Shown: piece after piece, positions 1 to 64,000 of the stretch | How positions within the stretch are numbered: the first letter of the stretch is position 1 | Layout of the letters: every line of letters starts with the position of its first letter | Assembly (NCBI GenBank): GCA_902635945.1 | Contig: CACPPU010000001.1 | Location: 364,955 to 428,954 of the forward strand | Direction: 5' to 3' | DNA: 64,000 bases | DNA from: an uncultured Candidatus Actinomarina sp. | GTDB lineage: Bacteria > Actinomycetota > Acidimicrobiia > Actinomarinales > Actinomarinaceae | Notes under the pieces: generated by a model | What the model saw: only the letters and a program-made list of their open reading frames with translations | Told to the model about the DNA's origin: nothing | Databases searched by the model: none | Made by a program: the position numbers and the translations under genes

Positions 1-2986
1 CATCAAAAATATTTGGATGATTTACAACATTTGGAGCTCCACCACCTCTGTACTGTTCCGCTGACGGATTGATTTCTCTAATTCTTGATCCATTTGGACC
101 ATAGCCATCTTGAGACATCATAACTACTCCATAGTGCCATTCTTCAGGATTTCCACCACCAAGCTGGTTGTCAATATCAAGTTTTACAACTATTACACCT
201 TTGTCTGGTACAACGACAATATCAAATTGATTAGTCACTAATTCTGACTCTCCACTTGGTAGTGACTTCCAAATCTGTGGTTCCCAACCTTCAATCACAA
301 TATGATATTCCCAACCAGACCTATCTGGCATTTTTCCAAACCTATAGTTACCTAACTGTTTTACTCCAGTGTCAGATCCAAAGTCTTTATCAATATACAC
401 GTCAATAGTTTGAACAGATAGACTCCTTGGAGATCCCCACGGGTTTTTTACAGCACTTAAAATATCAAAATTCATAACAAGACTTCCATCCGCAATGCCT
501 GCTGAAAATCCTTCAAAATCATAACTTCCAGGTATAAACACACCATCTGTTGGATAGGTGTATGAACCTTCTCCATAGTCATCTTTAATTGGATCTTTTA
601 TATCAATAAAGAGTTCGACATTTGACACTTCAGGTACAAAAAGTGCCAAAGGTCTTGAAGGTTCGATAAAACTATCGAATATATCTGAATAAAGTCTAAG
701 TTTAATTTTATCGCCAAAGCTAAGAGAACCGAGTTCACCTAATGGTATCTTTAGGTAAAGTTCATTACCTGATGCAGACACCTCAGTAGTTTCTTTTGTT
801 AAGCACGCTGTTGAGAAAGTTGCCTCTTTAACACTTCCCTCATTGGGTAAATCTCTTTTGGTACATATAAAGTATGAACTATTTTTAAGTTTTTCACCCC
901 TATGAAATATTGCCTGTGTTGTTTCAATTCCTAAAAACTCTTGATTAGAAGGTTCTCCATCTTTAAACGGTACAGAGGATCTTCTAATTTTTGTTCTTGA
1001 TGGGCTTTCTAAATAAATATCTAAATCAATATTTTTCCAAGGTTCTGCTTCTTGCATTGCGGAAGAAGATTTTTGGATAGCAACATACAAATGCTCGTCT
1101 GAGAATCTATATTGAATTTTAGAAATTATATCTGAAGTCTCGATAACTCCAGCGTCATTCCAAATATTAGAATTTGTTGTTCCGTTAACAAGTAAAGCTT
1201 GGTTCGAAGTCAAAATGGAGTCTGATTGTTTATCAAACAATTGAGCTGAAGGTGAGATGATTGGAATATCAAGATAAGCTGGTGGCTCTTCTCCAAGTGA
1301 CGAATAAACATTTTTTAGAAGGTTTCTAAATGCTGAACCAAAATAATCATCATTTCCACTAGATTGATCACTACCGTACCACCAAAACCAGTCCGACCCT
1401 TCGGCAAGCAGCATATAATCAAATGCTTGCTCAAGTTGTTTTTCTGTATAGTTATCAGATGCATTTGCTCTGTCATAGAAGGCTCTTGTTTTTTGTAAGT
1501 AATCCCATGCGTAGGTCTCTTCTGTCTCACCAATCCAGGTAGCAAAATTTGGTTGGAACCATGAGGCAGGAAACACTCTATCTAATTTTTCAATTGAGGG
1601 TCCATATTTTTCAATATATTCAGTTGGAGTAGTTGTTTTAAGCCAATCTGTTGTAGTTAGTGTTTCGTACATTAGGCTTAGGAAATCTATACCGTCATTT
1701 TGATAATGCTCCCATGCATTTTCGCCATCTAAAACAATTGATACCACAAGTGGTCTATCCATAGTTGTACTAACTTCTCTAGCAGCTTCAAGTGCTTTCA
1801 TCATATCTGCCACTGCCATCTCAGGTGACATTCCACTATAAGTAAAGCCAACTTGATCAGAAATAGATAAATCTCTAAAGAAAATGGCTACATCATCTTG
1901 TCTGTTTAATTGTCCATACCAAGGTGTATAAAGTACTTCAGGGTTAGTTACTATGCCATCCGTATTTCTTTTAAAAGTTGGAATATCTAAAGATTTTGAC
2001 AATACATGTTCACCAGTAGCAATCCACTTAACACCTTCTTTTGCAAACATACCTAATACTTCCTGGGATACTGCACCTTCTGCTGGCCACATTCCAGTTG
2101 GTCTCTGTCCTAAAAGTTTTTCAGCTAAATCCAAACCTTTCTCAACCTGAATCGCAGCATCTGTTGGTTTATTAAATCTATTTGTTGGAAGCTCTGCTCC
2201 TATATCACCAACTGCTGCCAAGTTTGTATCAAAGATTAATGGAAGGATTGGGTGGGCGTAAGGTGTGGTTGTTATTTCAATCTGACCACTTTTCCACAGT
2301 TCAGCATGAGTTGGAATAACCTTGTCTATCAGTTTTGAATGCTCATTTAGAAGAACAACTTTATCTTCTTCGGAATAATTTCTTCCTTTACTTACTAATC
2401 CTTTTAAAGGTTCTTGAGCTAAATATTTTGGATCTGTCCAAGCTAGATTAAACATGATTTGTAAATCAAGAAAATCTTGTGACGTCCAAGAAGACCAATT
2501 CTGATTATTGTTCCTTAGTTCAACATATCTAGGGAATCTTGCAATGACTTTTGGATTTGTATCAAAAAACCTCGACACAATAAAAGCTTTATCGTCATCA
2601 GATAATTTGTCTGAATCAATCTCCGTATAAAACCAATACAAATCCTTTGCGCCATTTGAAAAATCTTCTAGTTGTCTTAGAAGCACTGGGGTCAGGTTGA
2701 AAGTAGCTTTTAAGTCTGGATAATCTGCAACTAACTCCACCATATCTAGATAATCTTTAGTTGCGTGAACCCTCACCCAAGGTCTGGTGTAATAACCATC
2801 ATCATTTTTTGTATAAAAAGGTTGGTGTTGATGCCACATTAACATTACATATAGCTCCGGTTCGGTTTCTGTAATTTCCTCTATTGGTTGGGAAGTGGTT
2901 GTAATTGTTTCATCTAATTCATCAACTGAAGATGCATCACCACAAAAGATAAAAAATATTAAAAATAAAACAATGAATTTTTTCAT
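1..2986 (-). CDS. GH57-family alpha-glucan-active glycoside hydrolase, probable lipoprotein; the C-terminus runs off the window
   Basis: Absent from the ORF track because the frame is open to position 1. Manual reverse translation from the ATG at 2986-2984 gives MKKFIVLFLIFFIFCGDASSVDELDETITTTSQPIEEITETEPELYVMLMWHQHQPFYTKNDDGYYTRPWVRVHA. That is a signal peptide with Cys followed by the GH57 HQHQP block. Manual translation of 542-658 gives SRPLALFVPEVSNVELFIDIKDPIKDDYGEGSYTYPTDG, which resembles a glucodextranase-type C-terminal domain. The last codons in the window read NHPNIFD. Confidence 0.75.
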   Translation of the reverse strand, partial: MKKFIVLFLIFFIFCGDASSVDELDETITTTSQPIEEITETEPELYVMLMWHQHQPFYTKNDDGYYTRPWVRVHATKDYLDMVELVADYPDLKATFNLTPVLLRQLEDFSNGAKDLYWFYTEIDSDKLSDDDKAFIVSRFFDTNPKVIARFPRYVELRNNNQNWSSWTSQDFLDLQIMFNLAWTDPKYLAQEPLKGLVSKGRNYSEEDKVVLLNEHSKLIDKVIPTHAELWKSGQIEITTTPYAHPILPLIFDTNLAAVGDIGAELPTNRFNKPTDAAIQVEKGLDLAEKLLGQRPTGMWPAEGAVSQEVLGMFAKEGVKWIATGEHVLSKSLDIPTFKRNTDGIVTNPEVLYTPWYGQLNRQDDVAIFFRDLSISDQVGFTYSGMSPEMAVADMMKALEAAREVSTTMDRPLVVSIVLDGENAWEHYQNDGIDFLSLMYETLTTTDWLKTTTPTEYIEKYGPSIEKLDRVFPASWFQPNFATWIGETEETYAWDYLQKTRAFYDRANASDNYTEKQLEQAFDYMLLAEGSDWFWWYGSDQSSGNDDYFGSAFRNLLKNVYSSLGEEPPAYLDIPIISPSAQLFDKQSDSILTSNQALLVNGTTNSNIWNDAGVIETSDIISKIQYRFSDEHLYVAIQKSSSAMQEAEPWKNIDLDIYLESPSRTKIRRSSVPFKDGEPSNQEFLGIETTQAIFHRGEKLKNSSYFICTKRDLPNEGSVKEATFSTACLTKETTEVSASGNELYLKIPLGELGSLSFGDKIKLRLYSDIFDSFIEPSRPLALFVPEVSNVELFIDIKDPIKDDYGEGSYTYPTDGVFIPGSYDFEGFSAGIADGSLVMNFDILSAVKNPWGSPRSLSVQTIDVYIDKDFGSDTGVKQLGNYRFGKMPDRSGWEYHIVIEGWEPQIWKSLPSGESELVTNQFDIVVVPDKGVIVVKLDIDNQLGGGNPEEWHYGVVMMSQDGYGPNGSRIREINPSAEQYRGGGAPNVVNHPNIFD

Positions 2987-2991
2987 CTAGA

Positions 2992-4395
2992 TTATTTTAA
3001 AGGTTCGAGTTTAGCTGTAAAGTGTCTAAGTAATTTTGGTTGTTCAAGAATCTTATATCCTTTTAACTTATCTTTTTTCTCAGCTAACTTTTCTAAAACT
3101 TCAGCAACATAATCAAAATGACTTTGTGTGTATGTCCTTCTTGGAGCAGCAAGTCGAACAAGTTCATGTGTTGCAGGTGTATCGGGTTTCCCATTTTCAT
3201 TTGCTACACCAAAGGCAAGCGTTCCCAATTCGACAGCTCTCACACCACCAATTAAGTAGATTTCACAGGCAACAGAGTGCCCAGGGTATTCATGAGGTGG
3301 AATGTTTGGTAAAAAAGTTTTTGCATCAATATACAACGCATGACCACCTGCAGGTTGAACAACAGGTATGTCGTAACTCAATGCTTTTTCAGCTAAATAG
3401 GAAATTGATCTCGCACGATATTCTAAATAGTTTTTATCAGTTATTTCTTTAAGACCTTGTGCTAAAGCATCTAAATCTCTTCCTGCCAACCCCCCGTATG
3501 TTGGAAACCCCTCAGTGAGAATTAATAAATTTCTTGCAGCCTCTGCCATAACATCATCATTGAATGCAAGAACACCGCCAATATTGCCGAATCCATCTTT
3601 TTTCAAGCTAATTGTGCAACCATCAGCAAGCCGAAAAGCTTCTTTTGCTATTTCTCTTATTTCAACATCTTTATATTCTTCTTCTCGCTGTGAGACAAAC
3701 CATGCATTTTCTGCAAACCTACATGCATCAAGTAAAAACATCTTGTTGTGTTTTGTACAAAGCTCTTTAACTTTTTTTAAGTTATCCATTGAGACAGGTT
3801 GGCCACCGCCTGTGTTGTTTGTAATTGTCATCAATACAAATGGAATTTTGTTACTATCAGGCCCCTTCAAAAGTTCTTCTAATTTCTCTAAATCAACATT
3901 CCCTTTAAAAGGTGCAGGAGACAAAAGGTCTAAGCCCTCCTCACAAAGAAGATCTATAGGATTTGACTGTGCAAACTCAAAGTTCGCTCTTGTAGTATCA
4001 AAGTGGCTATTGCTTGGAATGATGTCGCCTTCCTTAACACTAATTGTTGCAAGAATTTTTTCACTTGCTCTCCCTTGATGTGTTGGGATTATGTGTTTGT
4101 ACCCAGTGAGATCAGAAAGCACTTCATGAAATCTCTGCCATGAATGTGACCCTGCATAGGATTCGTCTCCACGCATTATTGCTGCCCACTGTTCTGACGA
4201 CATCGACCCTGTACCCGAATCGGTGAGTAAGTCTATGGTTACCTCTTGTGATTTCAGTCCAAAAACATTCCAATGTTCCCTTTCAAGAAATTCTCTTCTC
4301 TCCTGTTCAGTTGTAATGGGTAAAGATTCAACAGATTTTATCTTAAAAGGCTCAATGATTGTTTTAAACTCCATAGACAAATTGTAACTAATCAT
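2992..4395 (-). CDS. Beta-eliminating lyase of the tryptophanase / tyrosine phenol-lyase family (PLP-dependent)
   Basis: The 467-aa protein has EPFKIKSVE...IDLLTDSGTGSMS...GDESYAGS...IPTHQGRASEKIL and the PLP-lysine context SLKKDGFGNIGG. These are characteristic of TnaA/TPL. The true start may be the Met at 4374 (MEFKTIIEPF). Confidence 0.8.
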   Translation of the reverse strand: MISYNLSMEFKTIIEPFKIKSVESLPITTEQERREFLEREHWNVFGLKSQEVTIDLLTDSGTGSMSSEQWAAIMRGDESYAGSHSWQRFHEVLSDLTGYKHIIPTHQGRASEKILATISVKEGDIIPSNSHFDTTRANFEFAQSNPIDLLCEEGLDLLSPAPFKGNVDLEKLEELLKGPDSNKIPFVLMTITNNTGGGQPVSMDNLKKVKELCTKHNKMFLLDACRFAENAWFVSQREEEYKDVEIREIAKEAFRLADGCTISLKKDGFGNIGGVLAFNDDVMAEAARNLLILTEGFPTYGGLAGRDLDALAQGLKEITDKNYLEYRARSISYLAEKALSYDIPVVQPAGGHALYIDAKTFLPNIPPHEYPGHSVACEIYLIGGVRAVELGTLAFGVANENGKPDTPATHELVRLAAPRRTYTQSHFDYVAEVLEKLAEKKDKLKGYKILEQPKLLRHFTAKLEPLK

Positions 4396-4416
4396 TTTTC
4401 AGATATCATAAAGTCT

Positions 4417-4893
4417 ATGGTTGAAATTCATAATTCTGTTGCAAAAATCTATGAAGAAAATAAAGAAACTCTCGAAATATTTGAATGCTTAGATGAATTT
4501 TCTGATACTCAAAACTTTTGCGATCATTATGGTTTTGACATTGAAGATTCCTGTAATGCAATTTTAATTAAAGCAAAGAAACCAGAAGAGTTTTACGCCA
4601 TGTTTTGTGTTTTGGGTGCAAACAGATTAGACGTAAATCATAAGGCTAAAGAGGCCATGGGAGCAAAGAGAGTTAGTTTTGCTTCAAGAGAAGAAGCTGA
4701 AACAGTGACTGGTCAAATATATGGGGGAATTAGTCCATTGGGATTGCCTGAAAATATTAAGGTTTACATGGATAAAAATGTAACTGATCGAGAAAAACTC
4801 TTTATAGGAGCTGGGAACAGAGTCTCTAAATTTTTTCTTTCGCCAGAAACTTTAATCCAGTTATCTAGTGCTACGGTACTAGATTTAACCTAG
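4417..4893 (+). CDS. YbaK/ProX-like aminoacyl-tRNA editing (trans-deacylase) domain protein
   Basis: 158 aa. The size and blocks such as GQIYGGISPLGLPENIKVYMDKNV and LFIGAGNR resemble the YbaK/EbsC fold. This is by-eye similarity only. Confidence 0.45.
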   Translation: MVEIHNSVAKIYEENKETLEIFECLDEFSDTQNFCDHYGFDIEDSCNAILIKAKKPEEFYAMFCVLGANRLDVNHKAKEAMGAKRVSFASREEAETVTGQIYGGISPLGLPENIKVYMDKNVTDREKLFIGAGNRVSKFFLSPETLIQLSSATVLDLT

Positions 4894-5328
4894 ACCGGTT
4901 CGACATAGACTTGCAGCTTGAGGAAGTAAAGCTTTACCATTAAATCCAGGAAGCCTACCACCTTGAAGATAGGTTTTTAAACTTCCTTTTATATTTTCAA
5001 ATTCGTCTGGATCTATCTTTTGTGGTTCGAGCAACACTTGGAGATTGTCTGGTAAACGTTCCTCTAAAAACTCTCTTTGTACACTATCCAGTTCATCAAC
5101 ATACTCTGATAGAAGATTTAAAGTTATTTCATAACTATCAATTACTTCAATACAGTTTTCATACTCTATTTTTGAAAGTGGGCTGGTGTCTACCTCATAG
5201 TCTGCCCTGTATTGAAAAAATAAAATAAGAATTACAAAAATTAACAATGTATACAGTAAGAATTTAAATGGCAATAAAACAATTTTTTTCACAGGCCAAA
5301 TTACAAATTTAAAAAGTCTTTTAATCAT
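4885..5328 (-). CDS. Hypothetical membrane-anchored protein
   Basis: 147 aa with one strongly hydrophobic N-terminal helix (LLPFKFLLYTLLIFVILILFF) followed by an acidic soluble domain. No family recognised. Confidence 0.35.
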   Translation of the reverse strand: MIKRLFKFVIWPVKKIVLLPFKFLLYTLLIFVILILFFQYRADYEVDTSPLSKIEYENCIEVIDSYEITLNLLSEYVDELDSVQREFLEERLPDNLQVLLEPQKIDPDEFENIKGSLKTYLQGGRLPGFNGKALLPQAASLCRTGLG

Positions 5329-5335
5329 GTAGTTT

Positions 5336-6130
5336 TTAGTTTAATGCTATTACGAGACACTGGCATGCACCGCCAGATTTCAGAAACTCAGATACATTAG
5401 CTACTTCAGCATTAAGACCAAGTCCCTCCACAGTTTTAATTGCTTCAATATCTTCTGAAGGAAAAATTACTGTGTTATTTATTACAACTGCATTACAAGC
5501 CAACTGGTTTGCATCGTGCTCTGAGACAGGAATAAGATTAAATAAACTTTCAAATGCACTTAATGATTGGTCTTTAAATGCCTCTGGATAAAAAATGGCA
5601 TCACCAGTAGGAAATTGTTGAAAACAAGTATCAAGATGATAAAACTTTTCTTGAGCAAGCTCAACAATGATTGGTTCTAGTTCAAATTCTTCTGCAATAA
5701 AAAGCAGGGCTTCTTTATCACTTCGAATGCCGTATGAACCAACTAAGTAATCGCCATAAACAAAAGCATCGCCTCTCCCCTCAAATTTAAACTCTGAAGG
5801 AATTCGTCCAACACTATATCCATTATTGCTAAACCAGTTCATATATAAATCTTCTTCACCACGTCTTTCTTCATATTTGAAATTTGCGATTAGTACATTT
5901 TTATCATTTATTATTCCCGAATTGGCTGTAAATACTAGGTCCGGATATTCCTCAGATGGAGGTACTACTTTTACTTCTGCTCCTGCTTTTTCAATTGTAG
6001 ATTTTAAATTATTCCACTGATCTTTTGCCAAATCTAAATTAACAGTTACACCGGCAACCATCCAGGGATTAATGGAGTACTCTACTTTGAAAAAATCGGG
6101 AGAACTCATGAGAACTTGTTTTTGACTCAT
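5336..6130 (-). CDS. Guanidino-group modifying enzyme (amidinotransferase / DDAH / arginine deiminase-like superfamily)
   Basis: 264 aa. The N-terminal PDFFKVEYSINPWM block and the C-terminal catalytic-Cys context SGGACQCLV are typical of this superfamily. Confidence 0.55.
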   Translation of the reverse strand: MSQKQVLMSSPDFFKVEYSINPWMVAGVTVNLDLAKDQWNNLKSTIEKAGAEVKVVPPSEEYPDLVFTANSGIINDKNVLIANFKYEERRGEEDLYMNWFSNNGYSVGRIPSEFKFEGRGDAFVYGDYLVGSYGIRSDKEALLFIAEEFELEPIIVELAQEKFYHLDTCFQQFPTGDAIFYPEAFKDQSLSAFESLFNLIPVSEHDANQLACNAVVINNTVIFPSEDIEAIKTVEGLGLNAEVANVSEFLKSGGACQCLVIALN

Positions 6131-6174
6131 ACTGATAGTTTACATTTTTATACATTAAATGTATATTCCTAGAT

Positions 6175-6696
6175 ATGAAAGATTATTTGTTTTCCCCAAT
6201 TAATAGTGACTTTGCAGCACAATGCCATGAATTAAACGAGAAAAATGTTCCAAACGTTGGAACAAAATCCTTAGACGGATTTATTAATCTCGTAGAAAAC
6301 TCTGATTACAACGAATGCATACTAAAAAACAATGAAGTTGTAGGATATGTAGTTTGTTTTCAAGATAATGAAAACACTATTAATTTCATGCGTGAGATAA
6401 AGCATAAAAACTTTAACGAGATTAAAAATAGAGTAAGTAATTTTTTATATATTGATAGAGTTGCTGTTGATAATGAACATAGAAAAAATAAACTAGGCAC
6501 ATCTCTTTATGAAAACACTCTTAATTTTGCGAAAGAAAATTTTATCAAACATTTAACTGCTGAGATAAATCTTCTTCCTTCTGTAAATGAAGCTTCATTC
6601 AAATTCCATAAGTCTTTTGGATTTAATGAAATACAAACTGTTAAATATTCTGAAGATTATGAGGTCTCATTACAAAAGCTCATAATAAATAGTTAG
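6175..6696 (+). CDS. GNAT-family N-acetyltransferase
   Basis: 173 aa. The block LYIDRVAVDNEHRKNKLGTSLY matches the GNAT motif A (R/Q-x-x-G-x-G/A) acetyl-CoA site context. Confidence 0.55.
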   Translation: MKDYLFSPINSDFAAQCHELNEKNVPNVGTKSLDGFINLVENSDYNECILKNNEVVGYVVCFQDNENTINFMREIKHKNFNEIKNRVSNFLYIDRVAVDNEHRKNKLGTSLYENTLNFAKENFIKHLTAEINLLPSVNEASFKFHKSFGFNEIQTVKYSEDYEVSLQKLIINS

Positions 6697-6705
6697 AATA
6701 AATCT

Positions 6706-6987
6706 ATGCAATTTGATTTACCTAGACGTCAGAGAAAAAGTTTTGAAGTTATTACAAAAACTGCCTTATCAGATAAATTAAATAAAGAACAGGCAATAGA
6801 GGTTTTTAACAAGATTAAAAAAGAATATGAAAACTCACCTAATACTTTTGGTTCATCTTCAGGAAAAAAAGAATCTGTAATGGAGTTATTAGTTATAGTG
6901 GGTAATCAAATTGCAGGTGAATATAAAGATTGTGAAGTTTCAATCAAACAAGGTGTTCCAGAAATTAATAAAATTAAATCTCAATAG
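6706..6987 (+). CDS. Hypothetical small protein
   Basis: 93-aa ORF in a co-directional, tightly packed gene string. No motif recognised. Confidence 0.3.
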   Translation: MQFDLPRRQRKSFEVITKTALSDKLNKEQAIEVFNKIKKEYENSPNTFGSSSGKKESVMELLVIVGNQIAGEYKDCEVSIKQGVPEINKIKSQ

Positions 6988-7589
6988 TGCAACTTCAATC
7001 ACTAACTATCGAATTTATTCTTCTCCAAATTAGTGTCGCTTTTAGCCCAGGACTAATTATTGCTTTGGTTGTTAATGAAGCAGTCCAAAAAGGAAGAAAA
7101 AATGCTCTTCAAGTTGCTTATGGTGCAGCAGCTGGTGCTATCGGAATAACCATAATCACTGCTGCCGTCATTACTTACATCTTTTCATTAATTCCTGAGA
7201 TACTCACTTTTATTTATATTTTTGGAATAATTTATATTGTTTATAAAGGAATCAAAACCATACAAGACAAAGGAGAGAGTCCTAAAGTCCTTGGCTCAGC
7301 ATCTTTTTTGTCAGGATTTAAGATTAACCTTGCTAATCCAAAGATGTGGGTTTTCTATTTGTCTGTATTGCCTTTGTTTATAACGGATGAATCTAATATT
7401 TTTTCTTCTCTTATTTATCTTGGAATTGTGACAATATTTATTAATCTTTTTGCCGACATCTCATATGCTTTACTGAGTAGTTATTTATTCAATAATTCAA
7501 CAACAAAAGTAAAAAGGTACATAAATATAATCAGCGGTGTCTGTTTGATTGGAATTGGTATCTATTTATTCTTCAGTAGATTTATCTGA
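6987..7589 (+). CDS. LysE/RhtB-type amino-acid efflux permease
   Basis: 200 aa with about 6 TM segments. Length, topology and the N-terminal SPGLIIALVV segment fit the LysE family. It has an alternative (GTG) start abutting the previous stop. Confidence 0.55.
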   Translation: MQLQSLTIEFILLQISVAFSPGLIIALVVNEAVQKGRKNALQVAYGAAAGAIGITIITAAVITYIFSLIPEILTFIYIFGIIYIVYKGIKTIQDKGESPKVLGSASFLSGFKINLANPKMWVFYLSVLPLFITDESNIFSSLIYLGIVTIFINLFADISYALLSSYLFNNSTTKVKRYINIISGVCLIGIGIYLFFSRFI

Positions 7590-8531
7590 ATCGTCTGAAA
7601 TTTTAGCTGAATCATCAGATTTCTCATCTTTAAAGAGTTCTGAAATTGCACCTATGCTTCCAAGAGTGGCTGATAAATCCGCCGGTAAGAAAATCTTTGT
7701 AGCATTACCATCAGCGACTTTTTCAAGTGACTCTAAATACTTAATTGCAATTAGATCATTTGTTGGGTCACCTTTGTGTATTGCTGCAAAAACTTTTTCT
7801 ATTGCTTCAGCTTCACCTTCAGCAATTGCAATTTTTTCATATTTTTGTGCATCAGCAACTTCCTTAAGAGCTTCTGCTTCACCAACTGCATCCAAAACTT
7901 GAGACTCTTTTCTTCCTTCTGCAGTAAGAATTGCTGCTCTTTTTTCACCTTCAGCTTCTGTAACTACAGCTCTTCTGTCCCTTTCAGCTTTCATAACTTT
8001 GTTCATAGCATCTTGAACATCTTGTGGTGGATCGATTCTCTGAATCTCAACTCTGACAACTCTTGTTCCCCATTTGTCAGTTGCTTCATCAAGAATAAGC
8101 TTTAGCTGAGTATTAATAGTCTCTCTTGAAGTTAATGCAGCATCTAACTCTAAGTCACCAACTACATTTCTTAAGTTTGTTTGTGCTAATTTTGTAGCAG
8201 CTTGAATAAAGTCCCCAACATTATAAACAAGCTTTTTTGGATCAGTTGGTTCATAGTAAATGATTGCATCAACTGTGATTGTCACATTGTCTTTTGTAAT
8301 AACTTCTTGTGGTGGAACATCAATAACTTGCTCTCTCATGTCTACGATGATTATTCTCTCTAAGCCAGGTATAACAATATTTAGACCAGATTTAGCCTCT
8401 CTATGAAACTTACCTAATCTTTCAACAAGTCCTGTCTCGAAAGGTCTAATAATTCTGAATATTCTAAATAATACAACCCCGAGTAATGCAATTATCACTA
8501 CCCATCTAACTATTCCAAATATAATTTCCAT
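7566..8531 (-). CDS. SPFH/band-7 (stomatin/HflKC-like) membrane scaffold protein
   Basis: 321 aa with an N-terminal TM, then ERLGKFHREAKSGLNIVIPGLERI...QEVITKDNVTITVDAIIYY...NLRNVVGDLELD and a coiled-coil AEGE-rich tail. This is the classic SPFH architecture. Confidence 0.85.
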   Translation of the reverse strand: MEIIFGIVRWVVIIALLGVVLFRIFRIIRPFETGLVERLGKFHREAKSGLNIVIPGLERIIIVDMREQVIDVPPQEVITKDNVTITVDAIIYYEPTDPKKLVYNVGDFIQAATKLAQTNLRNVVGDLELDAALTSRETINTQLKLILDEATDKWGTRVVRVEIQRIDPPQDVQDAMNKVMKAERDRRAVVTEAEGEKRAAILTAEGRKESQVLDAVGEAEALKEVADAQKYEKIAIAEGEAEAIEKVFAAIHKGDPTNDLIAIKYLESLEKVADGNATKIFLPADLSATLGSIGAISELFKDEKSDDSAKISDDSDKSTEE

Positions 8532-8540
8532 AATTTAAGT

Positions 8541-8975
8541 TTAACCTTCCTTTGTTTGTACTTCTAATTTAGTTCCATTTACACTTGTAACTTTTACCTC
8601 TGTTCCTGCTGGAATTCTTTTATCTAGTGAAACTACTTGCCAATCATCTCCATAAACATGCTGCAAGGTTGAGTCATATATATCAAGCTCCTCAGTTGTA
8701 ACGAATGTCATACCTAAATATTTATTTGCGCCTTCAGTAAAGCTTGTGCTTGTTTTCTTATCTTTGTTTCTAGGTCCAAAAACTTTTACTGATAAATACA
8801 CACCAACAAGGCTAAACACGATAAACGTAGAAAGCTGAATATTTTGACTGTCTGTAAATAGAGAAGCTACTCCAGCAAAAAAAGATCCTATAGCAAAAGG
8901 TAGTATAAAAAAAGTTGGAACTAAAAGTTCTGCCAATAATAGAACGGCTGCTGCAATGAACCAGATTTGTGTCAT
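8541..8975 (-). CDS. NfeD-family membrane protein (partner of the SPFH protein)
   Basis: 144 aa with 2-3 N-terminal TM helices and a C-terminal OB-like soluble domain (VVSLDKRIPAGTEVKVTSVNGTKLEV). It lies immediately upstream of the SPFH gene, as in NfeD-stomatin operons. Confidence 0.7.
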   Translation of the reverse strand: MTQIWFIAAAVLLLAELLVPTFFILPFAIGSFFAGVASLFTDSQNIQLSTFIVFSLVGVYLSVKVFGPRNKDKKTSTSFTEGANKYLGMTFVTTEELDIYDSTLQHVYGDDWQVVSLDKRIPAGTEVKVTSVNGTKLEVQTKEG

Positions 8976-8984
8976 AATGACAAT

Positions 8985-9353
8985 CTAATTATCTTGATCT
9001 TCCTTTTCAAGTTGTTCTTGTTCGAACCTGTTAAGTGCTAGTAAAAACATTACAAAAAGAATTCCGGAACCAACTAAGAAAGTTAATGGAATAATTCTTA
9101 TCTCGAATGCATTCAAACCATCAATATTTGCAGGAGCTGGACCTCGTGGAGCATAAAGTATAAAGAAAATTGAATTAATAACTCCCCAGCCAAATATTGC
9201 AGCACCAGTGATTAAAAAACCTAGTCTCTTTCCAACATTTGTAGCATTAAGTAAAAATGTAGACCCAGCAAATGTGATTATCGAACCAATAAACATAAGT
9301 ATTCCAGTAACTAATAAGTTAGAGGACAAAAGTGATCTCATTATTTCACGCAT
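8985..9353 (-). CDS. Small 4-TM membrane protein, last gene of the Rieske/cytochrome b operon
   Basis: 122 aa and hydrophobic. Its start overlaps the stop of the dihaem cytochrome c gene by 8 nt, which suggests translational coupling. Confidence 0.4.
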   Translation of the reverse strand: MREIMRSLLSSNLLVTGILMFIGSIITFAGSTFLLNATNVGKRLGFLITGAAIFGWGVINSIFFILYAPRGPAPANIDGLNAFEIRIIPLTFLVGSGILFVMFLLALNRFEQEQLEKEDQDN

Positions 9354-10770
9354 CAGGTGTCATTCCTCTCAAGTAATCAATAATAAGTTCTATGTCTGAT
9401 TGCGGAAGAACAGCACCAAAACCAGGCATTTTTCCTCCACCAACACCGTTAACTCCATATGCTTTACCATTTACAGAACCTTTAACAATAAAATCTATCA
9501 AGTCTTCCCTCTGCTTAAACTGGATATTGGCTCTACCTGCTCTTAGTGCAGGTCCCAAACCACCAGATGCTATCTCTTTAGTATATGCTACACCAGCAGA
9601 ATAACCTGCGGTATGACATCTTGCACAGTAAGCGTTAAATAATCCAACTGCTCTTTTAGCTTTTTCTAGATCTCCATCAAAAGTTGAATCAGCAATTTCA
9701 TCGAATGAAACTTCCCAAAGTTTTTCTTCCAATGCTTTTTCAAGAAATGCTAAACCAGTTTCAGCCTCTTTGATAAATTTATCGTATCCCTCTGCAACAA
9801 TTGTTATGTTAATTAATTCGGATTCAAGTTGTGATAAGTAACCGCTTGCAACAGATTTGTCTTTTCTTCCAGGAATAGATTCTTCGTTATCTGGGTCTAA
9901 ATTTAATATAGAAGTTCCCAAAACTTCAGAAACGGTACTGCTGTAAGCTGATAACTCTGTTTCAGTAGAGTCACTTAATCCGTCTTCATCTGTGTCAATT
10001 CCACCTTCTTTGGAAAGTAGTGATGAAACATCTTCAACTGCTTTTTGAACAACAGGTAATTTTCCTGGTGCATCTTTTACGCTTTGGATTAATTCTTTTT
10101 GCCTTGCTATTTCATTCTCAACTAATAGCTCAGATGTATCGAGTCTCGATAATGAGCTATTGATATTCATTTCAATAGTCTGTAGCTCTTCTGATTGTGA
10201 TATTTGAAAGTGATGCATGTACTCGATCAAGTCATCTAATTGTCCATCATTCATTGGACCACCACCTTCTAATCCCCATGCAGGCATAGGTGAGTTTGCA
10301 CGTCCATAAATTAACCAATAACGAACTTCTTCATCATCATATCTATAGAAAACATTGTTTATTGCAGGAGCAGTCCATGTAACATTTATTCCACTTCTCT
10401 TTTCAACATATGAAGCTGCACCACCAGATCCGTCAACACCATGGCAGTTACCACATCCGAATTCTTCATATAAATGTTCTCCTCTTTCTACAGATACCTC
10501 ATCAAATTCTTCTACAAAACCTTCTTGTCTGTCTTGTTCTCCAAGGTAATAAAGAGGAATCATGATAGTTAAAAGTGAGGCAATTAAAACTGCGACAGTT
10601 AGAGTTCTATCAAGTGTTTTTGTTTCTAAATCATCATCATTTCGATATTTTGACAAGTTTGGTGCATAATCAGAAACTTTACCTGAGCCTCTAAAACCTG
10701 CAGCAGTAAAAAATGCTAGAGCAGCAATTATCCCTAAAGCAATTAATGTAATTGAAAGTGAACTTGTCAT
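9346..10770 (-). CDS. Membrane-anchored dihaem c-type cytochrome (QcrC-like) with a long insert between the haem domains
   Basis: 474 aa with an N-terminal TM and two CxxCH sites (CGNCH, CARCH). Each site has a downstream Met-Pro ligand context (SPMPAWG, GKMPGFG). About 180 acidic/helical residues separate the two domains. Confidence 0.8.
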   Translation of the reverse strand: MTSSLSITLIALGIIAALAFFTAAGFRGSGKVSDYAPNLSKYRNDDDLETKTLDRTLTVAVLIASLLTIMIPLYYLGEQDRQEGFVEEFDEVSVERGEHLYEEFGCGNCHGVDGSGGAASYVEKRSGINVTWTAPAINNVFYRYDDEEVRYWLIYGRANSPMPAWGLEGGGPMNDGQLDDLIEYMHHFQISQSEELQTIEMNINSSLSRLDTSELLVENEIARQKELIQSVKDAPGKLPVVQKAVEDVSSLLSKEGGIDTDEDGLSDSTETELSAYSSTVSEVLGTSILNLDPDNEESIPGRKDKSVASGYLSQLESELINITIVAEGYDKFIKEAETGLAFLEKALEEKLWEVSFDEIADSTFDGDLEKAKRAVGLFNAYCARCHTAGYSAGVAYTKEIASGGLGPALRAGRANIQFKQREDLIDFIVKGSVNGKAYGVNGVGGGKMPGFGAVLPQSDIELIIDYLRGMTPDA

Positions 10771-10771
10771 A

Positions 10772-11650
10772 CTATTCCTCTGTAGTTAGAGCTATACAAG
10801 ATAAACCCTGGGGATACTTCACTGACATACCTGGTGCTCGAGGTGATTCGATAATTGTACCAGTGTCAATAACAAGTCTTCCATTTACATTAGCGACATT
10901 AAACCTATCAAGATTTCTTGGAGCTGGGCCTGCGAAATATTCACCAACCATATTATATTTTGAACCATGGCAAGGACATTCAAATCCTTGTGATGAGTTA
11001 CACCATGGAACCCTACATCCTAAGTGAACACATCTTTGATAAACAGCTACTAAACCATCAGTAATTGTGGAGCCAGTTGCAAACTGAGAGTTGGCCGCCG
11101 CAGCTGCATCCAATGGAAGCACATAAGCTCTTGCTGCTGGAATAAAAGCTGGAATAACGGAACCATCAGCTTGGAATATTTGACTCTTTATTTCTTCAAT
11201 TGGACCTGCATCAACTTTTGAACCAAAACCACCCGAAACTTTTGGCCAGAAAAACCCTAACCATGAAATTGCTTGAATACCTGCAAAAGCACCAAATGAA
11301 ATTCTAAGAGCTTTTGTTAAAAATTGTCTTCTAGTTATTCCTGCTTCTTCTTCAGAGATCTCTTCATAAATAACTTTTTCTTCAAGCTTTACAGCGCCAT
11401 CTGATTCAACAACTGGTTCGTCAATTTCCTCAACAGTTGCTTCCGTTTCGCCTTTTGGCATCTCTGGTTCTAAAAAGTTGGTTTGAGATTTATCCTCTTT
11501 AAGAGCTTTTTTATCAAGGTTTTTCTTCCAGTTAAAACTTTTTGGTCCTCTACCGGTGACAATAACTACGATACCAACAATGCCTAAAAACCCGACCAGA
11601 GCAAAGGCGGCAAAAGATAATTCAACTATGCTCATTCGAAATGAATCCAA
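10772..11650 (-). CDS. Rieske [2Fe-2S] iron-sulfur subunit
   Basis: The Rieske boxes CVHLGC and CPCHGSKY are present, with N-terminal TM helices. The gene lies between the cytochrome b and cytochrome c genes. Confidence 0.85.
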   Translation of the reverse strand: MDSFRMSIVELSFAAFALVGFLGIVGIVVIVTGRGPKSFNWKKNLDKKALKEDKSQTNFLEPEMPKGETEATVEEIDEPVVESDGAVKLEEKVIYEEISEEEAGITRRQFLTKALRISFGAFAGIQAISWLGFFWPKVSGGFGSKVDAGPIEEIKSQIFQADGSVIPAFIPAARAYVLPLDAAAAANSQFATGSTITDGLVAVYQRCVHLGCRVPWCNSSQGFECPCHGSKYNMVGEYFAGPAPRNLDRFNVANVNGRLVIDTGTIIESPRAPGMSVKYPQGLSCIALTTEE

Positions 11651-12462
11651 TCGAGCAAATCGTCAAACCATATCCCATCAATCCAAGGATAAGTCCAGTT
11701 CCAGCCAGGACCTCTAAAAAGAACTCCAATAATAGTAAGTACACCTGCTCCTGCTAAGAAAAAGGTATAGAACATAATTGCAAATTTTCTTTTAGAAGGA
11801 TGTGTTTCTGGATTTCTATCTATGTATGGAAAAGCCATCCATAGAACTACACCTAAAACTAAAGGAATCATAACTCCAGCAATTTGAGGATCCCAATATG
11901 ACAATAATTCCTGCAAGCCCAAAAAATACCAAGGTGCTTTTGCAGGGTTAGGTGTTACGTTTGGATTTGCTTCTTCAAGAAGAGGTGCTTGTAATATTGC
12001 TGATAGAAAAATTAAAAAAGCTGTCATTGCCATCAATGAAACAAATTCTGGAAGCATCAAATGTGGCCAAGTGTTAACTTTATCAACTGGCTCAGAAACT
12101 GATTTTTGAATTGGTTTTGCTTTTACAACAGTTAACAATCGTTGAGTTACCTTTACTTCAGGTGCAAAATCAACTTCTTCAGGACTATCAGGTTCTGGAG
12201 CTTTTGCTGCAGGCTTTTCTTCAGCGTTTACAGCTGGAGCTGGAGTCTCTGCTGCTGGAGCTGGAGTCTCTGCTGCTGGAGCTGGAGTCTCTGCTGCTGG
12301 AGCTGGAGTCTCGTCAATAGTCTTTACCTCTGGCTCTTTTGAGATAACTGTTGGATCTGACTCACCTTTCATTTCAGCTAAAGCTTGTTCAACACTAATG
12401 CCCAAAGCTTTTGCTCTTGCTTCCGCAGATCTCTGCAATAAATGTTCTGGAATATCTACCAT
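11632..12462 (-). CDS. Cytochrome b C-terminal half (subunit-IV-like) with an N-terminal QRSAEARA module and a Pro/Ala/Glu repeat linker
   Basis: 276 aa. The C-terminal TM region carries the Qo-site PEWY-type motif as KAPWYFLGLQELL. The N-terminus reads MVDIPEHLLQRSAEARAKALGISVEQALAEM, followed by (ETPAPAA)x4. Confidence 0.75.
   Translation of the reverse strand: MVDIPEHLLQRSAEARAKALGISVEQALAEMKGESDPTVISKEPEVKTIDETPAPAAETPAPAAETPAPAAETPAPAVNAEEKPAAKAPEPDSPEEVDFAPEVKVTQRLLTVVKAKPIQKSVSEPVDKVNTWPHLMLPEFVSLMAMTAFLIFLSAILQAPLLEEANPNVTPNPAKAPWYFLGLQELLSYWDPQIAGVMIPLVLGVVLWMAFPYIDRNPETHPSKRKFAIMFYTFFLAGAGVLTIIGVLFRGPGWNWTYPWIDGIWFDDLLDWIHFE
12233..12313 (-). repeat. Perfect 21-bp tandem repeat (about 3.9 copies) encoding (ETPAPAA)n in the subunit-IV-like gene
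   Basis: GCTGGAGCTGGAGTCTCTGCT occurs at 12233, 12254 and 12275, with a partial copy from 12296. Confidence 0.9.
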
Positions 12463-12468
12463 AAGCCT

Positions 12469-13242
12469 CTACAAAGGTCCTGAAATTCCGCCATCTTTTC
12501 TTACTCTCCAGAAGTGGACAGCCATAAAGATAACAATAATAAATGGTAAGAAAAGTACATGAAGAACATAAAATCTTAATAATGTAGCTGTTGTTGCCTC
12601 GAGTCCGGCGAACAATCCAAATTTGGCCTGAGCTCCAATAACAGGCGTATAGCCAGCCATGTTACCTCCAACAGTGACAGCCCATATGGCTAGCTGGTCC
12701 CAAGGAAGAAGGTAGCCTGTAAAAGACAACAATAAGGTTAGTAATAGCAAAATTACTCCTATGACCCAGTTGAACTCTCTCGGTGCTTTATATGCTCCGT
12801 GATAAAAGACTCTAGACATATGAAGGAATACAACTAGAACCATAAGGTGTGCACCCCACCTATGCATATTTCTAACTAACGAACCAAATGCGATACTTGT
12901 TTGTAAGGTCTGAATGTCAACGTACGCAAGTTCGGTTGGGCGGAAATAAAACATAAGCCAAATTCCGGTAATTGTTAATACTATGAAAAGAAAGAAACTT
13001 AACCCACCCAAGCAAAGAGTGTATGAGAGCCTAACTCCGTGTCTTTTAACTTTGACTGGATGGAGGTGGTACAACACGTTATTCATAACAACATAAGATC
13101 TGTTTCTAGGACTGTCTACATAGCCTTTCCTAAAAGGAGATCCCGGACGGAAAATACTGGACATTAATTTTCCACCTCTGAAGCTATCGCTAGCACTTAC
13201 TCTTGCTTCTTTAATCCTGTCTCGAAGAGATAATTTTTGCAT
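12469..13242 (-). CDS. Cytochrome b N-terminal half (b6-type, four-helix dihaem core)
   Basis: 257 aa. Haem ligand spacing is H-x13-H in NMHRWGAHLMVLVVFLHM and H-x14-H in LHVLFLPFIIVIFMAVHF. The latter spacing is the b6/Firmicutes-type pattern. Confidence 0.85.
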   Translation of the reverse strand: MQKLSLRDRIKEARVSASDSFRGGKLMSSIFRPGSPFRKGYVDSPRNRSYVVMNNVLYHLHPVKVKRHGVRLSYTLCLGGLSFFLFIVLTITGIWLMFYFRPTELAYVDIQTLQTSIAFGSLVRNMHRWGAHLMVLVVFLHMSRVFYHGAYKAPREFNWVIGVILLLLTLLLSFTGYLLPWDQLAIWAVTVGGNMAGYTPVIGAQAKFGLFAGLEATTATLLRFYVLHVLFLPFIIVIFMAVHFWRVRKDGGISGPL

Positions 13243-13251
13243 TATATAATT

Positions 13252-13698
13252 CTAAAGCCTTCCATATATATATCCGTGTCTGTCATTCCTCTCACCAGAG
13301 TCTTCATCCCAAGGTGCTGTATAAACTCCATTTTGAACGGCTTGATCTGCTAATGAGCCAGCAAACTTTCCGAGAGAAATCACCCCTGTTGGGCATCTAT
13401 CTACACACAATGCACATCTAGTACAAGCTTCTTCATCAACAACAAAAAAACCTGGTGCCTCAGATTCATCTGGAGCTTCCACATTTATTGAATCGTCAAT
13501 TGCATCAACAGATAAATAATGAATGCATTTCCAAGGACATATATCAACACACCCTTCACACAAAATACATTCTGCTTCATCTATATGTAAAAATTGTTTT
13601 GGACGGACACGAGAAGTGACTTTTTCTGTATCAACCATTGCAAGATTGTACTTCTTTTCAAACTCTGGCATCTCTATTAAGACTTCTGATTTAGGCAT
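13252..13698 (-). CDS. 2x[4Fe-4S] ferredoxin-domain subunit encoded within the Rieske/cytochrome b operon
   Basis: 148 aa with two CxxCxxCxxxCP motifs (CILCEGCVDICP, CTRCALCVDRCP). It overlaps the upstream gene by 8 nt. Confidence 0.75.
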   Translation of the reverse strand: MPKSEVLIEMPEFEKKYNLAMVDTEKVTSRVRPKQFLHIDEAECILCEGCVDICPWKCIHYLSVDAIDDSINVEAPDESEAPGFFVVDEEACTRCALCVDRCPTGVISLGKFAGSLADQAVQNGVYTAPWDEDSGERNDRHGYIYGRL

Positions 13699-14284
13699 CT
13701 TGCTCCACCCTTACGACCTCTTTACCATAATCAGAAATTCTAGATTTAGAACTTTCAATTTTATTATTTACATCTTGGATTAAATAGGCAACTACTAATC
13801 CTGCGATTAAAAAGTTAGTTGAAATACCTAACTGTATGATGTCTTTTAACGCAGCAAGGCTTAAACCAATTTCATTATTTAAAAATAGTATTGGTGGAAA
13901 TTGTATAAACTCTCTTTGACCTGTCCACTCTAAAGGTCCTTGTGCTAGGTTCAACCACTCTGATGGGACAATTCCTAAAAGGATTGACATTTCGATCCAT
14001 GTTAGAAATGCAAAATAAGTAGCTTTTGCCCAAGTTAATTCTTTTTGATTCCAGACCACTAATACCATGCCAAGTAAAAGGAGCTGGCTTGCACCAAATG
14101 CTAAAAGCTGACCAATGGATTGAGGCAACCACCCTCGTGGAATCCAATTAAAATAATTTACTACTGCACCTTCAGAAAGACCAGCAAAATGAGCAATGAT
14201 AACTCCAATGGTCATGCCACCGAGCCCTGAAACAATTGAAACTAAACCTATTCTGTATCTAAATTTATAAATTGTATAAATCAA
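13691..14284 (-). CDS. Polytopic membrane protein, first gene of the Rieske/cytochrome b operon
   Basis: 197 aa with about 5 TM segments. A good RBS (GAGGAAA on the minus strand) lies just upstream of the ATG at 14284. No family recognised. Confidence 0.4.
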   Translation of the reverse strand: MIYTIYKFRYRIGLVSIVSGLGGMTIGVIIAHFAGLSEGAVVNYFNWIPRGWLPQSIGQLLAFGASQLLLLGMVLVVWNQKELTWAKATYFAFLTWIEMSILLGIVPSEWLNLAQGPLEWTGQREFIQFPPILFLNNEIGLSLAALKDIIQLGISTNFLIAGLVVAYLIQDVNNKIESSKSRISDYGKEVVRVEQDA

Positions 14285-14419
14285 ATTTCCTCAAACCTTA
14301 CCTTTATATAATATCGTAAGTTTGGATAAAAATATAAATTGAATCATTATCTTTTTTTAAAAATTTTCGTTAACACCAAGCAACATTTTTCCAATATAAT
14401 AGTAAAGTCATATTGAATA

Positions 14420-15823
14420 TTGGCTAAATTGATGAAAATAAAGTTGTTTCCAAAAAACGAACAAGAACTTTCAAAACTCTTTGTTTTGATTTTTCCACTT
14501 ACCTTATTGCTATCACTAACTATTTCATTTCTAAAAAATGCATACTTTACTTTTGCAAACCTTCTGCCAAACAATTCGGTTTTTAATTACGGTTTCTTAG
14601 ACAGGCTCGACACACAGGCAGCTTTAGGTCTAGTTTTCGGTGCGTCACTTTGTTTGAGCTTTTCATATTTATTTTCAAAATCACTAGGTAGATCAATGGT
14701 ACTATTCCCGATTGTATTTTTAACGTTACTGGGTGTTGTTGGAACTGAATTTTTAGACATACTTGTAAATTTCTTCTTTCAGAACTCAGCATATGATTTG
14801 GGTAATAGTTCCCTTCTCATTCTTTTAAAAATTCTGGTTGTGTTTGGATTATTTGGACTTGCCACACTAAACCTACTTGCTAAAAAAGAAGCTTCAATTT
14901 TTGCAAGTGCACAATTTATATATGGTGCGGTGGTCTTTTACTTAATATCTTTATTTATTGTTAGAGCAGAATTAAATGTGTTTTCAGACATATTTTTAGT
15001 TAACTCTTTATATACAGGTACACATATATATGTTGGTGTTGCTTTCATATATATGGCAATAGTTCATTTTTTAATGACTAGACCACTCCAAGCAGTATTA
15101 TTCAACAAAACCCTTTCATCTATTACGTTTTGGGGTTTTTTGTTCCTATTGCCTTGGACAAATTTTAAATATTATTACGGCTCGGTACTTCCAAATTGGA
15201 TTGAAAATATATCTATCTATCTCTCAATGAGCCTTGTTATTCCTTTGTTAGCTTTCCTAGTTAATTACATCAAAACAATACAATCTAAGGAAGTTGATGG
15301 AGTAGGATCACTAAATCTGCTTAACTTTTCAGTAATCCTTTTTTCTATAACAACAATTTTTCATATGATTTCAAGTTTTGAAAACCTTCTTCCAATTTTA
15401 GGGATTACAAATTTTGTAAATGTTATTACCTATGGGCTCTTTGGATCTCTTGTACTAGCAACAATATCCTTAAGTTATTATTTAATACCTAAGTTGTATG
15501 GAAGAGAAGTTAATTACTCTAGACTCGAAGACATTACCTTTTTTGGTTTCAAAATATCTTATCTTTTATTGTTGATTAACAATACTGTATTGGGCGTTAA
15601 CTCAGGTTATTCATGGAATGCGGGAGCAAATGCAGGAAGCCCAACAATTTACGGAGAAGGGTATGGTGTTGTTTGGAGTCTTATTAGTTTTAATTTTTCT
15701 GTTAATACTTTCATCTCTCTACTTTTACTTGGTAGTGGTTTTCTATATTTAATTTCTGTTTTACGAGCAATCTCATCTGGTTCAATAACAACTGTTGAAG
15801 AAATGGTTTATAGCAATGATTGA
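14420..15823 (+). CDS. CcoN-like (cbb3-type haem-copper oxidase subunit I homologue) lacking most metal-ligand histidines
   Basis: 467 aa with about 12 TM segments. Blocks such as SLSYYLIPKLYGRE, GSVLPNWIENISIYLSMSLVIP and YTGTHIYVGV resemble conserved CcoN segments (comparison from memory). The whole protein has only three His. The likely true start is the ATG at 14432. Confidence 0.55.
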   Translation: MAKLMKIKLFPKNEQELSKLFVLIFPLTLLLSLTISFLKNAYFTFANLLPNNSVFNYGFLDRLDTQAALGLVFGASLCLSFSYLFSKSLGRSMVLFPIVFLTLLGVVGTEFLDILVNFFFQNSAYDLGNSSLLILLKILVVFGLFGLATLNLLAKKEASIFASAQFIYGAVVFYLISLFIVRAELNVFSDIFLVNSLYTGTHIYVGVAFIYMAIVHFLMTRPLQAVLFNKTLSSITFWGFLFLLPWTNFKYYYGSVLPNWIENISIYLSMSLVIPLLAFLVNYIKTIQSKEVDGVGSLNLLNFSVILFSITTIFHMISSFENLLPILGITNFVNVITYGLFGSLVLATISLSYYLIPKLYGREVNYSRLEDITFFGFKISYLLLLINNTVLGVNSGYSWNAGANAGSPTIYGEGYGVVWSLISFNFSVNTFISLLLLGSGFLYLISVLRAISSGSITTVEEMVYSND

Positions 15824-15897
15824 AGTGTTAGCAGAAATTTTTGAATTCATAGCTGGAAGCTGGTACACGAAGCGAAAAAAGAAACCCGTGGAAACTA

Positions 15898-16713
15898 GTG
15901 AGGAGAACTCAAGTGAGTGATTTAGTAAATAAAGTAGCTGAATTATTAAATGCGCCTGTTGATCTTGTTCAGAGATCTGCAGAGGCAAGAGCACAGGCAT
16001 CTGGAAAATCTGTTGAAGAGGTATTAAGTTCATGGGCTGGTGGAGAAAGTGTTGCTGCAAGCTCAGCGCCAGCTCCAAAAGAAGAAGCTGTTGTTGAAGA
16101 GGCTCCAGCTGCAGAGGTTGTAGAAGAGGCTGTCGAGGAAGTAGTTGAAGAAGTTGTTGAAGAAACTAAAACTCAGGAGGTTGTCGAGGAAGTAGTTGAA
16201 GAAGTTGTTGAGGAAATTGTTGAGCTAAAAAATGAAAGTGCTTTAAGTTTTATTTCAGGAGTTCTTTTAGTTGGTTTATTTACATTTCTATTCGCTTTTG
16301 TGATTCCAAAGAACCAAGCTACTGATATAGTTAGTGACTCTCTAAATAACAGCGTTAGTGCATCAAATGAGGTTATTAAGGGAGCTGAAGTATACGCAGA
16401 ATTGAATTGTCAATCTTGCCATACACAGAATGTTAGAACTCTAATTCCAGACACTCAAAATGGTAGAGTTCTAAAAAATAAATTTGCAAATGAAACGTTA
16501 ATTAATAATGTTGGAAATATAAGACTTGGACCAGATCTTTCGACCAGCGCAACACGTGAACCCACAAACAATAGTCAATGGCTAACTCGATACTTATCAG
16601 ACTCAACATCTGTCAATAGGGATATTCCACATCCAAGTTATGACTTTCTCGATGATGACGATTTGGAATATCTCGTAACTTATTTACTATCATTAGGAGA
16701 ATCAAATGAGTGA
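15898..16713 (+). CDS. CcoO-like monohaem cytochrome c with an N-terminal QRSAEARA module and acidic repeat linker
   Basis: The C-terminal domain KGAEVYAELNCQSCHTQNVR...RLGPDLS...IPHPSYDFL parallels the CcoO blocks (CxxCH, GPDL, MPxY). The probable true start is the GTG at 15913, preceded by AGGAGA, giving MSDLVNKVAELL like the next gene. Confidence 0.65.
   Translation: MRRTQVSDLVNKVAELLNAPVDLVQRSAEARAQASGKSVEEVLSSWAGGESVAASSAPAPKEEAVVEEAPAAEVVEEAVEEVVEEVVEETKTQEVVEEVVEEVVEEIVELKNESALSFISGVLLVGLFTFLFAFVIPKNQATDIVSDSLNNSVSASNEVIKGAEVYAELNCQSCHTQNVRTLIPDTQNGRVLKNKFANETLINNVGNIRLGPDLSTSATREPTNNSQWLTRYLSDSTSVNRDIPHPSYDFLDDDDLEYLVTYLLSLGESNE
16131..16211 (+). repeat. 30-bp exact direct repeat at 51-bp spacing in the CcoO-like linker (VEEVVEEVVEE)
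   Basis: 16131-16160 and 16182-16211 are identical (TGTCGAGGAAGTAGTTGAAGAAGTTGTTGA). Confidence 0.85.
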
Positions 16714-17638
16714 TTTAGTAAATAAAGTAGCAGAGATTTTAAACGCACCAGTTGACTTGGTACAGCGTTCTGCGGAAGCAAGGGCTGCTGCTTCTGGAGT
16801 TTCAGTTGATGACGTCCTAAGTTCATGGGCTGGCGGTGAAAGTGTAGCTGCGTCTGCTCCAAAAGAAGAAGCTCCTGTTGAAGAGGCTCCAAAAGAAGAA
16901 ACTGTTGTCGAAGAAACAATTGAAGAAGAAGCTCCTGTTGAAGAGGCTCCAAAAGAAGAAACTGTTGTTGCAACTGCTGTAACACGACAAGTAACTAAAT
17001 CTATTTCCTTTGCTAATGAAACAATGGGTATAAAAATTAATTCTGAAAACCTTCTTCCTAAGTGGCTCAACTTTAGTTTTATTATCATTCCATTATTTAT
17101 ACTCATAGGTCTTATTAGTTCTTCTAACACACAAGAGTGCGGTGAAAGAGGGATGCTAAATGTTGATAGAAAGTCTCAAGAGGCTGTAAATTGTGATGGC
17201 TCTCCTTATGAAGGTAGAGGTGTTGCTGCAACAAACACAATAAATTATATTGCACTCGGTCAAGAAGTTTATGCAGGTGCTGCTGCATGTGCTGGCTGTC
17301 ACGGAGGTGGCGGTGGCGGTGGAGTTGGTCCAGCATTTACTGGTGGTGCGTTATATACTACTTTCCCAACATGTGCAGATCACACTAAATGGATTCAACT
17401 CGGATCTGCAGGATGGCAAGCTGAAGTAGGTCCAACTTATGGTGCTGAAGATACAGTCTCTATTGGAGGAATGCCAGGATTTCAAGGAAAGCTTACAGAA
17501 GATGAATTATATGCTGTTGTTGTCTTTGAGAGAGTAGTTTTTGGTGGCGGAAACACTGAAGAAGTACTTAGTGACTGTGGTCTTTTAGAAACAGAAGAGG
17601 ATGAAGTCACCACAGAAGCCCTTAGCTCAACTCCTTAA
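16706..17638 (+). CDS. Membrane-anchored monohaem class I c-type cytochrome with an N-terminal QRSAEARA module
   Basis: 310 aa. The N-terminus MSDLVNKVAEILNAPVDLVQRSAEARAAASGVSVDDVLSSWAGGE is followed by an acidic repeat linker and a TM. The C-terminal domain has CAGCHGGGGGGGVGPAF and the Met ligand context GGMPGFQGKLTEDE. Confidence 0.75.
   Translation: MSDLVNKVAEILNAPVDLVQRSAEARAAASGVSVDDVLSSWAGGESVAASAPKEEAPVEEAPKEETVVEETIEEEAPVEEAPKEETVVATAVTRQVTKSISFANETMGIKINSENLLPKWLNFSFIIIPLFILIGLISSSNTQECGERGMLNVDRKSQEAVNCDGSPYEGRGVAATNTINYIALGQEVYAGAAACAGCHGGGGGGGVGPAFTGGALYTTFPTCADHTKWIQLGSAGWQAEVGPTYGAEDTVSIGGMPGFQGKLTEDELYAVVVFERVVFGGGNTEEVLSDCGLLETEEDEVTTEALSSTP
16865..16968 (+). repeat. 44-bp exact direct repeat at 60-bp period in the cytochrome c linker (EEAPVEEAPKEETVV)
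   Basis: 16865-16908 and 16925-16968 are identical (GAAGAAGCTCCTGTTGAAGAGGCTCCAAAAGAAGAAACTGTTGT). Confidence 0.85.
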
Positions 17639-18045
17639 TGAAAAAATTCTCACTTCTTTATATATTTGTTTTTTTTGATGGATTATCTGTTGCCTCCAGT
17701 TCTTTATTTGGATTTTTCTTTCCAAAACTATTTTCTGATATTTTTGGAGCTAATTTTGGAAGCAATGATTTAGTTTGGCTGAAATTTGTACTGTTGCCTG
17801 GAGTAGCAATAAATGTTCTCCTAATGTTTTTTGCATTAACTAAAAATAGGCCAGGTATTTTACTATCAAATATATTGAGAGTTTTTACAACAGTTAGTTA
17901 CTTATTTATGTGGGGAGAGGCAACAATTATTAGATCCTTACTGAACCTTATAATTATCCACCATGTAATTGTTGTGACTACAACTTTTGTTTTATATTTT
18001 AAAAAAGAAGATAACACAACCTCAGGGGAACTCAATTCAATTTAA
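17638..18045 (+). CDS. Small 4-TM membrane protein, last gene of the cbb3-like operon
   Basis: 135 aa and hydrophobic. Its ATG overlaps the stop of the upstream cytochrome c gene (TAATG). Confidence 0.4.
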   Translation: MKKFSLLYIFVFFDGLSVASSSLFGFFFPKLFSDIFGANFGSNDLVWLKFVLLPGVAINVLLMFFALTKNRPGILLSNILRVFTTVSYLFMWGEATIIRSLLNLIIIHHVIVVTTTFVLYFKKEDNTTSGELNSI

Positions 18046-18173
18046 CTGGTTATAAAAAAACAGGTTTGTTTCTTTCTAAAACTTAATTAAAATTTTTTTA
18101 TGCTACCTGTTATTTACTTTCACATAGCTCTTGTTGCTATCAGTGCACTCTTGTTTTACGTAATCCTTTAATA

Positions 18174-18614
18174 ATGGTTAAACAAAAACGAGAGAAAAGA
18201 GTCGTAGGGTGGAAAGAGCATGCGGCTTTACCTGATCTCAATGTTAAAAGTGTTATTGCAAAAATAGATACTGGAGCAACTTTAGCTTCAATTGATGCTG
18301 CTGATATAAAAATTGTTACAAGAGATAAAGTCAAATACGTAAAGTTCAAGGTAATGAAAAGAAATAATACGGTACGTAAAACTTCTGCTCCCTTAGAAGG
18401 ATATAAACGAATAAAAAGTTCTAATGGTGATGTTGAGAGAAGACCGTATATAAAAACGACTCTATTAATGGATGGTATATCTAAAAAAATAGAGCTTACT
18501 TTAACTGACAGAGGCCCAATGGATTACACAATGCTTATTGGAAGAAAAGCATTAGGTAGAAGATGGGTAGTTAATCCATCCATAAGTTTTCTCACAAAAC
18601 CTGAAAGAGATTAA
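18174..18614 (+). CDS. Retropepsin-like aspartic protease of the RimB / putative ATP-dependent zinc protease (DUF785) family
   Basis: 146 aa. The block AKIDTGATLASIDA contains the D-T-G-A retropepsin signature. It lies directly upstream of rimK, as in rimB-rimK pairs. Confidence 0.6.
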   Translation: MVKQKREKRVVGWKEHAALPDLNVKSVIAKIDTGATLASIDAADIKIVTRDKVKYVKFKVMKRNNTVRKTSAPLEGYKRIKSSNGDVERRPYIKTTLLMDGISKKIELTLTDRGPMDYTMLIGRKALGRRWVVNPSISFLTKPERD

Positions 18615-18616
18615 AT

Positions 18617-19519
18617 ATGAAACTTGGAATTCTTTCTCAAGATATACGACTTTATTCAACAAGTAGACTTTATGAATCAGCTAAAAACCGAGGTCATGAT
18701 ACAGAAGTAGTCAGTTATTTACGATGTTATATGAACATAGCAAAAGCTAAGCCTCGAATCTTCTTTCAAGGTAGGCAGATGAATTTTGACGTGGTGATTC
18801 CAAGAATTGCTGCAACATGGACCTTTTATGGGGCTGCGGTTGTGAGACAGTTTGAGTTAATGGGAGCTTTGTCTGCAAACTCTTCAGCTTCAATTAGTAG
18901 GTCTAGAGACAAGTTGAGAGCATTACAGTTAATTGGAAATAGTGGTGTTGAGATGCCTGTTACAGGATACGTTCACCTTTCAAGAGATATTGAGTCAGTA
19001 TTAAAAACTGTTGGTGAACCTCCATACGTCATAAAGTTGCTTGAAGGAACTCAAGGAAGAGGAGTTGTGTTAACCGAAACTATGGAAGCTGCGATAAGTG
19101 CTATAGAGACCATGAAAAAAATTGATGCAAACATATTAATTCAAGAGTTTATAAGCGAATCTAGAGGAGAGGACATTAGAGCAATTGTTGTGGGCGATAA
19201 AGTTGTAGCTTCAATGAAACGCAAAGCTAAGCCAGGAGAGTTTCGTTCAAATGTTCATCTTGGTGGAACTGTTGAAAATTATGATTTAAACGAACAAGAA
19301 GAAGAAAGTGCCATTAAAGCTGCAAAAGTACTTGGTCTTTCTGTCGCTGGTGTAGATTTAATTCAATCAAATAGAGGTCCTTTGGTTTTAGAAGTGAATT
19401 CCTCGCCTGGATTAGAAGGAATTGAAAAAGCTAGCGGAGTTGATGTTGCTGATAAGATTATCGAATATTTAGAGGATGAGCATATCAATAGAGATAAATC
19501 TAAACCGATAGATATTTAA
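18617..19519 (+). CDS. rimK: RimK-family ATP-grasp alpha-L-glutamate ligase
   Basis: 300 aa. The typical RimK blocks YVIKLLEGTQGRGVVL, EFISESRGEDIRAIVVG, EFRSNVHLGG and AGVDLIQSNRGPLVLEVNSSPGLEGIE are present. Confidence 0.85.
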   Translation: MKLGILSQDIRLYSTSRLYESAKNRGHDTEVVSYLRCYMNIAKAKPRIFFQGRQMNFDVVIPRIAATWTFYGAAVVRQFELMGALSANSSASISRSRDKLRALQLIGNSGVEMPVTGYVHLSRDIESVLKTVGEPPYVIKLLEGTQGRGVVLTETMEAAISAIETMKKIDANILIQEFISESRGEDIRAIVVGDKVVASMKRKAKPGEFRSNVHLGGTVENYDLNEQEEESAIKAAKVLGLSVAGVDLIQSNRGPLVLEVNSSPGLEGIEKASGVDVADKIIEYLEDEHINRDKSKPIDI

Positions 19520-19737
19520 AAAAATAAATTTTTTAACACCCTAAGTCTTGAGAAAATCCCCTCTTCGATAACTTCGTTTTTTTTCAGCAGTACTGGTACT
19601 CGAAGCAAAAATTCTTTATGGTCTTCCTGAACATCTACCTCTCTAATTTGATAAAAAGGTTTAAGAAATTTAATTTTGTTTTCTGCTTTTTTACATAACT
19701 CACAGTTGTCTGTTGTTACAAAAATTAATTCTGACAT
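19516..19737 (-). CDS. Glutaredoxin-like small thioredoxin-fold protein
   Basis: 73 aa. The CxxC motif sits in the context IFVTTDNCELCKKA near the N-terminus. Size is consistent with Grx-like/DUF836 proteins. Confidence 0.5.
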   Translation of the reverse strand: MSELIFVTTDNCELCKKAENKIKFLKPFYQIREVDVQEDHKEFLLRVPVLLKKNEVIEEGIFSRLRVLKNLFF

Positions 19738-19823
19738 GTATTATGTACTCATGAGGCCGTGGACTTTAGTTTTTATAATTTTGCTCGTATTAATTATTTT
19801 TATCTCTGGTTCTATTGCCATAT

Positions 19824-20636
19824 CTAATTTGAGACTTTAATAATTACTTTCGAATTATCTTTACAATTTAACAATTTTTGAGCATTCCCATTGCTTAAAA
19901 ATAACGAAGCCATGCCCCAAGAATCAATAACAATTCCTATCCCGCCAATTGTTTCGTTTTTGTAGGTTTCGCACCACTTAGCACTAAGTTCTTGATTATC
20001 AATTTTTATGGGAATGACGTCACCGACTTTATAATCTTTGTCAGTTAATTCTTGTGGAGATATATTGGTTTGACAGTTACCAAACTCATCAATGTACAAC
20101 ACCTCACCTTTAATTTCATCATCTGTAATATCTGTGAGGGGAATCAAATACTGTTTTAAATCTTCAAGATCAAGTTCCGGTCCAAACTCTTCTAGCTTTA
20201 GTTCTCCTGATGCATATCCTGCAGCAAAGGGAGCAAAAATGTCTCTTGCATGAAAAGTGTTTCCTTCGTGCGGAATAATCCAATTTTCATTTTCTAAGGC
20301 ATAAGCTTTTTGTGCACCCCCAACTGTCGCACAAGCCAAATTAAGCAAACCATTATCAGGTCCAATCATTACTCCCCAATCGGTAGTTATTGCAATAGCT
20401 TTTCTGTCAGTACCAACACCTGGATCTACAACTGCAAGGAGAACTCCTTGTGGTATGTATTGAATTGCCCTCATTAACAAAAGGCTTCCATATTTAATAT
20501 CTTGAGGTGGAATTTGATGAGATATATCATTTACTAAAATATCTTTATCTATTCGACTTATTACTCCTTTTACAACACCAACTGAGCCGTCTTGTAAACC
20601 GAAGTCTGAAGCAAATGAAATTATTTTTTTTGCCAT
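19824..20636 (-). CDS. SAM hydroxide adenosyltransferase / SAM-cleaving enzyme family (DUF62, fluorinase-chlorinase-like)
   Basis: 270 aa. The N-terminal IISFASDFGLQDGSVGVVKGVI and VVDPGVGTDRKAIA blocks are hallmarks of this family. Confidence 0.7.
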   Translation of the reverse strand: MAKKIISFASDFGLQDGSVGVVKGVISRIDKDILVNDISHQIPPQDIKYGSLLLMRAIQYIPQGVLLAVVDPGVGTDRKAIAITTDWGVMIGPDNGLLNLACATVGGAQKAYALENENWIIPHEGNTFHARDIFAPFAAGYASGELKLEEFGPELDLEDLKQYLIPLTDITDDEIKGEVLYIDEFGNCQTNISPQELTDKDYKVGDVIPIKIDNQELSAKWCETYKNETIGGIGIVIDSWGMASLFLSNGNAQKLLNCKDNSKVIIKVSN

Positions 20637-20688
20637 GAAATGAGTATAAATAGTAAATATTTGTTAACCTAAATCCTTAGGGAGTATT

Positions 20689-21900
20689 TTGAAAAAACTT
20701 TTATATTCACTTGGAATATTTATTGTAATTATCTTATTAGCTGTTGGATGGTATTTTTCTGGCCTTATTTATGAAACTGGTTTAAATCCAGAATTTACTG
20801 ATGCTGAAAACGTAGGAACCGCAGAAGATAGGGTCTTAATTGATTCAATAGCTAAAGATACAATAAAACTAAACGTCGAGGAAGAACAATGGGGACCTCT
20901 TCTTGAAAATGGAATATACGGAATTATTGGGCAAAATGGTGAAGCCATTGTTGGCAAGATTTTATCAAGTAATGGAAACGTCATAGAAAGAGAACTACTC
21001 CAAGTAACCGGTACATTAGTTTCTGGTGACAGAATTAGTGCTTCAGGGTTAATTAGACAAGATAATGACGGTGCCTACAAAATTTTAGGATCAAGCGGTT
21101 GGTCAGGACAAGCCACAGATGGTGTTTACACACCTAAGTCAGTATCAGAAGTTGAATATGAAGATATATTTTATGAATCTGATGTTGGTAGCTTTCCAGC
21201 ATATCTTACATCTAAAGGTGATAAGGGTATTGTAATTTTTGTTCATGGTTTTAGAGGAAATTATGCAAGAGAAGTATTTTCTTTAATGAGAACTAAAGAC
21301 CTTGAAGAGCTTGGCTATAGATCCATGATTATTTCCTATAGAAATGACCGTGGCCTTCCCAAAGACCCTTCAGGAATATATCAGTATGGCGTTACTGAAT
21401 GGGCAGATATAGATGCTGCGATAGATGAAGCCAGAAAATCTAACGAAAACATTATTTTATTTGGAATTAGTGGTGGTGGTGGTCCGGTGTCTTCTTGGAT
21501 AGAAAATACCGATGATTTAAGTAAAGTTACTGGAATCATTTATGAAGCTCCTGTAATTAGCTTTTGGGAAAGTGTTGAAGTAAATGGTGCAGCAAGATTT
21601 CCTTGGTTGCCTGAAGTGCTCTTTAGTTATTTCAAAATAGTCACGGAACTAAGATACGGAGTCGACTTTGATTCGATGGACTTCAGAGAAGCTGTGATAG
21701 GCTCTACAATTCCTACATTATTATTCCATGGTGATGATGATGAGTGGGTTCCAGTAGAAATGTCGGATTTGATTGCAGAATCTCGCGATACCAATTTTAC
21801 CTATATTCGTTATGAAAATGTTGGACACGTAACTTCTTGGAATGCAGATCCTGATAATTATTTTTATCAACTAGATACCTTCTTATCTAATTTAGATTAA
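20689..21900 (+). CDS. Membrane-anchored alpha/beta-hydrolase
   Basis: 403 aa with an N-terminal TM. It has the oxyanion block VIFVHGFRGN and the nucleophile elbow GISGGG (GxSxG). Late GDDDEWVP and NVGH blocks are candidate acid/His residues. It uses a TTG start. Confidence 0.7.
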   Translation: MKKLLYSLGIFIVIILLAVGWYFSGLIYETGLNPEFTDAENVGTAEDRVLIDSIAKDTIKLNVEEEQWGPLLENGIYGIIGQNGEAIVGKILSSNGNVIERELLQVTGTLVSGDRISASGLIRQDNDGAYKILGSSGWSGQATDGVYTPKSVSEVEYEDIFYESDVGSFPAYLTSKGDKGIVIFVHGFRGNYAREVFSLMRTKDLEELGYRSMIISYRNDRGLPKDPSGIYQYGVTEWADIDAAIDEARKSNENIILFGISGGGGPVSSWIENTDDLSKVTGIIYEAPVISFWESVEVNGAARFPWLPEVLFSYFKIVTELRYGVDFDSMDFREAVIGSTIPTLLFHGDDDEWVPVEMSDLIAESRDTNFTYIRYENVGHVTSWNADPDNYFYQLDTFLSNLD

Positions 21901-23030
21901 GCAAAATCCTTATAAAGAATCTCTATTTCTCTGGCTGTATTAGCCCAGCTATAAGCTTTTGATTTGTCTAGACAGTTCAACATAATTTCGTGAAACTTGT
22001 CATTGTTATTCAATAACTCTTTTACAAAATTATTTACATTTCCGTCAATCAAACTTTCTGAATAATAACCATTCTCATTGCTTTCAACAATCTCTAACAC
22101 GGAACCACTATTAGTTGTTAGAACTGGCACACCCATTGCATTAGCTTCAGCTGCTACGAGTCCGAAGGTTTCAAATTTAGATGTATGTATTAATAGTTTT
22201 GACTTATTTAATAAATCTCTTATTTCTGTTTGTGGAAGGTTGTCAAGAAATTCTATATGAGACTCAAGGTTAAGATCTACAACAGTTTGTTTTAGTTCTA
22301 CTAAATATTCATTACCGGATTTTCCACTTGGTCCACCGACAAAATAACAAGTAAAATTATTTTCAACTTTTTTAAAATTATCCAAAAACTTGATCGTTTC
22401 AATTTGTCCTTTTTGTTCCTGAATTCTTCCTATCGATAAGAATATATTTTCTCTTTTAACTGTTTGGTCAAGTGAAAATATCTCTACATCAACTCCTGGG
22501 GTAATTAGTTTCATCTTGTTAGAGTCAACATTATAATTTTTTAAAATCATATCTTCCTCAAACAATGAAGATGTTGTAATAATATCTGAAGAGGTCATAA
22601 TTATTTTTTCACAATCAACTCTTTCTTTGTTGTACCCATCAAGAAAAATTCCCAAACTATGCGATGTGTAAACAAGTGGTTTGTTATATTTATTTGCAAC
22701 CTCTTTTCCAACTAAACCAGACAGCCAATAGTGAGCATGTATTACATCAAAACTTTCTGGATCAACTGATTCATATAATTTATTTATAAATTCCTGCAAA
22801 TAGATTTCTTTATCTTCAACAGACAAATCTTTATCAAATAAATTTAATGACTTAAACTCAAGATTGCTCTTTACAAAACTCTCTGCCTTTTCACCAGTTA
22901 CAACAGTGACGTGGTTATTTTTGGATAATTGATCTGAAATTTTCTCAACATAAATATTCAAACCTCCAGAATCATACTTGCCAGCGCTGCCAAAAGGTGC
23001 TGTATGAAAGCTAATTTGTAATATTTTCAT
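21897..23030 (-). CDS. mshA: GT4 retaining glycosyltransferase, MshA-like (D-inositol-3-phosphate glycosyltransferase candidate)
   Basis: Blocks ISFHTAPFGSAGKYDSGGLNIYV, HAHYWLSG, VGGPSGKSG and ETFGLVAAEANAMGVPVL parallel the MshA blocks HTSP..G.GD.GGMNVY, HSHYWLSG, GGPSG and ESFGLVAMEAQASGTPV. The comparison is from memory. Confidence 0.55.
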   Translation of the reverse strand: MKILQISFHTAPFGSAGKYDSGGLNIYVEKISDQLSKNNHVTVVTGEKAESFVKSNLEFKSLNLFDKDLSVEDKEIYLQEFINKLYESVDPESFDVIHAHYWLSGLVGKEVANKYNKPLVYTSHSLGIFLDGYNKERVDCEKIIMTSSDIITTSSLFEEDMILKNYNVDSNKMKLITPGVDVEIFSLDQTVKRENIFLSIGRIQEQKGQIETIKFLDNFKKVENNFTCYFVGGPSGKSGNEYLVELKQTVVDLNLESHIEFLDNLPQTEIRDLLNKSKLLIHTSKFETFGLVAAEANAMGVPVLTTNSGSVLEIVESNENGYYSESLIDGNVNNFVKELLNNNDKFHEIMLNCLDKSKAYSWANTAREIEILYKDFA

Positions 23031-23842
23031 AAACTTACAATCAAGTCATACAGTTGAACTGATTTTCCACCTAAATCAAACTTGTATCTTTCAGTACCTT
23101 TTAGAAAATCAAAAAAAGACTTGCCATTATGTATTAAACCTTGAATTATAAGGTCATTTAAGACAATTCCAGGATTTATTGAATTAAAATCATTATCTCT
23201 ACTTGAGTTGTAAAGGTAGCAACCATTCGTGTTTTCATAGCAGAATGCAGTTGAGACTACTCCTTTGTCGGTACTTAAATAGTAAATTTTCCAACCTTCT
23301 AGATTGAGAAGTTCTTCAAAATAAGCTTCAATATTCTCTGTCATAAATTGTCCTTTTTCGCCTTTAGATTTTTTATGTTGTGAAACAAAAATTTTAAATA
23401 TCTCATTTTCACGGGACTCTAGAAGTTCAAATGAATTTACCTGATCTGAGAATTTTCTTTTTTTTCTGTTAAGTTCATGACGATTCTTTTTTGTTAAATT
23501 TTGCAGATAGTCATCGTATTGTTCTGGTAATAATAAATTCACAGAAATGTCTGATTTTTTTATCCTGATTGATTTATAAACCTCTGACTGTAATATTTTT
23601 TGAATTTGAAAATAATGTAATGAGTCAAAATTAACATTTGAAATAGAATTATTCTCTAAAATATTCTTACTTATTTCACTAGTGGGTCTGTAATCAACAA
23701 AATCTCTATTGCCAATATTTACAATAGTTTTATCCGATATTGCAAAATCTTCAAAGAAAGTATCTTGATCATCATTAAATTGTTTTACCAGGTTTAAAAA
23801 TTCTTTTTTAATAAATGGTGATTCTAAAACTTGTTTTTCCAC
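23027..23842 (-). CDS. Putative GNAT-fold acyl/acetyltransferase (FemAB/CelD-like)
   Basis: 271 aa. It overlaps the downstream GT4 gene by 4 nt. Only weak by-eye resemblance to the Acetyltransf_6-type C-terminal region. Confidence 0.35.
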   Translation of the reverse strand: MEKQVLESPFIKKEFLNLVKQFNDDQDTFFEDFAISDKTIVNIGNRDFVDYRPTSEISKNILENNSISNVNFDSLHYFQIQKILQSEVYKSIRIKKSDISVNLLLPEQYDDYLQNLTKKNRHELNRKKRKFSDQVNSFELLESRENEIFKIFVSQHKKSKGEKGQFMTENIEAYFEELLNLEGWKIYYLSTDKGVVSTAFCYENTNGCYLYNSSRDNDFNSINPGIVLNDLIIQGLIHNGKSFFDFLKGTERYKFDLGGKSVQLYDLIVSL

Positions 23843-23847
23843 AAAAC

Positions 23848-24693
23848 TTAGAATAAACCATTTACAACATTTAGTGAATCAACAATGTATAGCGATGCTA
23901 TAAAGGCCAGCATGAAATCAAATATATAAATCTGACTAGTAAGTCTTGTTGTCAATTCGTACTCTAAGCGAATTTTTACAAACATGAAAGTTATTAATGT
24001 TGTAAACAATGCTGTCGTTAGGCCTGCTAAAAATATATACAAAGTGTTAAATGAATAAAAACTACTTACCCCAACAAATGCAATGGAGACAATAAAAAAG
24101 TTAAAAAAGAACTGGAAGTTGCTAAATTGCACTGCAAAATATGTTGCAAGAGTCTTCAAAAATAGTAGCAAAAGATACAGATAAGAAACGTAGTAGATGT
24201 TTTCTTGAAAACTTTCAATTATGATAAATCGATTTACTAGAAAGGAAAGGAATAAAGCTACGAACACATTGCCGACTTTATACATATTTATATCTTTTTG
24301 AAATAAGAAGTAAGTTATAGAGAGCAATAAACATGAGAGCAACAAGCTGACTGTTTCTATATTTGAGTAGATGCTTTGAATTGTAACAGAAGAAAAAGAA
24401 AGCAATAAAACTGTAAGAACTACAAGATATTGTTGAGACTTAATATCAAACTGCCCTACGAGCATCTCTGTAAGCCAAACTAATGTTAGGCCTACAAAAC
24501 AAGAGGTGATCAATGCTTTACTTGAAATCATAACGCCCACAAAAATTGCAAAAGACAGAATATATTGAAAATAACGTAATTGAATTTGAAACATCCTCGC
24601 GAAAATTTTACTTGGAAAAGCTTGAAATTGTAAGCACTTTATAATATAGTTATAAAACACTATATTTAGTGTTATTTTGTATCCCCTATACAA
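23848..24693 (-). CDS. Polytopic membrane protein of unknown function
   Basis: About 7 TM segments. The first 33 codons of the tracked ORF run through the nrdJ promoter/NrdR-box region. A start at the internal Met (24594, MFQIQLRYF...) is therefore more plausible. Confidence 0.45.
   Translation of the reverse strand: MYRGYKITLNIVFYNYIIKCLQFQAFPSKIFARMFQIQLRYFQYILSFAIFVGVMISSKALITSCFVGLTLVWLTEMLVGQFDIKSQQYLVVLTVLLLSFSSVTIQSIYSNIETVSLLLSCLLLSITYFLFQKDINMYKVGNVFVALFLSFLVNRFIIIESFQENIYYVSYLYLLLLFLKTLATYFAVQFSNFQFFFNFFIVSIAFVGVSSFYSFNTLYIFLAGLTTALFTTLITFMFVKIRLEYELTTRLTSQIYIFDFMLAFIASLYIVDSLNVVNGLF
24657..24672 (+). promoter_or_regulatory. NrdR box (repressor operator) upstream of nrdJ
   Basis: ACACTATATTTAGTGT is a near-perfect 16-bp palindrome (ACACTA-N4-TAGTGT). 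It matches the NrdR-box consensus acaCwAtATaTwGtgt as I remember it. It sits 46 nt upstream of the nrdJ GTG and just downstream of a candidate promoter, TTGTAA (24628-24633) - 17 bp - TATAAA (24651-24656). Confidence 0.6.
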
Positions 24694-24717
24694 TATTTAG
24701 TTATAAAAGGAGAAAAA

Positions 24718-27700
24718 GTGGCAAAAAAATCAGGGCTAAAAGTAGATAGAAAATATACAACACCGGGCAACCCATACAACAACATCACATGGGAAAAACG
24801 AAGTTCAAAAATTACAAACCCGGATGGCTCCGTTGTGTTTGAAATGAATGATGTAGAGATTCCTTCTACATGGTCACAAGTTGCAACTGACATCATGGTT
24901 TCAAAATATTTTAGAAAAGCTGGTGTACCTCAACTAGATAACGATGGTAATGAATTAAAAGATGAGAAAGGTGAGGCAGTTCTTGGTCCTGAATCTTCCT
25001 CAAGACAAGTTTTTGATCGATTAGCTGAGACCTGGAGGCACTGGGGTGAAACGACTGGTTATTTTGCATCCACAGATGATGCACAGGCCTTTGAAGATGA
25101 GCTTAAATATATGCTTGCAACACAAATGGCAGCTCCTAATAGCCCTCAATGGTTTAACACTGGTTTAAATTATAAATATGACCTAACAGGACCAGCTCAA
25201 GGTTTTTGGTATGTTGATCCAAAAACAGGAAAACTAACTGAAGGTGAAGACTCATACTCAAGACCACAACCACATGCTTGTTTTATTCAATCTATTGATG
25301 ATGATTTAGTTAATGAAGGCGGAATCATGGACCTATGGGTCAAAGAAGCACGTCTGTTTAAATTTGGATCAGGTACTGGAACAAACTTCTCTAACCTAAG
25401 AGGCGAAGGAGAACAGTTGTCCGGTGGTGGTGTGTCTTCTGGTGTAATGTCATTCCTCAAAATTGGAGATAGAGCAGCTGGTGCAATAAAGTCAGGTGGT
25501 ACAACAAGAAGAGCCGCAAAAATGGTCATTCTAGATCTTGATCACCCAGATATTGAAGATTTCATTGAATGGAAAGCTATTGAAGAAGATAAGGCAAGAG
25601 CACTAATTGCAGCTGGTTATCCTGCTGATTTTAATGGTGAAGCATACGCTACTGTGTCTGGTCAAAACTCTAACAACTCTGTACGAGTCCCTGCTGAATT
25701 TGTTAAAGCTGTCGAAGAAGATGGTGAGTGGGATCTAATTGCAAGAACAGATGGTTCTGTAATTAGAAGCGTAAAAGCAAGAGACCTTTGGAATAAAATT
25801 GCAGATGCAGCCTGGAAATGTGCAGATCCTGGTGTCCAATACGACACCACTATAAACGAATGGCACACATCACCAGAGGGTGGTCGTATTCGTGCATCAA
25901 ATCCTTGTTCTGAGTACCTATTCTTAGACAACACTGCTTGTAACTTAGCAAGCCTCAACCTTGTTAAATTTTACAATGATGAGACACAGATTTTTGATAT
26001 TGCTTCATATAAGCATGCACTAAGAATTTGGACAATTGTTCTTGAAATTTCAGTTGAAATGGCTCAGTTCCCGTCAAAAGAAATTGCGCAAGGATCATAT
26101 GACTACAGAACTCTTGGACTGGGTTATGCAAACCTTGGATCATTATTAATGAGAAAAGGTATTGCTTATGACTCTGATCTTGGAAGGGCCATTGCTGGAG
26201 CTTTAACAGCGATGCTCACAGGAGAAGCTTATAAAGCTTCTGCTGAAATGGCAGGAATTGTTGGTCCATTCCCTAAATATAAAGAAAATAGTGAAAATAT
26301 GCTCAGGGTTATGAATAATCACAGAAAAGCAGCATATGATACAAACGATTATGAGGGTTTAAGTCATGATTTAATTGCAATAAATCAGGAATTATGTCCT
26401 ACAGACTTGTTGGAAGCAGCTCAGCAATCTTGGGATGAGGCCGTTGAACTTGGAACCAAGAATGGATACAGAAATGCTCAAGCAACGGTATTGGCTCCAA
26501 CAGGCACGATTGGACTCTTAATGGACTGTGATACTACAGGGGTTGAGCCAGATTTTGCGTTAATGAAGTTTAAAAAACTTGCTGGTGGTGGTTACATGAA
26601 GATTGCAAACCAATCCATAGGTCCTGCATTGCAAGCACTTGGATATGAAGATAGTCAAGTAAATGAAATCATCCAGTATGTTATTGGATCCATGTCACTT
26701 GAAAACTCTCCATATGTAAACAAACAATCACTCATGGACAAAGGGCTTTCTGAAAATGATATTGAAAAAATTGAAAACGCTCTTCCAGGGGCTTTTGAAA
26801 TCCAACACGCTTTCAATGTTTTTGTACTCGGTGAAGATACTTTAAAGAGTCTTGGAATTGAAGAAGAGGAGTATACATCTTTTGACTTCAATCTCTTAGA
26901 GAAGTTAGGATTTTCTAGAAATGAGATAGCACAAGCAAATCTTGATATTTGTGGAACACAAAAAATTGAAGGAGCCCCACACCTTAAAGAAGAACATCTC
27001 GAAGTCTTTGATTGTGCTAACAAGTGTGGTAAAGATGGTGAGAGATTTATTCACTACATGGGCCATGTAAGAATGATGGCTGCAGCTCAGCCATTTATTT
27101 CTGGAGCAATTTCTAAAACAGTTAATATGCCAAACGAGGCTACTGTCCAAGATATAGAAGACTGTTATTTTGAATCTGCAAAAATTGGTGTAAAAGCTAT
27201 AGCAATTTATAGAGATGGATCAAAGGCATCTCAGCCACTTTCAGCATCTTCGGATGAAGGAGATTCTGATGAGAGTGATCCTGAAGTAAATAAAATTCTT
27301 GAAGAAGAAGCGATGCTTGTTCAAGGTAACTTTGCACCCGGTACAAGCCCAACAAGAGCCTATGCAGGAGTCAATAGACCAAGATTCTTACTACCTGAAA
27401 GAAGAGAAGGGTGGACACAAGAAGCCAGAGTTGCTGGACATAAGGTGTATTTGAGAACCGGTGAATATCCTGATGGAACATTGGGAGAAGTCTTTATAGA
27501 TATTGCTAAAGAAGGAGCAACTCTTAAAGGAGTACTTGGATGTTTTGCTATAGCTGTTTCAAAGGGACTACAGTATGGAGTTCCACTAGAAGAGTTTGTA
27601 GATACATTTACTTTCCAAACTTTTGAACCAAGGGGTATGGTTGAAGGACATGAAAACATTAAAATGAGTAATTCAATCATTGACTACGTTTTTAGGGCCC

Positions 27701-28041
27701 TTGGTCTGGAGTATTTAGATAGAACAGATATTGTTCAGGTTCCACCAAAAGATAAGCAGCCAGCAGAGCCTGTAGCTGTTGAAGAGAAGCCACAGCCAAC
27801 AACACCTGTGCAGCCAGCAGAGCCTGTAGCTGTTGAAGAGAAGCCACAGCCAACAACACCTGTGCAGCCAGCAGAGCCTGTAGCTGTTGAGCAGGCTGAG
27901 AATTCAGTTGCCACTGTACAAGAGGTTCTTGGAGATATGATGGGAGATGCACCTGCTTGCCCCGATTGTGGTCATATAACCATCAGAAATGGTTCATGCT
28001 ACAAATGTTTGAACTGCGGTAACTCTTTAGGCTGTAGTTAA
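24718..28041 (+). CDS. nrdJ: Class II (adenosylcobalamin-dependent) ribonucleotide reductase with a repeat linker and C-terminal Zn-ribbon
   Basis: 1107 aa. Typical RNR blocks are present: PNSPQWFNTG, ACFIQS, the catalytic region SNPCSEY and NLASLNL, plus AIYRDGSK. The C-terminus is CPDCGHITIRNGSCYKCLNCGNSLGC. The RBS AAAGGAGAA lies upstream of the GTG start. Confidence 0.9.
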   Translation: MAKKSGLKVDRKYTTPGNPYNNITWEKRSSKITNPDGSVVFEMNDVEIPSTWSQVATDIMVSKYFRKAGVPQLDNDGNELKDEKGEAVLGPESSSRQVFDRLAETWRHWGETTGYFASTDDAQAFEDELKYMLATQMAAPNSPQWFNTGLNYKYDLTGPAQGFWYVDPKTGKLTEGEDSYSRPQPHACFIQSIDDDLVNEGGIMDLWVKEARLFKFGSGTGTNFSNLRGEGEQLSGGGVSSGVMSFLKIGDRAAGAIKSGGTTRRAAKMVILDLDHPDIEDFIEWKAIEEDKARALIAAGYPADFNGEAYATVSGQNSNNSVRVPAEFVKAVEEDGEWDLIARTDGSVIRSVKARDLWNKIADAAWKCADPGVQYDTTINEWHTSPEGGRIRASNPCSEYLFLDNTACNLASLNLVKFYNDETQIFDIASYKHALRIWTIVLEISVEMAQFPSKEIAQGSYDYRTLGLGYANLGSLLMRKGIAYDSDLGRAIAGALTAMLTGEAYKASAEMAGIVGPFPKYKENSENMLRVMNNHRKAAYDTNDYEGLSHDLIAINQELCPTDLLEAAQQSWDEAVELGTKNGYRNAQATVLAPTGTIGLLMDCDTTGVEPDFALMKFKKLAGGGYMKIANQSIGPALQALGYEDSQVNEIIQYVIGSMSLENSPYVNKQSLMDKGLSENDIEKIENALPGAFEIQHAFNVFVLGEDTLKSLGIEEEEYTSFDFNLLEKLGFSRNEIAQANLDICGTQKIEGAPHLKEEHLEVFDCANKCGKDGERFIHYMGHVRMMAAAQPFISGAISKTVNMPNEATVQDIEDCYFESAKIGVKAIAIYRDGSKASQPLSASSDEGDSDESDPEVNKILEEEAMLVQGNFAPGTSPTRAYAGVNRPRFLLPERREGWTQEARVAGHKVYLRTGEYPDGTLGEVFIDIAKEGATLKGVLGCFAIAVSKGLQYGVPLEEFVDTFTFQTFEPRGMVEGHENIKMSNSIIDYVFRALGLEYLDRTDIVQVPPKDKQPAEPVAVEEKPQPTTPVQPAEPVAVEEKPQPTTPVQPAEPVAVEQAENSVATVQEVLGDMMGDAPACPDCGHITIRNGSCYKCLNCGNSLGCS
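27757..27890 (+). repeat. Perfect 54-bp tandem repeat (about 2.5 copies) inside nrdJ encoding QPAEPVAVEEKPQPTTPV
   Basis: Copies at 27757-27810 and 27811-27864 are identical. A partial third copy spans 27865-27890. Confidence 0.9.
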
Positions 28042-28086
28042 AAAAAACTACAATAATTTGCAGAACTAAATATACTGATAAATTCA

Positions 28087-28160
28087 GGGCGCTTAGCTCA
28101 GTCCGGCAGAGCGCTTCCCTTACAAGGAAGAAGTCACAGGTTCAAATCCTGTAGCGCCCA
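28087..28160 (+). tRNA. tRNA-Val (anticodon UAC)
   Basis: Manual cloverleaf: acceptor GGGCGCT/AGCGCCC plus discriminator A, D arm GCTC/GAGC, anticodon arm CTTCC-CTTACAA-GGAAG, variable AAGTC, T arm ACAGG-TTCAAAT-CCTGT. It is 74 nt and CCA is not encoded. Confidence 0.9.
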
Positions 28161-28171
28161 CAAGGGTTTTT
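28118..28171 (+). repeat. att-like repeat, left copy (part of the intact tRNA-Val)
   Basis: CCTTACAAGGAAGAAGTCACAGGTTCAAATCCTGTAGCGCCCACAAGGGTTTTT is identical to 30134-30187. Confidence 0.9.
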
Positions 28172-28196
28172 CAGAAATCTTTACACATAAATAGTC

Positions 28197-28219
28197 AAAA
28201 GACCCACAAAAGACCCACA
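28197..28219 (+). repeat. 23-bp direct repeat, left copy (AAAAGACCCACAAAAGACCCACA; internally 2x AAAAGACCCAC)
   Basis: Identical to 29993-30015. It lies 32 nt upstream of the protease start codon. Confidence 0.9.
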
Positions 28220-28251
28220 TTTGATGAAATAATTGTGGAATAATAGTCTTA

Positions 28252-29985
28252 ATGAAAACAAAATTATTATTTCTATTAGTATTTTTAATTTCCTGTTCCG
28301 GTACCTTATCAAATGAGGAAAATAACGAATCTAGCCCCGAATCAACAACTACTACTTCAACAATTCCTATTGAAGAACAGTTGCTTATAAAAAATATTAA
28401 GGATGGAAAAAAAGGTGTCGTAAGAATTGTAACTAAAGGGATAAAAATTGAAGAATCGAGTGATAATCAACTGGTAAAAACTCAAGGTGGTAGTTCTGGT
28501 TCAGGTTTTTTTATTTCAACAGATGGATTCATTGTTACTAATAATCATGTGGTTGGAGGAGCGGTAACAATAGATGTATATATAGGTGAAGAAAGAAATT
28601 CTTATAAAGCGAAAATTATTGGAACTTCTGAATGTGATGATATAGCAATATTAAAAATCGATCTACCTGTTGGAGGAGCTTTTTATTTTGAGTTTGATGA
28701 AATAAATCCTGTATTAGGTGAAGATATTTTAGCTATAGGATTTCCTCGTGGTGATGAACAAATTACTTATCTTAATGGAATAGTTTCAAAAGAGAAGGCT
28801 GAAGGCAGTAACCAATGGTCTTCTATAGACTACGCCTTTGAGCACACTGCTGAAATATTACCTGGTTCATCTGGTGGTCCAATAATTAATGAAGCCGGTA
28901 AAGTTGTAGGGGTTGCTTATGCAAATAATTCTGAAAGACAAGAGTTTGGTATTCCATCCACAGTTGTAAAAAATACTATAAGCGCAATATTAGAAAATAC
29001 ATTTAATAAAACACTCGGTGCAAATGGTGAACAATTTTTAGATTTTGGAATGTATATTTACTCTTCTGAGCCAAACTCTCCTTTTGATAAAGCAGGATTT
29101 GATGGAGGTGAATTAATAACACATATAAATGGTCTCGACATTACAAAAGAGGACACAATGGATGTTTACTGTAGCGCTTTACAAACAAGAGGAGAGAGTT
29201 CTGCTATTAAATTTAAAGGAATTGATATAGAAGAGGGCGCAAATTTTGAAGCATCTGTAAGCTTAGATGGAACAAAAGCAGATTTTAAATTCACTTCCAC
29301 AACGACTACAAAACCAAAGGTGACTACAACTACAAAACCAAAAGTAACTACAACAACCTCTATTTCTAAACCATATTTTTCAAGCAAAGCGCTTAGTTTA
29401 TATACAGACTCAAGGGGAAATATCGAATATTATGCAAGATGGCGTAAATCAACAGTAAATGTTGGTATATTAGGAAGCCCTCAAGAAAATGATGTTTCAG
29501 TAATAAAAAATATGGCTCTCGAAATGTCGCGATTGCTAAACATAAATTTCCAAGTAATTTATGAAAAAGGTGATATAACTTACCATTTCCTTCCTTTAAA
29601 TGAATGGTCGAATTTTGATTACTGTGATCAACCAGAGAGATTATTTAACGATACTGATTTAAGTTGGTCTAACAATACAATTACCAAAGTAACTCATTGC
29701 TATAAAGTTGGAGATGAATACAGTGCTGATTTCAATTCTGCATCAGAAAATGTTGTTAAAGAATGTAGGATATTTCATATAAGAAAAGATTTCATATGGT
29801 CTATTTCTCCATTTAATTCTGATGGTGATCCAGATGAGTATGGAGAAAACAACTATCACACAGCACAATATTGTAATAACTTTCAAAAAGTATCAGATTT
29901 AGATAAAGAGGTGATACTTATGCATTACTCTCCATATGTTTTGAATGCAAAGACGACTAATGAAGTATATAATTTGTTAAAATAA
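28252..29985 (+). CDS. Secreted/lipoprotein trypsin-like (S1, HtrA/DegP-like) serine protease with a Thr-rich linker and an unknown Cys-containing C-terminal domain
   Basis: 577 aa. It has the signal/lipobox LVFLISCSG and the His region TNNHVV. The Ser region is LPGSSGGPIINEAGKVVGVAYA. A PDZ-like segment is followed by TTTTKPKVTTTTKPKVTTTT (imperfect 24-bp repeats about 29299-29358), then about 210 aa with no recognisable family. Confidence 0.75.
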   Translation: MKTKLLFLLVFLISCSGTLSNEENNESSPESTTTTSTIPIEEQLLIKNIKDGKKGVVRIVTKGIKIEESSDNQLVKTQGGSSGSGFFISTDGFIVTNNHVVGGAVTIDVYIGEERNSYKAKIIGTSECDDIAILKIDLPVGGAFYFEFDEINPVLGEDILAIGFPRGDEQITYLNGIVSKEKAEGSNQWSSIDYAFEHTAEILPGSSGGPIINEAGKVVGVAYANNSERQEFGIPSTVVKNTISAILENTFNKTLGANGEQFLDFGMYIYSSEPNSPFDKAGFDGGELITHINGLDITKEDTMDVYCSALQTRGESSAIKFKGIDIEEGANFEASVSLDGTKADFKFTSTTTTKPKVTTTTKPKVTTTTSISKPYFSSKALSLYTDSRGNIEYYARWRKSTVNVGILGSPQENDVSVIKNMALEMSRLLNINFQVIYEKGDITYHFLPLNEWSNFDYCDQPERLFNDTDLSWSNNTITKVTHCYKVGDEYSADFNSASENVVKECRIFHIRKDFIWSISPFNSDGDPDEYGENNYHTAQYCNNFQKVSDLDKEVILMHYSPYVLNAKTTNEVYNLLK

Positions 29986-29992
29986 AAAACTT

Positions 29993-30015
29993 AAAAGACC
30001 CACAAAAGACCCACA
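29993..30015 (+). repeat. 23-bp direct repeat, right copy
   Basis: Identical to 28197-28219. It starts 7 nt after the protease stop codon. Confidence 0.9.
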
Positions 30016-30133
30016 AATTATTTAAAACTGTAGATACTCTCTGATAACTTCTGATATCTTTTTTTGAGAGCTTAAGTTCATTGACGCTATGAATTGATAT
30101 TCTCTGGTACTACCTAGTATTTAATGGTTCTTT

Positions 30134-30187
30134 CCTTACAAGGAAGAAGTCACAGGTTCAAATCCTGTAGCGCCCACAAGGGTTTTT
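30134..30187 (+). repeat. att-like repeat, right copy (orphan tRNA-Val 3' fragment)
   Basis: Identical 54 bp. Upstream of it, similarity to the tRNA decays (one mismatch, three matches, then none), so this is a fragment rather than a second tRNA. Confidence 0.9.
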
Positions 30188-30189
30188 TG

Positions 30190-32022
30190 TTATTTATTAA
30201 TTAATATTTTTACATCTACATTTGGATTGTAATAAAATTCACTCTTACGAAATACATCTTGGTCTAATTGAAAAATAGTTGACGTAAATTTTTGGTTTTC
30301 ATTACATTTAAAATCTGTAATAGAGTCAATTTTGTAATACAAATCTCCTTCTTCATTAACAGAGCAAATAATTAGATTTGGATTTTTAGACAATGTGGTA
30401 TTTAAAATATTTTCATCAATGAAACCATATTCTGTAAGATTATCAATAATAAAAGGCTCATTATGATTTGTAGGATGAATAATATATGCTTCATTTAATT
30501 TATCTAAATAGAATAAAATAATTACTTTATCTAAAGCAAGAACAGTGAAGTCATCACTAAAATTCTTTTTAATTGATTCAGATAAAGTTTTGACAGGATA
30601 GTTATTGTAAATTGTCTGTGCGTTGACAAGATTAGATATTGAGTTTGAAGAAATGGGCAACAAGTATGATTGGTATAATAAAAAAGAGATAACAAAAAAT
30701 ATGTATCTAATATTTGAGCCTTCTAAAAATCCAAATGAAATTGAAATAAAAAACATTAAATAAATAAGATGATGGTAGAAGCCCTTTCCTGCCAAATAAA
30801 AAAAACATATAGATATGAAAATAAATGTTAAGTTGGAGAAAGAATAAATATTATAAATTTTTGTGCTAATAATTTTGGAAAATATCGTCCATGAACTAAA
30901 AAGTAAAATAAGAAATAATAACGATAGTAAATTACTAGTTTTATAAATCGATTCAAGAAAGGCTCTCAAATCATAAAAGAAGTAAGTGTCTGTTCCGGTA
31001 TAGCTTAAAGGTATTTTAAATAAAGTTAATAAATAAATATCTAATAAACTTTGTGAAAAATAAATTAGAATTACCGTTGAATGGACGAAAGTAAAACCAA
31101 AGAATAGATAAATACCTTTTTGGATTATATGCTTTTTATTTTGCAAAATAACTAATACAAAAAAACCTATTAAAAAAATACTCGAGCCTATATTGATCAA
31201 AGTGGAGATTCCAATAAATATACCCCAAGTTAGATTTGCTGTTTTTTTACTACTGCCACCAAGAAGTCCATAATAAGCCAACCCTAAAAATGATAAGCTC
31301 ATTGTTTCGCTGTATTCAGCATTTGCCCATGGAAGACTCATGAATGCAAGATAAGTAACTGACGAAATCAAACCAGTAGTTTTTTTCATTCTGAATCTTT
31401 TTGATATTATTTTAAAAATTAATAATGCATTAACAAATATAAAAATATCAAAAATTATTTTGTAATATATGAAATTTTTTCCAGAAAAAAATAAAATAAC
31501 GTAATTAAAAAAATAAAAAAGAGGCTGTTTGTCGTCCCATACCCTCTCATAAGGCAAGTATCCTTTAAATATATCATTTGCAATTACTAGTGATGTGCTT
31601 ATATCATGATCAATGATTTCGAAATCAAGATAACTATTTTGACTTAAAAGAGTTAATCCAAAAATTAAAAATGCATAGGTAAACGAGTATTTCTTTCCTT
31701 CTTCAAAAAAAGTAGTGAATTTATTATTCTCGTTCAGAGATGGAAAAATTGGAAATGTAGCAATAAAAAAAGCTTGAAAAAAAGCTATGGAAAACTCATA
31801 AATATTTTTTTGGACAAGATACACAAATACTAAAAAGTTTAGAAAATAAAATAGATATATAAATTTATTTAAAAATATAAAAAATATATATATAGATGCT
31901 AATAGTAAAAAAATATTCTTTGAAAATGTATCGTTTATACCAAAATTAGGAAGAATAAAATAAAATATAAGACTTGCAATGACAGATAAAAAGTAATTTT
32001 TATAGTTTGAAGAAATTTTCAC
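30190..32022 (-). CDS. GT-C-fold polytopic glycosyltransferase (ArnT/PMT-like); paralogue of 55578-57278
   Basis: 610 aa with more than 10 TM segments. The first-loop block FEIIDHDISTSLVIANDIFKGYLPYERVWDDKQPLFYFF resembles the ArnT/PMT_2 acidic loop. The C-terminal soluble domain aligns with the 566-aa paralogue (LALDKVIILFYLDKLNEAYIIHP vs LAIDHLLLLYYLEKPNTSYIIHP). Confidence 0.6.
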   Translation of the reverse strand: MKISSNYKNYFLSVIASLIFYFILPNFGINDTFSKNIFLLLASIYIFFIFLNKFIYLFYFLNFLVFVYLVQKNIYEFSIAFFQAFFIATFPIFPSLNENNKFTTFFEEGKKYSFTYAFLIFGLTLLSQNSYLDFEIIDHDISTSLVIANDIFKGYLPYERVWDDKQPLFYFFNYVILFFSGKNFIYYKIIFDIFIFVNALLIFKIISKRFRMKKTTGLISSVTYLAFMSLPWANAEYSETMSLSFLGLAYYGLLGGSSKKTANLTWGIFIGISTLINIGSSIFLIGFFVLVILQNKKHIIQKGIYLFFGFTFVHSTVILIYFSQSLLDIYLLTLFKIPLSYTGTDTYFFYDLRAFLESIYKTSNLLSLLFLILLFSSWTIFSKIISTKIYNIYSFSNLTFIFISICFFYLAGKGFYHHLIYLMFFISISFGFLEGSNIRYIFFVISFLLYQSYLLPISSNSISNLVNAQTIYNNYPVKTLSESIKKNFSDDFTVLALDKVIILFYLDKLNEAYIIHPTNHNEPFIIDNLTEYGFIDENILNTTLSKNPNLIICSVNEEGDLYYKIDSITDFKCNENQKFTSTIFQLDQDVFRKSEFYYNPNVDVKILINK

Positions 32023-32162
32023 ATTTTAAATTTAACAAAGAACAATATTTAATAGATATATATATGTTATTTTTACAGATAATTTTAATTGGGTGAACGC
32101 AAAATTTCTGGTAGATATTAACCTATCTTGTGTGCAAATTAATAATATATAATTAAGTTACA

Positions 32163-33251
32163 ATGATTAAACTTTACGAACCGAAAATTTACAGAGAAGA
32201 CATAGAACTTGTCAATAAAACTTTAGAAGAGGGTTGGGTGTCCGGAAACTCACCTATCGTAAAAGATTTTGAGAATAAATTAAAAGAATTTAATGAGGCA
32301 AAATTTTGCCTTGTCACTTCAAGTGGAACAGCAGCACTTCATCTTGCACTTCTGGCTTGTGATTTACAAAAAGGTGATGAAGTTATAATGCCTTCACTTT
32401 CATATATTGCTACAGCAAATTCTGTTAGTTACTTTGGAGGCAAACCTGTTTTTGTAGATGTAAATATGAATGACTTTCAAATAGACTCATCAAAAATAGA
32501 AGAAAAAATTAGTGATAAAACCAAAGCTATTATGCCTGTTCATTTATATGGAGGAGTACCTAATCTTGAAAATATTGAAAAGATTGCTTCTAAGTATAAA
32601 TTAAAAATAGTTCATGATAGTGCTGAAGCTTTAGGGTCTATTTATAAAAATAAACATTCAGTTAGCTATAAAGATGTTGGTGTACTTAGTTTTTTCCCAA
32701 ATAAAGTAATTACAACTGGAGAGGGAGGTGCGATAATTACAAACAATGAAACTATTTATAAAAAGGCGCTTAAATTTAGGTCTCAAGGCCTTGTCGAAAA
32801 TACTGACTACGTACATGACGTCATTGGGTACAATTACAGAATTTCAGCATTGAGTGCTGCATTAGGATATAACCAAGTAGATAAAGTAAAAAAGCATGTA
32901 AATATAAAAACAAGTATTTACAAATTTTACATAGATGAGTTAAAAAATTATGGCATTGAATTTCAGTCCCACAATGATGATGTTGTGTCTTCCTACTGGT
33001 TAACAGTGGCCCTCTTCCCAGAAAAGGTTATCATTGATGACTTAAAAAAATTTCTAATAAGTAATGATATAGAAACTAGAAGAATTTTTTATCCACTACA
33101 TTTACAAAAACCTTACCTAAGTAGCAAAAGTGAGAACCATAAAAATTCTGAAAACATATATAAATCTGGATTATGCTTGCCAACTTATCCGGATTTGTCT
33201 GAAAAAGATTTAAGTTATATAGTTGAAAAAATTAAAGAGTTTGTAAATTAG
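32163..33251 (+). CDS. DegT/DnrJ/EryC1/StrS-family sugar aminotransferase
   Basis: 362 aa. The PLP-Lys context SFFPNKVITTGEGGAI and the DSAEALGS block are present. Confidence 0.8.
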   Translation: MIKLYEPKIYREDIELVNKTLEEGWVSGNSPIVKDFENKLKEFNEAKFCLVTSSGTAALHLALLACDLQKGDEVIMPSLSYIATANSVSYFGGKPVFVDVNMNDFQIDSSKIEEKISDKTKAIMPVHLYGGVPNLENIEKIASKYKLKIVHDSAEALGSIYKNKHSVSYKDVGVLSFFPNKVITTGEGGAIITNNETIYKKALKFRSQGLVENTDYVHDVIGYNYRISALSAALGYNQVDKVKKHVNIKTSIYKFYIDELKNYGIEFQSHNDDVVSSYWLTVALFPEKVIIDDLKKFLISNDIETRRIFYPLHLQKPYLSSKSENHKNSENIYKSGLCLPTYPDLSEKDLSYIVEKIKEFVN

Positions 33252-34357
33252 GCTAGATTAACTGTTTCTATTAATGTTTTGGAAATATATTTTTGCTTCT
33301 TTTTAGAAACATGCCTACCCATGGGTAAATAAAGACCATTTTCACCTAAATTTTCACTTATTTTAAATTCCCTATTACTTTTGTACTCTACTGGAAGAGC
33401 AGGTTGTAAGTGTAATGGATAAAAAAATGGCCTAGTTTCTATACCTTGTCTTTTTAATTCATTCATAACATAATCTCTTATACCTTGCTTTTTTAACAAA
33501 ACTCCATATACCCAATAGTGGTTAACAACTCCACCATGTTTACTGAGAGGCAGTTGAAGTAAGTTATCAAAACTAGATAAAAGCCTGGTGTAGTAGTTAC
33601 CTTGTTTTATTTTGAATTTGATTGTTTTTTCTAGCTTGCGTAGCTGAGAAATGCCCAAAGAAGCTTGCAGACCGCTTAATCTATAATTCCAATAGAAATT
33701 TTCATGTGAGAATCTTTTTTTATTGTCAAAATCTAAATTTCTTATTCTTTTTGCATTTTCATAAAAATCTTTTATGTCGGTTAGCACCATACCACCTTCA
33801 CCAGTAGTTATGTGTTTATTAGCATAAAAACTAAAAGTAGAAACATCACCATACGATCCACAAAGTTTATTGTTAACTATTTGACCATGTGCTTCAGCAG
33901 CATCTTCAATTAGATACAAATTATTTTCTTTACAAAAAGCGCTTATCTTATCAACTTCTGAGGCCAGTCCATAAGTATGTACAACTAAAACAGCCTTTGT
34001 TTTATTAGTTATGCTTTTTTTCACATCTTCAAGAGTCATGTTCCAGGTATCCGAATTAACGTCACAAAAAACTGGTTTCGCTCCTGAGCGTATCACTGAT
34101 GATAAGCATGAGATAATAGTAAATGAAGGAATGATAACCTCATCATCGTTTTGAAGATTTAGTATATTTAAAGCAACATCTAAAGCTACACTTCCGTTAC
34201 TTACGGCAACTCCATATTTTTTTTGAAAATTTGATGAGTATCTTTTTTCAAATTCACTTACTATTGGACTGGTTCCAGAAATATTATTTCTAATCAAAGC
34301 ATTTAAAACGCTTAGTGTGTCTCCAATAGATATCCTAGGCTTAAAAACGGGTATCAT
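33248..34357 (-). CDS. DegT/DnrJ/EryC1/StrS-family sugar aminotransferase (second copy)
   Basis: 369 aa. The SFYANKHITTGEGGMV and EDAAEAHG blocks are present. It converges on the previous gene with a 4-nt overlap. Confidence 0.8.
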   Translation of the reverse strand: MIPVFKPRISIGDTLSVLNALIRNNISGTSPIVSEFEKRYSSNFQKKYGVAVSNGSVALDVALNILNLQNDDEVIIPSFTIISCLSSVIRSGAKPVFCDVNSDTWNMTLEDVKKSITNKTKAVLVVHTYGLASEVDKISAFCKENNLYLIEDAAEAHGQIVNNKLCGSYGDVSTFSFYANKHITTGEGGMVLTDIKDFYENAKRIRNLDFDNKKRFSHENFYWNYRLSGLQASLGISQLRKLEKTIKFKIKQGNYYTRLLSSFDNLLQLPLSKHGGVVNHYWVYGVLLKKQGIRDYVMNELKRQGIETRPFFYPLHLQPALPVEYKSNREFKISENLGENGLYLPMGRHVSKKKQKYISKTLIETVNLA

Positions 34358-34366
34358 TTTAAAAAT

Positions 34367-34759
34367 TTAAAACCTAATCTTGTCAATATCATCTAAGTAA
34401 GGACCCTGTTTAACCTCTACAAACCTAGTGTTTGTATCAACAACAATTCCATGACCTCCTGAAATCATATTTATTAAATCACCATTTTTTAGAGTGACAG
34501 ACTGCACCAGTTCCTGCTGGCTATTAAAAAGATTTACTGTTAGCTGGCCATCTATAACAACAATTGCTTCTGAAGTAGAATAAACTTCTCTTTTTTGTGG
34601 TGGGTGATAATGGTTTTGAATAATTGTATCTTTTTCTAAATTAAAAGTTGCTACTTGAAATTCTGCATCATTCTCAGTAATGAAATTCTTTTCTATGTCT
34701 GACTCATTGTTTTTGACAACTATAGCTAATAAATTTTCATCTTTATCAAAAATTTTCAT
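34367..34759 (-). CDS. Cupin-fold protein, WxcM/FdtA-like sugar ketoisomerase candidate
   Basis: 130 aa. The small beta-barrel-like sequence has HYHPPQKREVY. Its position beside the DegT genes is typical of 3-amino-3,6-dideoxy-sugar pathways. Confidence 0.4.
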   Translation of the reverse strand: MKIFDKDENLLAIVVKNNESDIEKNFITENDAEFQVATFNLEKDTIIQNHYHPPQKREVYSTSEAIVVIDGQLTVNLFNSQQELVQSVTLKNGDLINMISGGHGIVVDTNTRFVEVKQGPYLDDIDKIRF

Positions 34760-35550
34760 TTGCTTCTCCTTCTACATTCATTAGCTGCCTTAATATATGG
34801 TATACCTCTCTTGATTAACTGTAAAACATTTGATGATGTTTTAGATTCTCCATGGATTCTTGTCTCACAAATGTATCCGTGCTCGATAATTTTTACTCCA
34901 TTATTTTCTAATGTACAAACCAAATTTATGAAATAGTCTCCGTAGTCTGCATCTGAAAATATTTTTTTATTAAAATATTTTTTCTTACCTATAACAAACC
35001 CGCTTGTTATGTCTTTTACATTTGTGTCCAATATAAATATTAAAAATTTATTAAACATTGTTGAAAATATCATTCCAAGAACTGAATCATTAGATCTGTA
35101 AACATTTCTAATTGCTGATATAGTTGATGTTTTTCCTAATTGCTTAATACCTTTGTACCCACCACCTTCGACAAATCTTGAACCTATAATTACATCTGAT
35201 GGATTTTCCAATTGTATTAAAATCATATTTAAAAGAACTGATGCAGGCATAGACCCATCAGCATCAAGCCAGCATACGTAACTGTTTTGTGAAGAATTTA
35301 TTCCATCATAAATAGACATGGGTAGAGAGGGCTTTGCTTTTCTACTAATTAATTTTATATTTTTTTTAAAAACCCCACTGTTAATGAGCTCGTGAGTATT
35401 GTCTGTTGAGCCATCGTCTACAACAAGAATTTCAAAATCTAAATTATCAATAGTATCTAAATTTTCAATCAATTCAGGGATAAGAAATCTTAAATTTTCA
35501 GCTTCATTTAAAGTTGGAAGTATTATTGATAAACCTGTTTTACTTTTCAT
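34756..35550 (-). CDS. GT2, Dpm1/Ppm1-like polyprenyl-phosphate sugar synthase
   Basis: Blocks LSIILPTLNEAENL, ILVVDDGSTDNT, WLDADGSMP and IIGSRFVEGGGYKG match dolichyl/polyprenyl-phosphate mannose synthase-type GT2 enzymes. Confidence 0.7.
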   Translation of the reverse strand: MKSKTGLSIILPTLNEAENLRFLIPELIENLDTIDNLDFEILVVDDGSTDNTHELINSGVFKKNIKLISRKAKPSLPMSIYDGINSSQNSYVCWLDADGSMPASVLLNMILIQLENPSDVIIGSRFVEGGGYKGIKQLGKTSTISAIRNVYRSNDSVLGMIFSTMFNKFLIFILDTNVKDITSGFVIGKKKYFNKKIFSDADYGDYFINLVCTLENNGVKIIEHGYICETRIHGESKTSSNVLQLIKRGIPYIKAANECRRRSK

Positions 35551-35594
35551 AATTAATAAGATAATTATATATCTTGATGAAGGTACTTAAGCGT

Positions 35595-36308
35595 TTATTT
35601 TTTTAATTCGACAATCAAAAGAAAACCAAAAAAATTAAAAAATACTTTATCAATAATTCTCATTAATTTATCAGAAAACTTAAAACTTATGAAAGATGTG
35701 AAAATTCCAAAATTTAAATATCTTTTTATTTCAATATCATCAAAATTCGATTCTTTAATAAGTTTTTTTAACTTTTTTGCATTAAATCTATTTATATGTT
35801 GGTTGTTGTAATTTAATTTACCAATTTTATTTAGAAGGATTTCTAACAAATACATGGCACCACCATAGTTTGGAGTAGTGAGGACTAACTTTCCATCTTT
35901 TTTTAAAATATCACAAAAGTTATCAAGCAATTCAAGTATTTTATTATCATCAATAAATTCTAAAAGTCCTAACACGGTTATGACATCAAAGTTATCTTTG
36001 TAATTATGGAAATTAAAATTATCAAACTTTATAAAATTTGCTTTGTCACCATAATTTGCTTGTGCATAATTAATTTGGGCATCAGAGATATCTGTACCAA
36101 TAGATTTTGAATCAAGATAAAGCCCAATAAAAGTTCCAGGCCCACAAGCATAATCTAGATGTAAATCATCACCTTTTAGATACTCGGAGACTTTTAAAAA
36201 AGTAGATCGATGCCAATTGGTTTGTAGTCCTTTTTTTTCTGACAAACCCTTTCTTTGTATTTTATCATAATACCCGGGCTCGATAACATCTTTCCAAAAG
36301 TCATTCAT
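35595..36308 (-). CDS. Class I SAM-dependent methyltransferase
   Basis: 237 aa. It has motif I LDYACGPGTF and a post-I acidic residue, with Rossmann-like periodicity. Confidence 0.7.
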   Translation of the reverse strand: MNDFWKDVIEPGYYDKIQRKGLSEKKGLQTNWHRSTFLKVSEYLKGDDLHLDYACGPGTFIGLYLDSKSIGTDISDAQINYAQANYGDKANFIKFDNFNFHNYKDNFDVITVLGLLEFIDDNKILELLDNFCDILKKDGKLVLTTPNYGGAMYLLEILLNKIGKLNYNNQHINRFNAKKLKKLIKESNFDDIEIKRYLNFGIFTSFISFKFSDKLMRIIDKVFFNFFGFLLIVELKK

Positions 36309-36436
36309 GATATATTAAAATAGAATAACATTTGTTTTTTGAAATTTTTTCATTTATTTATTTTAGACAAAAATTAATTAATAAATACTTATTATTATCA
36401 TTTAAAGGTATCCGATCTTATAAGGAATTAAACTAA

Positions 36437-38239
36437 ATGACTAAAACAAGCACTTTTCTTACAAAAATCTCAGGTTACGCCATCTTTCACGCATTTGCTT
36501 TACTCTCCTCCTTTATTATCTCTGAGCTTTATTTTTTCAGTACAAAAGGAGTAGACTTTCCAAATTATTTTCTTTATATACAATATTTTTTAAATGACAA
36601 TACAGAGTTATTAAATAATCATGGATTGTTTTTTTATTACATGAATCTAATAATGATTTATTTAAGAAGTTCCTCTCTAAATTCTATAAATGAAATAATA
36701 TTTTTTAATACTACGATTCAGACTACAAATTTACTTTTTTATATAGTTGGTACTTTAGGATTGTTTAAATTACTTAAAACCTATGGATATAAAAAAAATA
36801 CAATATACATGTCTTTATCTGTTCTACATTTTGTACCAAAAATAATTGAAATGCGTATTTTATTAAAGCCGGAAATTCTAGTATTTGCATTATTACCTTG
36901 GATAATTATCGGAATAAATAATTATTTTCAATTTAAAGATAGAAAGTTTTTATTTTTAAGTTTATTTCCTTTGTCATTGTTACTTACTGCAAAAGGTTCT
37001 ATTGCGGGAATGGTTATTCTTTTTTTACTTTTAATGTATAAATCAAAAGTTAGTAAGCAAAATATAAAAGAACTTTTAATATTTTTAATTATTTTTCTAA
37101 TAATGTGTTTTGCTCTGGGTTTTGAAAATTATAACGCTAACGAAATTAGCTTCTTCGAAGTTAGTACGACTAGCAATTATGATAATGTGGCTGAATTTAG
37201 TTTTCTATATAATCTTAATTTTTGGGATTTTTATTTTTCTCCCGTACTGGGTTCGCATAATGACTCTTTCTTAGGAATTACATTATTAGATACTTTTGGA
37301 GATTATTTTTTAGTAAATCTAAAAAGTAAAGATAATTATTTTACTTATTATCAGGTTGAGCCTTTTGAAAGCTTCAATAGACAGCATATTGAATTAATTT
37401 TTGCACTTATGTTTTATATTTTAATTTTTAAGACTTTAGAAAAAAAGACCGAAATCAACATATATTTAATATCTCCATTAATAGGTATCCTTATACTTTT
37501 AATGAACTCGTTTGGAATTCCTGATAAAAATTTTGACCCCACTAAAGGGGATACATTAAAAGTAAGTTATTATGGTTTTTTTATTGGTATATGTCTTGTA
37601 TTTCTACTTTGCGAATATTTGAATAAATATAAAATATTTGGAAATTTAATATCAATTATGCTCATTATTAGTTGTCTTTTTTTACTAGGTTTTCCAAAAA
37701 CTAATTACTCAGAAATAAATAACAATATTGATACAAAAATTCAAATTTCGCTATTTTGTAGACCTTTAAGTCTGGTAACTATGAATAGCCAGCCATCAGA
37801 TTGTAGAAGTATGGAGGTAAAAAGTTGCGAATACAATCTTTATTCAAATGAAGCTCAAAATACTATAGAAGAAGAAATCCCAGATGGTTTCACTAAAGTG
37901 TATAGAGAAGACACACTATCAGGAGAGATTGTGCCAAATAATGAATTATCAAATTTTATTAATGAAGGCGGCTATTCATTAACTCCAGTATTAAAAGAAA
38001 ATGAACTTAAGTATTTAAATCAGAATCAAACATTGTTGCTTGAAAAAGGAAGCTCGTTTATAAATGTATCAAGCATAAATGAATGTAAAGAAATGATTTC
38101 GCAAGGTTATGAGCCAAGTAACAATATAATTTTTAGTTTTAGAAAAATTCCAATTATCAATATTTTCTATGGTCTCATGACTGTATTTTTTATTTTTTTA
38201 TCGGTAAAAAAACGAAGTAATCGAATTGAAATTGTCTAA
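36437..38239 (+). CDS. Large polytopic membrane protein with a C-terminal extracytoplasmic domain (possible GT-C / polymerase-like)
   Basis: 600 aa with about 12 TM segments, then a soluble Cys-containing segment of about 150 aa and a terminal TM. No specific family recognised. Confidence 0.4.
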   Translation: MTKTSTFLTKISGYAIFHAFALLSSFIISELYFFSTKGVDFPNYFLYIQYFLNDNTELLNNHGLFFYYMNLIMIYLRSSSLNSINEIIFFNTTIQTTNLLFYIVGTLGLFKLLKTYGYKKNTIYMSLSVLHFVPKIIEMRILLKPEILVFALLPWIIIGINNYFQFKDRKFLFLSLFPLSLLLTAKGSIAGMVILFLLLMYKSKVSKQNIKELLIFLIIFLIMCFALGFENYNANEISFFEVSTTSNYDNVAEFSFLYNLNFWDFYFSPVLGSHNDSFLGITLLDTFGDYFLVNLKSKDNYFTYYQVEPFESFNRQHIELIFALMFYILIFKTLEKKTEINIYLISPLIGILILLMNSFGIPDKNFDPTKGDTLKVSYYGFFIGICLVFLLCEYLNKYKIFGNLISIMLIISCLFLLGFPKTNYSEINNNIDTKIQISLFCRPLSLVTMNSQPSDCRSMEVKSCEYNLYSNEAQNTIEEEIPDGFTKVYREDTLSGEIVPNNELSNFINEGGYSLTPVLKENELKYLNQNQTLLLEKGSSFINVSSINECKEMISQGYEPSNNIIFSFRKIPIINIFYGLMTVFFIFLSVKKRSNRIEIV

Positions 38240-38255
38240 ATTATTTATCAATTAT

Positions 38256-39203
38256 TTATTTTGAAATTAATGATTTGAGCATGATAAAAAACAACGAAAT
38301 TGGATATAAAGTTTTAAAAAAAGTCTTATTTTTTAAAGATTTCAAAAAATCTTTTACAACATTTATTTTATAATTATATGATAGGTAATATTTCTTATTA
38401 TAAATTTTTCTAAATACAGACTGAAAATATTCTGCATTTTCGTTTACTATACCCCTAAGTGCCCAAGGTTTGAATTTCCCATTAAAATGTAACAAAGAAA
38501 TATCATTTATTGCTTTTCTTTCAATTTCTGTTGATAAAATATTTTGTTCCATATCAATTTTATAGTTCAAATGCCAATGTAATTCAGTATATTCACCATC
38601 AAAGGCAATATTTAAGATGTCCTGATCCCAATAAAGTAATTTATCATTAAATTTTAAAAGTATTTCGATAAATTTATTCTTCAGATTATTCATCTTCCAT
38701 TTTTTGTAGTCAATAACCATTACACCGGCATTAAAATATTCATTACTTTTCATATTTAAATTTTTGCCATGCTCAGTTAACGATGGTTCGGAAGATACGG
38801 AGATCGTTGCATTCATAACATTCATTGCTTCAATAGTTTTATTAATTAAGTCAACTGGATTATTGACACAAAATACATCACAGTCTAGATATGTTACATA
38901 ATCAATCTCATCATTTAAATAATCTTCTAAAAAAAGTCTATAATATGTTGCCTCACTTATATGGGTACCATTTATGTTTGGAAAATCAAAATTATCAAGA
39001 TTTACTTGGCTTACTACTAGTTTTTTAAGCATTTTATGATTTTTTACAACTTCCGGAATTTTTTCATCATTTCTAAAATCTTTATGCATAATATAAATAT
39101 TGACTCTTTCATCAACGCATTCCAAAAGTGAAAACATAGAACAGAATGCGGGAATGTTGTAGTTTGAATCAAAACAGTAAAGAAAGTTGAGCATCTGAAT
39201 CAA
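38256..39203 (-). CDS. GT8-family retaining glycosyltransferase (LgtC/RfaJ-like)
   Basis: N-terminal YCFDSNYNIPAFCSMFSLL, the DxD block YLDCDVFC, then NAGVMVID and HFNGKFKPW. This is the GT8 pattern. Confidence 0.7.
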   Translation of the reverse strand: MIQMLNFLYCFDSNYNIPAFCSMFSLLECVDERVNIYIMHKDFRNDEKIPEVVKNHKMLKKLVVSQVNLDNFDFPNINGTHISEATYYRLFLEDYLNDEIDYVTYLDCDVFCVNNPVDLINKTIEAMNVMNATISVSSEPSLTEHGKNLNMKSNEYFNAGVMVIDYKKWKMNNLKNKFIEILLKFNDKLLYWDQDILNIAFDGEYTELHWHLNYKIDMEQNILSTEIERKAINDISLLHFNGKFKPWALRGIVNENAEYFQSVFRKIYNKKYYLSYNYKINVVKDFLKSLKNKTFFKTLYPISLFFIMLKSLISK

Positions 39204-39345
39204 GTATCCTGAGTAAATAATTTATATCTATTCATGAGATTATTAGTAAACTAATCCTTTCAATTTTTCTTACTAGAAAATAGTAATCATAATATGAGAT
39301 TACCAAACAAAAAAAGAAGCCATATAAAAAATTAAAGTAAATAAA

Positions 39346-40095
39346 TTATAAAGTCTTTTGATTCATGCCTTCATTCAAATCATAGTAAAGAAGTGGCTCT
39401 GAGAAGTAATAGCAATCTGTATGAGTCAATAAACCTAGCCAGCAATCATAATCAGCAGCCATTTTTTTTCCCTGCAAGTCTCTAAAATTTCCAATTCTAT
39501 TTAATAATTTCTTTTCAACAACAACGCTTGAGGTAATTATGCAATTGTGAATTTTTAAAAATTTAGAATTCCAAACCTGAGGAAATTCAAATTTATAACT
39601 CAAGTTTCTAGTAAAAATATCCTTGAGGGATGAATTTTTATATATTTTAGATATTTCTTGAAACATAAGCTCTTGATTGTATAGTTTGTTTTCTACATCT
39701 TTCTTAAATACTCCATTATTTGCAAAAGCATCAGAACAAGTCATCTTAAAATCTTCAGTTTCGAGTTTAGAAATTTGTAGTTCTAATTTATTAGTCATCC
39801 AGTAGTCATCATCATCTAAAAAAGAAATATATTTTGCGGTTGAAATTTCTATACCATGGTTTCTAATATTGTCAGAAAAATATCCTTTTTTTTCAACTGA
39901 ATTCTTACTCAAGTTGATTAATTTAACATTTTTTCCAAAATTTTTTTTATAGTATCTTTCATCATTTGATGCATCGTTAACAATAATTATTTCGAAATCT
40001 TGCAAAGTTTGGTTGTTAACGCTTTCAATAGCACTTAATAAGCTGTCAAATCTATCATAAGAAGGAATAATTACACTTACTAATGGTTTTGCCAC
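39346..40095 (-). CDS. GT2-family glycosyltransferase
   Basis: VSVIIPSYDRFDSLLSAIESVNNQT, IIIVNDASND and FLDDDDYW are present. Confidence 0.75.
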   Translation of the reverse strand: MAKPLVSVIIPSYDRFDSLLSAIESVNNQTLQDFEIIIVNDASNDERYYKKNFGKNVKLINLSKNSVEKKGYFSDNIRNHGIEISTAKYISFLDDDDYWMTNKLELQISKLETEDFKMTCSDAFANNGVFKKDVENKLYNQELMFQEISKIYKNSSLKDIFTRNLSYKFEFPQVWNSKFLKIHNCIITSSVVVEKKLLNRIGNFRDLQGKKMAADYDCWLGLLTHTDCYYFSEPLLYYDLNEGMNQKTL

Positions 40096-40134
40096 ATTCT
40101 TATACTACATAATTTTTTACTGTTACTTTGTAAA

Positions 40135-41847
40135 TTATTCTTTAAAAGCAAAGTAAAAATATCCCTTCTTTTTAATAATTATATCGCCCTCTTCTACTGA
40201 ACATCTCAAATCAATCCAACATCTATCGCCATTTTCAGGTTTAACCCAATCAAGATTAGATATATCTGTATATTTAATATTTGTTCGGGGATCGGCTAAA
40301 GATATGTTTTTAGTTTCAATAAAATTTATATATGAATTTAATCTTGGAAGTAACCCTAGCGAAATTAAAAAGAGGACATATATAACTACCTTGCTAATTG
40401 GGAACCTAAATTCCTTAGCTGTAAACCCAAGAAATAAGATAAAGGTACACAAAAAACCAATTGTATATCTGGGTATAGGTCCAAAAAATATTAAATATGT
40501 TGCAGAAACAAGTAAGTAAGAAAACGGAATTATAAAAAATTTGTTTTTAATACTCTTGTTTTTTAAAAATATTATTTTCAATATCAAAACAAGTAACAGA
40601 GAGATAAAGAAATTTAAATATACAGATTTATAATAATTTGAAAAAACTGAATATGTTTCAGAGAAAAAGAATTCTTGAAACCAATTTATTAAGCTTAATT
40701 CCGGATCTAGAAAATATTCCATATATGCAAAGCTTGTAGCTGTAGTATATTCTTCTATTTTCTCTGTAGACCCAGATACATACCAATCAAAATTGTTTTT
40801 GCATGTCAATGAAAGCGGAAAAACTAAACATCCTGTAGTTAAGTAGTTTTTTATAATCCATATAAAAGTGAATATTGCCACAGGCAAATGGTAGATTAAC
40901 AAATTCTTAATATTAAAAACGTTTTTTCTTACTATAAAATAAATTAAAAATATATATAAATAAAGAATATAAACTCCGCTAACTTTGAGTTGGATTATAA
41001 ACATTGCCAACAGGGTGATACAAATAAAATCTAAAACTTGAACGCTGTCCTTTTTAAACTGGTAAATAATTAGGAGACTTGTAACACTTAGTAGTATTGC
41101 TACTGGAATATCTTGTTTTCCCACTTCTTGTATATATAAAAATCCATTCCGACCACCCTGTAAGCCAAAATTATCAAGTATTGAAAATAATATCAAAAAT
41201 AATGATGCGTTTCTTAAAGCGGTTTTTTTTGATGTAAATAAATGAAAATATATAAAAGAATAAAAAAAATGTATAAATATTAATGACAAATAATGAAGGT
41301 AAACTAATGATCCTTCAATCCAAAGTATTGAAGATAGATACTCATATATAGATGACATTCCAAAAGGCCAAAAAATATTGACAAAACCAATAACTAAATT
41401 AGATTCTCGCAACCAATTTTGATTATTTAAATGATAATATGCTGCGTCATAATGAAAATTTATATCCGATGCACTTACTAATAAAACTGTAGGAATTAAA
41501 ATATAGTAAAAAATATTATTTAATAAAATTTTTTTATTTAGATTTATTTCAAAATCTAATTCAAATAAATTTGGTAAAAGTGCTCCAAACAAAAATATAA
41601 GTATCAATTTACTGTTTAGAGGTATGAAAAAATTAATCAAAATCAATAAATTGCCAACAAATACTGCTCCCATTACTGGGTAAAAAATATTTGATTTAGT
41701 TTCGAGTAAAGTTTTTGGTAATTGTAAATTTTGCGTAAAGAGTTTTAGTGTTGCTATTAACAACGACCTCCCTGAAAAATATAAATAAATATAGAGAATG
41801 AAGTACTTTAACAAATTTGTTAAAGAAAAAATAATTAAGTCAATCAT
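40135..41847 (-). CDS. Large polytopic membrane protein, unknown family; paralogue of 53474-55108
   Basis: 570 aa. Blocks shared with the 544-aa protein are FHYDAAYYHLNNQ / FHYDAGLYHLNNQ, GGRNGFLYIQEVGKQD / GGRNGLIYIQGIGKQD and C-terminal GDRCWIDLRCS / GDQCWANIECS. Confidence 0.5.
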   Translation of the reverse strand: MIDLIIFSLTNLLKYFILYIYLYFSGRSLLIATLKLFTQNLQLPKTLLETKSNIFYPVMGAVFVGNLLILINFFIPLNSKLILIFLFGALLPNLFELDFEINLNKKILLNNIFYYILIPTVLLVSASDINFHYDAAYYHLNNQNWLRESNLVIGFVNIFWPFGMSSIYEYLSSILWIEGSLVYLHYLSLIFIHFFYSFIYFHLFTSKKTALRNASLFLILFSILDNFGLQGGRNGFLYIQEVGKQDIPVAILLSVTSLLIIYQFKKDSVQVLDFICITLLAMFIIQLKVSGVYILYLYIFLIYFIVRKNVFNIKNLLIYHLPVAIFTFIWIIKNYLTTGCLVFPLSLTCKNNFDWYVSGSTEKIEEYTTATSFAYMEYFLDPELSLINWFQEFFFSETYSVFSNYYKSVYLNFFISLLLVLILKIIFLKNKSIKNKFFIIPFSYLLVSATYLIFFGPIPRYTIGFLCTFILFLGFTAKEFRFPISKVVIYVLFLISLGLLPRLNSYINFIETKNISLADPRTNIKYTDISNLDWVKPENGDRCWIDLRCSVEEGDIIIKKKGYFYFAFKE

Positions 41848-43402
41848 ATGAAGTTTTTTTCCTAACTACCAAAAAAAATAGATAAGGTATTAGTAAGTAT
41901 AAAAACAATAACTTATACCAAGAGAATTTAATTGAATTTGTTACTAAGTTTAATATTTCAGGTGATATTTCAATAAAATTACTAAACAACTCGATAGGGT
42001 CTATAAATATGTTTAAAAATTTGATAATTAATACTCCTAAAAATGAAGTAAATATTATATGCATATAAGCATTTATCATAAATAATGCATCAAACAATCC
42101 AGATAAGTATTCAGGATTTGCATATCTTGTGTTCATTCCAAAACTATTAATAACATAGTCATTCGATAGTGATGTTGCTTCGGTTGTTTCAAAAAATAAA
42201 TATAACAAGAATCCAATAATTGAGAAAACATATAAATAATTTTTAATAATCGAGTAGTTATGAAGATATTTAAAATACAAAATAATATTTATAGGTATTA
42301 ATACATATAGATATCTGTACCCATAAGAAAATGCTGTGTTTTGTGTGACTACTACAGATATAAGCGGAACAGAATATGTAAAAATCAAAATTAAAGTTAG
42401 TAAATAATTCTTATTAATTATTGTATTCATAAATAAAATAACAGATAAAAATAAAATTGGTGCAAAAAAGAAGATACCGAACTCTTGGCTGAATAAAATT
42501 ATCCTAACTCCATCAATAATAAAAACAATATTTTCAAGAAACATACTTGTATCAAAAAATCTTGAATAATTATCAGAAAAACTATTTTCAATGGATAACA
42601 ATATTGGAGCTTGATTCAAGGTATAAATTCCATATAGATATTTTGTATGCAATAAAAATAAGAAAAGGCCGCTTATTAGACCAAAACAAAACGATGCTTT
42701 GGTGTAAAAATCTTTTAATGAAACATTTGATATAAAATAAATAATCATTGGAATGATAAAAAATAAATAATTAATCCATCTGATTGTCAAAAATAAGAAC
42801 ATAAGAAAACCAATTATAAAATTTATATACTTTACCTTATTGTGTTTTCTAAATTCTATTGACTTTGTAGATAGGTAAATTAAACAAGCTGTCGCAAAAA
42901 CTTCATATACATGACTCATACTAAATCTATCAAAAGCATAGAAAGAAATTCCGGTACCAAAAATTGATAAGATCAAAAGACTTTTATTATATGGAATCTT
43001 TAATGACTTCATAGAGTTTTGAATGAAAAGAATTGAAACTACAAGATAAAAAATAGGAGAAATAGAATATAAAAAGTAAACGGAACTTACTAGTTCACTA
43101 TTGCCAAAAGCTTTATCAAAAATATTGCCAAAAAAAATAAACGGTGATGAAAGAATGCCTGAACCTATTGGATGAAAAGGAACAACTTTCTTTACCTCTT
43201 TATTTAAATACCTGTTTTCAACACCCTCCATTTGATTAGAAAAGTCAAGATCAAAGTCTAAACCTATAGTTGCAGCTGAATAATAATATTCAGCATCATC
43301 AACCTCTAAACCATAAGGTATTTCATTAAATCTATAGTCAATTTTTAACAATGAAAAAATAACTGTTAATAAAACAAAAAAATATACGCTCTTTATTTTC
43401 AT
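41840..43402 (-). CDS. Large polytopic membrane protein, GT-C-like candidate
   Basis: 520 aa with more than 10 TM segments. The first loop carries an acidic DDAEYYYSAATIGLDFDLDF block like GT-C catalytic loops. It overlaps the downstream gene by 8 nt. Confidence 0.45.
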   Translation of the reverse strand: MKIKSVYFFVLLTVIFSLLKIDYRFNEIPYGLEVDDAEYYYSAATIGLDFDLDFSNQMEGVENRYLNKEVKKVVPFHPIGSGILSSPFIFFGNIFDKAFGNSELVSSVYFLYSISPIFYLVVSILFIQNSMKSLKIPYNKSLLILSIFGTGISFYAFDRFSMSHVYEVFATACLIYLSTKSIEFRKHNKVKYINFIIGFLMFLFLTIRWINYLFFIIPMIIYFISNVSLKDFYTKASFCFGLISGLFLFLLHTKYLYGIYTLNQAPILLSIENSFSDNYSRFFDTSMFLENIVFIIDGVRIILFSQEFGIFFFAPILFLSVILFMNTIINKNYLLTLILIFTYSVPLISVVVTQNTAFSYGYRYLYVLIPINIILYFKYLHNYSIIKNYLYVFSIIGFLLYLFFETTEATSLSNDYVINSFGMNTRYANPEYLSGLFDALFMINAYMHIIFTSFLGVLIIKFLNIFIDPIELFSNFIEISPEILNLVTNSIKFSWYKLLFLYLLIPYLFFLVVRKKTSYD

Positions 43403-43480
43403 ATTAAATGTTTAGATTTAATCATATTAGTGACTAAAGCACTATGATTACTTAAAAAGAGAAAATCTTTAATAAATTTA

Positions 43481-44200
43481 ATGAAAGAAAAGATACAAAT
43501 TGTAACACCTGTTTACAATGAAGAAAAAAATATATACTCAACAATAAAAAGTTTCTTTATTGAATATGAAAACAGTGATTTTGAAATTTCATTCATAATC
43601 TCAGAAGATGGTTCAACGGACAATTCAATAAAAATTATCAAGGAACTGCAGAAAGATTATGAAATAAAACTTCTTAGTAGTCGAGAAAGAAAAAATTATA
43701 CAGATGCTGTGTTAATTGGTTTAAGAAGTACTAGTTCAGAAATAGTTTCGTTTGTTGATTCTGATGGTCAATATGATGCAAAAGACTTAAAAAGATTATT
43801 TAATGAACTAAAACCTGGAAGGGTTGTTATTGGTTATCGACACCCTAGAGTTGATAACATTTTTCGACTATTGATTTCTGGATCATTTAAAAAATTATAC
43901 GAAATTTTATTAAAAATTAAACTAAACGACCCTTCTTGTGGTTACTTTATGGCTTATAGAGAGGATATACAGGCGATTATAAATAAAGAGGGAATTGGTT
44001 TAATCAAAGAAGGATTCTGGTGGGAATTTTATGCATGGTGCTTCAAAAGAAACCTGGAAATAGTTGAAATACCAATAAAACACTTTAATAGAAAATATGA
44101 CAACACCGTAGTCTTTAAAGCAAGTAAAATTCCTGGAATAGCTATTAGAAATATAAGAGGTTTACTAAAATTAAAAAAAGTTTTAAATAGTAATTTTTAA
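43481..44200 (+). CDS. GT2, GtrB/ArnC/Dpm1-like polyprenyl-phosphate sugar synthase
   Basis: QIVTPVYNEEKNI, ISEDGSTDNS, FVDSDGQYD and the following GYRHPRVDN region are present. Confidence 0.65.
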   Translation: MKEKIQIVTPVYNEEKNIYSTIKSFFIEYENSDFEISFIISEDGSTDNSIKIIKELQKDYEIKLLSSRERKNYTDAVLIGLRSTSSEIVSFVDSDGQYDAKDLKRLFNELKPGRVVIGYRHPRVDNIFRLLISGSFKKLYEILLKIKLNDPSCGYFMAYREDIQAIINKEGIGLIKEGFWWEFYAWCFKRNLEIVEIPIKHFNRKYDNTVVFKASKIPGIAIRNIRGLLKLKKVLNSNF

Positions 44201-44772
44201 ATCGACACTTCACTCTTGTCTACCATTACCGCGTCAAATACAATTTCATATTTTGCAAACTTTTCAATATAGTAATTCATTTTATTTTCAAAACCCCATC
44301 TGGAAGGAGAAACTAGACATAGTTGAAAATTTCGAAGAATATCAGCACTTTCAGAATCTAAATCAAAATCTTTATAAGTATCCACCCAAACCCATTTAAC
44401 TTTGTCAGTAAAACTTGGAAGATTATAAACACTTTCAAATTTAGAAAACCTTAAACTTAGATAGTTGCCAAAATGTTCATGATTTTGAAGAAGGTATGGA
44501 AATTCAATATCAAGTAAAAAAAAATTTGAGATAGATTTTTTTTTGAGGCTATTTAATACTTGTTGCTCTACACCGGCTTCTTTAATGTTAACTACAAGTA
44601 ATTTATGTTGGAAATGCTTTATAAATTCATCAAATTTATCTTTATATATTCCAAAATCATGACCAAGAACAAGTTGTCCTTCATTTCCCCTAACATCAAT
44701 TTCTACACCATATTCAATGGGTATATCCTTTAATGCCTCAATAGTATTTACTCTATGAATTATCTTTATCAT
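44197..44772 (-). CDS. Glycerophosphodiester phosphodiesterase (GDPD / PI-PLC-like) domain protein
   Basis: 191 aa. The block IIHRVNTIEALKDIPIEYGVEIDVRGNEGQLVLGHD fits the HR..N...E.DV....HD GDPD signature. Confidence 0.5.
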   Translation of the reverse strand: MIKIIHRVNTIEALKDIPIEYGVEIDVRGNEGQLVLGHDFGIYKDKFDEFIKHFQHKLLVVNIKEAGVEQQVLNSLKKKSISNFFLLDIEFPYLLQNHEHFGNYLSLRFSKFESVYNLPSFTDKVKWVWVDTYKDFDLDSESADILRNFQLCLVSPSRWGFENKMNYYIEKFAKYEIVFDAVMVDKSEVSI

Positions 44773-44786
44773 GATAGAATATTTTA

Positions 44787-46325
44787 GTGAATGTTAGTAA
44801 TAAAAACTTAGCTAAATTTACAAATTCGATATTTCAATATTTATCAATAGGTTTATTGATTTTTTACTTTGTTAATAATATAAAAAATAATATTTATGAG
44901 GTTTTATTTATTGACGAAAGAATGCTCATTGATGATATATATAATGTTTGGCTTATTGAAGACTTGTATAATAGATTCTCAAATATTTCAAATCAATCAC
45001 TAAAAAATATATTAATTGTTTTTATAGAGCTAGCTTATGGTGGAGATTTAAGATATGGAAGACTTTGGTCTAATTTTTTCACAATATTAGTAGGTCCAAC
45101 AACTTTTTTAAGTGACACTGTAGTTATACTATTTTCACGATTTATAAATTCTTTACTATTTTTTTCAGGAGCTTACTTACTCTCAAAGTATTTAGTTGAA
45201 AAAAAATACATGTGGTTAAGTGTTTTTACTATTTACTCATTTGCATCTGTAGAATTTATACACAGAGTTCCAAAACCTGACCCAATGGTAGTAATATTCG
45301 TTGCTCTAGGTATTAAATATTTAACAAATAAAAAGTATTATCACTCAATTTTTTTTCTTGCTATTGCAAGTTTTTTAAAAATTAACGCAATAATAGCTTT
45401 CTTTTTTTTATGGATTTATATATTTCTTAAATCAAATGAAAATAAAATAAGTTTGATATTTAAAACTTCTTTAATAACTTTAGGGTCTTTGTTTATTGTT
45501 AATCCAATACTATTAATACCACCTCTGAGTTTGGGAGGAAATCAAATACCAAATTTTTATAAGATATATTTTAATTGGTTAACCACGCAAGGCTCCAACT
45601 CAGACGAAGTATTTTTTAGCTTTAATTTTTTTATGAACTGGATTGAGGAATTATCTTTATTTTATAAATTTCCAAACAAACTTCTTTTCTTGATCATAAT
45701 TGTTATTCTTCTAGGCTTAGCTTTTAAAGAAATTATTAGCTCCTCTGATGGTTTATCCAAATATTTACTTTTAATATTTTGTTTTTATATATTCTTTTAC
45801 TTCTTTTTTATTGAAAGAGCATGGACGCATTATTTGCACTTACCTTTTTCTTTATTATTAATTGCATTCCTAAGGGTCTTTAAAAAAAGGAAAAATTCTT
45901 TAATACCTACTATCTTAATTATCCTACTTGCGTCAATAGGAAATATTTCAAATATGGATAGATTTTTAAATGATAAAACTTTCAATATGAATGATAGGCT
46001 AAATTATGTATCTGTTGAAACACAAAACGATGCACAAAAAATTATTGATATAATCATCAATGAAATAAAGTCGATCTATAAAGAAAATGAACATTTAAAT
46101 AAAAATTTAGTTTATTGGCACCCAGACTTAATAACCCCAAGAAATAAAGTGACCTATAATGAAAGTTTTTATGTCCGTGAATATTGGGGAGATAAAAATA
46201 AGGTTAACACTGCAATTGAAGAGGCCGATATCTTTGTAACTTATACTGATTACGAAGTATCAGATTTTATAGTTAAAAAAAATATTGAAAACTTTTATAT
46301 TTATTACTTTAAGAAGGTAAATTAA
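44787..46325 (+). CDS. Large polytopic membrane protein, GT-C-like candidate
   Basis: 512 aa with about 11 TM segments. It has an early acidic loop (FIDERMLIDDIYN) and a C-terminal soluble domain. Confidence 0.4.
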   Translation: MNVSNKNLAKFTNSIFQYLSIGLLIFYFVNNIKNNIYEVLFIDERMLIDDIYNVWLIEDLYNRFSNISNQSLKNILIVFIELAYGGDLRYGRLWSNFFTILVGPTTFLSDTVVILFSRFINSLLFFSGAYLLSKYLVEKKYMWLSVFTIYSFASVEFIHRVPKPDPMVVIFVALGIKYLTNKKYYHSIFFLAIASFLKINAIIAFFFLWIYIFLKSNENKISLIFKTSLITLGSLFIVNPILLIPPLSLGGNQIPNFYKIYFNWLTTQGSNSDEVFFSFNFFMNWIEELSLFYKFPNKLLFLIIIVILLGLAFKEIISSSDGLSKYLLLIFCFYIFFYFFFIERAWTHYLHLPFSLLLIAFLRVFKKRKNSLIPTILIILLASIGNISNMDRFLNDKTFNMNDRLNYVSVETQNDAQKIIDIIINEIKSIYKENEHLNKNLVYWHPDLITPRNKVTYNESFYVREYWGDKNKVNTAIEEADIFVTYTDYEVSDFIVKKNIENFYIYYFKKVN

Positions 46326-46356
46326 ATGCCTTACAATCAATGCAAGCTTCTAAACA

Positions 46357-47718
46357 ATGAAAAATAATAAATTAATTTCTTCTTTAAATTCCAAAAATGG
46401 ATTCAATTTTTTTTTCTTTCTTTACTTCCCTCTTTTATTTTTTTTTGTTTATAAAACTTCTAAAACCCTGCCTCCTTTTCGTGATGAGATAGTTTCACTA
46501 ACTGCTAACGTAGGTTTCTTTTTAAATGGTTTAAATTTTGAAGGTCCTGTAGATACAATTTTTGAAGGTCTTTATAATCCTTATTTAACTTCTCCCCCTT
46601 TATCAGCCGTTGGAAGTTCCCTGGCTTGGATGTTTACTGACAATTTTGACATCCTACGCATTTCAAATTTTGTATGGGTACTTACAGTTCAGTTAATTTT
46701 TTCATCATATATTTCTAAAATATATGATTTGGAGTATAAAAAACTAATAGTTTTTTCAAGCTTTACTTTAGTTGCTTTTCCATTTTGGTTTGGTTCACTA
46801 TATTCTTTGGGAGAAACTATTAGCATTATTATATTTTTTAATTCCCTTCTTTTATATAAAACTTATCCAAAAATTAGTGTTTTCTTAATGGGATTAATAG
46901 TATTTTTTGGTAAAGGTATTTTAGCTGTACTTTTTATATTTTTTTATATTCTTAATCTATTAGTCAATAAAGAAATTAAAAAAACTCCTGTAGAGCTACT
47001 AATATTCTTGATTCCATCAGCAATCTGGTTGTGTTTAATAATTTTTAAATCTGATTACAAAAATATTTTCGAATACATGGATCACTTCATAATTATGTAT
47101 AAAAGTATGGATAGCCAGATAGGTAATTTAGGAATTCTAGGGATTTTTAATCTTCGAAACATTGTTCAAAATTTTCAAAACTCGGGTGTTTTGAGTTGGA
47201 ACACTAGTGTTATTTTAAGAGTGTTTCTACCTCCTATTTTGTTATTTTTAGTTTTACTTCTTAAAAAAGGTAGAAATATGATGCTTGATACTAGCCAACT
47301 AGTTTATTTTGTTGGAGCATTAGCGCCATTGTATGGCTGGTTTATCTTAGTATCGCCTGAAAAACCTATAATTTACGCTACTCATTTTACGTTTCCTTTG
47401 TTGATGTTTTCTTTTTATTTATTATCAAGAAAAAATTTAGAAATAGAATTAATAAACAATTCTGCTTTCTTTATTTGCTGTCTATATATGACTTCCAATG
47501 TGTTATTTATACTTTCTATAATATTTTTAATTTTAATAAATATTAGTAAAAAATTTAATTACTCTGCTGTAATCATTTTAATTTTCTTAAGCTTGCTTAA
47601 TTCAACATATGAAGTTCAACAAGAAAAAGCTTACTCAGTGAATTTAAACGAATGTAAAAAAAATATATCCTCTAATGAATGTTTCGAATATTTAATGAAT
47701 GTAAAGGAAAATAATTAA
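46357..47718 (+). CDS. Large polytopic membrane protein, GT-C-like candidate
   Basis: 453 aa with about 12 TM segments. It has an early loop FRDEIVSLTANVGFF. Confidence 0.4.
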   Translation: MKNNKLISSLNSKNGFNFFFFLYFPLLFFFVYKTSKTLPPFRDEIVSLTANVGFFLNGLNFEGPVDTIFEGLYNPYLTSPPLSAVGSSLAWMFTDNFDILRISNFVWVLTVQLIFSSYISKIYDLEYKKLIVFSSFTLVAFPFWFGSLYSLGETISIIIFFNSLLLYKTYPKISVFLMGLIVFFGKGILAVLFIFFYILNLLVNKEIKKTPVELLIFLIPSAIWLCLIIFKSDYKNIFEYMDHFIIMYKSMDSQIGNLGILGIFNLRNIVQNFQNSGVLSWNTSVILRVFLPPILLFLVLLLKKGRNMMLDTSQLVYFVGALAPLYGWFILVSPEKPIIYATHFTFPLLMFSFYLLSRKNLEIELINNSAFFICCLYMTSNVLFILSIIFLILINISKKFNYSAVIILIFLSLLNSTYEVQQEKAYSVNLNECKKNISSNECFEYLMNVKENN

Positions 47719-47732
47719 ATTTATAAATTAAC

Positions 47733-48425
47733 TTAATTACCAGAATTAAATACGACATCCATAGAATTATTTAAATTACTATTAGTAATTTTTTCAGAAA
47801 CTACTGTGTCCGTGAGGTTGTTATCAATTAAATAACATTCAGCATTATATTGTTTTAACCAATAATGTAGGTCGTTCTCATAGCTATCACCAAATGCAAA
47901 TACTTTATAACCATTTTTAAAATATTTATCCACCGTTGGATTAACAAAATTAAAGAATTCCATGTTTGGTTTTTCAAACCCCGCTTCTTCAGAAGTAATT
48001 ATTTCATCAAAAATATCAATTCCCCACGCATTAATCTTTCTTAGTTGTATATCTAAATTTTGATTTGTAAATAGAATATAGACATTTTCTTTATTTTTTT
48101 CTATTTTTAATCTCTTAATTGCTTTTTCCTGCAATTTAGCATTTTTTATAAATTCCTTCCAGTATATATTTTCGATTTTAATGATTTCATTTAGACTTAA
48201 TTTTTTTGAAAACATTTTCTTAAAATATATTAATTTTGAATGTTTTGACGGACTCATAGGAATCTCATCTTGAGTTTTTAATTTTGATTTTTCATATGAA
48301 TTTTTAAATTCCTCAAAAGATTCAAAGACTTCTTGATATTCAAAGGATTTTTCCAGTCCAGTACTATGACTATGGTCGTATGAGTAGAAAGTATTATCCA
48401 AATCAAGAATTAGTAAACGTTTCAT
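47733..48425 (-). CDS. HAD-superfamily hydrolase/phosphatase
   Basis: Motif I is LILDLDNTFY (DxDxT), motif II-like is LFTNQN, and motif IV is FGDSYENDL. Confidence 0.7.
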   Translation of the reverse strand: MKRLLILDLDNTFYSYDHSHSTGLEKSFEYQEVFESFEEFKNSYEKSKLKTQDEIPMSPSKHSKLIYFKKMFSKKLSLNEIIKIENIYWKEFIKNAKLQEKAIKRLKIEKNKENVYILFTNQNLDIQLRKINAWGIDIFDEIITSEEAGFEKPNMEFFNFVNPTVDKYFKNGYKVFAFGDSYENDLHYWLKQYNAECYLIDNNLTDTVVSEKITNSNLNNSMDVVFNSGN

Positions 48426-50374
48426 AATTTATTTTCAAATTTTCTATTTAATAAAAATAAAACAATTGCTAATTTAAAAACCAGCTCTGCATCTTCATGA
48501 CTCGATAATTTACTAATATCAAATTTTTTACTTTTAAGATTATGGATATCCTGCGTAAAGGTATTAAAAAATTTTTCAGATTTATTTTTGTTGACATCTA
48601 ACTGAAAATTTATGTATTCTTCATGACTGTTTGGTTTTTGGATATTCATATCTTCAATTTGATTAATCAAAACCTTGAACTCATAAAAATATTGACTTTT
48701 CAAAAAAATATCAAAAGAAACTCTGTCCTTATCTCTTAATATTGTTTTAATATTTATATCTGAAGACATCTGTTGGGGAACTATATATTTTGAAAAATCA
48801 TCTCTCCTTTTTTTTATTTCTAAATTAATTTTTTGTTCAGATTTTTTTCTTTCTAAATCACGCTTTAATTTTGCCTCATCTTTGATTTTTTGTTCTACAT
48901 CTAAAAAAACATTTAAATCAAACCTTTTGTTTAGATCATTAAAATATAAGGAGTGTAGCCCTTCAATAATCAAAAAGTCTTTAATTCTTTTTTTATTTGT
49001 TGAATCAAATTTTCCAGTTAAATGATTGTAATTTTGTATTATTTGAGTTTCTCCATTAATCAAACTTAATATAGTTTTTTTAAATTCAAGTAAATTGTTC
49101 ATTTCTGGATTTAAATGTGTGCTTGTTTCCCAGGCAGGATCGTTTCTTTCATATTTGTGAAAGCTGTCTAATTCAACTTTATCAACAAATTTACTTCCAA
49201 AAAACTGTTCTAAAATATTCGAGAAAGTCGTTTTTCCTGTTGCTGAATCACCGGCAATAGAAATTATTATTGGTGATGATTTAATTTTGAAATATATATT
49301 CTTATCTAAAACTTGTATTGAATAGTAAAGAATAATTATGCTTGTTGTATAAATTAAAAAATCAAAAATACCCATATAAAATTCATTTATATATATAAAT
49401 TCATTTTCTTGATTTGAAACAACTAATAAAGAGAAGAGGGACATAATAAGTATTTTGACCTTATATTCAAATGAAAAGAATAGAACTAAAAATGCTGGAA
49501 ATGACCACAGTAACCACCCAATATTTGAGAGATTTGTAATATATATTGGAAAAGTCATAAAACCAGTAAATATGCAAACACCAATAAAATCTAATCTATG
49601 AATATTTTTCCAGTACATAAAAATGGTGAAGCTCAAAAATACTAATATAAATAAAAGACTGTTGCTTAAAATATTTGATGAATCGCTAACAACTAAAAAT
49701 CCTTTATTTATTCCATAAAAAATGGTTTCTCTATAATTTAAATCTATTAAAAATTGGAAGTTAAATAATACAGTCAAAAAAATGGTGTAGATCACAGTGT
49801 TTAAAACTTCACTTGATGTTTCGTCAAACTTAAGAAAATACAAAAGCACAATTGGAAGTAGTATTATAAATATAATTTTGGAACTAAATGATAATATCAA
49901 AAATATGATCGAATATTTTTTATTTTTTTCTTTTAAAAAGTATAAAGAAATCATAAAAAATGTGAGGGGTATAAAATCTAACTGACCCAAAATCCCAATT
50001 GAATAAATCAGAAGAGGATTAAGAATAAGTATTAAGTATAAATTTTTATCAGATATTTTAAATATTTCTTTTAATGTAAATATAAGTACTAATTCAAAAA
50101 CCAAATAACTTAAATTAACAAAAGAAACATTTAGTAAATTACCAGTGAAATAAAAAGGAAGTAAAACAAAATACATTAAATTACTGTATGGAAATGATAG
50201 ATAAGATTTATCTAAAAACTCAATGCCATCATATGGGTTTATACAACTAATAAAATCTTTGCATTGACTAAAGAAACTTGTATACCTGGCTACCTCCAAA
50301 TTCGGACTAAAATTCAATAAAATCAAATATTTAATCAACAATAAACTAATTAAAAAATATTTCTTATCTAGCAT
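48422..50374 (-). CDS. Fusion protein: N-terminal polytopic (GT-C/DUF2029-like) membrane domain plus C-terminal phosphoribulokinase/uridine-kinase-family P-loop kinase
   Basis: 650 aa. Residues about 1-365 are hydrophobic. The C-terminal part has the Walker A site IISIAGDSATGKTT, then LDSFHKYERND, LIIEGLH and IVPQQ, as in the PRK/UDK family (PF00485-like, by eye). Confidence 0.6.
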   Translation of the reverse strand: MLDKKYFLISLLLIKYLILLNFSPNLEVARYTSFFSQCKDFISCINPYDGIEFLDKSYLSFPYSNLMYFVLLPFYFTGNLLNVSFVNLSYLVFELVLIFTLKEIFKISDKNLYLILILNPLLIYSIGILGQLDFIPLTFFMISLYFLKEKNKKYSIIFLILSFSSKIIFIILLPIVLLYFLKFDETSSEVLNTVIYTIFLTVLFNFQFLIDLNYRETIFYGINKGFLVVSDSSNILSNSLLFILVFLSFTIFMYWKNIHRLDFIGVCIFTGFMTFPIYITNLSNIGWLLWSFPAFLVLFFSFEYKVKILIMSLFSLLVVSNQENEFIYINEFYMGIFDFLIYTTSIIILYYSIQVLDKNIYFKIKSSPIIISIAGDSATGKTTFSNILEQFFGSKFVDKVELDSFHKYERNDPAWETSTHLNPEMNNLLEFKKTILSLINGETQIIQNYNHLTGKFDSTNKKRIKDFLIIEGLHSLYFNDLNKRFDLNVFLDVEQKIKDEAKLKRDLERKKSEQKINLEIKKRRDDFSKYIVPQQMSSDINIKTILRDKDRVSFDIFLKSQYFYEFKVLINQIEDMNIQKPNSHEEYINFQLDVNKNKSEKFFNTFTQDIHNLKSKKFDISKLSSHEDAELVFKLAIVLFLLNRKFENKL

Positions 50375-51289
50375 GTGTATAAGTATTATAAATTAGCATT
50401 ACATACTATGGAAAGTTTTATTAATTATTCAAAAAAGGTTGGGAGTAACTTTCTTTTATGCCAAGGGCCTGGTGGAAATACAAGTATAAAAATAGAAAAA
50501 AAAGTATTAATTAAGAAATCCGGATATTTATTAAGTGATTCAAAAAATAAGAACATATTTAAAAAGGTAAATTTGAAAGATATAAATAGTTTTTATGAAA
50601 AAATAAATAATGAAAATAAATTTGATAAATCACTTTCTATAGAAACCCCCTTGCATATTTTGCTAAATTCAAAATATGTCTTTCACTATCACAGTATTGC
50701 TTCAATTTTAATTTCTGCAATTTACAAAAAAAATACCTTGGATCACGAATTATTAAAAAATAATATACTTCCGATAAGATATATAAGACCGGGAGTGAAA
50801 TTAGCAAACGAAATAAGAAAAATTAACAAAGATCATAATTTTAAATCTTTTTTTCTTTACAACCATGGAATTGTTATTGAAGATAACAATGTAGAAAGGC
50901 TTTACAAAAATATTTTAAATACTGAAAGTATTTTTTCAAAATTAATTGATTATAAGAAACTTAAAGTTACAGCAAGAGAAGTTTTAAATTTAGATATTGA
51001 AAATAATAAAGTTAGAAATATTTACCCAAATATAGAATATAAAAAATTTAAAGACAAATTTTTATTTCCTGATCACCCAGTATTTTTTCCTAATTCATTT
51101 AATTACGATGACAACTATATTTATTTAAACAAAAAATTGAATTCTGTAGAATCAATATACTTCAAAACCCTTCTTATCCTTTATGTTCTAATAGATAACA
51201 ATAAGATAGAAAATTATATAAAAAAAGAAACGGGTAGGGAACTTAGAAACTCAGAAGATGAACAATTGAGAATACAACTAAACAAATGA
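50375..51289 (+). CDS. Class II aldolase/adducin-N-terminal-domain-like protein (aldolase or sugar-phosphate epimerase)
   Basis: The blocks LCQGPGGNTSIK and KKSGYLL parallel the GGGNTS.K ... KGSG motifs of aldolase-domain proteins. The tracked GTG start abuts the divergent gene with zero spacing, so the ATG at 50408 (MESFINY) is the more likely start. Confidence 0.45.
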   Translation: MYKYYKLALHTMESFINYSKKVGSNFLLCQGPGGNTSIKIEKKVLIKKSGYLLSDSKNKNIFKKVNLKDINSFYEKINNENKFDKSLSIETPLHILLNSKYVFHYHSIASILISAIYKKNTLDHELLKNNILPIRYIRPGVKLANEIRKINKDHNFKSFFLYNHGIVIEDNNVERLYKNILNTESIFSKLIDYKKLKVTAREVLNLDIENNKVRNIYPNIEYKKFKDKFLFPDHPVFFPNSFNYDDNYIYLNKKLNSVESIYFKTLLILYVLIDNNKIENYIKKETGRELRNSEDEQLRIQLNK

Positions 51290-52782
51290 AAATTATTATA
51301 CCAATGACCGGAAGAAGTAAAAGATTTAAGGAAGCTGGTATTTCCTTACCTAAACAGTTTCTTCCAATTAACAACAAAACAATGATTGAACATACTTTGG
51401 ACATGTTCCCAGAAGAAAAAGATATAAACTTTATTGTTAGCAACGAAGATTATGACAACAGAGAATTCAAAAAATATTTCAAAATACTCTCAAAACACAA
51501 CATAGTAAAAATTGATTATCAAACTACAGGACCTGGAGGAGCTTTATTAGAGTCTAAATTGCTTGAAACTGAAGAATCTGTCCTAATAAACTATTGTGAT
51601 TTTGCAAATATCTGGGATTGGGAAAGTTTTAATAATTTTGCAAAACTAAATAATCCAGACGGTATTATTCCAGCTTATGTTGGGCTCCACCCTCATAGTA
51701 TATATGGTAACAACTATGCATTTCTCAAATTAGAAGAGGACAAAGTTACAGGCATACAAGAAAAAAATCCGTTCACTGAAGATAAGATGAATGAATATGC
51801 ATCATCTGGATCTTATTATTTTAAATCAGGTTTATCAGCAAAAAAATATATTGAGAAAAGCTTTGATAAGAAGCAATTTACTAATAATGAAATTTATATA
51901 AGTACACCATATCAGGAAATGATAAATGATAACTTAGATGTAAGAGTTTTTGAAATTGACCATTTCTTTCAATGGGGAACTCCAGAAGATTATACGGAAT
52001 TTATTTATGGTTTAGAAGAAGTAAAAAATATTGAATGTAAAAATAAAATTAATATCAATAACATAAATCTTTTAATACCTGCTGCAGGAGAAAGTAAGAG
52101 GTTTCGAGAAAAAAATTATAAAAAATCTAAAATTTATTTAGACATCAATGGTTCATCTATAATTACAAATATACTTAGCAGTATAAAAAGTGAATTTATA
52201 CCAAAAATATTAATACAAGAAAAAGATTTTTTAGAAAATGAGTTTAATTCATCTTCCTCTTCGATAGTAAGCATTCCTTTTAAAACAGAAGGTCAAGCTG
52301 ATAGTGCTCTTTTACTGATCGAACAAGTTGAAAATGACAAACCAATTTTAATTCATTCTTCTGACTGTATTTTAGACAAAAGAACGAAAATTCAAATTGA
52401 AGACAATGATGTAGTTGTATATACAAAAAGTGGTTATAGAAGAGCAGTAGAAAGCTACCGGCACTATGGATGGGTTAATTCAGAAGAGGGTGAAATTAAA
52501 AGCCTGTCGATTAAAACTAAACCTCAATCAAAAAATTCAAATGTCATTATTGGTACATTCCTTTTTAAAAATAAGGAAATATTTAAGGAGCTTTACAGCA
52601 GAACTAAGGAAGAAATACAAAAAGGTGAAATTCATATAGATCATCTTGTAAAAACTGCTTTAGAGGTTGGGTATGTAGTGAAAGAGGTGTCTTCTGATAA
52701 ATCAGTAATGCTAGGTGTACCCGTTGAGTATGAATTATTTAAATATATGCAACATGTCTATTACTATTTAAGAAATAAATGA
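51286..52782 (+). CDS. Tandem double nucleotidyltransferase-domain protein (sugar-phosphate nucleotidylyltransferase-like)
   Basis: 498 aa. There are two N-terminal-type NTP-transferase signatures: IIIPMTGRSKRFKEAGISLPKQFLPI and LLIPAAGESKRFREKNYKKSKIYLDI. Confidence 0.6.
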   Translation: MKIIIPMTGRSKRFKEAGISLPKQFLPINNKTMIEHTLDMFPEEKDINFIVSNEDYDNREFKKYFKILSKHNIVKIDYQTTGPGGALLESKLLETEESVLINYCDFANIWDWESFNNFAKLNNPDGIIPAYVGLHPHSIYGNNYAFLKLEEDKVTGIQEKNPFTEDKMNEYASSGSYYFKSGLSAKKYIEKSFDKKQFTNNEIYISTPYQEMINDNLDVRVFEIDHFFQWGTPEDYTEFIYGLEEVKNIECKNKININNINLLIPAAGESKRFREKNYKKSKIYLDINGSSIITNILSSIKSEFIPKILIQEKDFLENEFNSSSSSIVSIPFKTEGQADSALLLIEQVENDKPILIHSSDCILDKRTKIQIEDNDVVVYTKSGYRRAVESYRHYGWVNSEEGEIKSLSIKTKPQSKNSNVIIGTFLFKNKEIFKELYSRTKEEIQKGEIHIDHLVKTALEVGYVVKEVSSDKSVMLGVPVEYELFKYMQHVYYYLRNK

Positions 52783-53477
52783 ATTTATTGACAATAGTAA
52801 TTCCTTGTTTTAACGAAAAGGAATCTTTGCCTTTTTTAATTGAAAAATTGAATCAAGTAAGTGAAAAAATTAACTTCATCATTGTAGATAATGGATCTAC
52901 TGATGGTTCAAAAAAATACTTAGAGAGTACAAAAATAACCAAAAAAAATATAAGTCTTTATTTTATTGAAAAGAATAAAGGCTATGGTGCGGGTATTTTT
53001 AAAGCTCTAAATTTGATAGAAGATTCCAAATATATTGGGTGGATCCATGGTGACCTCCAATTTGATTTTGATAAATTAGAAAATACAGTTGAATTTTTTG
53101 AAAAAGCAAATAATAAAGACCTCATCTTTTACAAGGGTGTTCGGATAGGTAGAAATAAAATAGACAGATTTTTTTCGTACTTTATGGGCATATTTGGAAG
53201 CTTGGTAATGAATTACAATTTTTACGAAATCAATGCCCAGCCAACTATTTTCAATAAAGTCTTAATTGAAAATGCGAAAAATGTACCAAATGACTTCAGG
53301 TTTGATACATATATATACTGGCTTGCGTTGAAAAATAATTACACAATCTCAAGAGAAAAGTTTGAATTTCCTCAAAGAAAATTTGGAAATTCAAATTGGG
53401 ATTATGGGATAGGATCAAAATTAAAATTTTCATATATTTTATTTAAATATTTTTTTAAATTAAGAAAAACTATTTAA
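52779..53477 (+). CDS. GT2, Dpm1/GtrB-like polyprenyl-phosphate sugar synthase
   Basis: LTIVIPCFNEKESLPFL, IIVDNGSTDGS, NKGYGAGI and IHGDLQFD are present. Confidence 0.65.
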   Translation: MNLLTIVIPCFNEKESLPFLIEKLNQVSEKINFIIVDNGSTDGSKKYLESTKITKKNISLYFIEKNKGYGAGIFKALNLIEDSKYIGWIHGDLQFDFDKLENTVEFFEKANNKDLIFYKGVRIGRNKIDRFFSYFMGIFGSLVMNYNFYEINAQPTIFNKVLIENAKNVPNDFRFDTYIYWLALKNNYTISREKFEFPQRKFGNSNWDYGIGSKLKFSYILFKYFFKLRKTI

Positions 53478-55108
53478 TTATCTAAGTTAACGATTTTAAA
53501 ATATTTTGATTTCGTAATAGTGAAGTTATCTCGATTGGGGGAACATTCAATATTCGCCCAGCACTGATCTCCATCTTTAGGAAAAGATCTATCATATAAT
53601 TTAGATACTTCTGGTTCTGGAATTGTATAGTTTGGATGATTAAAGAAATCAAAATTTCTGTAACTATCTAATCTTACAAAAGAGACAACAGCAATAATAA
53701 ACAAGAATTGTAAAAATTGTTTTGAAAAATTTACTCTGGGAAATCTGTTAAAACCTATTAATGCAATTAATAATATTTGAATTGCCATTATGTATCTTGG
53801 GTCTGGACCAAAATTCAAATAAAATAAAATATTTAAAAACAATATAGTTCTTATTGGAAAATTTTTATTTCTTACTTTGGAGTTATTAATAGTTGTTTTT
53901 GAAAATACTACAAAAGCAATTATTAAATATGATATTGTATAGTTTAATAAAATTGTAAAGTTCATATTGATTTCTATGTAATCTTTAAACCAATTTACAA
54001 GTGAGTCGCCGAAATTATAGGAATTACTATAACCTATTGATATGTCTTGTATAACTTTTATATTTTGTTCATTGGACCAACTAAATTGATCAAAACAAGA
54101 AGCAGCTAAAGGGAATATTAAGCATCCAGTGTTGAGTAATGACTTTAATAACCAAAATATGCCGATAGTTGAAAACAATAAGAAATCTGAGAATTTAATT
54201 TTCTGAAGTTTATCTTCTTTTATTAGGTGAACCACGTAAAAAATATAAAAGCTAAATATCATAACACCGCTTACTTTCAGTTGATAAATAAAAAGAGACA
54301 AATAAGATACAATTAAAAAATTAAACGAATCAAATTTTTTATTTTTTACATTGTAAATAATTAATACTGCTGTAATTACAAATAAAACTGCAACTGCAAC
54401 ATCTTGCTTACCAATTCCTTGAATATAAATAAGTCCATTTCTTCCTCCTGAATAACCAAAGTTATCAAAAATTGAAAAAATAAGGAGTGAGATTCCAATA
54501 TTTTTTAAATAATTAATTTCATTATTAAAAATTAAATCATAAATGATTTCAAAAAAGAATCCAATAAAAATAAGGCTTAGAAAATGAAGTAAAACATAAG
54601 ATCTATCTAGCCAAAGAAAACTTGAAATATATTCATATATAGATCCAACACCATAGGGACCATATATATTTGATATCCCTAGTATGATATTGTTCTCTCT
54701 TAATAACATCTGATTATTTAAATGATATAAACCGGCATCGTAATGAAAATAAACATTGGATGAAGAAATTAATAGAGTTATATATATTGGAAATTTTGCA
54801 ATAGTCTTTTTAAAAATATTAAAATTTAAAGGATATTTGATATTTATTAAAATAATCAGAAAAAATAGATATGTTAAATTGCTCTTTATAGGAAAAAAGA
54901 AATTAAAAAATACCAAGAAGTTACCAACAAAAATTAAACCAAATATAGGATAAATAATTTGCGAGTCGAGATTCAGAATTTTTTTGTTATCAATTTTTTT
55001 ATCTTTGTTAATAATTAAAACAAAAGACCTGCCAATCAGAAATAGTAAACAATAAAATATAAAAAACTTAACAGTTAAAAAAATAAATGTTTCAGTTAAG
55101 TTTTCCAT
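53474..55108 (-). CDS. Large polytopic membrane protein, unknown family; paralogue of 40135-41847
   Basis: 544 aa. See the shared blocks listed for 40135-41847. It converges on the Dpm1-like GT2 gene with a 4-nt overlap. Confidence 0.5.
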   Translation of the reverse strand: MENLTETFIFLTVKFFIFYCLLFLIGRSFVLIINKDKKIDNKKILNLDSQIIYPIFGLIFVGNFLVFFNFFFPIKSNLTYLFFLIILINIKYPLNFNIFKKTIAKFPIYITLLISSSNVYFHYDAGLYHLNNQMLLRENNIILGISNIYGPYGVGSIYEYISSFLWLDRSYVLLHFLSLIFIGFFFEIIYDLIFNNEINYLKNIGISLLIFSIFDNFGYSGGRNGLIYIQGIGKQDVAVAVLFVITAVLIIYNVKNKKFDSFNFLIVSYLSLFIYQLKVSGVMIFSFYIFYVVHLIKEDKLQKIKFSDFLLFSTIGIFWLLKSLLNTGCLIFPLAASCFDQFSWSNEQNIKVIQDISIGYSNSYNFGDSLVNWFKDYIEINMNFTILLNYTISYLIIAFVVFSKTTINNSKVRNKNFPIRTILFLNILFYLNFGPDPRYIMAIQILLIALIGFNRFPRVNFSKQFLQFLFIIAVVSFVRLDSYRNFDFFNHPNYTIPEPEVSKLYDRSFPKDGDQCWANIECSPNRDNFTITKSKYFKIVNLDN

Positions 55109-55188
55109 AAAATTTTCACCATCTTTAATTAATTATATAAATTTAGTAATGTGAATTCGATAATTAAAAAGTATTAAAATATTTTATA

Positions 55189-55575
55189 ATGATTAAAAAT
55201 TTTCTTCGACTATTTCTCTTATTTATCTTAAATTACTCAGTTTTGTTTTTTAGCAACAATGCAAATGTTTATCAATTATTTCTAGATTTAAATAAAGTAA
55301 ACTTAATTTCTAGTTTTAATGAAATAACAATTTATGCTGTAATTTCTACTTCAGTACCTCTTTTAACATTGTTTTTAATATATTTTTTTAGACCTTTTAT
55401 TGAAATTTATCTTTTACATTTTCTGAAATTTAATTTTTATTTTTTGATAAATTTACTTTCGATTTCAACCATATATATTGTGTTGAGGATTTATGGCTAC
55501 GATAGGCTCAACCTGTTAATTTATTTAGTTCTTTCTTCTTTAATGCTTTATAAAACTGAGGGTTTAGGCAAATAA
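55189..55575 (+). CDS. Small 4-TM membrane protein
   Basis: 128 aa and hydrophobic. Its size and position would suit a GtrA-like flippase, but no GtrA motif was recognised. Confidence 0.3.
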   Translation: MIKNFLRLFLLFILNYSVLFFSNNANVYQLFLDLNKVNLISSFNEITIYAVISTSVPLLTLFLIYFFRPFIEIYLLHFLKFNFYFLINLLSISTIYIVLRIYGYDRLNLLIYLVLSSLMLYKTEGLGK

Positions 55576-55577
55576 CA

Positions 55578-57278
55578 TCAGGGATTCTTAATAAAAAGAT
55601 CAATCTCAACATATGGATCATGATAATAATCTCTATTTGGATTGTTTAAATACTTATCTGTATTGAATTGATAATAATTTTTTTTATAATCTGTGATTTC
55701 ACAATTAAAAAACTCTGATCCAACATTTGTAGGAAAACCATTAATAATTGCCTGAGGGGTACAAACTATAACATCTGGTTCTAATTCAATATAATAACTT
55801 AAGTGTGAATATTCGTTAGTCTTCAGCAAGCCAGTCTGGGTTAGCGCTTGAACTATATACTCTTCAAAATTATTATACGGATGAATTATATAAGATGTAT
55901 TTGGTTTTTCTAAATAATATAATAAAAGAAGGTGGTCAATGGCCAAAATATCAAAATCCTTACTATCAAGTTGGGAATCAATTTCTTTAGCAAGTTGATA
56001 AAGAGGGTAATTCTCAAAAGTATTTTCTAATGACTTGAGATTATTAGTTGAGGGAGTAAATGAAAATACAAATATCTGAAAAGCAGCAATTACTATTAAC
56101 AAATATAAAAATATTGATGATTTGTTAACTTCAAAATGTGAAATAAGAATTGACAAAAATACTATTGAGTAAAAAAGGTGGTGCTGATAATTATGACCTG
56201 CTATTACATAAATTGAAAATGACAAGATTAAATAAATTAGATTTAAATAAAGATTATTATTTTTATTTTTTTTACTAGTTAATTTTTTAAATAATATGAC
56301 TCCAACAGTTAATATTGAAAAAAATAAAAACTCATTATAGATAAAGTACCTTCTAAGCCATACGACTAATTCATAAATTTCAAAATTTCCTGAGTCAACA
56401 TAACCAAAAGGAATCTTTATATAATTTGTAAAATAAACATTTAATAGATTATTTGAGGCATAAATAATAATAAAAAATAAATGAGGAATTAAAAAAGCAA
56501 AAACAATATAAAAATAGTTTGCTATTTTATTACGTAAATTATCATCCAAAATAATCATTACAGCTAGTCCAATTAAAAAAATTGCAGAAGCTTGATTTAC
56601 TAAAGAAGAAAGTGAAATTAAAAAACTGCTAAATAAAATAATTTTTTTGTTAAGTTCATATTTTGTTAAAAGATAATATTGAAATGTTATAAATATTAAG
56701 CAATATATTTCAGACAATTCTGAAACATACCAAACATGACTAGTAATTGATAAAAATATTAATGTTGAAAAAATAGCTGTGACTGAATTCTTCGAGTTAA
56801 TTGATGAAATCTCATATATTAATAATGCTATAAAAAAAAGGAGGAGGTCATTTAGTAGTTTAAAAACTACTAAATTTTTAAAAGATAGTAAAGAAAGTGT
56901 TTTATACATATATAAAAATAGGGGACCTTTTGACTCCCATTGTTTTTCAAAAGGCAATTCAGAAAAACTAACATTTTGTGAGGCTACCAAATAAGATGGA
57001 ACATCAATAGAAATGATTTCATAGTTTAAATAGGTATTTTGGGTAATGATTAAATAACAAAAAAACAAAAAAACAATAATGTATTTATTTAAAGAAATAC
57101 TTAAGTTGATTTTAGTTTCTCTTTTATCAAAATAATAAATAAGAGTACCTAGAAAAACTATAAATAAAGATGTTTTTAATTTTATTGAAAGATTAATAAA
57201 AAAAATAAACGATAAGACAGCAAATATAAGGAGGTTTTCTTTTTCTGAAGTAATTTTTATAATTTTTTCTTTTATCAC
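55578..57278 (-). CDS. GT-C-fold polytopic glycosyltransferase (ArnT/PMT-like); paralogue of 30190-32022
   Basis: 566 aa. The loop YEIISIDVPSYLVASQNVSFSELPFEKQWESKGPLFLYMY and the C-terminal domain are homologous to the 610-aa protein. Confidence 0.6.
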   Translation of the reverse strand: MIKEKIIKITSEKENLLIFAVLSFIFFINLSIKLKTSLFIVFLGTLIYYFDKRETKINLSISLNKYIIVFLFFCYLIITQNTYLNYEIISIDVPSYLVASQNVSFSELPFEKQWESKGPLFLYMYKTLSLLSFKNLVVFKLLNDLLLFFIALLIYEISSINSKNSVTAIFSTLIFLSITSHVWYVSELSEIYCLIFITFQYYLLTKYELNKKIILFSSFLISLSSLVNQASAIFLIGLAVMIILDDNLRNKIANYFYIVFAFLIPHLFFIIIYASNNLLNVYFTNYIKIPFGYVDSGNFEIYELVVWLRRYFIYNEFLFFSILTVGVILFKKLTSKKNKNNNLYLNLIYLILSFSIYVIAGHNYQHHLFYSIVFLSILISHFEVNKSSIFLYLLIVIAAFQIFVFSFTPSTNNLKSLENTFENYPLYQLAKEIDSQLDSKDFDILAIDHLLLLYYLEKPNTSYIIHPYNNFEEYIVQALTQTGLLKTNEYSHLSYYIELEPDVIVCTPQAIINGFPTNVGSEFFNCEITDYKKNYYQFNTDKYLNNPNRDYYHDPYVEIDLFIKNP

Positions 57279-57330
57279 ATTAAAATATAAGCTGTATTAA
57301 GAATTTATCTTACTACTCTAAAGATTAATC

Positions 57331-58134
57331 ATGCTAGGTAATAAAGATATAAAAGTTAGCATTGCAATACCAACTTACAATTCTTCTAAATATTTGCATT
57401 CATGCCTAAAGAGTTTTTTAAAATTTAAAGCAGTCAATGAAATAATAATTCATGATGACTATTCAAGTCTTGAAGAATATAAAAAAATTAAAAATATTGC
57501 TAATAAAGTAAGTAATAAAGTAAACATAGAAGTTTATAGAAATAAAAGCAATTTAGGAGCCTATAAGAACAAATATAAAAATATTGAAAAATGTAGTAAT
57601 GATCTTGTATATCAAATTGATTCTGATAACATTATTGCCTCCAACTTTGATAAAGTTATAGAAAGTATTTACATTGAAAAAAATTTAAATTGTCTTTATT
57701 TACCATCAGAAATTATCCAATTTAGAAAATATCCATTTATTGCAAAGCAACTTAGTAAGTTTAATAATAGATATAAAGTCACTTTTACTAAAAACGATTT
57801 CATTTTCGATACTGAAGTTTTTAAAAAAGCAATTAGAGATGAGGCTAGGTTTACAGTAGACAAAAATATTAATTGGGTATTAAATTCCGGAAACTTTATT
57901 GTTTACAAAAATAATTATTTAGACGCCATGAAGTTCGGTTTCAATACTAATAAAAGATATCAAATGGATGCCGTTGCTATATCCTATTTTTGGATTAAAT
58001 CAAAAGGAATAATTAAGACACTAAAAAACCATAAACATTTCCACAGAAAAAGGCTAGACAGTGTATCGTTTGTTGAGAGCGATGGATCTTATGAGTTTCT
58101 ACAAGATATTAGAAGAAAGTTTTTAGATCTTTAA
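57331..58134 (+). CDS. GT2-family glycosyltransferase
   Basis: VSIAIPTYNSSKYLHSCLKS, IIHDDYSS and QIDSDN (DxD) are present. Confidence 0.65.
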   Translation: MLGNKDIKVSIAIPTYNSSKYLHSCLKSFLKFKAVNEIIIHDDYSSLEEYKKIKNIANKVSNKVNIEVYRNKSNLGAYKNKYKNIEKCSNDLVYQIDSDNIIASNFDKVIESIYIEKNLNCLYLPSEIIQFRKYPFIAKQLSKFNNRYKVTFTKNDFIFDTEVFKKAIRDEARFTVDKNINWVLNSGNFIVYKNNYLDAMKFGFNTNKRYQMDAVAISYFWIKSKGIIKTLKNHKHFHRKRLDSVSFVESDGSYEFLQDIRRKFLDL

Positions 58135-58135
58135 A

Positions 58136-59167
58136 TTATGGATTAACAGGATTTTCCCAAGTTGGAGAAATAAGTCCTTCTTTGAGCAAAGTCAACTCTT
58201 TTTTTGCTTCAATAATATCATGATCTACCATCATTTTAACTAAATCATTAAACTTTACCTTGGGTTCCCAGCCAAGTTCTTCTTTTGCTTTTTTTGGATC
58301 TCCTAAGAGATACTCAACTTCATTTGGTCTAAAAAATTTCTCGGAAGTTTGAACATATTCTTCATGATTTAAATCGACATAATTAAAAGCTTCTTCAACA
58401 AATTCTTTTACTGAATGGGTTTCGCCAGTCGCAATAACCCAATCGTCTGGTCTATTGTGTTGTAAAATTTTCCACATTGCTTCAACATAATCTCCTGCAA
58501 AGCCCCAGTCCCTAAAAGCTTCTAGGTTGCCTAAAGTTAATTTATTTTGAATTCCAACACTAATTCTTGCAACAGCCTTAGATATTTTCCTAGTAACAAA
58601 AGTTTCTCCTCTTCTAGGAGATTCGTGGTTAAACAATATTCCATTACACGCAAACAAATCATATGACTCCCTATATACTTTAGAAATTTCGTAAGCGAAC
58701 AACTTTGCAGCAGCATACGGACTTTTTGGTTCAAATTTTGAATCTTCGTTCAAATATTCTCTTGTTGCTCCACCGTACATTTCTGATGATGATGCTTGGT
58801 AAAATTTAATATCTTTGTTTACGTTTCTTATTGACTCTAGAAGGGACAGTGGCCCTATAGTGCTTGCTTGCGTTGTAAACATAGGGTTCTGAAATGAAAC
58901 AGCTACATGAGATTGAGCAGCTAAGTTATAAACTTCATTTGGGTTAATATTTGAAATTAAATTTGTAAGAGAAGAAGAATCTAGTAAGTCAGAATAGTAT
59001 AGAAATAAATTTTTACCCTGATATTCGGATATCAAATGATCAATCTTGCCTGTATTGATAGATGAAGATCTCCTAATTGTTCCATGAACTTCATAATTTT
59101 TTGAAATTAAAAAATCTGCAAGATAAGAGCCATCTTGACCGTTAATTCCTGTAATAAACGCTTTCAT
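58136..59167 (-). CDS. gmd: GDP-mannose 4,6-dehydratase
   Basis: FITGINGQDGSYLADFLISKNYEVHGTIRRSSSINTGKIDHL, SPYAAAKLFAYE and NGILFNHESPRRGETFVTRKI are present. This is the canonical GMD sequence pattern. Confidence 0.9.
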   Translation of the reverse strand: MKAFITGINGQDGSYLADFLISKNYEVHGTIRRSSSINTGKIDHLISEYQGKNLFLYYSDLLDSSSLTNLISNINPNEVYNLAAQSHVAVSFQNPMFTTQASTIGPLSLLESIRNVNKDIKFYQASSSEMYGGATREYLNEDSKFEPKSPYAAAKLFAYEISKVYRESYDLFACNGILFNHESPRRGETFVTRKISKAVARISVGIQNKLTLGNLEAFRDWGFAGDYVEAMWKILQHNRPDDWVIATGETHSVKEFVEEAFNYVDLNHEEYVQTSEKFFRPNEVEYLLGDPKKAKEELGWEPKVKFNDLVKMMVDHDIIEAKKELTLLKEGLISPTWENPVNP

Positions 59168-59246
59168 AAATTCCTATTTTAAAAATAATTATTATATTCA
59201 TTAATTTAACATTTATATACTAGTTGTTAACAAAAGTATTTATGAA

Positions 59247-60152
59247 ATGAATAAAAAAAAATTACGAATATATTTTACTGATTTTTGGCCTAACTTTAAT
59301 AATAATGATAATTATTTCTACAACCTTTTAAGTAAAAGATATGAAATTGATCTAGATCAAAATAACCCTGAGATACTATTTCATTCTGTCGATTATTCGG
59401 GTCAGGAAAATCATAAGCAATATAACAATGGTATTACCAAAAAAATATTTTTTACTGGAGAAAATATAATGCCTAATTTTGAAGAAACAGACTATTCTTT
59501 TTCATTTAATCCAGACCTTGGTGATAAAAATTATAGACTACCTTTATGGGTAATATTTATTAACTGGTTTAATTCAAACACTGACCCCCTGAGGGATCCT
59601 TCCTATTTAATGTCATTGGATAAATTACTAAAAAATAAGAATAAAAAGTCAAACTTTAAACCTTTTTTTTGTTCATTTATTGCTTCCAAACCAGTAGGTA
59701 AGAGAATGGAATTTGTACCGAGGTTAAATGAAGTAAAAAAAATACACAGTCTTGGAAGGCTCTATTCAAATTCATACTTAAAAATTAAAGGAAGGGGCGA
59801 TCATAAAAAAAAATTAAATTATATGAAATTATTTAAGTTTAATATAGCGTTTGAAAATTCTATCGGTAATGGCTATGTTACAGAAAAAATACTCCATTCT
59901 TTTTATTCAAACTCTATACCAATATATTGGGGAGACAAAAAAGTAAAGGACGATTTCAATTCAAATGCATTTTTGAATTATGATGATTTTAAAAATGAAG
60001 ATTTATTAATTGAAGAAGTAATAAAAATAAATAATAATAAATCTCATTATCTTAATTACTTAAACGAACCTATTTTTAAAAATAATAAAGTTCCAGAATT
60101 TTGCTTACCTGAAAATGTGTTAGATTTTATTACCAAAATAATCGAAAAATGA
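59247..60152 (+). CDS. GT10-family alpha-1,3(/4)-fucosyltransferase
   Basis: FCSFIASKP, FNIAFENSIGNGYVTEKI and IPIYWG match the GT10 motifs seen in Helicobacter FucT. Confidence 0.7.
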   Translation: MNKKKLRIYFTDFWPNFNNNDNYFYNLLSKRYEIDLDQNNPEILFHSVDYSGQENHKQYNNGITKKIFFTGENIMPNFEETDYSFSFNPDLGDKNYRLPLWVIFINWFNSNTDPLRDPSYLMSLDKLLKNKNKKSNFKPFFCSFIASKPVGKRMEFVPRLNEVKKIHSLGRLYSNSYLKIKGRGDHKKKLNYMKLFKFNIAFENSIGNGYVTEKILHSFYSNSIPIYWGDKKVKDDFNSNAFLNYDDFKNEDLLIEEVIKINNNKSHYLNYLNEPIFKNNKVPEFCLPENVLDFITKIIEK

Positions 60153-60847
60153 AGGAAAAGCTAAAGATATATGTTATTCACTATTCGAAATTGGTCGAAA
60201 GAAAAAAATATATGGATTTATTGTTGAATGACATAGGTATTGATCATCAGTACATAGATAACTTTGATAAGGAAAATTTAAAAGAAATTAATTTAAATAA
60301 ATACTACAAAGATAATAAAAATGAATTCTTAAAAAAAGTACAACTCTGGGGAAAAAGAGCAATTAATTATACTAAGTTAACTCCTGAAGAGATTTCATGC
60401 ACAATAAAACATGTTCAAGCTTTATATGAAATCAAAAATAATGATTACGAATATAGTTTGATTTTAGAAGACGATGTGATTCCTAAAATAGATAATTTTC
60501 TGCAAGAAATAAATAAATATATTTCTAAAAATAATAAATGGGACGTGTTATTAATTGGTGAAGGAATGGGTAAAAGTTTTAGAGATAGCAAAATAGGATT
60601 AAAACGATACAACCCATTTAAAAATATTTTTAAAATAAAACATCCCGCAACAAATTGCTTAGAAGCATATATTGTAAAAAAGAGTATTGTTGAAGATATC
60701 TTGGAAGAACTTTTACCATTTAATTTGGCTGCTGATTGGGAGCTTGCATACCAATTTTATAAAAAAGATTTAAATATTTATTGGACGAAAAAGCCTATTT
60801 TTTCTCAAGGGTCAAAAAATGGTACTTATAAATCTGAGCTAAGATAA
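60149..60847 (+). CDS. GT25-family glycosyltransferase (LgtB/Lic2B-like)
   Basis: IYVIHYSKLVERKKYM, the C..H block (SCTIKHVQAL) and ILEDDV are present. It overlaps the GT10 gene by 4 nt. Confidence 0.55.
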   Translation: MKEKLKIYVIHYSKLVERKKYMDLLLNDIGIDHQYIDNFDKENLKEINLNKYYKDNKNEFLKKVQLWGKRAINYTKLTPEEISCTIKHVQALYEIKNNDYEYSLILEDDVIPKIDNFLQEINKYISKNNKWDVLLIGEGMGKSFRDSKIGLKRYNPFKNIFKIKHPATNCLEAYIVKKSIVEDILEELLPFNLAADWELAYQFYKKDLNIYWTKKPIFSQGSKNGTYKSELR

Positions 60848-60853
60848 TCGTTA

Positions 60854-61732
60854 TTAAATTTGAGAATTTTTTTTATTAACTTTTGATTTATAATTTAGAA
60901 TTACTTTTTCAATATCTTCGTATTGCAAATAATCTTTCCTATAATTTTTATCAACCTCGTATTTATGATGCTTAACTTCTTTATGGGTCACCATTTCAGG
61001 ATTTAAGTGTTCAGGTAAATATAAATCTGTATAATAAAAATTTTCTAACTTGTTTGAAAGCAGTGCTGCAGCTATAGGAAATGTTCCGACACCTGATGTA
61101 GCAAGATTTTTAGCACTATAAAGCGTATTAAAGTCGTTTTCAAAAGATGAAGATTGGAACTCTATGTTATTTATTTTTTTTAATTCTTCACAAACTGGAT
61201 TAAGCATATCTTCACTAGTAACAACCAAAACTTTCTTATATTTGCTTGCAATTTGTATATAAAAATTTATAGGATTTTGAAAGTAATTTTTTACTGGAAG
61301 AGTAAATATATCACCACTTCTAATATGAATAACTAAAGTATCTTCATCAATGTTTTTTTCATTAAGAAATTTTATATTTGGAGATATTTCCTCTTTAAAA
61401 ATTTTTTGTATGTTTTTCTTTACATATTGTTCATCAAGCTTTCTTTTTGGAAAGTCTTGTTTTTCTAAAAAGTAGAAAAAACGGTAGTGTTTTTTAAAAA
61501 TAGAGAAATATTTAATAATGGGATTCGAAATTACATTAAATTCTTTAATGAATTCACTTTCATTAGAATAAAAATTACCTTTATTTCTTATACTGTAGAG
61601 TATTCCTATTCCAATTTGCTGAAGATTATTTCCAAATCTTGAAAAATAATAACTAATAGAGTAATTCTTAAAAGGAATAATTATGTTAAGTAATAATAAA
61701 ATTCTTACTCTATATTTTTTAAAATACTTCAT
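60854..61732 (-). CDS. Fucosyltransferase-superfamily-like protein (GT11/GT23-type motifs)
   Basis: LVIHIRSGDIF resembles the HxRRGD motif. VVTSEDMLNPV and NLATSGVGTFPIAAALL resemble motifs II/III. By-eye comparison only. Confidence 0.35.
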   Translation of the reverse strand: MKYFKKYRVRILLLLNIIIPFKNYSISYYFSRFGNNLQQIGIGILYSIRNKGNFYSNESEFIKEFNVISNPIIKYFSIFKKHYRFFYFLEKQDFPKRKLDEQYVKKNIQKIFKEEISPNIKFLNEKNIDEDTLVIHIRSGDIFTLPVKNYFQNPINFYIQIASKYKKVLVVTSEDMLNPVCEELKKINNIEFQSSSFENDFNTLYSAKNLATSGVGTFPIAAALLSNKLENFYYTDLYLPEHLNPEMVTHKEVKHHKYEVDKNYRKDYLQYEDIEKVILNYKSKVNKKNSQI

Positions 61733-61788
61733 AAACTATCTAAATTTTAACTTACTTTCTTATTGTTAATACTAACTAATATATTTTT

Positions 61789-62589
61789 ATGGAATCAATA
61801 TCAATTTTTACAACAATGACAAACCCTGATGATCGAAATGATCCATGGAAAGAGTCACTAAACTGTTACCACTCATTTGCAGATGAAGTTATTGTTGTTG
61901 GAAAAGATTGGCCAGAAGAATTTGATTGGGGTATTTTTAATAAAATTTACCAAAATGGATTTGATAAATGTACCACAGACTGGGTAATGAGAATGGATCT
62001 TGATTACTTCATACACGAAAATGATTTTGATGAAATTAAAAATAATATCGATAAATTTAAAAATTCGCCTGCGATTGTCATGCCTCAATATCAATTTTTT
62101 ACACACGACAGGTACCAAATAAAAACAAAGCTTTGTTTATTACTTAATAAAAAGAAATTTCCTGAAATAAAACTTAATGGTGGAACAGATAGAATGTTAG
62201 CTACTTTAAATGGAGAGTTGTTAACCTACAAAAATGTACCACAAATTAAAACACCTATATGGCAGTACGACTCAATGTTTAGGACAAAAAAAATTATATC
62301 TGATGACAGAGCGAGGTTTGCAAGAGCATGGAGAAGAACTTTTGGAAATTATGGTGATAGAGGTGGTGACGATCCTGAAATAGCATTTGATGCATGGTTT
62401 GAAATGATAAAGAAAAGATATAAAAAACATCTTTTCAAAAAAAATATTGATGATCATCCAAGTTTTATTAAAGAAAAACTTCAAACATTAAACGAAGATC
62501 AGTTTGGTTTTAGTGCATTTGGATTAAAAAATAATACAAACTTTAAATATTCAGAATTACCGAGAGAACTCAAAAAGAAATATTTTTAA
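61789..62589 (+). CDS. Hypothetical protein, possible GT-A-fold glycosyltransferase
   Basis: 266 aa. N-terminal ISIFTTMTNPDD...ADEVIVVG and a later MDLDYF (DxD-like) are present. The call is weak. Confidence 0.3.
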   Translation: MESISIFTTMTNPDDRNDPWKESLNCYHSFADEVIVVGKDWPEEFDWGIFNKIYQNGFDKCTTDWVMRMDLDYFIHENDFDEIKNNIDKFKNSPAIVMPQYQFFTHDRYQIKTKLCLLLNKKKFPEIKLNGGTDRMLATLNGELLTYKNVPQIKTPIWQYDSMFRTKKIISDDRARFARAWRRTFGNYGDRGGDDPEIAFDAWFEMIKKRYKKHLFKKNIDDHPSFIKEKLQTLNEDQFGFSAFGLKNNTNFKYSELPRELKKKYF

Positions 62590-63593
62590 AAAGATTTGAA
62601 AGCCTGATCTAATTGTCTGTGCATTGATTCAAAGGATAAATTTTCTGCAATATATTCTGATGAATTGTAAATATTTGAATCAACATTTTCTATAAAATGT
62701 TCAAAAATGTCATCAAAAGAATTTAAATCATTTACAATTTCTCCACAAGACTTGTCCCAATAGGGAACTGTTGTTCCGTGAAAGGATTTACCCTCATAGT
62801 TGTTTATTGAAGAATTTAATATAAGTAAAGGTAAGTTTGTCGCCATTATTTCATTTATTGCAATGCCTTGACTTTCTGTTCTTCCTAAAACTATTCCGTA
62901 CTTTGACTTTTTAGCAACTTTAATCAACTGTCTATTTTTATATTTTCCGTACTCGTATATTTCGAAACTTATGTTTTTTGCTTTAAGCTTAGCTTTTACA
63001 TATTCCAATTCTGTTTTTTTTCTACCTTTGAAATAAATTAAGCATTGATTATTAATTCTTTTCTTTTTTTTTGCAAATAAATATATCTCTTTAGTTGATT
63101 GAATTCCTACAGGCAATAACAGGAACTTTTCAGATGAAACTAAATCTTTCGCAATATTTTTCATAGTTTCCATAGACGATTCAGAAGCAACCACTATTTT
63201 TAAGTTTTCATGTTCAGTTGTTAGTTTTGCCAGGTTTTTAAAATTATCAACTGTATAAAGTGGTCCAATAATTAATTTATTGCTTTTGTTTTTTAATAAA
63301 TTTTTTACTAATTTTAAATTGTCCTGATCAAAGTTTATAAAATAATAGTTATTAAATTTTGATTGATTAAAAACAACATTTTTGTTACCTAAATAAGATT
63401 TCAATATATTATTAACTAGCTTTTGTGGTCCAGACTTTATAAAATTCTCATTTATTGGATAATTATTTTTATACGACTTTAAATAATAATTGTTTAAAAG
63501 TGATGATTGGCTTAAAGAAGAAGAAAATAGTTTTCTATGTTTTAACCAGTAATTAGGATCATAAAATATATTTAAATTTAACAATTTTTTCAA
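62586..63593 (-). CDS. GT-B-fold (GT4-like) glycosyltransferase
   Basis: The C-terminal GIVLGRTESQGIAINEIMATNLPLLILN fits the E-x7-E motif of retaining GT-B enzymes. Confidence 0.5.
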   Translation of the reverse strand: MKKLLNLNIFYDPNYWLKHRKLFSSSLSQSSLLNNYYLKSYKNNYPINENFIKSGPQKLVNNILKSYLGNKNVVFNQSKFNNYYFINFDQDNLKLVKNLLKNKSNKLIIGPLYTVDNFKNLAKLTTEHENLKIVVASESSMETMKNIAKDLVSSEKFLLLPVGIQSTKEIYLFAKKKKRINNQCLIYFKGRKKTELEYVKAKLKAKNISFEIYEYGKYKNRQLIKVAKKSKYGIVLGRTESQGIAINEIMATNLPLLILNSSINNYEGKSFHGTTVPYWDKSCGEIVNDLNSFDDIFEHFIENVDSNIYNSSEYIAENLSFESMHRQLDQAFKSF

Positions 63594-63645
63594 CTTAGAA
63601 TAAGAATAATGTCAAAAAAAGTTTATTGTTTTGAAAGTTTATACC

Positions 63646-64000
63646 ATGTTCAAAAATGATAACTTGTATATCAATAGCAATGATTTTGCTTCTTTTGCTG
63701 ACTTAATATATTCAAATAGAGATACGTACAAAAATAAAGCTTTTGAAAAGGATACTGAGGTAATTGAGATCAATAATGATCCAAAATTTAATTGTGTAGT
63801 TTATAAAAAAATAATTTTTGACATATCAAGTGGAGATGTAATATTTTGCAATAGCAATCATATAGATAATTTATTTTTTCATTTAAAGAAATTTCGTGAT
63901 CTTGAAAACATTACTCTAGTAACACATCAAACCGATAAATTGGTTACTAAAAAACAATTTACTAAAAAGCCAGATTGTGTAACAACATGGTATTCAGTAA
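63646..64000 (+). CDS. Hypothetical protein, 5' part only (runs off the window)
   Basis: Manual translation from the ATG at 63646 gives MFKNDNLYINSNDFASFADLIYSNRDTYKNKAFEKD.... The frame is open to the window end. It is not in the ORF track because there is no in-window stop. Confidence 0.4.
   Translation, partial: MFKNDNLYINSNDFASFADLIYSNRDTYKNKAFEKDTEVIEINNDPKFNCVVYKKIIFDISSGDVIFCNSNHIDNLFFHLKKFRDLENITLVTHQTDKLVTKKQFTKKPDCVTTWYSV

Follow-up and report, generated by a model that had tools for sequence, protein, structure and literature searches.

Introduction

The variable island fGI1 of Ca. Actinomarinales was published in 2020 with annotation at the KEGG level only. It was described as 43-79 kb in size, with 28% GC and tRNAs as insertion hot spots (PMC7771536). 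Glycosylation outside the cytoplasm by three-component systems is well established (PMC11127046). We analysed a stretch of 64,000 nucleotides (the window) from a contig of Candidatus Actinomarina (OCS155), a tiny marine actinobacterium. The region 30190-64000 forms the half of fGI1, the variable "glycotype" island of this organism, that lies nearest to tRNA-Val. This identification is based on the size, GC content and tRNA hot spots, which agree with the published island, and the island is therefore not new (PMC7771536). The island is approximately 66 kb and would build a strain-specific cell-envelope glycan. It contains unusually many membrane glycosyltransferases, which probably add sugars outside the cell membrane.

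Location and general features of the island

The GC content of the region was 25%, compared with approximately 35% in the flanks. It ranged from 22 to 30% between 30 and 64 kb, and from 31 to 40% in most of the upstream window; one 2-kb upstream bin (22-24 kb) was an exception at 29%. The near edge of the island is marked by a tRNA gene annotated with ARAGORN:

28087..28161 (+): tRNA-Val

The same tRNA-Val borders the homologous region in three other loci (L016, L017 and L026), and tRNA-Phe, Asp and Lys are located at the far end of the island. Among the genome loci bearing a homologue of 41840 (genes are named by their first coordinate), 16/21 are labelled as Ca. Actinomarina or OCS155.

All 30 ORFs of the original prediction were found at their coordinates, and the low-GC region and nine large polytopic proteins were confirmed. 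Protein database searches returned dozens to hundreds of conserved homologues from marine metagenomes for each of the families of 41840, 30190, 40135 and the 48422 N-terminus, and homologues of 36437, 44787 and 46357 are present in related loci. This indicates that the ORFs are genuine genes rather than products of AT-rich noise.

By Pfam and NCBIfam, the soluble enzymes were as originally described: five GT2 glycosyltransferases together with GT8, GT10 and GT25 enzymes, two DegT aminotransferases, a methyltransferase, a WbuC cupin, a GDP-mannose 4,6-dehydratase, a double nucleotidyltransferase, a class II aldolase and a HAD hydrolase. Those outside the modules discussed below are:

32163-33251 (+): DegT/DnrJ/EryC1 sugar aminotransferase (Pfam E 4e-106)
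33248-34357 (-): second DegT/DnrJ/EryC1 sugar aminotransferase (Pfam E 1e-91)
34367..34759 (-): WbuC-family cupin (NCBIfam TIGR04366, 49.4 bits, cut-off 42)
35595..36308 (-): SAM-dependent methyltransferase (Pfam Methyltransf_23, E 1e-17)
38256..39203 (-): GT8 Leloir glycosyltransferase (Pfam E 6.6e-32)
58136..59167 (-): GDP-mannose 4,6-dehydratase (Pfam E 8e-129)
59247-60152 (+): GT10 alpha-1,3-fucosyltransferase-like enzyme (Pfam)
60149-60847 (+): GT25 enzyme (Pfam)
60854..63593 (.): three soluble proteins (292, 266 and 335 aa)

In the family searches, the 292-aa protein had no family, the 266-aa protein had nothing beyond a sub-threshold GT2 trace (E 0.008), and the 335-aa protein was weakly GT1-like.

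Polytopic proteins

The nine polytopic ORFs encode proteins of 453-650 aa with 6-11 hydrophobic segments each by a crude Kyte-Doolittle count.

30190..32022 (-): family A2, 610 aa, putative PMT_2/ArnT-like GT-C (homologue links)
36437..38239 (+): family F4, 600 aa, PMT_2-like GT-C (orthologue matches)
40135..41847 (-): DUF8201/LIC_10190 family, 570 aa, predicted Emb/ArnT-like GT-C fold (NCBIfam, PF26626, AlphaFold)
41840..43402 (-): family A1, 520 aa, predicted GT-C-fold glycosyltransferase without a Pfam family (AlphaFold/Foldseek)
44787..46325 (+): family F5, 512 aa, tentatively GT87-like GT-C (weak matches, hhalign, motif)
46357..47718 (+): family F6, 453 aa, tentatively GT-C (motif, hhalign)
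48422..50374 (-): 650-aa fusion of a GT87/PIG-M-like GT-C (~1-350) and a phosphoribulokinase-like domain (370-545) (Pfam, NCBIfam, profiles)
53474..55108 (-): DUF8201 paralogue of 40135, 544 aa (E 1e-95)
55578..57278 (-): family A2, 566 aa, paralogue of 30190 (paralogy, A2 conservation)

Approximately seven of the nine proteins have good evidence of a GT-C fold. AlphaFold models were obtained for the families of 41840 and of the DUF8201 pair 40135/53474, and their only meaningful PDB matches were AglB, Pmt4, STT3, Emb and ArnT. The 41840 model (pLDDT 93.3, pTM 0.94) has approximately 12-13 membrane-length helices, and its top 11 Foldseek matches were all GT-C enzymes (AglB, Pmt4, STT3, EmbB; best E 6.7e-3, prob 1.0). 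The 40135 model (pLDDT 82.9) matched EmbB, EmbA-B, EmbC and ArnT best (prob 0.97-0.41, TMq 0.29-0.35), with non-GT-C matches at ≤0.13. The proposed structural check returned GT-C structures as the only meaningful matches for both families, with weak Foldseek E-values (6.7e-3 and 0.1) and TM-scores of only 0.3-0.4. None of the 105 homologues of 41840 carries a Pfam domain; D35, D49 and D51 of the first loop are invariant in this family, and D36 is ≥90% conserved. For 40135, NCBIfam NF047510 scored 99 bits, just short of its cut-off of 100. This is the closest approach of any window protein to a curated GT-C family threshold, none of which was passed. PF26626 was found on every 40135 homologue among the matches listed, and the H132-Y133-D134 motif is invariant. 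Its paralogue 53474 scored 64 bits with NF047510 and carries a precomputed PF26626 match.

Three further proteins are linked to PMT_2. Three orthologues of 36437 matched PMT_2 collinearly, the L016 orthologue with 33.3 bits (gathering score 26.1) and the others with E 8e-4 and 0.012; D40, just after TM1, is invariant in the family. The paralogues 30190 and 55578 (E 1e-58) belong to a family in which 2/34 members matched PMT_2 (best E 2.2e-6). The most distant of the 47 homologues of 30190 carries PF13231 (PMT_2). Q128, E135 and D140 are invariant in this family and the motif 'LPYE..W..K.P' is ≥90% conserved. The C-terminal domain of 30190, approximately 150 aa, has no predicted membrane segments. 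The N-terminal domain of 48422 is linked to GT87/PIG-M.

The assignment of 44787 and 46357 to GT-C is tentative. It is based on motifs, weak matches and profile-profile scores that may be inflated by membrane-protein composition. For 44787, weak matches were obtained to EpsG (E 2.4e-3) and AZOBR_p60025 (E 1.8e-5), and from an orthologue to GT87 (0.041); hhalign gave 88% to a GT87-linked profile and 70% to A2, and the motif 'F[IV]DER' is conserved after TM1. No family match was found for 46357 in searches that included its homologues, and hhalign gave 68% to F4 and 49% to A2. Immediately behind TM1, the three homologues covering this region share a conserved 'DE' pair, the fourth being N-terminally truncated.

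In family searches, none of the nine proteins matched Wzx/Polysacc_synt, MATE, ABC-2 or Wzy_C. The view that most of them are GT-C-like was borne out, and none is a Wzx, a MATE or a member of an ordinary transporter family. Calling at least two of them clearly ArnT/PMT-like was too strong at the sequence level, because no window protein reaches the Pfam PMT/PMT_2 threshold and the links run through homologues or predicted structure. The whole island has approximately 11 GT-C-like proteins, nine of which lie in the window and fall into seven sequence families; paralogous pairs and one triplet are present.

GT2 enzymes and the kinase cassette

Five GT2 enzymes were annotated:

34756..35550 (-): candidate polyprenyl-phosphate sugar synthase (PDB matches)
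43481..44200 (+): candidate polyprenyl-phosphate sugar synthase, divergently oriented to 41840 (PDB, NCBIfam)
52779..53477 (+): kinase-cassette GT2, candidate polyprenyl-phosphate sugar synthase (PDB matches)
39346..40095 (-): Leloir-type GT2, TuaG/PglI-like, control (family and PDB matches)
57331..58134 (+): Leloir-type GT2, control (Pfam, PDB)

As originally proposed, the three candidates best match ArnC, DPMS and GtrB, whereas the two controls do not. The best PDB match of 34756 was DPMS 5mlz (E 1.4e-14), with GtrB 5ekp at 5e-8. For 43481 these were ArnC 9hwj (E 3.6e-11, residues 3-207) and DPMS 5mlz (5.4e-11), with ArnC also its best NCBIfam match (E 5e-14). The sole PDB matches of 52779 were ArnC (6.4e-5) and GtrB 5ekp (1e-3, residues 4-224). 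The NCBIfam scores of all three are far below the cut-offs. The best matches of 39346 were chondroitin synthase, SpsA and PglI, with ArnC, DPMS and GtrB not among them, and those of 57331 were heparosan and chondroitin synthases. Unlike GtrB and ArnC, the three candidates lack C-terminal membrane helices; 34756 has at most one weak hydrophobic segment (156-175) and 43481 has no TM helix.

The comparison of related islands showed that GT2 and GT-C genes recur as neighbours and that cassettes are swapped piecemeal between strains. A GT2 gene lies beside a GT-C gene, with partners swapped, in L013, L015, L016, L017, L020, L021, L026 and L033. Homologues of 34756 adjoin GT-C genes in L015, L016 and L033; in L013 and L016, the orthologues of 43481 and 41840 stand side by side in divergent orientation. 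Across the whole island there are at least four GT2/GT-C gene pairs.

The 48422 protein had been described as polytopic. It is, and residues 370-545 additionally form a domain of the phosphoribulokinase/uridine-kinase family (Pfam PRK E 6.7e-29; NCBIfam phosphoribulokinase subfamily E 4.5e-44). A search with the N-terminal domain returned 146 representatives, mostly of approximately 680 aa. Of 38 relatives scanned, 29 matched PRK, 15 GT87, nine ALG3 and one PIG-M. Against the PDB, the family profile matched PRK 6hzk (E 2.9e-59), uridine kinase (7.5e-22) and, over profile positions 79-315, GPI mannosyltransferase 1 (E 2.2e-5). This GT-C/phosphoribulokinase-like fusion module appears to be undescribed. 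The accompanying genes, and the gene of a nearby small membrane protein (55189), are:

44197..44772 (-): 191-aa protein travelling with the cassette, no family match
47733..48425 (-): HAD-family phosphatase (Pfam Hydrolase)
50375..51289 (+): class II aldolase/adducin-family enzyme (Pfam E 2.5e-13)
51286..52782 (+): two-domain nucleotidyltransferase protein, 498 aa (Pfam NTP_transferase, two stretches)
55189..55575 (+): 128-aa membrane protein, 3-4 TM, candidate lipid-sugar flippase/GT2 partner (position only)

The best NCBIfam match of 47733 was ribulose-1,5-bisphosphate 5-phosphatase (E 5e-23, far below cut-off), and 50375 matched RhaD, MtnB and FucA-type families, all under cut-off. Residues 1-237 of 51286 are archaeal GlmU/IspD-like, and residues 263-470 are RmlA-like (NCBIfam). 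A distant contig, L043, carries a full module that includes a genuine GtrA. The 52779 orthologue (E 5.6e-45) adjoins this GtrA, and a 44197 homologue (E 2e-40) lies within the equivalent cassette. The 128-aa protein fills the slot held by GtrA in L043; it had no family match in the searches, and its comparison with the L043 GtrA detected no similarity (E 0.93). It is conserved beside a GT2 and a 565-aa GT-C in L013.

Genes beyond the window

Inside 30190-64000, Pfam and NCBIfam searches detected no Wzx, Wzy, ABC or initiating-transferase families. As predicted, the island runs past 64000: contig L001 is 100% identical to window positions 51789-64000 and then goes on, and walking along it covered the remaining 33 kb. 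L001 carries a Wzy_C protein approximately 12 kb past the window end (38.5 bits, gathering score 31.7) and an MsbA/PglK-like ABC half-transporter at approximately 23 kb (MsbA model over residues 18-496, E 6e-25, with further matches to the PglK and HepA models). A polyprenyl-phosphate hexose-1-phosphate transferase of the WbaP type (WbaP/EPS_sugtrans, 268 bits, E 1.6e-79) lies at the far edge, flanked by tRNA genes. The claim that the island has no initiating transferase, Wzy or ABC gene holds inside 30190-64000 but fails for the island, and the apparent absence arises because the window stops short of these genes. L020 has a WbaP homologue between the same tRNAs (E 2e-223), seven other loci have Wzy_C homologues, and L021 has an ABC homologue. 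Judged by homology, these three genes are fixtures of this island type. Wzx was not found in this extended search, and a 568-aa protein outside the window had no family match.

Proposed mechanism

Our main reading, with a probability of approximately 0.62, is a conventional lipid-linked glycan to which several Gtr-like modules add sugars extensively on the outside of the membrane. From the genes observed, their families, folds and neighbours, and the extent of the island, we infer the following order of steps, donors, acceptors and flipping step. The conserved WbaP-type phosphoglycosyltransferase would start a polyprenyl-diphosphate-linked glycan. The many cytoplasmic Leloir enzymes (GT1/4, GT2, GT8, GT10, GT11, GT25) would extend it with nucleotide sugars made by the island, such as GDP-6-deoxyhexoses, amino sugars and possibly galactofuranose. 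The glycan would cross the membrane, probably via the ABC half-transporter; as no Wzx was found, this route is a guess. The Wzy_C protein would polymerise or ligate it. The Gtr-like modules would then glycosylate it extensively, a single shared acceptor being an assumption. In each module, a soluble GT2 would charge polyprenyl phosphate with a sugar, the resulting lipid-sugar may be flipped by a small membrane protein, and a GT-C would transfer the sugar to the glycan. One module would have its own donor pathway, comprising the kinase-like domain fused to the GT-C, the HAD phosphatase, the aldolase-like enzyme and the double nucleotidyltransferase.

Comparison with known systems

Actinobacteria are known to O-mannosylate proteins with GT-C enzymes, and the PMT_2 links of 36437 and 30190/55578 would also suit Pmt-like glycosylation of secreted or membrane proteins rather than polysaccharide. 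However, PMT_2 is a broad ArnT-like family, and the MIR domains of true PMTs are judged missing, as no such Pfam match was found in the window proteins. The genes also sit in a polysaccharide-type island (PMC7771536), and we regard this role as very improbable. Some or most polytopic proteins could instead be Wzy-type polymerases, O-antigen-ligase-like proteins, flippases or transporters that do not depend on lipid-sugars. The EpsG and AZOBR_p60025 ("glycopolymer formation") matches of 44787 are consistent with this, as are 46357 and the 568-aa protein without family matches; since no Wzx was identified, an unrecognised flippase could be among them. This is rather improbable given that none of the nine matches such families, both modelled families match GT-C structures only, four further proteins are tied to PMT_2 or GT87/PIG-M, and 44787 and 46357 keep an acidic pair right after TM1.

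The original comparison with mycobacterial assembly is phylogenetically apt, because the organism is an actinobacterium and its families link to PMT_2, to GT87/PIG-M and structurally to Emb. GT87 is the CAZy family of PimE. These links, together with the GT-C paralogue pairs and triplet, also suit a system modelled on lipomannan/arabinan synthesis, in which GT-Cs polymerise the bulk wall glycan extracellularly from few polyprenyl-phosphate sugars and the WbaP/Leloir part makes a primer or linker. We consider this unlikely. About a dozen or more cytoplasmic Leloir glycosyltransferases, Wzy_C and the ABC exporter are enough for a conventional polymer, and piecemeal cassette swapping is easier to reconcile with variable side chains than with a polymerisation line whose steps depend on one another. 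A conventional glycan decorated by Gtr-like modules is preferred here, although a ratio of approximately 11 GT-C-like proteins to only 3-4 polyprenyl-phosphate-type GT2s is characteristic of mycobacteria rather than of Gtr systems with 1:1 pairing.

Identity, boundaries and gene content of the island

The ORF map of the original prediction matched our coordinates exactly. The GC content was 22–30% from approximately 30 kb up to the window's end, compared with 31–40% in most upstream bins. A tRNA-Val gene (28087-28161) is located just upstream of the island region, and other genomes have the same tRNA beside their homologous region. The island extends from approximately 30.2 to 96.7 kb in window-equivalent coordinates, a length of about 66 kb. 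The flanking genes encode a B12-dependent ribonucleotide reductase, an HtrA protease, and a GT4 glycosyltransferase (similarity to MshA weak and below the cut-off), which is consistent with an Actinomarina origin. A scan of one genome per species found 21 loci with a homologue of the polytopic protein 41840 (genes are named by their start in the window), of which 16 were titled Candidatus Actinomarina or OCS155; the remaining loci were mostly from other marine Acidimicrobiia or from probably mis-binned MAG contigs.

The passages on the flexible "glycotype" island fGI1 of Candidatus Actinomarinales (Lopez-Perez et al. 2020, mSystems, PMC7771536) describe a single flexible island found across the whole order. 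The island studied here shares with that description the Actinomarina host, the low-GC block, the tRNA-adjacent position and tRNA bounds, the polysaccharide genes, a size within 43–79 kb, and cassette-wise variation between strains. The tRNA-Val, the size, and the host group therefore place our finding within a known island. The soluble genes of the island within the window were as originally predicted:

two DegT aminotransferases and a WbuC cupin
a methyltransferase
five GT2 glycosyltransferases, a GT8, a GT10, and a GT25
a GDP-mannose 4,6-dehydratase
a HAD hydrolase
a class II aldolase
a double nucleotidyltransferase

The core flank in this highly streamlined 1.1-Mb genome holds a tryptophanase (2992-4395; NCBIfam 645 bits) and a SAM hydroxide adenosyltransferase (19824-20636). 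Genes of the cytochrome c and heme-copper-oxidase-like kinds form a block (9346-17638) that matched cbb3 models weakly (E 1e-7 to 7e-9).

Assembly genes in the second half of the island

The original prediction found no initiating transferase, Wzy, or export genes and inferred an unconventional pathway. The absence held within 30190-64000, where no protein matched the Wzx, Wzy, ABC, or initiating-transferase families. The inference did not hold once the contig was extended. The extension was a three-step walk along a 129-kb contig of GCA_902593885.1, used in place of the 495-kb source contig, which is 100% identical to the window over 51789-64000; its coordinates equal the window coordinates minus 37059, and window-equivalent positions were obtained by adding 37059. 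The walk reached the boundary of the island at approximately 96.7 kb and passed the following genes (L037 and L041 are the stretches used for the extension):

from the window's end onward: RXYLT1_C-like protein and epimerase
window-equivalent ~76-77 kb (L037 13846-15141): Wzy_C protein, 431 aa, 38.5 bits against a gathering score of 31.7
between the Wzy_C protein and the flavoprotein: four GT1, a GT2, a GT11, and an epimerase
beyond these: UDP-galactopyranose-mutase-like flavoprotein
window-equivalent ~86-88 kb: ABC permease-ATPase fusion, 538 aa
beyond the ABC protein: GT2, GT8, GT1, then several proteins without an assigned function
also beyond the window: GT2 divergent from a 568-aa polytopic protein with 11 TM segments
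also beyond the window: Acyl_transf_3-SGNH O-acyltransferase
L041 16525-18162: third DUF8201 protein
far edge, window-equivalent ~96.7-98.5 kb (L041 18301-20059): tRNA-Phe, tRNA-Asp, Bac_transf protein of 487 aa, tRNA-Lys

The "missing" conventional machinery (Wzy_C, ABC, and WbaP-type genes, on the identical contig) sits in the second half of the island. The Bac_transf/WbaP-type protein (L041 18521-19984) has five TM segments and lies approximately 33 kb past the end of the window. It scored 268 bits with EPS_sugtrans (TIGR03025; cut-off 295.55) and 215 bits with WbaP. A WbaP homologue lies between the same tRNAs in another Actinomarina genome (L020 2629-4400; E 2e-223), and this tRNA-wedged gene seems to anchor the variable island at a fixed point. 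Residues 18-496 of the ABC protein aligned with the MsbA model (E 6e-25); the protein also matched the PglK and HepA models, in all three cases far below the cut-off. Homologues of the Wzy_C and ABC proteins recur in other islands. No Wzx (Polysacc_synt/MOP) was found among the window proteins or in the precomputed Pfam matches along the extension to approximately 100 kb, and no Wzm/Wzt was found.

The RXYLT1_C-like protein (L037 17329-18360, window-equivalent ~63.6-64.7 kb) overlaps the end of the window. It occurs in one island with an IspD-like nucleotidyltransferase (51286-52782), a GT8 (38256-39203), and PMT_2-like GT-C proteins. This set superficially recalls the enzymes of the animal dystroglycan O-mannose/ribitol-phosphate pathway, a resemblance that is probably a coincidence.

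Polytopic proteins of a probable GT-C type

The nine ORFs of 453–650 aa were polytopic as predicted, strongly hydrophobic with 6–11 hydrophobic segments each in a crude hydropathy count. Conserved homologues of every family ruled out that these long hydrophobic ORFs are artefacts of the 25% GC content. By sequence, the nine proteins group into seven families, two of which are pairs of paralogues (30190/55578 and 40135/53474). Exact look-ups of the TTG-/GTG-started ORFs 62586 and 30190 returned no record.

Pfam and NCBIfam searches gave next to no matches for the proteins themselves, and no window protein matched PF13231 PMT_2 (ArnT-like) in the Pfam search. PDB sequence-profile searches with the families A1 (41840), A2 (30190/55578), A3, and F4 (36437) reached no GT-C structure, so that their GT-C link came only from predicted structure or from transitive matches through homologues. 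The hhalign comparison of A1 with A2 gave 10%, and most local profile-profile pairs were uninformative.

Structure models were used for two families. Foldseek matches with a probability above 0.15 were all GT-C enzymes (AglB, Pmt4, STT3, Emb, and ArnT), with TMq values of 0.24–0.39 for GT-C against at most 0.13 for other folds; the best E values were weak (6.7e-3 and 0.1). The AlphaFold model of 41840 had a pLDDT of 93.3 and 12–13 membrane-length helices. Its first eleven PDB matches were all GT-C (AglB, Pmt4, STT3, and EmbB), with a best E of only 6.7e-3 and TM-scores three times those of any other fold. None of its 105 homologues carries a Pfam domain. D35, D49, and D51 are invariant in the loop after TM1, and D36 is at least 90% conserved.

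The proteins 40135 and 53474 are members of DUF8201/LIC_10190, which is present three times in the island (40135-41847, 53474-55108, and L041 16525-18162). The DUF8201 model (pLDDT 82.9; at least 12 membrane-length helices in 40135) matched EmbB, EmbA-B, EmbC, and ArnT first, weakly yet selectively. The motifs H132-Y133-D134 and G231-G232-R233-N234-G235 are invariant.

For 36437, all three orthologues in related loci matched PMT_2 collinearly, one of them above the threshold (L016, 33.3 bits against 26.1). For 30190/55578, PMT_2 was reached on one distant homologue and matched 2 of 34 relatives (E down to 2.2e-6). Acidic residues in an early loop are conserved in both families (D40 in 36437; E135 and D140 in 30190/55578) as well as in 41840 and 40135/53474; the loop is placed on the extracytoplasmic side by inference. 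In 44787 and 46357, a 'DE' acidic pair after TM1 is conserved in the few homologues available. Profile-profile comparison linked 44787 to a GT87-linked profile (88%), with weak matches to EpsG and AZOBR_p60025, and 46357 to the 36437 family (68%). The GT-C reading of the polytopic proteins was thus largely right, with 44787 and 46357 as tentative members.

The C-terminal ~150 aa of 30190/55578 (30190-30660 and 55578-56050) are predicted to be non-membrane; H516-P517 is invariant, and C553/C573 nearly so. This region might be a putative carbohydrate-binding module, by analogy with GT136 enzymes.

GT2 enzymes and their GT-C neighbours

The three GT2 enzymes singled out as polyprenyl-phosphate sugar synthases (34756, 43481, and 52779) found their best, or only, matches among solved structures in DPMS, ArnC, and GtrB, whereas the control GT2 enzymes 39346 and 57331 matched chondroitin or heparosan synthases, SpsA, and PglI. 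The original split was therefore supported. All three were far below the NCBIfam cut-offs (e.g., ArnC 52 bits against 529). C-terminal helices of the GtrB/ArnC type are essentially absent: no hydrophobic segment was seen in 43481 or 52779, and a single weak one (156-175) in 34756. Some known relatives are soluble and depend on a membrane partner.

In eight related loci, as in the window, a GT-C-like gene has a GT2 of this kind as its neighbour, often divergently, and the partners have been exchanged between genomes. The 568-aa protein outside the window forms a fourth such pair with its divergent GT2. The recurrent adjacency adds support to the polyprenyl-phosphate reading. It is solely the neighbouring GT2 genes that suggest that the GT-C enzymes use a polyprenyl-phosphate-linked sugar donor.

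A cassette with a kinase-fused GT-C-like protein

Protein 48422 carries a C-terminal domain nearer to phosphoribulokinase than to uridine kinase (family profile 204 against 80 bits). Its N-terminal 360 residues belong to a large family of GT-C-kinase fusions (146 representatives at 50% clustering), mostly of ~680 aa. Among 38 relatives scanned, 15 matched GT87 (best 9e-8), nine ALG3, and one PIG-M. The protein itself matched none of these, and the family profile matched the solved GPI mannosyltransferase 1 (PDB; E 2.2e-5). The fusion lies in a cassette of seven components (window 47733-53477 with 44197-44772 and 55189-55575):

a 191/197-aa protein
a HAD phosphatase (HAD hydrolase; best named match ribulose-1,5-bisphosphate 5-phosphatase)
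the GT-C-phosphoribulokinase-like fusion 48422
a class II aldolase-family enzyme
a double nucleotidyltransferase
the GT2 52779
a small membrane protein

This set of genes, with that of the 191-aa protein among them, recurs on a metagenome contig (L043 3129-10789) at only 27% identity. The small membrane protein of that contig is a genuine GtrA; the 128-aa protein of the window holds the GtrA position but has no detectable relation to it.

Judging from the gene set, the cassette looks like a self-contained three-component module with its own donor pathway from a pentulose phosphate. A 5-methylthioxylose-like donor and a ribulose/xylulose donor are both candidates. Chemistry speaks against a simple glycosyl donor of the NDP-ribulose kind, because the 1-phosphate on a ketopentose is not anomeric. 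Literature searches for a GT-C-phosphoribulokinase cassette found no relevant paper. The cassette is widespread, and lipid-linked sugar donors might be made through it by a new route.

Proposed mechanism and comparison with known systems

The cells of Ca. Actinomarina rank with the smallest known to live freely. The island takes up ~6% of the genome, and ~1% of the genes appear to encode GT-C enzymes. This points to a heavy investment in extracytoplasmic glycan diversification, presumably as an escape from phages. The analysis also assigns a probable fold and role to several families that had no function, namely DUF8201/LIC_10190, the Pfam-less 520-aa family, and the 30190/55578 family. Neither this nor the kinase-fused cassette alters the general view of how surface glycans of bacteria are made.

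In the most likely mechanism, a conventional lipid-linked glycan would be made by WbaP, Leloir glycosyltransferases, and the ABC exporter and/or Wzy_C, and several Gtr-like modules would then modify it heavily on the outer side of the membrane. As in Gtr-type systems (GtrA/GtrB/GtrC; GacI/J/K/L; CsbB/GtcA/YfhO; the GT136 pentofuranose system, Kelly et al. 2024, PMC11127046), a GT2 synthase lies beside a GT-C enzyme, a small membrane protein is sometimes present, and the module is added onto a conventionally made glycan. Unlike those systems, the island holds many modules, and its GT-C enzymes outnumber the GT2 donors. Its GT2 enzymes have no membrane helices, its small protein is not a recognisable GtrA, and its GT-C families are uncharacterised, one being fused to a kinase.

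The excess of GT-C enzymes over donors could also reflect true extracytoplasmic polymerisation, as in mycobacteria, which we consider unlikely. The island shares with the assembly of mycobacterial and corynebacterial LM, LAM, and arabinogalactan (PimE, Mpt, Emb, and Aft) an actinobacterial host, many GT-C enzymes that draw on few lipid-sugar donors, and relatives resembling GT87/PIG-M and Emb. It differs in having no sequence-level Emb, Aft, or Mpt member and in carrying the full WbaP/Leloir/ABC/Wzy_C set. The PRPP/UbiA-type donor route is absent from the stretch examined, and mycolic acid genes were not found according to the relevant passages of the Ca. Actinomarinales study (PMC7771536). 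In the boldest version, similarly improbable, a mycolate-free marine actinobacterium of 1.1 Mb would build a major part of its envelope glycan outside the membrane with about eleven GT-C enzymes of new families and three or four lipid-phosphate sugars, and a pentulose phosphate from the GT-C-fused phosphoribulokinase would feed a previously unknown lipid-linked donor. If true, this would be the counterpart of mycobacterial LM/arabinan assembly in a streamlined and horizontally shuffled form.

The ArnC/ArnT and DPMS/PMT pairs provide a further parallel, as ArnC and DPMS are the best solved matches of the three GT2 enzymes and several GT-C proteins link to PMT_2 (ArnT-like). The island differs from them in its low identity, with all matches below curated cut-offs, and in having no arn sugar-pathway genes. 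For fGI1 itself, the passages in PMC7771536 annotate the island by KEGG category alone and make no mention of GT-C-rich content, GT2/GT-C modules, or a kinase-fused GT-C. Both the island and the type of mechanism are known; the new variants are the GT-C families and the module with the kinase fusion.

What the first reader, a model, noticed from the sequence alone, without database searches (positions are those of the whole stretch)
47733..52782. Membrane-domain/PRK-like kinase fusion embedded in a sugar-phosphate activation module
The protein at 48422-50374 joins a polytopic domain of about 365 aa (PYSNLMYFVLLPF-type loop, GT87/DUF2029-like by eye) to a complete phosphoribulokinase/uridine-kinase-family domain (GDSATGKTT, DSFHKYERND, IIEGLH, PQQ). 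I do not know of a described fusion of this kind. Three genes surround it: a HAD phosphatase (47733-48425, 4-nt overlap), a class II aldolase/epimerase-like protein, and a protein with two tandem nucleotidyltransferase domains. Kinase, aldolase-fold epimerase, nucleotidylyltransferase and phosphatase together form the logic of a pathway making an unusual NDP-activated pentose, pentulose or alditol-phosphate. The membrane fusion would channel this pathway to the membrane, or the kinase could phosphorylate a lipid-linked intermediate.
Basis: partly seen in the sequence, partly recalled or inferred. Interest (0 to 1): 0.6.

Follow-up and report, generated by a model that had tools for sequence, protein, structure and literature searches.

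The report
Membrane glycosyltransferase fused to phosphoribulokinase
This marine actinobacterial gene really does encode one protein that joins a membrane sugar-transferase to a phosphoribulokinase-type enzyme, and it is the core of a widespread, horizontally moving and apparently unstudied gene cassette that most likely turns a pentose-phosphate-pathway sugar into a new decoration for the cell surface.

Summary
The 650-aa ORF at 48422-50374(-) is one continuous gene. More than 100 homologues have the same length, and independent metagenome contigs cover it without indels.

- **C-terminal half.** Residues 366-650 are a complete plant/cyanobacterial/archaeal-type phosphoribulokinase with every catalytic and sugar-phosphate-binding residue invariant. 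The match to uridine kinase is much weaker.
- **N-terminal half.** Residues 1-365 have a GT-C glycosyltransferase fold. The only structural neighbours are PIG-M, ALG3, PimE/GT87, ALG9, ArnT and PIG-U.
- **Cassette.** The fusion is the fixed architecture of a large family (at least 620 clusters at 50% identity). That phosphatase's best model is the haloarchaeal RuBP 5-phosphatase. Outside the marine clade a GtrA flippase is usually present too.
- **Distribution.** The cassette occurs in at least eight phyla and on plasmids, including two E. coli plasmids. It is in only 2 of 25 genomes of the host genus (Ca. Actinomarina). The genome has no RuBisCO.

Best reading: a Gtr/Arn-like lipid-carrier glycosylation system with its own supply line from ribulose-5-P through RuBP and ribulose-1-P. 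The identity of the sugar is not established. I found no publication on it.

The parts
49280..50374 (-). GT-C-fold glycosyltransferase domain (aa 1-365) of the fusion protein. About 12 TM helices, N-terminus and C-terminus cytoplasmic. Family-wide invariant residues include F34, M67, P120, D133, P136, P174, G286, W287 and W290; FPY61-63 and K166 are nearly invariant.
   Evidence: The AF2 model has pLDDT 82, pTM 0.86. The top Foldseek PDB hits are all GT-C: GPI-MT-I 9wno (TM 0.59), PIG-U, ALG3 9s6r (TM 0.61), PimE 9dm5, ALG9, ArnT, ALG6. 9 of 21 family members hit Pfam GT87 and 9 of 21 hit ALG3. The family profile hits GPI mannosyltransferase 1 at E 1.4e-6, with D133 aligned to Glu and K166 to Lys. 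K+R density is 0.217 per residue in proposed inside loops against 0.056 in outside loops over 21 sequences.
48422..49279 (-). Complete class II (plant/cyanobacterial/archaeal-type) phosphoribulokinase-like domain (aa 366-650) of the fusion protein, cytoplasmic. Coordinates include the stop codon.
   Evidence: Pfam PRK E 6.7e-29. NCBIfam cyanobacterial-type PRK E 4.5e-44 against uridine kinase 1e-14. phmmer against PDB gives Synechococcus PRK 7.8e-29 and uridine kinase 7e-7. Foldseek on the full model aligns about 300 columns to whole PRK chains (9qko TMt 0.75, 6hzk, 5b3f). Invariant residues are the P-loop G375-K381, D403, H406, R410, Y449, H451, G472-H474, K502, R505, D506 and R509.
47733..48425 (-). 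HAD-IA phosphatase, translationally coupled to the fusion gene (4-nt overlap). Probable pentulose-1,5-bisphosphate 5-phosphatase.
   Evidence: Pfam Hydrolase. The best NCBIfam model is NF053830, ribulose-1,5-bisphosphate 5-phosphatase (E 5e-23). It is also the top model for all 15 cassette HADs scanned (best 2.5e-54 against YjjG 1.7e-38). The DxD motif D8/D10 and K152, D180, D185 are invariant.
50375..51289 (+). Class II aldolase/epimerase-superfamily protein with an intact metal site and a conserved C-terminal extension. It is divergent from the fusion gene with zero (or at most 33 nt) intergenic space.
   Evidence: Pfam Aldolase_II E 2.5e-13. All 15 cassette homologues match best the aldolase domain of bifunctional rhamnulose-1-P aldolase/SDR proteins; fewer match MtnB, FucA or the Ru1P aldolase. 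Invariant residues are G33 G34 N35 S37 K39, E90, H94, H104, H106, Y136 and H164.
51286..52050 (+). Nucleotidyltransferase domain A (aa 1-255) of the tandem protein.
   Evidence: NTP_transferase, NTP_transf_3 and IspD hits on this half alone. Archaeal GlmU N-domain E 6.5e-25. PDB 4evw NDP-sugar pyrophosphorylase 8.5e-11. It is a separate ORF in the Clostridium MAG and Acetobacter lovaniensis cassettes.
52051..52782 (+). Nucleotidyltransferase domain B (aa 256-498) of the tandem protein.
   Evidence: IspD and NTP_transf_3 hits on this half alone. RmlA-long, AglF and MocA models match at aa 263-472. It is a separate ORF in L021 and L025.
52779..53477 (+). Soluble GT2, probable polyprenyl-phosphate glycosyltransferase (GtrB/ArnC/DPM1-like). 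The family has H90-x-D92 in place of the usual DxD.
   Evidence: Pfam Glycos_transf_2 E 4.4e-20. The closest solved structures are ArnC (9hwj, 9bhc) and GtrB sll0501. It is the conserved cassette member next to GtrA in the E. coli and Azospirillum plasmid copies.
44197..44772 (-). 191-aa compact PI-PLC/GDPD-superfamily phosphodiesterase-like protein. It is a conserved cassette member, displaced 3 kb from the rest in this window.
   Evidence: Orthologues lie immediately upstream of the fusion gene in most cassettes. hhalign of the family against a GDPD alignment gives probability 94.3%, E 1e-7, 176 columns. PGAP names the E. coli and Azospirillum orthologues 'phosphatidylinositol-specific phospholipase C/glycerophosphodiester phosphodiesterase family protein'. 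Invariant residues are H6, N9, E24, D26, R28, H38, K64, E113 and D131. No direct Pfam or PDB sequence hit.
43481..44200 (+). Second ArnC-like GT2, convergent with and overlapping the PI-PLC/GDPD-like gene by 4 nt. It belongs to the island and is not the cassette orthologue.
   Evidence: Pfam GT2 E 2.5e-21; NCBIfam ArnC model 5.2e-14. In other loci the cassette GT2 matches the 232-aa protein, not this one.

Best explanation
The gene encodes a bifunctional membrane enzyme that is the hub of a self-contained surface-glycan decoration cassette of the Gtr/Arn type, which uses a lipid carrier.

Proposed course of events in the cytoplasm:
- The PRK domain phosphorylates ribulose-5-phosphate, or a close pentulose-5-P, at O1 to give the 1,5-bisphosphate.
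- The co-translated HAD phosphatase removes the 5-phosphate. The net effect is that the phosphate moves from C5 to C1 (ribulose-1-P).
- The class II aldolase-fold enzyme, whose relatives all act on ketose-1-phosphates, reshapes this sugar, most likely by epimerisation.
- The two nucleotidyltransferase domains and the small PI-PLC/GDPD-like enzyme convert it into a nucleotide-activated donor.
- The GtrB/ArnC-like GT2 loads the sugar on polyprenyl phosphate.

After flipping (by GtrA where present), the GT-C domain of the fusion transfers the sugar to a cell-envelope glycan on the outer face. Fusing the first and last enzymes keeps the supply line at the membrane, in 1:1 stoichiometry with the transferase.

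Shown here: the domain identities, intact active sites, the fixed fusion, the conserved cassette, its horizontal spread, absence of RuBisCO, and a topology compatible with a cytoplasmic kinase.

Inferred: all substrates, the order of the steps, the identity of the sugar and the acceptor.
For: **Kinase**
- It is PRK-type over its whole length.
- The Asp/His catalytic dyad described for plant-type PRK (Asp57/His105 in CrPRK, PMC9978339) corresponds to invariant D403/H451.
- The counterparts of the Ru5P-binding His, Arg and Lys of Rhodobacter PRK (my knowledge of that literature) are invariant across 22 sequences.

**Phosphatase and aldolase-like protein**
- All 15 cassette HADs match the experimentally defined RuBP 5-phosphatase family best. 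In haloarchaea that enzyme forms an operon with a class II aldolase-family Ru1P aldolase (PMC9700705).
- The aldolase-like protein keeps the phosphate loop, the catalytic Glu and the His3 metal site. Its nearest models all use ketose-1-phosphates.

**Lipid-carrier part**
- The GT2's nearest solved relatives are ArnC and GtrB.
- GtrA sits directly before the GT2 in the E. coli and Azospirillum plasmid copies and in most non-marine cassettes.
- The N-terminal domain has a GT-C fold, with D133 and K166 aligned to Glu and Lys of GPI mannosyltransferase I.

**Cassette and fusion**
- Seven components co-occur in about 20 loci from at least 8 phyla, in largely the same order with overlapping stops and starts.
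- Stand-alone PRK homologues lack these neighbours.
- The fusion is fixed: the top 150 of 620 strong N-domain hits are nearly all 650-750 aa.

**Context**
- No RuBisCO and no other PF00485 protein in the genome.
- The gene lies in a 25%-GC island full of glycosyltransferases and sugar-modifying enzymes.
- Positive-inside statistics place the kinase in the cytoplasm.
Against: - No biochemical data exist for any component, so the sugar is unknown.
- The PRK, HAD and aldolase-like proteins all score far below the curated equivalog cut-offs (150.9 against 236, 82 against 330, and about 50 against more than 560 bits). They are relatives of the named enzymes, not members of those families.
- If the aldolase-like protein were a true Ru1P aldolase it would destroy the pentulose instead of passing it on.
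- A ketose-1-phosphate is not an anomeric phosphate. A GT2 donor therefore cannot be made from it by one ordinary nucleotidyl transfer. The need for two transferase domains and a phosphodiesterase is explained only by speculation.
- The EL1 aspartate that is catalytic in several GT-C enzymes is Asn (N46) in the window's marine clade.
- A GT-C domain conserved across phyla with very different envelopes is unlike the highly variable GtrC proteins.
- No GtrA lies in the window. One GtrA-family gene lies about 107 kb away.
Confidence: 0.55

Rival explanations
1. Aldopentofuranose route, following the logic of the heptose-nucleotide pathway. The PRK-like domain is an anomeric (C1) kinase acting on an aldopentose-5-P, or RuBP is isomerised to an aldopentose-1,5-bisphosphate by the aldolase-fold enzyme. 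The HAD removes the 5-phosphate, and one nucleotidyltransferase makes an NDP-pentofuranose (ribo-, arabino- or xylo-furanose). GT2, GtrA and GT-C then act as in the main model. This would be a route to polyprenyl-P-pentofuranose that does not need PRPP.
For: The enzyme set (kinase, distal HAD phosphatase, nucleotidyltransferase) matches GmhA/HldE(HddA)/GmhB/HddC (established knowledge). The GT2 needs an anomeric NDP donor. GT-C enzymes that use polyprenyl-P-pentofuranose are well known in Actinobacteria (established knowledge).
Against: All PRK residues that position the keto-sugar and its phosphate are invariant. No class II aldolase-fold enzyme is known to interconvert ketose-1-P and aldose-1-P. 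The second nucleotidyltransferase and the PI-PLC/GDPD-like enzyme are left without a role.
Confidence: 0.15
2. The membrane domain is a non-catalytic lipid-binding module with a GT-C fold (like PIG-U). It presents a polyprenyl-phosphate-linked sugar to the kinase, which phosphorylates the lipid-linked intermediate. The HAD later removes this phosphate, by analogy with decaprenyl-P-5-phosphoribose in arabinan synthesis. The variable large polytopic proteins next to the cassette would then be the real acceptor-specific transferases.
For: PIG-U is among the best fold matches. The EL1 acid is not conserved in the marine clade. The fused GT-C domain is conserved across phyla, whereas adjacent polytopic proteins vary (785/795 aa in L008; 586 aa in the E. 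coli plasmid, L017 and L024; many in the window). In polyprenyl-P-pentofuranose the spacing between the phosphate and the primary OH equals that in Ru5P (inference).
Against: GT-C donor sites face the outer leaflet while the kinase is cytoplasmic. D133 and K166 align with conserved Glu and Lys of an active GPI mannosyltransferase. A kinase followed by a phosphatase on the same position would be futile unless a step between them needs the phosphate, and no candidate for that step acts on lipids.
Confidence: 0.12
3. PRK, HAD and aldolase form a small catabolic or anaplerotic shunt (Ru5P -> RuBP -> Ru1P -> DHAP + glycolaldehyde) as in haloarchaea. This shunt is only loosely associated with a separate GT2/GT-C glycosylation module that uses a common NDP-hexose made by the nucleotidyltransferases.
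For: The HAD plus class II aldolase pair carries out exactly this chemistry in haloarchaea (PMC9700705). Two of the 15 aldolase-like proteins weakly hit the Ru1P aldolase model.
Against: A shunt that burns ATP and yields two common metabolites has no reason to be fused to a GT-C domain. It also has no reason to be co-inherited with it across at least 8 phyla and on plasmids. The cassette sits in glycan islands. Common NDP-hexoses need no dedicated tandem transferase or PI-PLC/GDPD-like enzyme.
Confidence: 0.06
4. The C-terminal domain is a uridine/cytidine kinase, as PGAP and JGI annotate it. It would salvage nucleosides to feed NTPs to the adjacent nucleotidyltransferases.
For: Database names 'uridine kinase'. 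The family PF00485 contains both activities.
Against: PRK models and structures score far higher (E 4.5e-44 against 1e-14; 7.8e-29 against 7e-7) and align over the full 300-residue PRK chain, whereas uridine kinases cover about 180 residues. The motif is DSFHxxxR with the PRK-type His and Arg. The uridine kinase equivalog cut-offs are missed by a wide margin (45-55 bits against 180-220).
Confidence: 0.04

Closest known systems
Three-component lipid-carrier glycan modification systems: GtrA/GtrB/GtrC (O-antigen glucosylation) and ArnC/ArnT (lipid A aminoarabinose)
   Same: All three have a GT2 polyprenyl-phosphate glycosyltransferase whose closest solved relatives are ArnC and GtrB. A GtrA-family flippase gene lies directly upstream of the GT2 in most non-marine cassettes. 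A GT-C-fold membrane transferase is present. The system is mobile and patchily distributed.
   Different: Here the GT-C is fused to a complete PRK. The cassette carries its own five-domain sugar-activation line (aldolase-fold, two nucleotidyltransferases, PI-PLC/GDPD-like, HAD). The GT-C is conserved with the cassette, not acceptor-specific and hypervariable. The GT2 lacks C-terminal TM helices and has HxD in place of DxD. No GtrA lies in the marine-clade cassettes.
Plant/cyanobacterial/archaeal-type (class II) phosphoribulokinase, e.g. Synechococcus PRK 6hzk/6kev, Methanospirillum hungatei PRK 5b3f, 'cyanobacteria-specific PRK' 9qko
   Same: The fold matches over about 300 residues (TMt up to 0.75). 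The P-loop, the Asp/His catalytic dyad and the basic residues that bind the sugar phosphate are conserved.
   Different: It scores below the NCBIfam PRK cut-off (150.9 against 236 bits). It is tethered to 12 TM helices. The genome has no RuBisCO. It has no regulatory Cys pair in the P-loop (GDSATGKT against GDSGCGKS). Its context is glycan synthesis, not carbon fixation.
Non-carboxylating pentose bisphosphate pathway of haloarchaea (RuBP 5-phosphatase plus Ru1P aldolase; Sato et al. 2022, PMC9700705)
   Same: A HAD phosphatase of the same subfamily (best model for 15 of 15 cassette HADs) is paired with a class II aldolase-family protein. Both systems use RuBP without RuBisCO.
   Different: There RuBP comes from nucleosides via R15P isomerase and the end products are DHAP and glycolaldehyde (catabolic). 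Here RuBP would come from a PRK, and the context is anabolic (nucleotidyltransferases, GT2, GT-C). The aldolase-like protein is closer to rhamnulose-1-P aldolase domains than to the Ru1P aldolase.
GT-C glycosyltransferases of the PIG-M (GT50), ALG3 (GT58) and PimE (GT87) group
   Same: The fold matches (TM 0.55-0.61). There are weak sequence matches to Pfam GT87 and ALG3 and to GPI mannosyltransferase I, including the 'NP...G..(D/E)' loop and a conserved Lys. All of these use polyprenyl/dolichyl-phosphate monosaccharide donors.
   Different: The window's own sequence gives no Pfam hit. The EL1 acidic residue is not invariant. A cytoplasmic kinase domain is attached. Donor and acceptor are unknown.
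Nucleotide-heptose pathways (GmhA, HldE or HddA, GmhB, HddC)
   Same: The logic is the same: a sugar-omega-phosphate is phosphorylated at position 1, a HAD phosphatase removes the distal phosphate, and a nucleotidyltransferase activates the product. HldE is a precedent for fusing the kinase to another pathway enzyme (established knowledge).
   Different: The kinase family differs (PRK/NMP-kinase fold against ribokinase or GHMP). The substrate is a pentulose, not a heptose. The cassette has an extra aldolase-fold enzyme, a second nucleotidyltransferase and a phosphodiesterase. The kinase is fused to the final transferase, not to the nucleotidyltransferase.

Membership tests
Phosphoribulokinase (PF00485 / class II PRK) | Pfam PRK domain above the gathering score | tested here: met
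   101.5 bits against a cut-off of 22, aa 370-545. It is the only PF00485 match in the genome.
Phosphoribulokinase (PF00485 / class II PRK) | Full-length PRK fold including the C-terminal sheet and dimerisation part, not only the 180-200 aa NMP-kinase core | tested here: met
   Foldseek aligns 299-355 columns to whole PRK chains (9qko TMt 0.75; 6hzk, 5b3f, 6h7g). Uridine kinases align over about 180 columns.
Phosphoribulokinase (PF00485 / class II PRK) | Catalytic Asp/His dyad and the basic residues that bind the Ru5P phosphate | tested here: met
   D403 and H451 correspond to Asp57 and His105 of CrPRK (PMC9978339; alignment). H406, R410, K502, R505, D506 and R509 are invariant in 17-22 sequences.
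Phosphoribulokinase (PF00485 / class II PRK) | Score above the curated NCBIfam PRK cut-off (that is, a canonical Calvin-cycle PRK) | tested here: not met
   NF005655 scores 150.9 bits against a cut-off of 236, and only profile positions 5-186 of 326 match by sequence.
Phosphoribulokinase (PF00485 / class II PRK) | Partner RuBisCO in the genome | tested here: not met
   No PF00016 match in the 76%-complete genome.
Phosphoribulokinase (PF00485 / class II PRK) | ATP-dependent phosphorylation of Ru5P to RuBP | not testable with these tools
   This needs an enzyme assay of aa 366-650.
Uridine/cytidine kinase (as annotated in databases) | Score above the udk equivalog cut-off | tested here: not met
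   TIGR00235 scores 45.5 against 220.3; NF004018 scores 54.5 against 180.
GT-C glycosyltransferases (GT87/GT50/GT58-like) | GT-C fold: TM1, a long first outside loop with two short helices, and a conserved multi-TM core | tested here: met
   Every meaningful Foldseek hit is a GT-C protein, with probability 0.98-1.00 and TM 0.43-0.61. The model has pLDDT 82.
GT-C glycosyltransferases (GT87/GT50/GT58-like) | Sequence membership of Pfam GT87 (PF09594/DUF2029) | tested here: inconclusive
   The window's domain has no hit. 9 of 21 family members hit GT87 (best 2.6e-6), but as many hit ALG3, and some hit PMT_2, PIG-U or ALG6. This shows superfamily-level relatedness only.
GT-C glycosyltransferases (GT87/GT50/GT58-like) | Conserved acidic catalytic residue in the first outside loop | tested here: inconclusive
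   The 'LDPW' Asp is conserved in most members but is Asn46 in the window's marine clade. The invariant acid is D133 in the second outside loop, aligned to a Glu of GPI-MT-I.
Gtr/Arn-type three-component glycosylation system | GT2 polyprenyl-phosphate glycosyltransferase | tested here: met
   The GT2 at 52779-53477 has ArnC and GtrB as its closest solved relatives. It is conserved in the cassette. Its activity was not tested.
Gtr/Arn-type three-component glycosylation system | GtrA-family flippase in the unit | tested here: not met
   There is none in the window. One PF04138 gene lies elsewhere in the genome. GtrA is present in the E. coli and Azospirillum plasmid cassettes and in 10 metagenomic or genomic cassettes.
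RuBP 5-phosphatase (NF053830, HAD-IA) | HAD catalytic motifs | tested here: met
   D8-x-D10, T120/S145, K152 and D180/D185 are invariant or nearly so.
RuBP 5-phosphatase (NF053830, HAD-IA) | Score above the equivalog cut-off | tested here: not met
   82 bits against 330 for the window's protein. NF053830 is nevertheless the best model for 15 of 15 cassette HADs (best E 2.5e-54).
Class II aldolase/epimerase superfamily (PF00596) | His3 metal site, catalytic Glu and phosphate-binding loop | tested here: met
   H104, H106, H164, E90 and G33-G34-N35-x-S37 are invariant in 15-17 sequences. Pfam gives 50.7 bits against a cut-off of 22.2.
PI-PLC/GDPD phosphodiesterase superfamily | Profile-level homology, the two catalytic His and the E-x-D metal motif | tested here: met
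   hhalign gives 94.3% probability, E 1e-7 over 176 columns. H6, H38, E24 and D26 are invariant. PGAP gives orthologues the same family name. Direct Pfam PF03009 membership is not met.

The most novel reading that the evidence does not exclude
The cassette may encode a previously unknown 'phosphate walk' that makes an anomeric nucleotide donor of a ketopentofuranose (ribulo- or xylulofuranose). The steps would be:
1. Ru5P is converted to RuBP by the PRK domain.
2. RuBP is converted to Ru1P by the HAD.
3. Ru1P is epimerised by the aldolase-fold enzyme (optional step).
4. Nucleotidyltransferase A makes NDP-1-pentulose, an analogue of CDP-ribitol or CDP-xylulose.
5. The PI-PLC/GDPD-like enzyme cyclises it to a pentulofuranose 1,2-cyclic phosphate, releasing NMP, and opens the ring to give the 2-phosphate.
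6. Nucleotidyltransferase B makes NDP-2-pentulofuranose.
7. The GT2 makes the polyprenyl-P-pentulose.
8. The GT-C domain transfers the sugar to the glycan.

This scheme uses every conserved domain exactly once. It would give RuBP a biosynthetic role outside carbon fixation, and it would explain how bacteria activate neutral ketoses for glycans.
Probability: 0.15. Interest if true: 0.85.

Novelty: new variant of a known kind. Interest (0 to 1): 0.68.

Why it matters
- **A new role for PRK and RuBP.** PRK and its product RuBP are textbook markers of CO2 fixation. Here a complete PRK appears in RuBisCO-free heterotrophs as part of cell-surface glycan synthesis. That would be a new biological role for RuBP. 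It is also a practical warning, because these genes are annotated 'phosphoribulokinase' or 'uridine kinase' and can mislead metabolic reconstructions of marine metagenomes.
- **A candidate new sugar pathway.** The cassette is large, conserved, mobile and unstudied: at least 620 clusters at 50% identity, at least 8 phyla, and plasmids. It is a good candidate for a new sugar-nucleotide pathway and a new surface sugar.
- **An unusual architecture.** Fusing the first cytoplasmic enzyme to the last extracytoplasmic one is an uncommon solution for metabolic channelling at the membrane.
- **Ecological context.** In Ca. Actinomarina and SAR116 the cassette sits in the hypervariable glycosylation islands thought to govern phage and grazer recognition.
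- **Testability.** The copy on a 33-kb E. coli plasmid makes the whole hypothesis directly testable in a laboratory strain.

Tried and rejected
- **Frameshift or mis-joined genes.** Rejected. Homologues of equal length persist down to 21% identity, and independent contigs show no indels.
- **Calvin-cycle PRK.** Rejected. There is no RuBisCO, and the curated PRK cut-off is not met.
- **Uridine kinase.** Rejected as the best reading.
- **Direct Pfam, NCBIfam or PDB sequence hits for the window's membrane half and for the 191-aa protein.** None were found. Both were resolved only through family profiles and fold comparison.
- **Foldseek on the full-length model.** It returned only kinase hits. 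The second structure job was therefore spent on the N-domain alone, so the 191-aa protein could not be folded.
- **GtrA in the window.** Not found. The small membrane ORFs at 55189-55575 and 34367-34759 give no GtrA signal.
- **Phage-borne copies.** None were found. Only uridine-kinase-like partial hits appeared.
- **Stand-alone PRK homologues of Actinomycetota and methanogens (L030-L066).** They do not carry the cassette neighbours.
- **Literature searches.** Searches for the fusion, the cassette, NDP-pentuloses and pentulose-containing glycans found nothing relevant. The held library lacks many subscription papers, so absence is not proof.
- **An alditol-phosphate (CDP-ribitol-like) product.** Considered unlikely because no reductase is conserved in the cassette.

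Full report
**Observation.**
- The HAD gene lies at 47733-48425(-).
- The 650-aa ORF lies at 48422-50374(-) and overlaps the HAD start by 4 nt.
- A class II aldolase-like gene lies at 50375-51289(+).
- A 498-aa protein with two nucleotidyltransferase domains lies at 51286-52782(+).
- A GT2 follows at 52779-53477(+).

Pfam confirms PRK (aa 370-545, E 6.7e-29), HAD, Aldolase_II and NTP_transferase. The long ORF is not an artefact. Of 129 homologues in the 5.8-billion-protein collection, nearly all are 635-654 aa with both halves, and members at only 21-25% identity (P0119, P0120) still keep the fusion. An independent marine metagenome contig covers 48300-50500 with 11 substitutions and no gap. 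Contigs of three further runs cross the domain boundary without indels.

**Host and setting.** A B12-dependent ribonucleotide reductase in the same window is 88-91% identical to proteins named Candidatus Actinomarina sp. or Acidimicrobiia bacterium. The genome is about 1.05 Mb. From about 30 kb to the end of the window the G+C content falls from 35-40% to about 25%. The genes in this stretch are DegT aminotransferases, GT2, GT8, GT10, GT25 and GT1 transferases, GDP-mannose dehydratase, a methyltransferase and eight large polytopic proteins without Pfam matches. This is a flexible glycosylation island. The fusion gene occurs in only 2 of 25 genomes of the genus.

**The kinase half.**
- NCBIfam's cyanobacterial-type PRK model is by far the best hit (E 4.5e-44, against uridine kinase at 1e-14), though it is below the curated cut-off.
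- Against PDB sequences, Synechococcus PRK scores 7.8e-29 and uridine kinases 7e-7 or worse.
- The AlphaFold model of the whole protein (pLDDT 86.8, pTM 0.80) superposes on entire PRK chains over about 300 columns (9qko TMt 0.75; 6hzk; archaeal 5b3f). Uridine kinases cover only the 180-residue core.
- The catalytic Asp/His dyad described for plant-type PRK (Asp57/His105 of CrPRK; PMC9978339) corresponds to D403 and H451.
- These two residues, the P-loop, H406, R410, K502, R505, D506 and R509 are invariant across the family. By my knowledge of the Rhodobacter PRK literature, the last six are the counterparts of H45, R49, K165, R168, D169 and R173, which bind Ru5P and its phosphate.
- The genome has no RuBisCO and no other PF00485 protein.

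The domain therefore looks like an active PRK-type sugar-phosphate kinase that does not serve the Calvin cycle.

**The membrane half.** The window's own sequence hits nothing in Pfam or NCBIfam.
- I aligned 21 N-terminal domains taken from diverse loci (A3) and modelled the domain alone (pLDDT 82, pTM 0.86).
- All meaningful Foldseek matches are GT-C proteins: GPI mannosyltransferase I (9wno), PIG-U, ALG3 (TM 0.61), PimE/GT87, ALG9, ArnT and ALG6, with probabilities 0.98-1.00. The remaining hits are noise.
- At sequence level, 9 of 21 members hit Pfam GT87 and 9 hit ALG3.
- The family profile hits GPI mannosyltransferase 1 at E 1.4e-6. The invariant D133 ('GQLD') aligns to a Glu and the nearly invariant K166 to a Lys.
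- A 12-TM topology with both termini inside fits the GT-C architecture. It is supported by positive-inside statistics over 21 sequences: K+R is 0.217 per residue in inside loops and 0.056 in outside loops.

The kinase is therefore cytoplasmic, and the conserved loop residues (FPY61-63, D133, K166, G286-W287-x-x-W290) face outward. One caveat remains. The Asp of the 'LDPW' motif in the first outside loop, which is conserved elsewhere, is Asn46 in the window's marine clade.

**The cassette.** Gene neighbourhoods were taken from distant homologues, from 17 genomes found by pattern search, and from two plasmids.
- They share one unit. Its commonest order is: class II aldolase-like, tandem nucleotidyltransferase, (GtrA), GT2, a protein of about 195 aa, GT-C::PRK, HAD. 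Genes often have overlapping stops and starts.
- The window has the 195-aa component too, at 44197-44772(-).
- Carriers include a Puniceispirillum (SAR116) MAG, Bryobacteraceae, Burkholderiales, Montanilutibacter psychrotolerans, a Clostridium MAG, Obscuribacterales, Herbiconiux, Acetobacter lovaniensis DSM 4491, Belnapia arida, Eisenbacteria and FCPU426.
- It also lies on Azospirillum brasilense plasmid p5 (inside an O-antigen-type cluster), a Hirschia baltica plasmid and a 33-kb IncR E. coli plasmid next to IS26. In E. coli it occurs in 2 of 5426 complete genomes, both times on plasmids.
- The gene tree cuts across phyla. For example, the Actinomarina copies group with the SAR116 copy at 100/100 support, and Acidobacteriota group with Eisenbacteria. 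Horizontal transfer is therefore frequent.
- A profile of the N-domain finds 620 cluster representatives at E <= 1e-30 among 1.84 billion proteins. The best 150 are almost all 650-750 aa, so the fusion is the fixed state of this GT-C family.
- Stand-alone PRK homologues from Actinomycetota and methanogens carry none of the neighbours.

**The other enzymes.**
- *HAD.* It has intact motifs. For all 15 cassette copies scanned, the best NCBIfam model is the haloarchaeal ribulose-1,5-bisphosphate 5-phosphatase (best E 2.5e-54, next best YjjG 1.7e-38). That enzyme is strictly specific for RuBP, yields ribulose-1-P and is encoded in an operon with a class II aldolase-family Ru1P aldolase (PMC9700705).
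- *Aldolase-like protein.* It keeps the phosphate loop, the catalytic Glu90 and the His104/His106/His164 metal site. Its nearest models (rhamnulose-1-P aldolase domains, then MtnB, FucA and the Ru1P aldolase) all act on ketose-1-phosphates.
- *Nucleotidyltransferases.* Both halves score on their own. They are separate genes in the Clostridium and Acetobacter cassettes, which suggests two distinct steps.
- *The 191-aa protein.* It gives no direct hit. Its family profile aligns with GDPD proteins at 94.3% probability over 176 columns. It keeps two His, the E-x-D motif and a Lys. PGAP independently calls its orthologues PI-PLC/GDPD family proteins.
- *GT2.* Its closest solved relatives are ArnC and GtrB, and GtrA precedes it in at least 12 cassettes.

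**Mechanism (inferred).** GtrA, a GtrB-like GT2 and a GT-C together are the signature of lipid-carrier glycan decoration: an NDP-sugar is loaded on polyprenyl phosphate, flipped, and transferred outside by a GT-C. The remaining enzymes would make the donor.
- The most economical start is Ru5P -> RuBP (PRK) -> Ru1P (HAD). This moves the phosphate from C5 to C1 and parallels the kinase/HAD/nucleotidyltransferase logic of heptose-nucleotide synthesis.
- The aldolase-fold enzyme then acts on the ketose-1-phosphate. I favour epimerisation, because cleavage would destroy the sugar.
- How a ketose-1-phosphate becomes a glycosyl donor is open.
- One scheme uses every domain once. Nucleotidyl transfer to the 1-phosphate is followed by PI-PLC-type cyclisation to a 1,2-cyclic phosphate, opening to the anomeric 2-phosphate, and a second nucleotidyl transfer. 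This is speculative, and I give it about 15%.
- Fusing the first and last enzymes would hold the supply line at the membrane in fixed stoichiometry.

**Rivals.** In order of my estimate:
- an aldopentofuranose variant of the same scheme (0.15);
- a non-catalytic GT-C-like lipid holder that presents a lipid-linked sugar to the kinase, with the variable neighbouring polytopic proteins as the true transferases (0.12);
- a haloarchaeal-type catabolic shunt merely parked next to glycosylation genes (0.06);
- a uridine kinase, as annotated (0.04).

The second rival draws support from the conservation of the fused GT-C across very different envelopes. It is also supported by co-travelling polytopic proteins, such as the 586-aa protein shared by the E. 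coli plasmid, L017 and Herbiconiux. Topology and the D133/K166 correspondence with an active mannosyltransferase argue against it.

**Comparison and novelty.** The system works like Gtr/Arn three-component systems and borrows chemistry known from PRK and from the haloarchaeal RuBP phosphatase/Ru1P aldolase pair. It is not a member of any curated family of those enzymes, because every equivalog cut-off is missed.
- Seven full-text searches found no description of the fusion or the cassette. The held library is incomplete.
- Databases call the protein 'uridine kinase', 'phosphoribulokinase' or 'hypothetical'.
That note is not independent evidence, but I re-derived its claims here from this window.

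I class the finding as a new variant of a known kind of system, with a possibly new sugar-activation pathway inside it.

**Limits.** All substrates and the sugar identity are inferred. The genome is 76% complete. The TM topology was derived by hand from the model's helices and charge statistics.

Noticed in passing
window 30000-64000: A low-GC (about 25%, against 35-40% upstream) flexible glycosylation island. It has eight large polytopic proteins with no Pfam family (30190-32022, 36437-38239, 40135-41847, 41840-43402, 44787-46325, 46357-47718, 55578-57278, and 53474-55108, which weakly matches the NCBIfam LIC_10190 membrane family). These are probably further GT-C-like transferases or polymerases.
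   Followed up: partly
window 50374/50375: The fusion gene (minus strand) and the aldolase-like gene (plus strand) start back to back with zero intergenic bases as called. Even if the aldolase gene starts at its Met12 (50408), only 33 nt remain for two divergent promoters. The same tight divergent layout occurs in the other marine-clade loci (L011, L013, L002).
   Followed up: no
L079 (E. coli plasmid NZ_CP145712.1, 6022-14984 of the record): The complete cassette (NTP transferase, GtrA, GT2, PI-PLC/GDPD, 'uridine kinase' fusion, HAD, class II aldolase, 586-aa membrane protein) lies on a 33-kb IncR plasmid from human stool, next to IS26. An identical copy lies on a 32.6-kb plasmid of an E. coli strain from a bullfrog. 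It occurs in only 2 of 5426 complete E. coli genomes.
   Followed up: partly
L079:12676-14436, L017:4834-6615, L024:11641-13560: A 586-aa polytopic protein without a Pfam family follows the cassette in the E. coli plasmid, in a Pseudomonadota MAG and in an actinobacterial Herbiconiux MAG (E 1.7e-98). It is an accessory membrane protein that is co-transferred with the cassette across phyla.
   Followed up: partly
L021 (Clostridium MAG) 7080-8674; L025 (Acetobacter lovaniensis) 11722-13412: In these two cassettes the two nucleotidyltransferase domains are separate, overlapping genes. These are natural material for testing the halves individually.
   Followed up: no
window 58136-60152: GDP-mannose 4,6-dehydratase lies next to a GT10 alpha-1,3-fucosyltransferase-like gene. 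This suggests fucosylated (or 6-deoxyhexose-bearing) surface glycans in this Actinomarina.
   Followed up: no
L011:12725-13738: In a marine-clade relative of the cassette, a neighbouring protein matches Pfam RXYLT1_C (ribitol-xylosyltransferase C-terminal domain) and, weakly, Exostosin GT47. This may be a hint about what the acceptor or the next sugar could be.
   Followed up: no
window 49280-50374 (aa 46) and alignment A3: The Asp of the 'LDPW' motif in the first outside loop, conserved in 17 non-marine family members, is Asn in the four marine-clade sequences (window, G008, Puniceispirillum MAG, L011). All other invariant residues are kept.
   Followed up: partly
L030-L066: Many Actinomycetota, Acidimicrobiales and Methanothrix/Archaeoglobus genomes encode stand-alone PRK homologues that match the fusion's kinase profile at about 1e-55, without any cassette neighbour. 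The fusion's kinase seems to derive from this archaeal/actinobacterial-type PRK group.
   Followed up: partly
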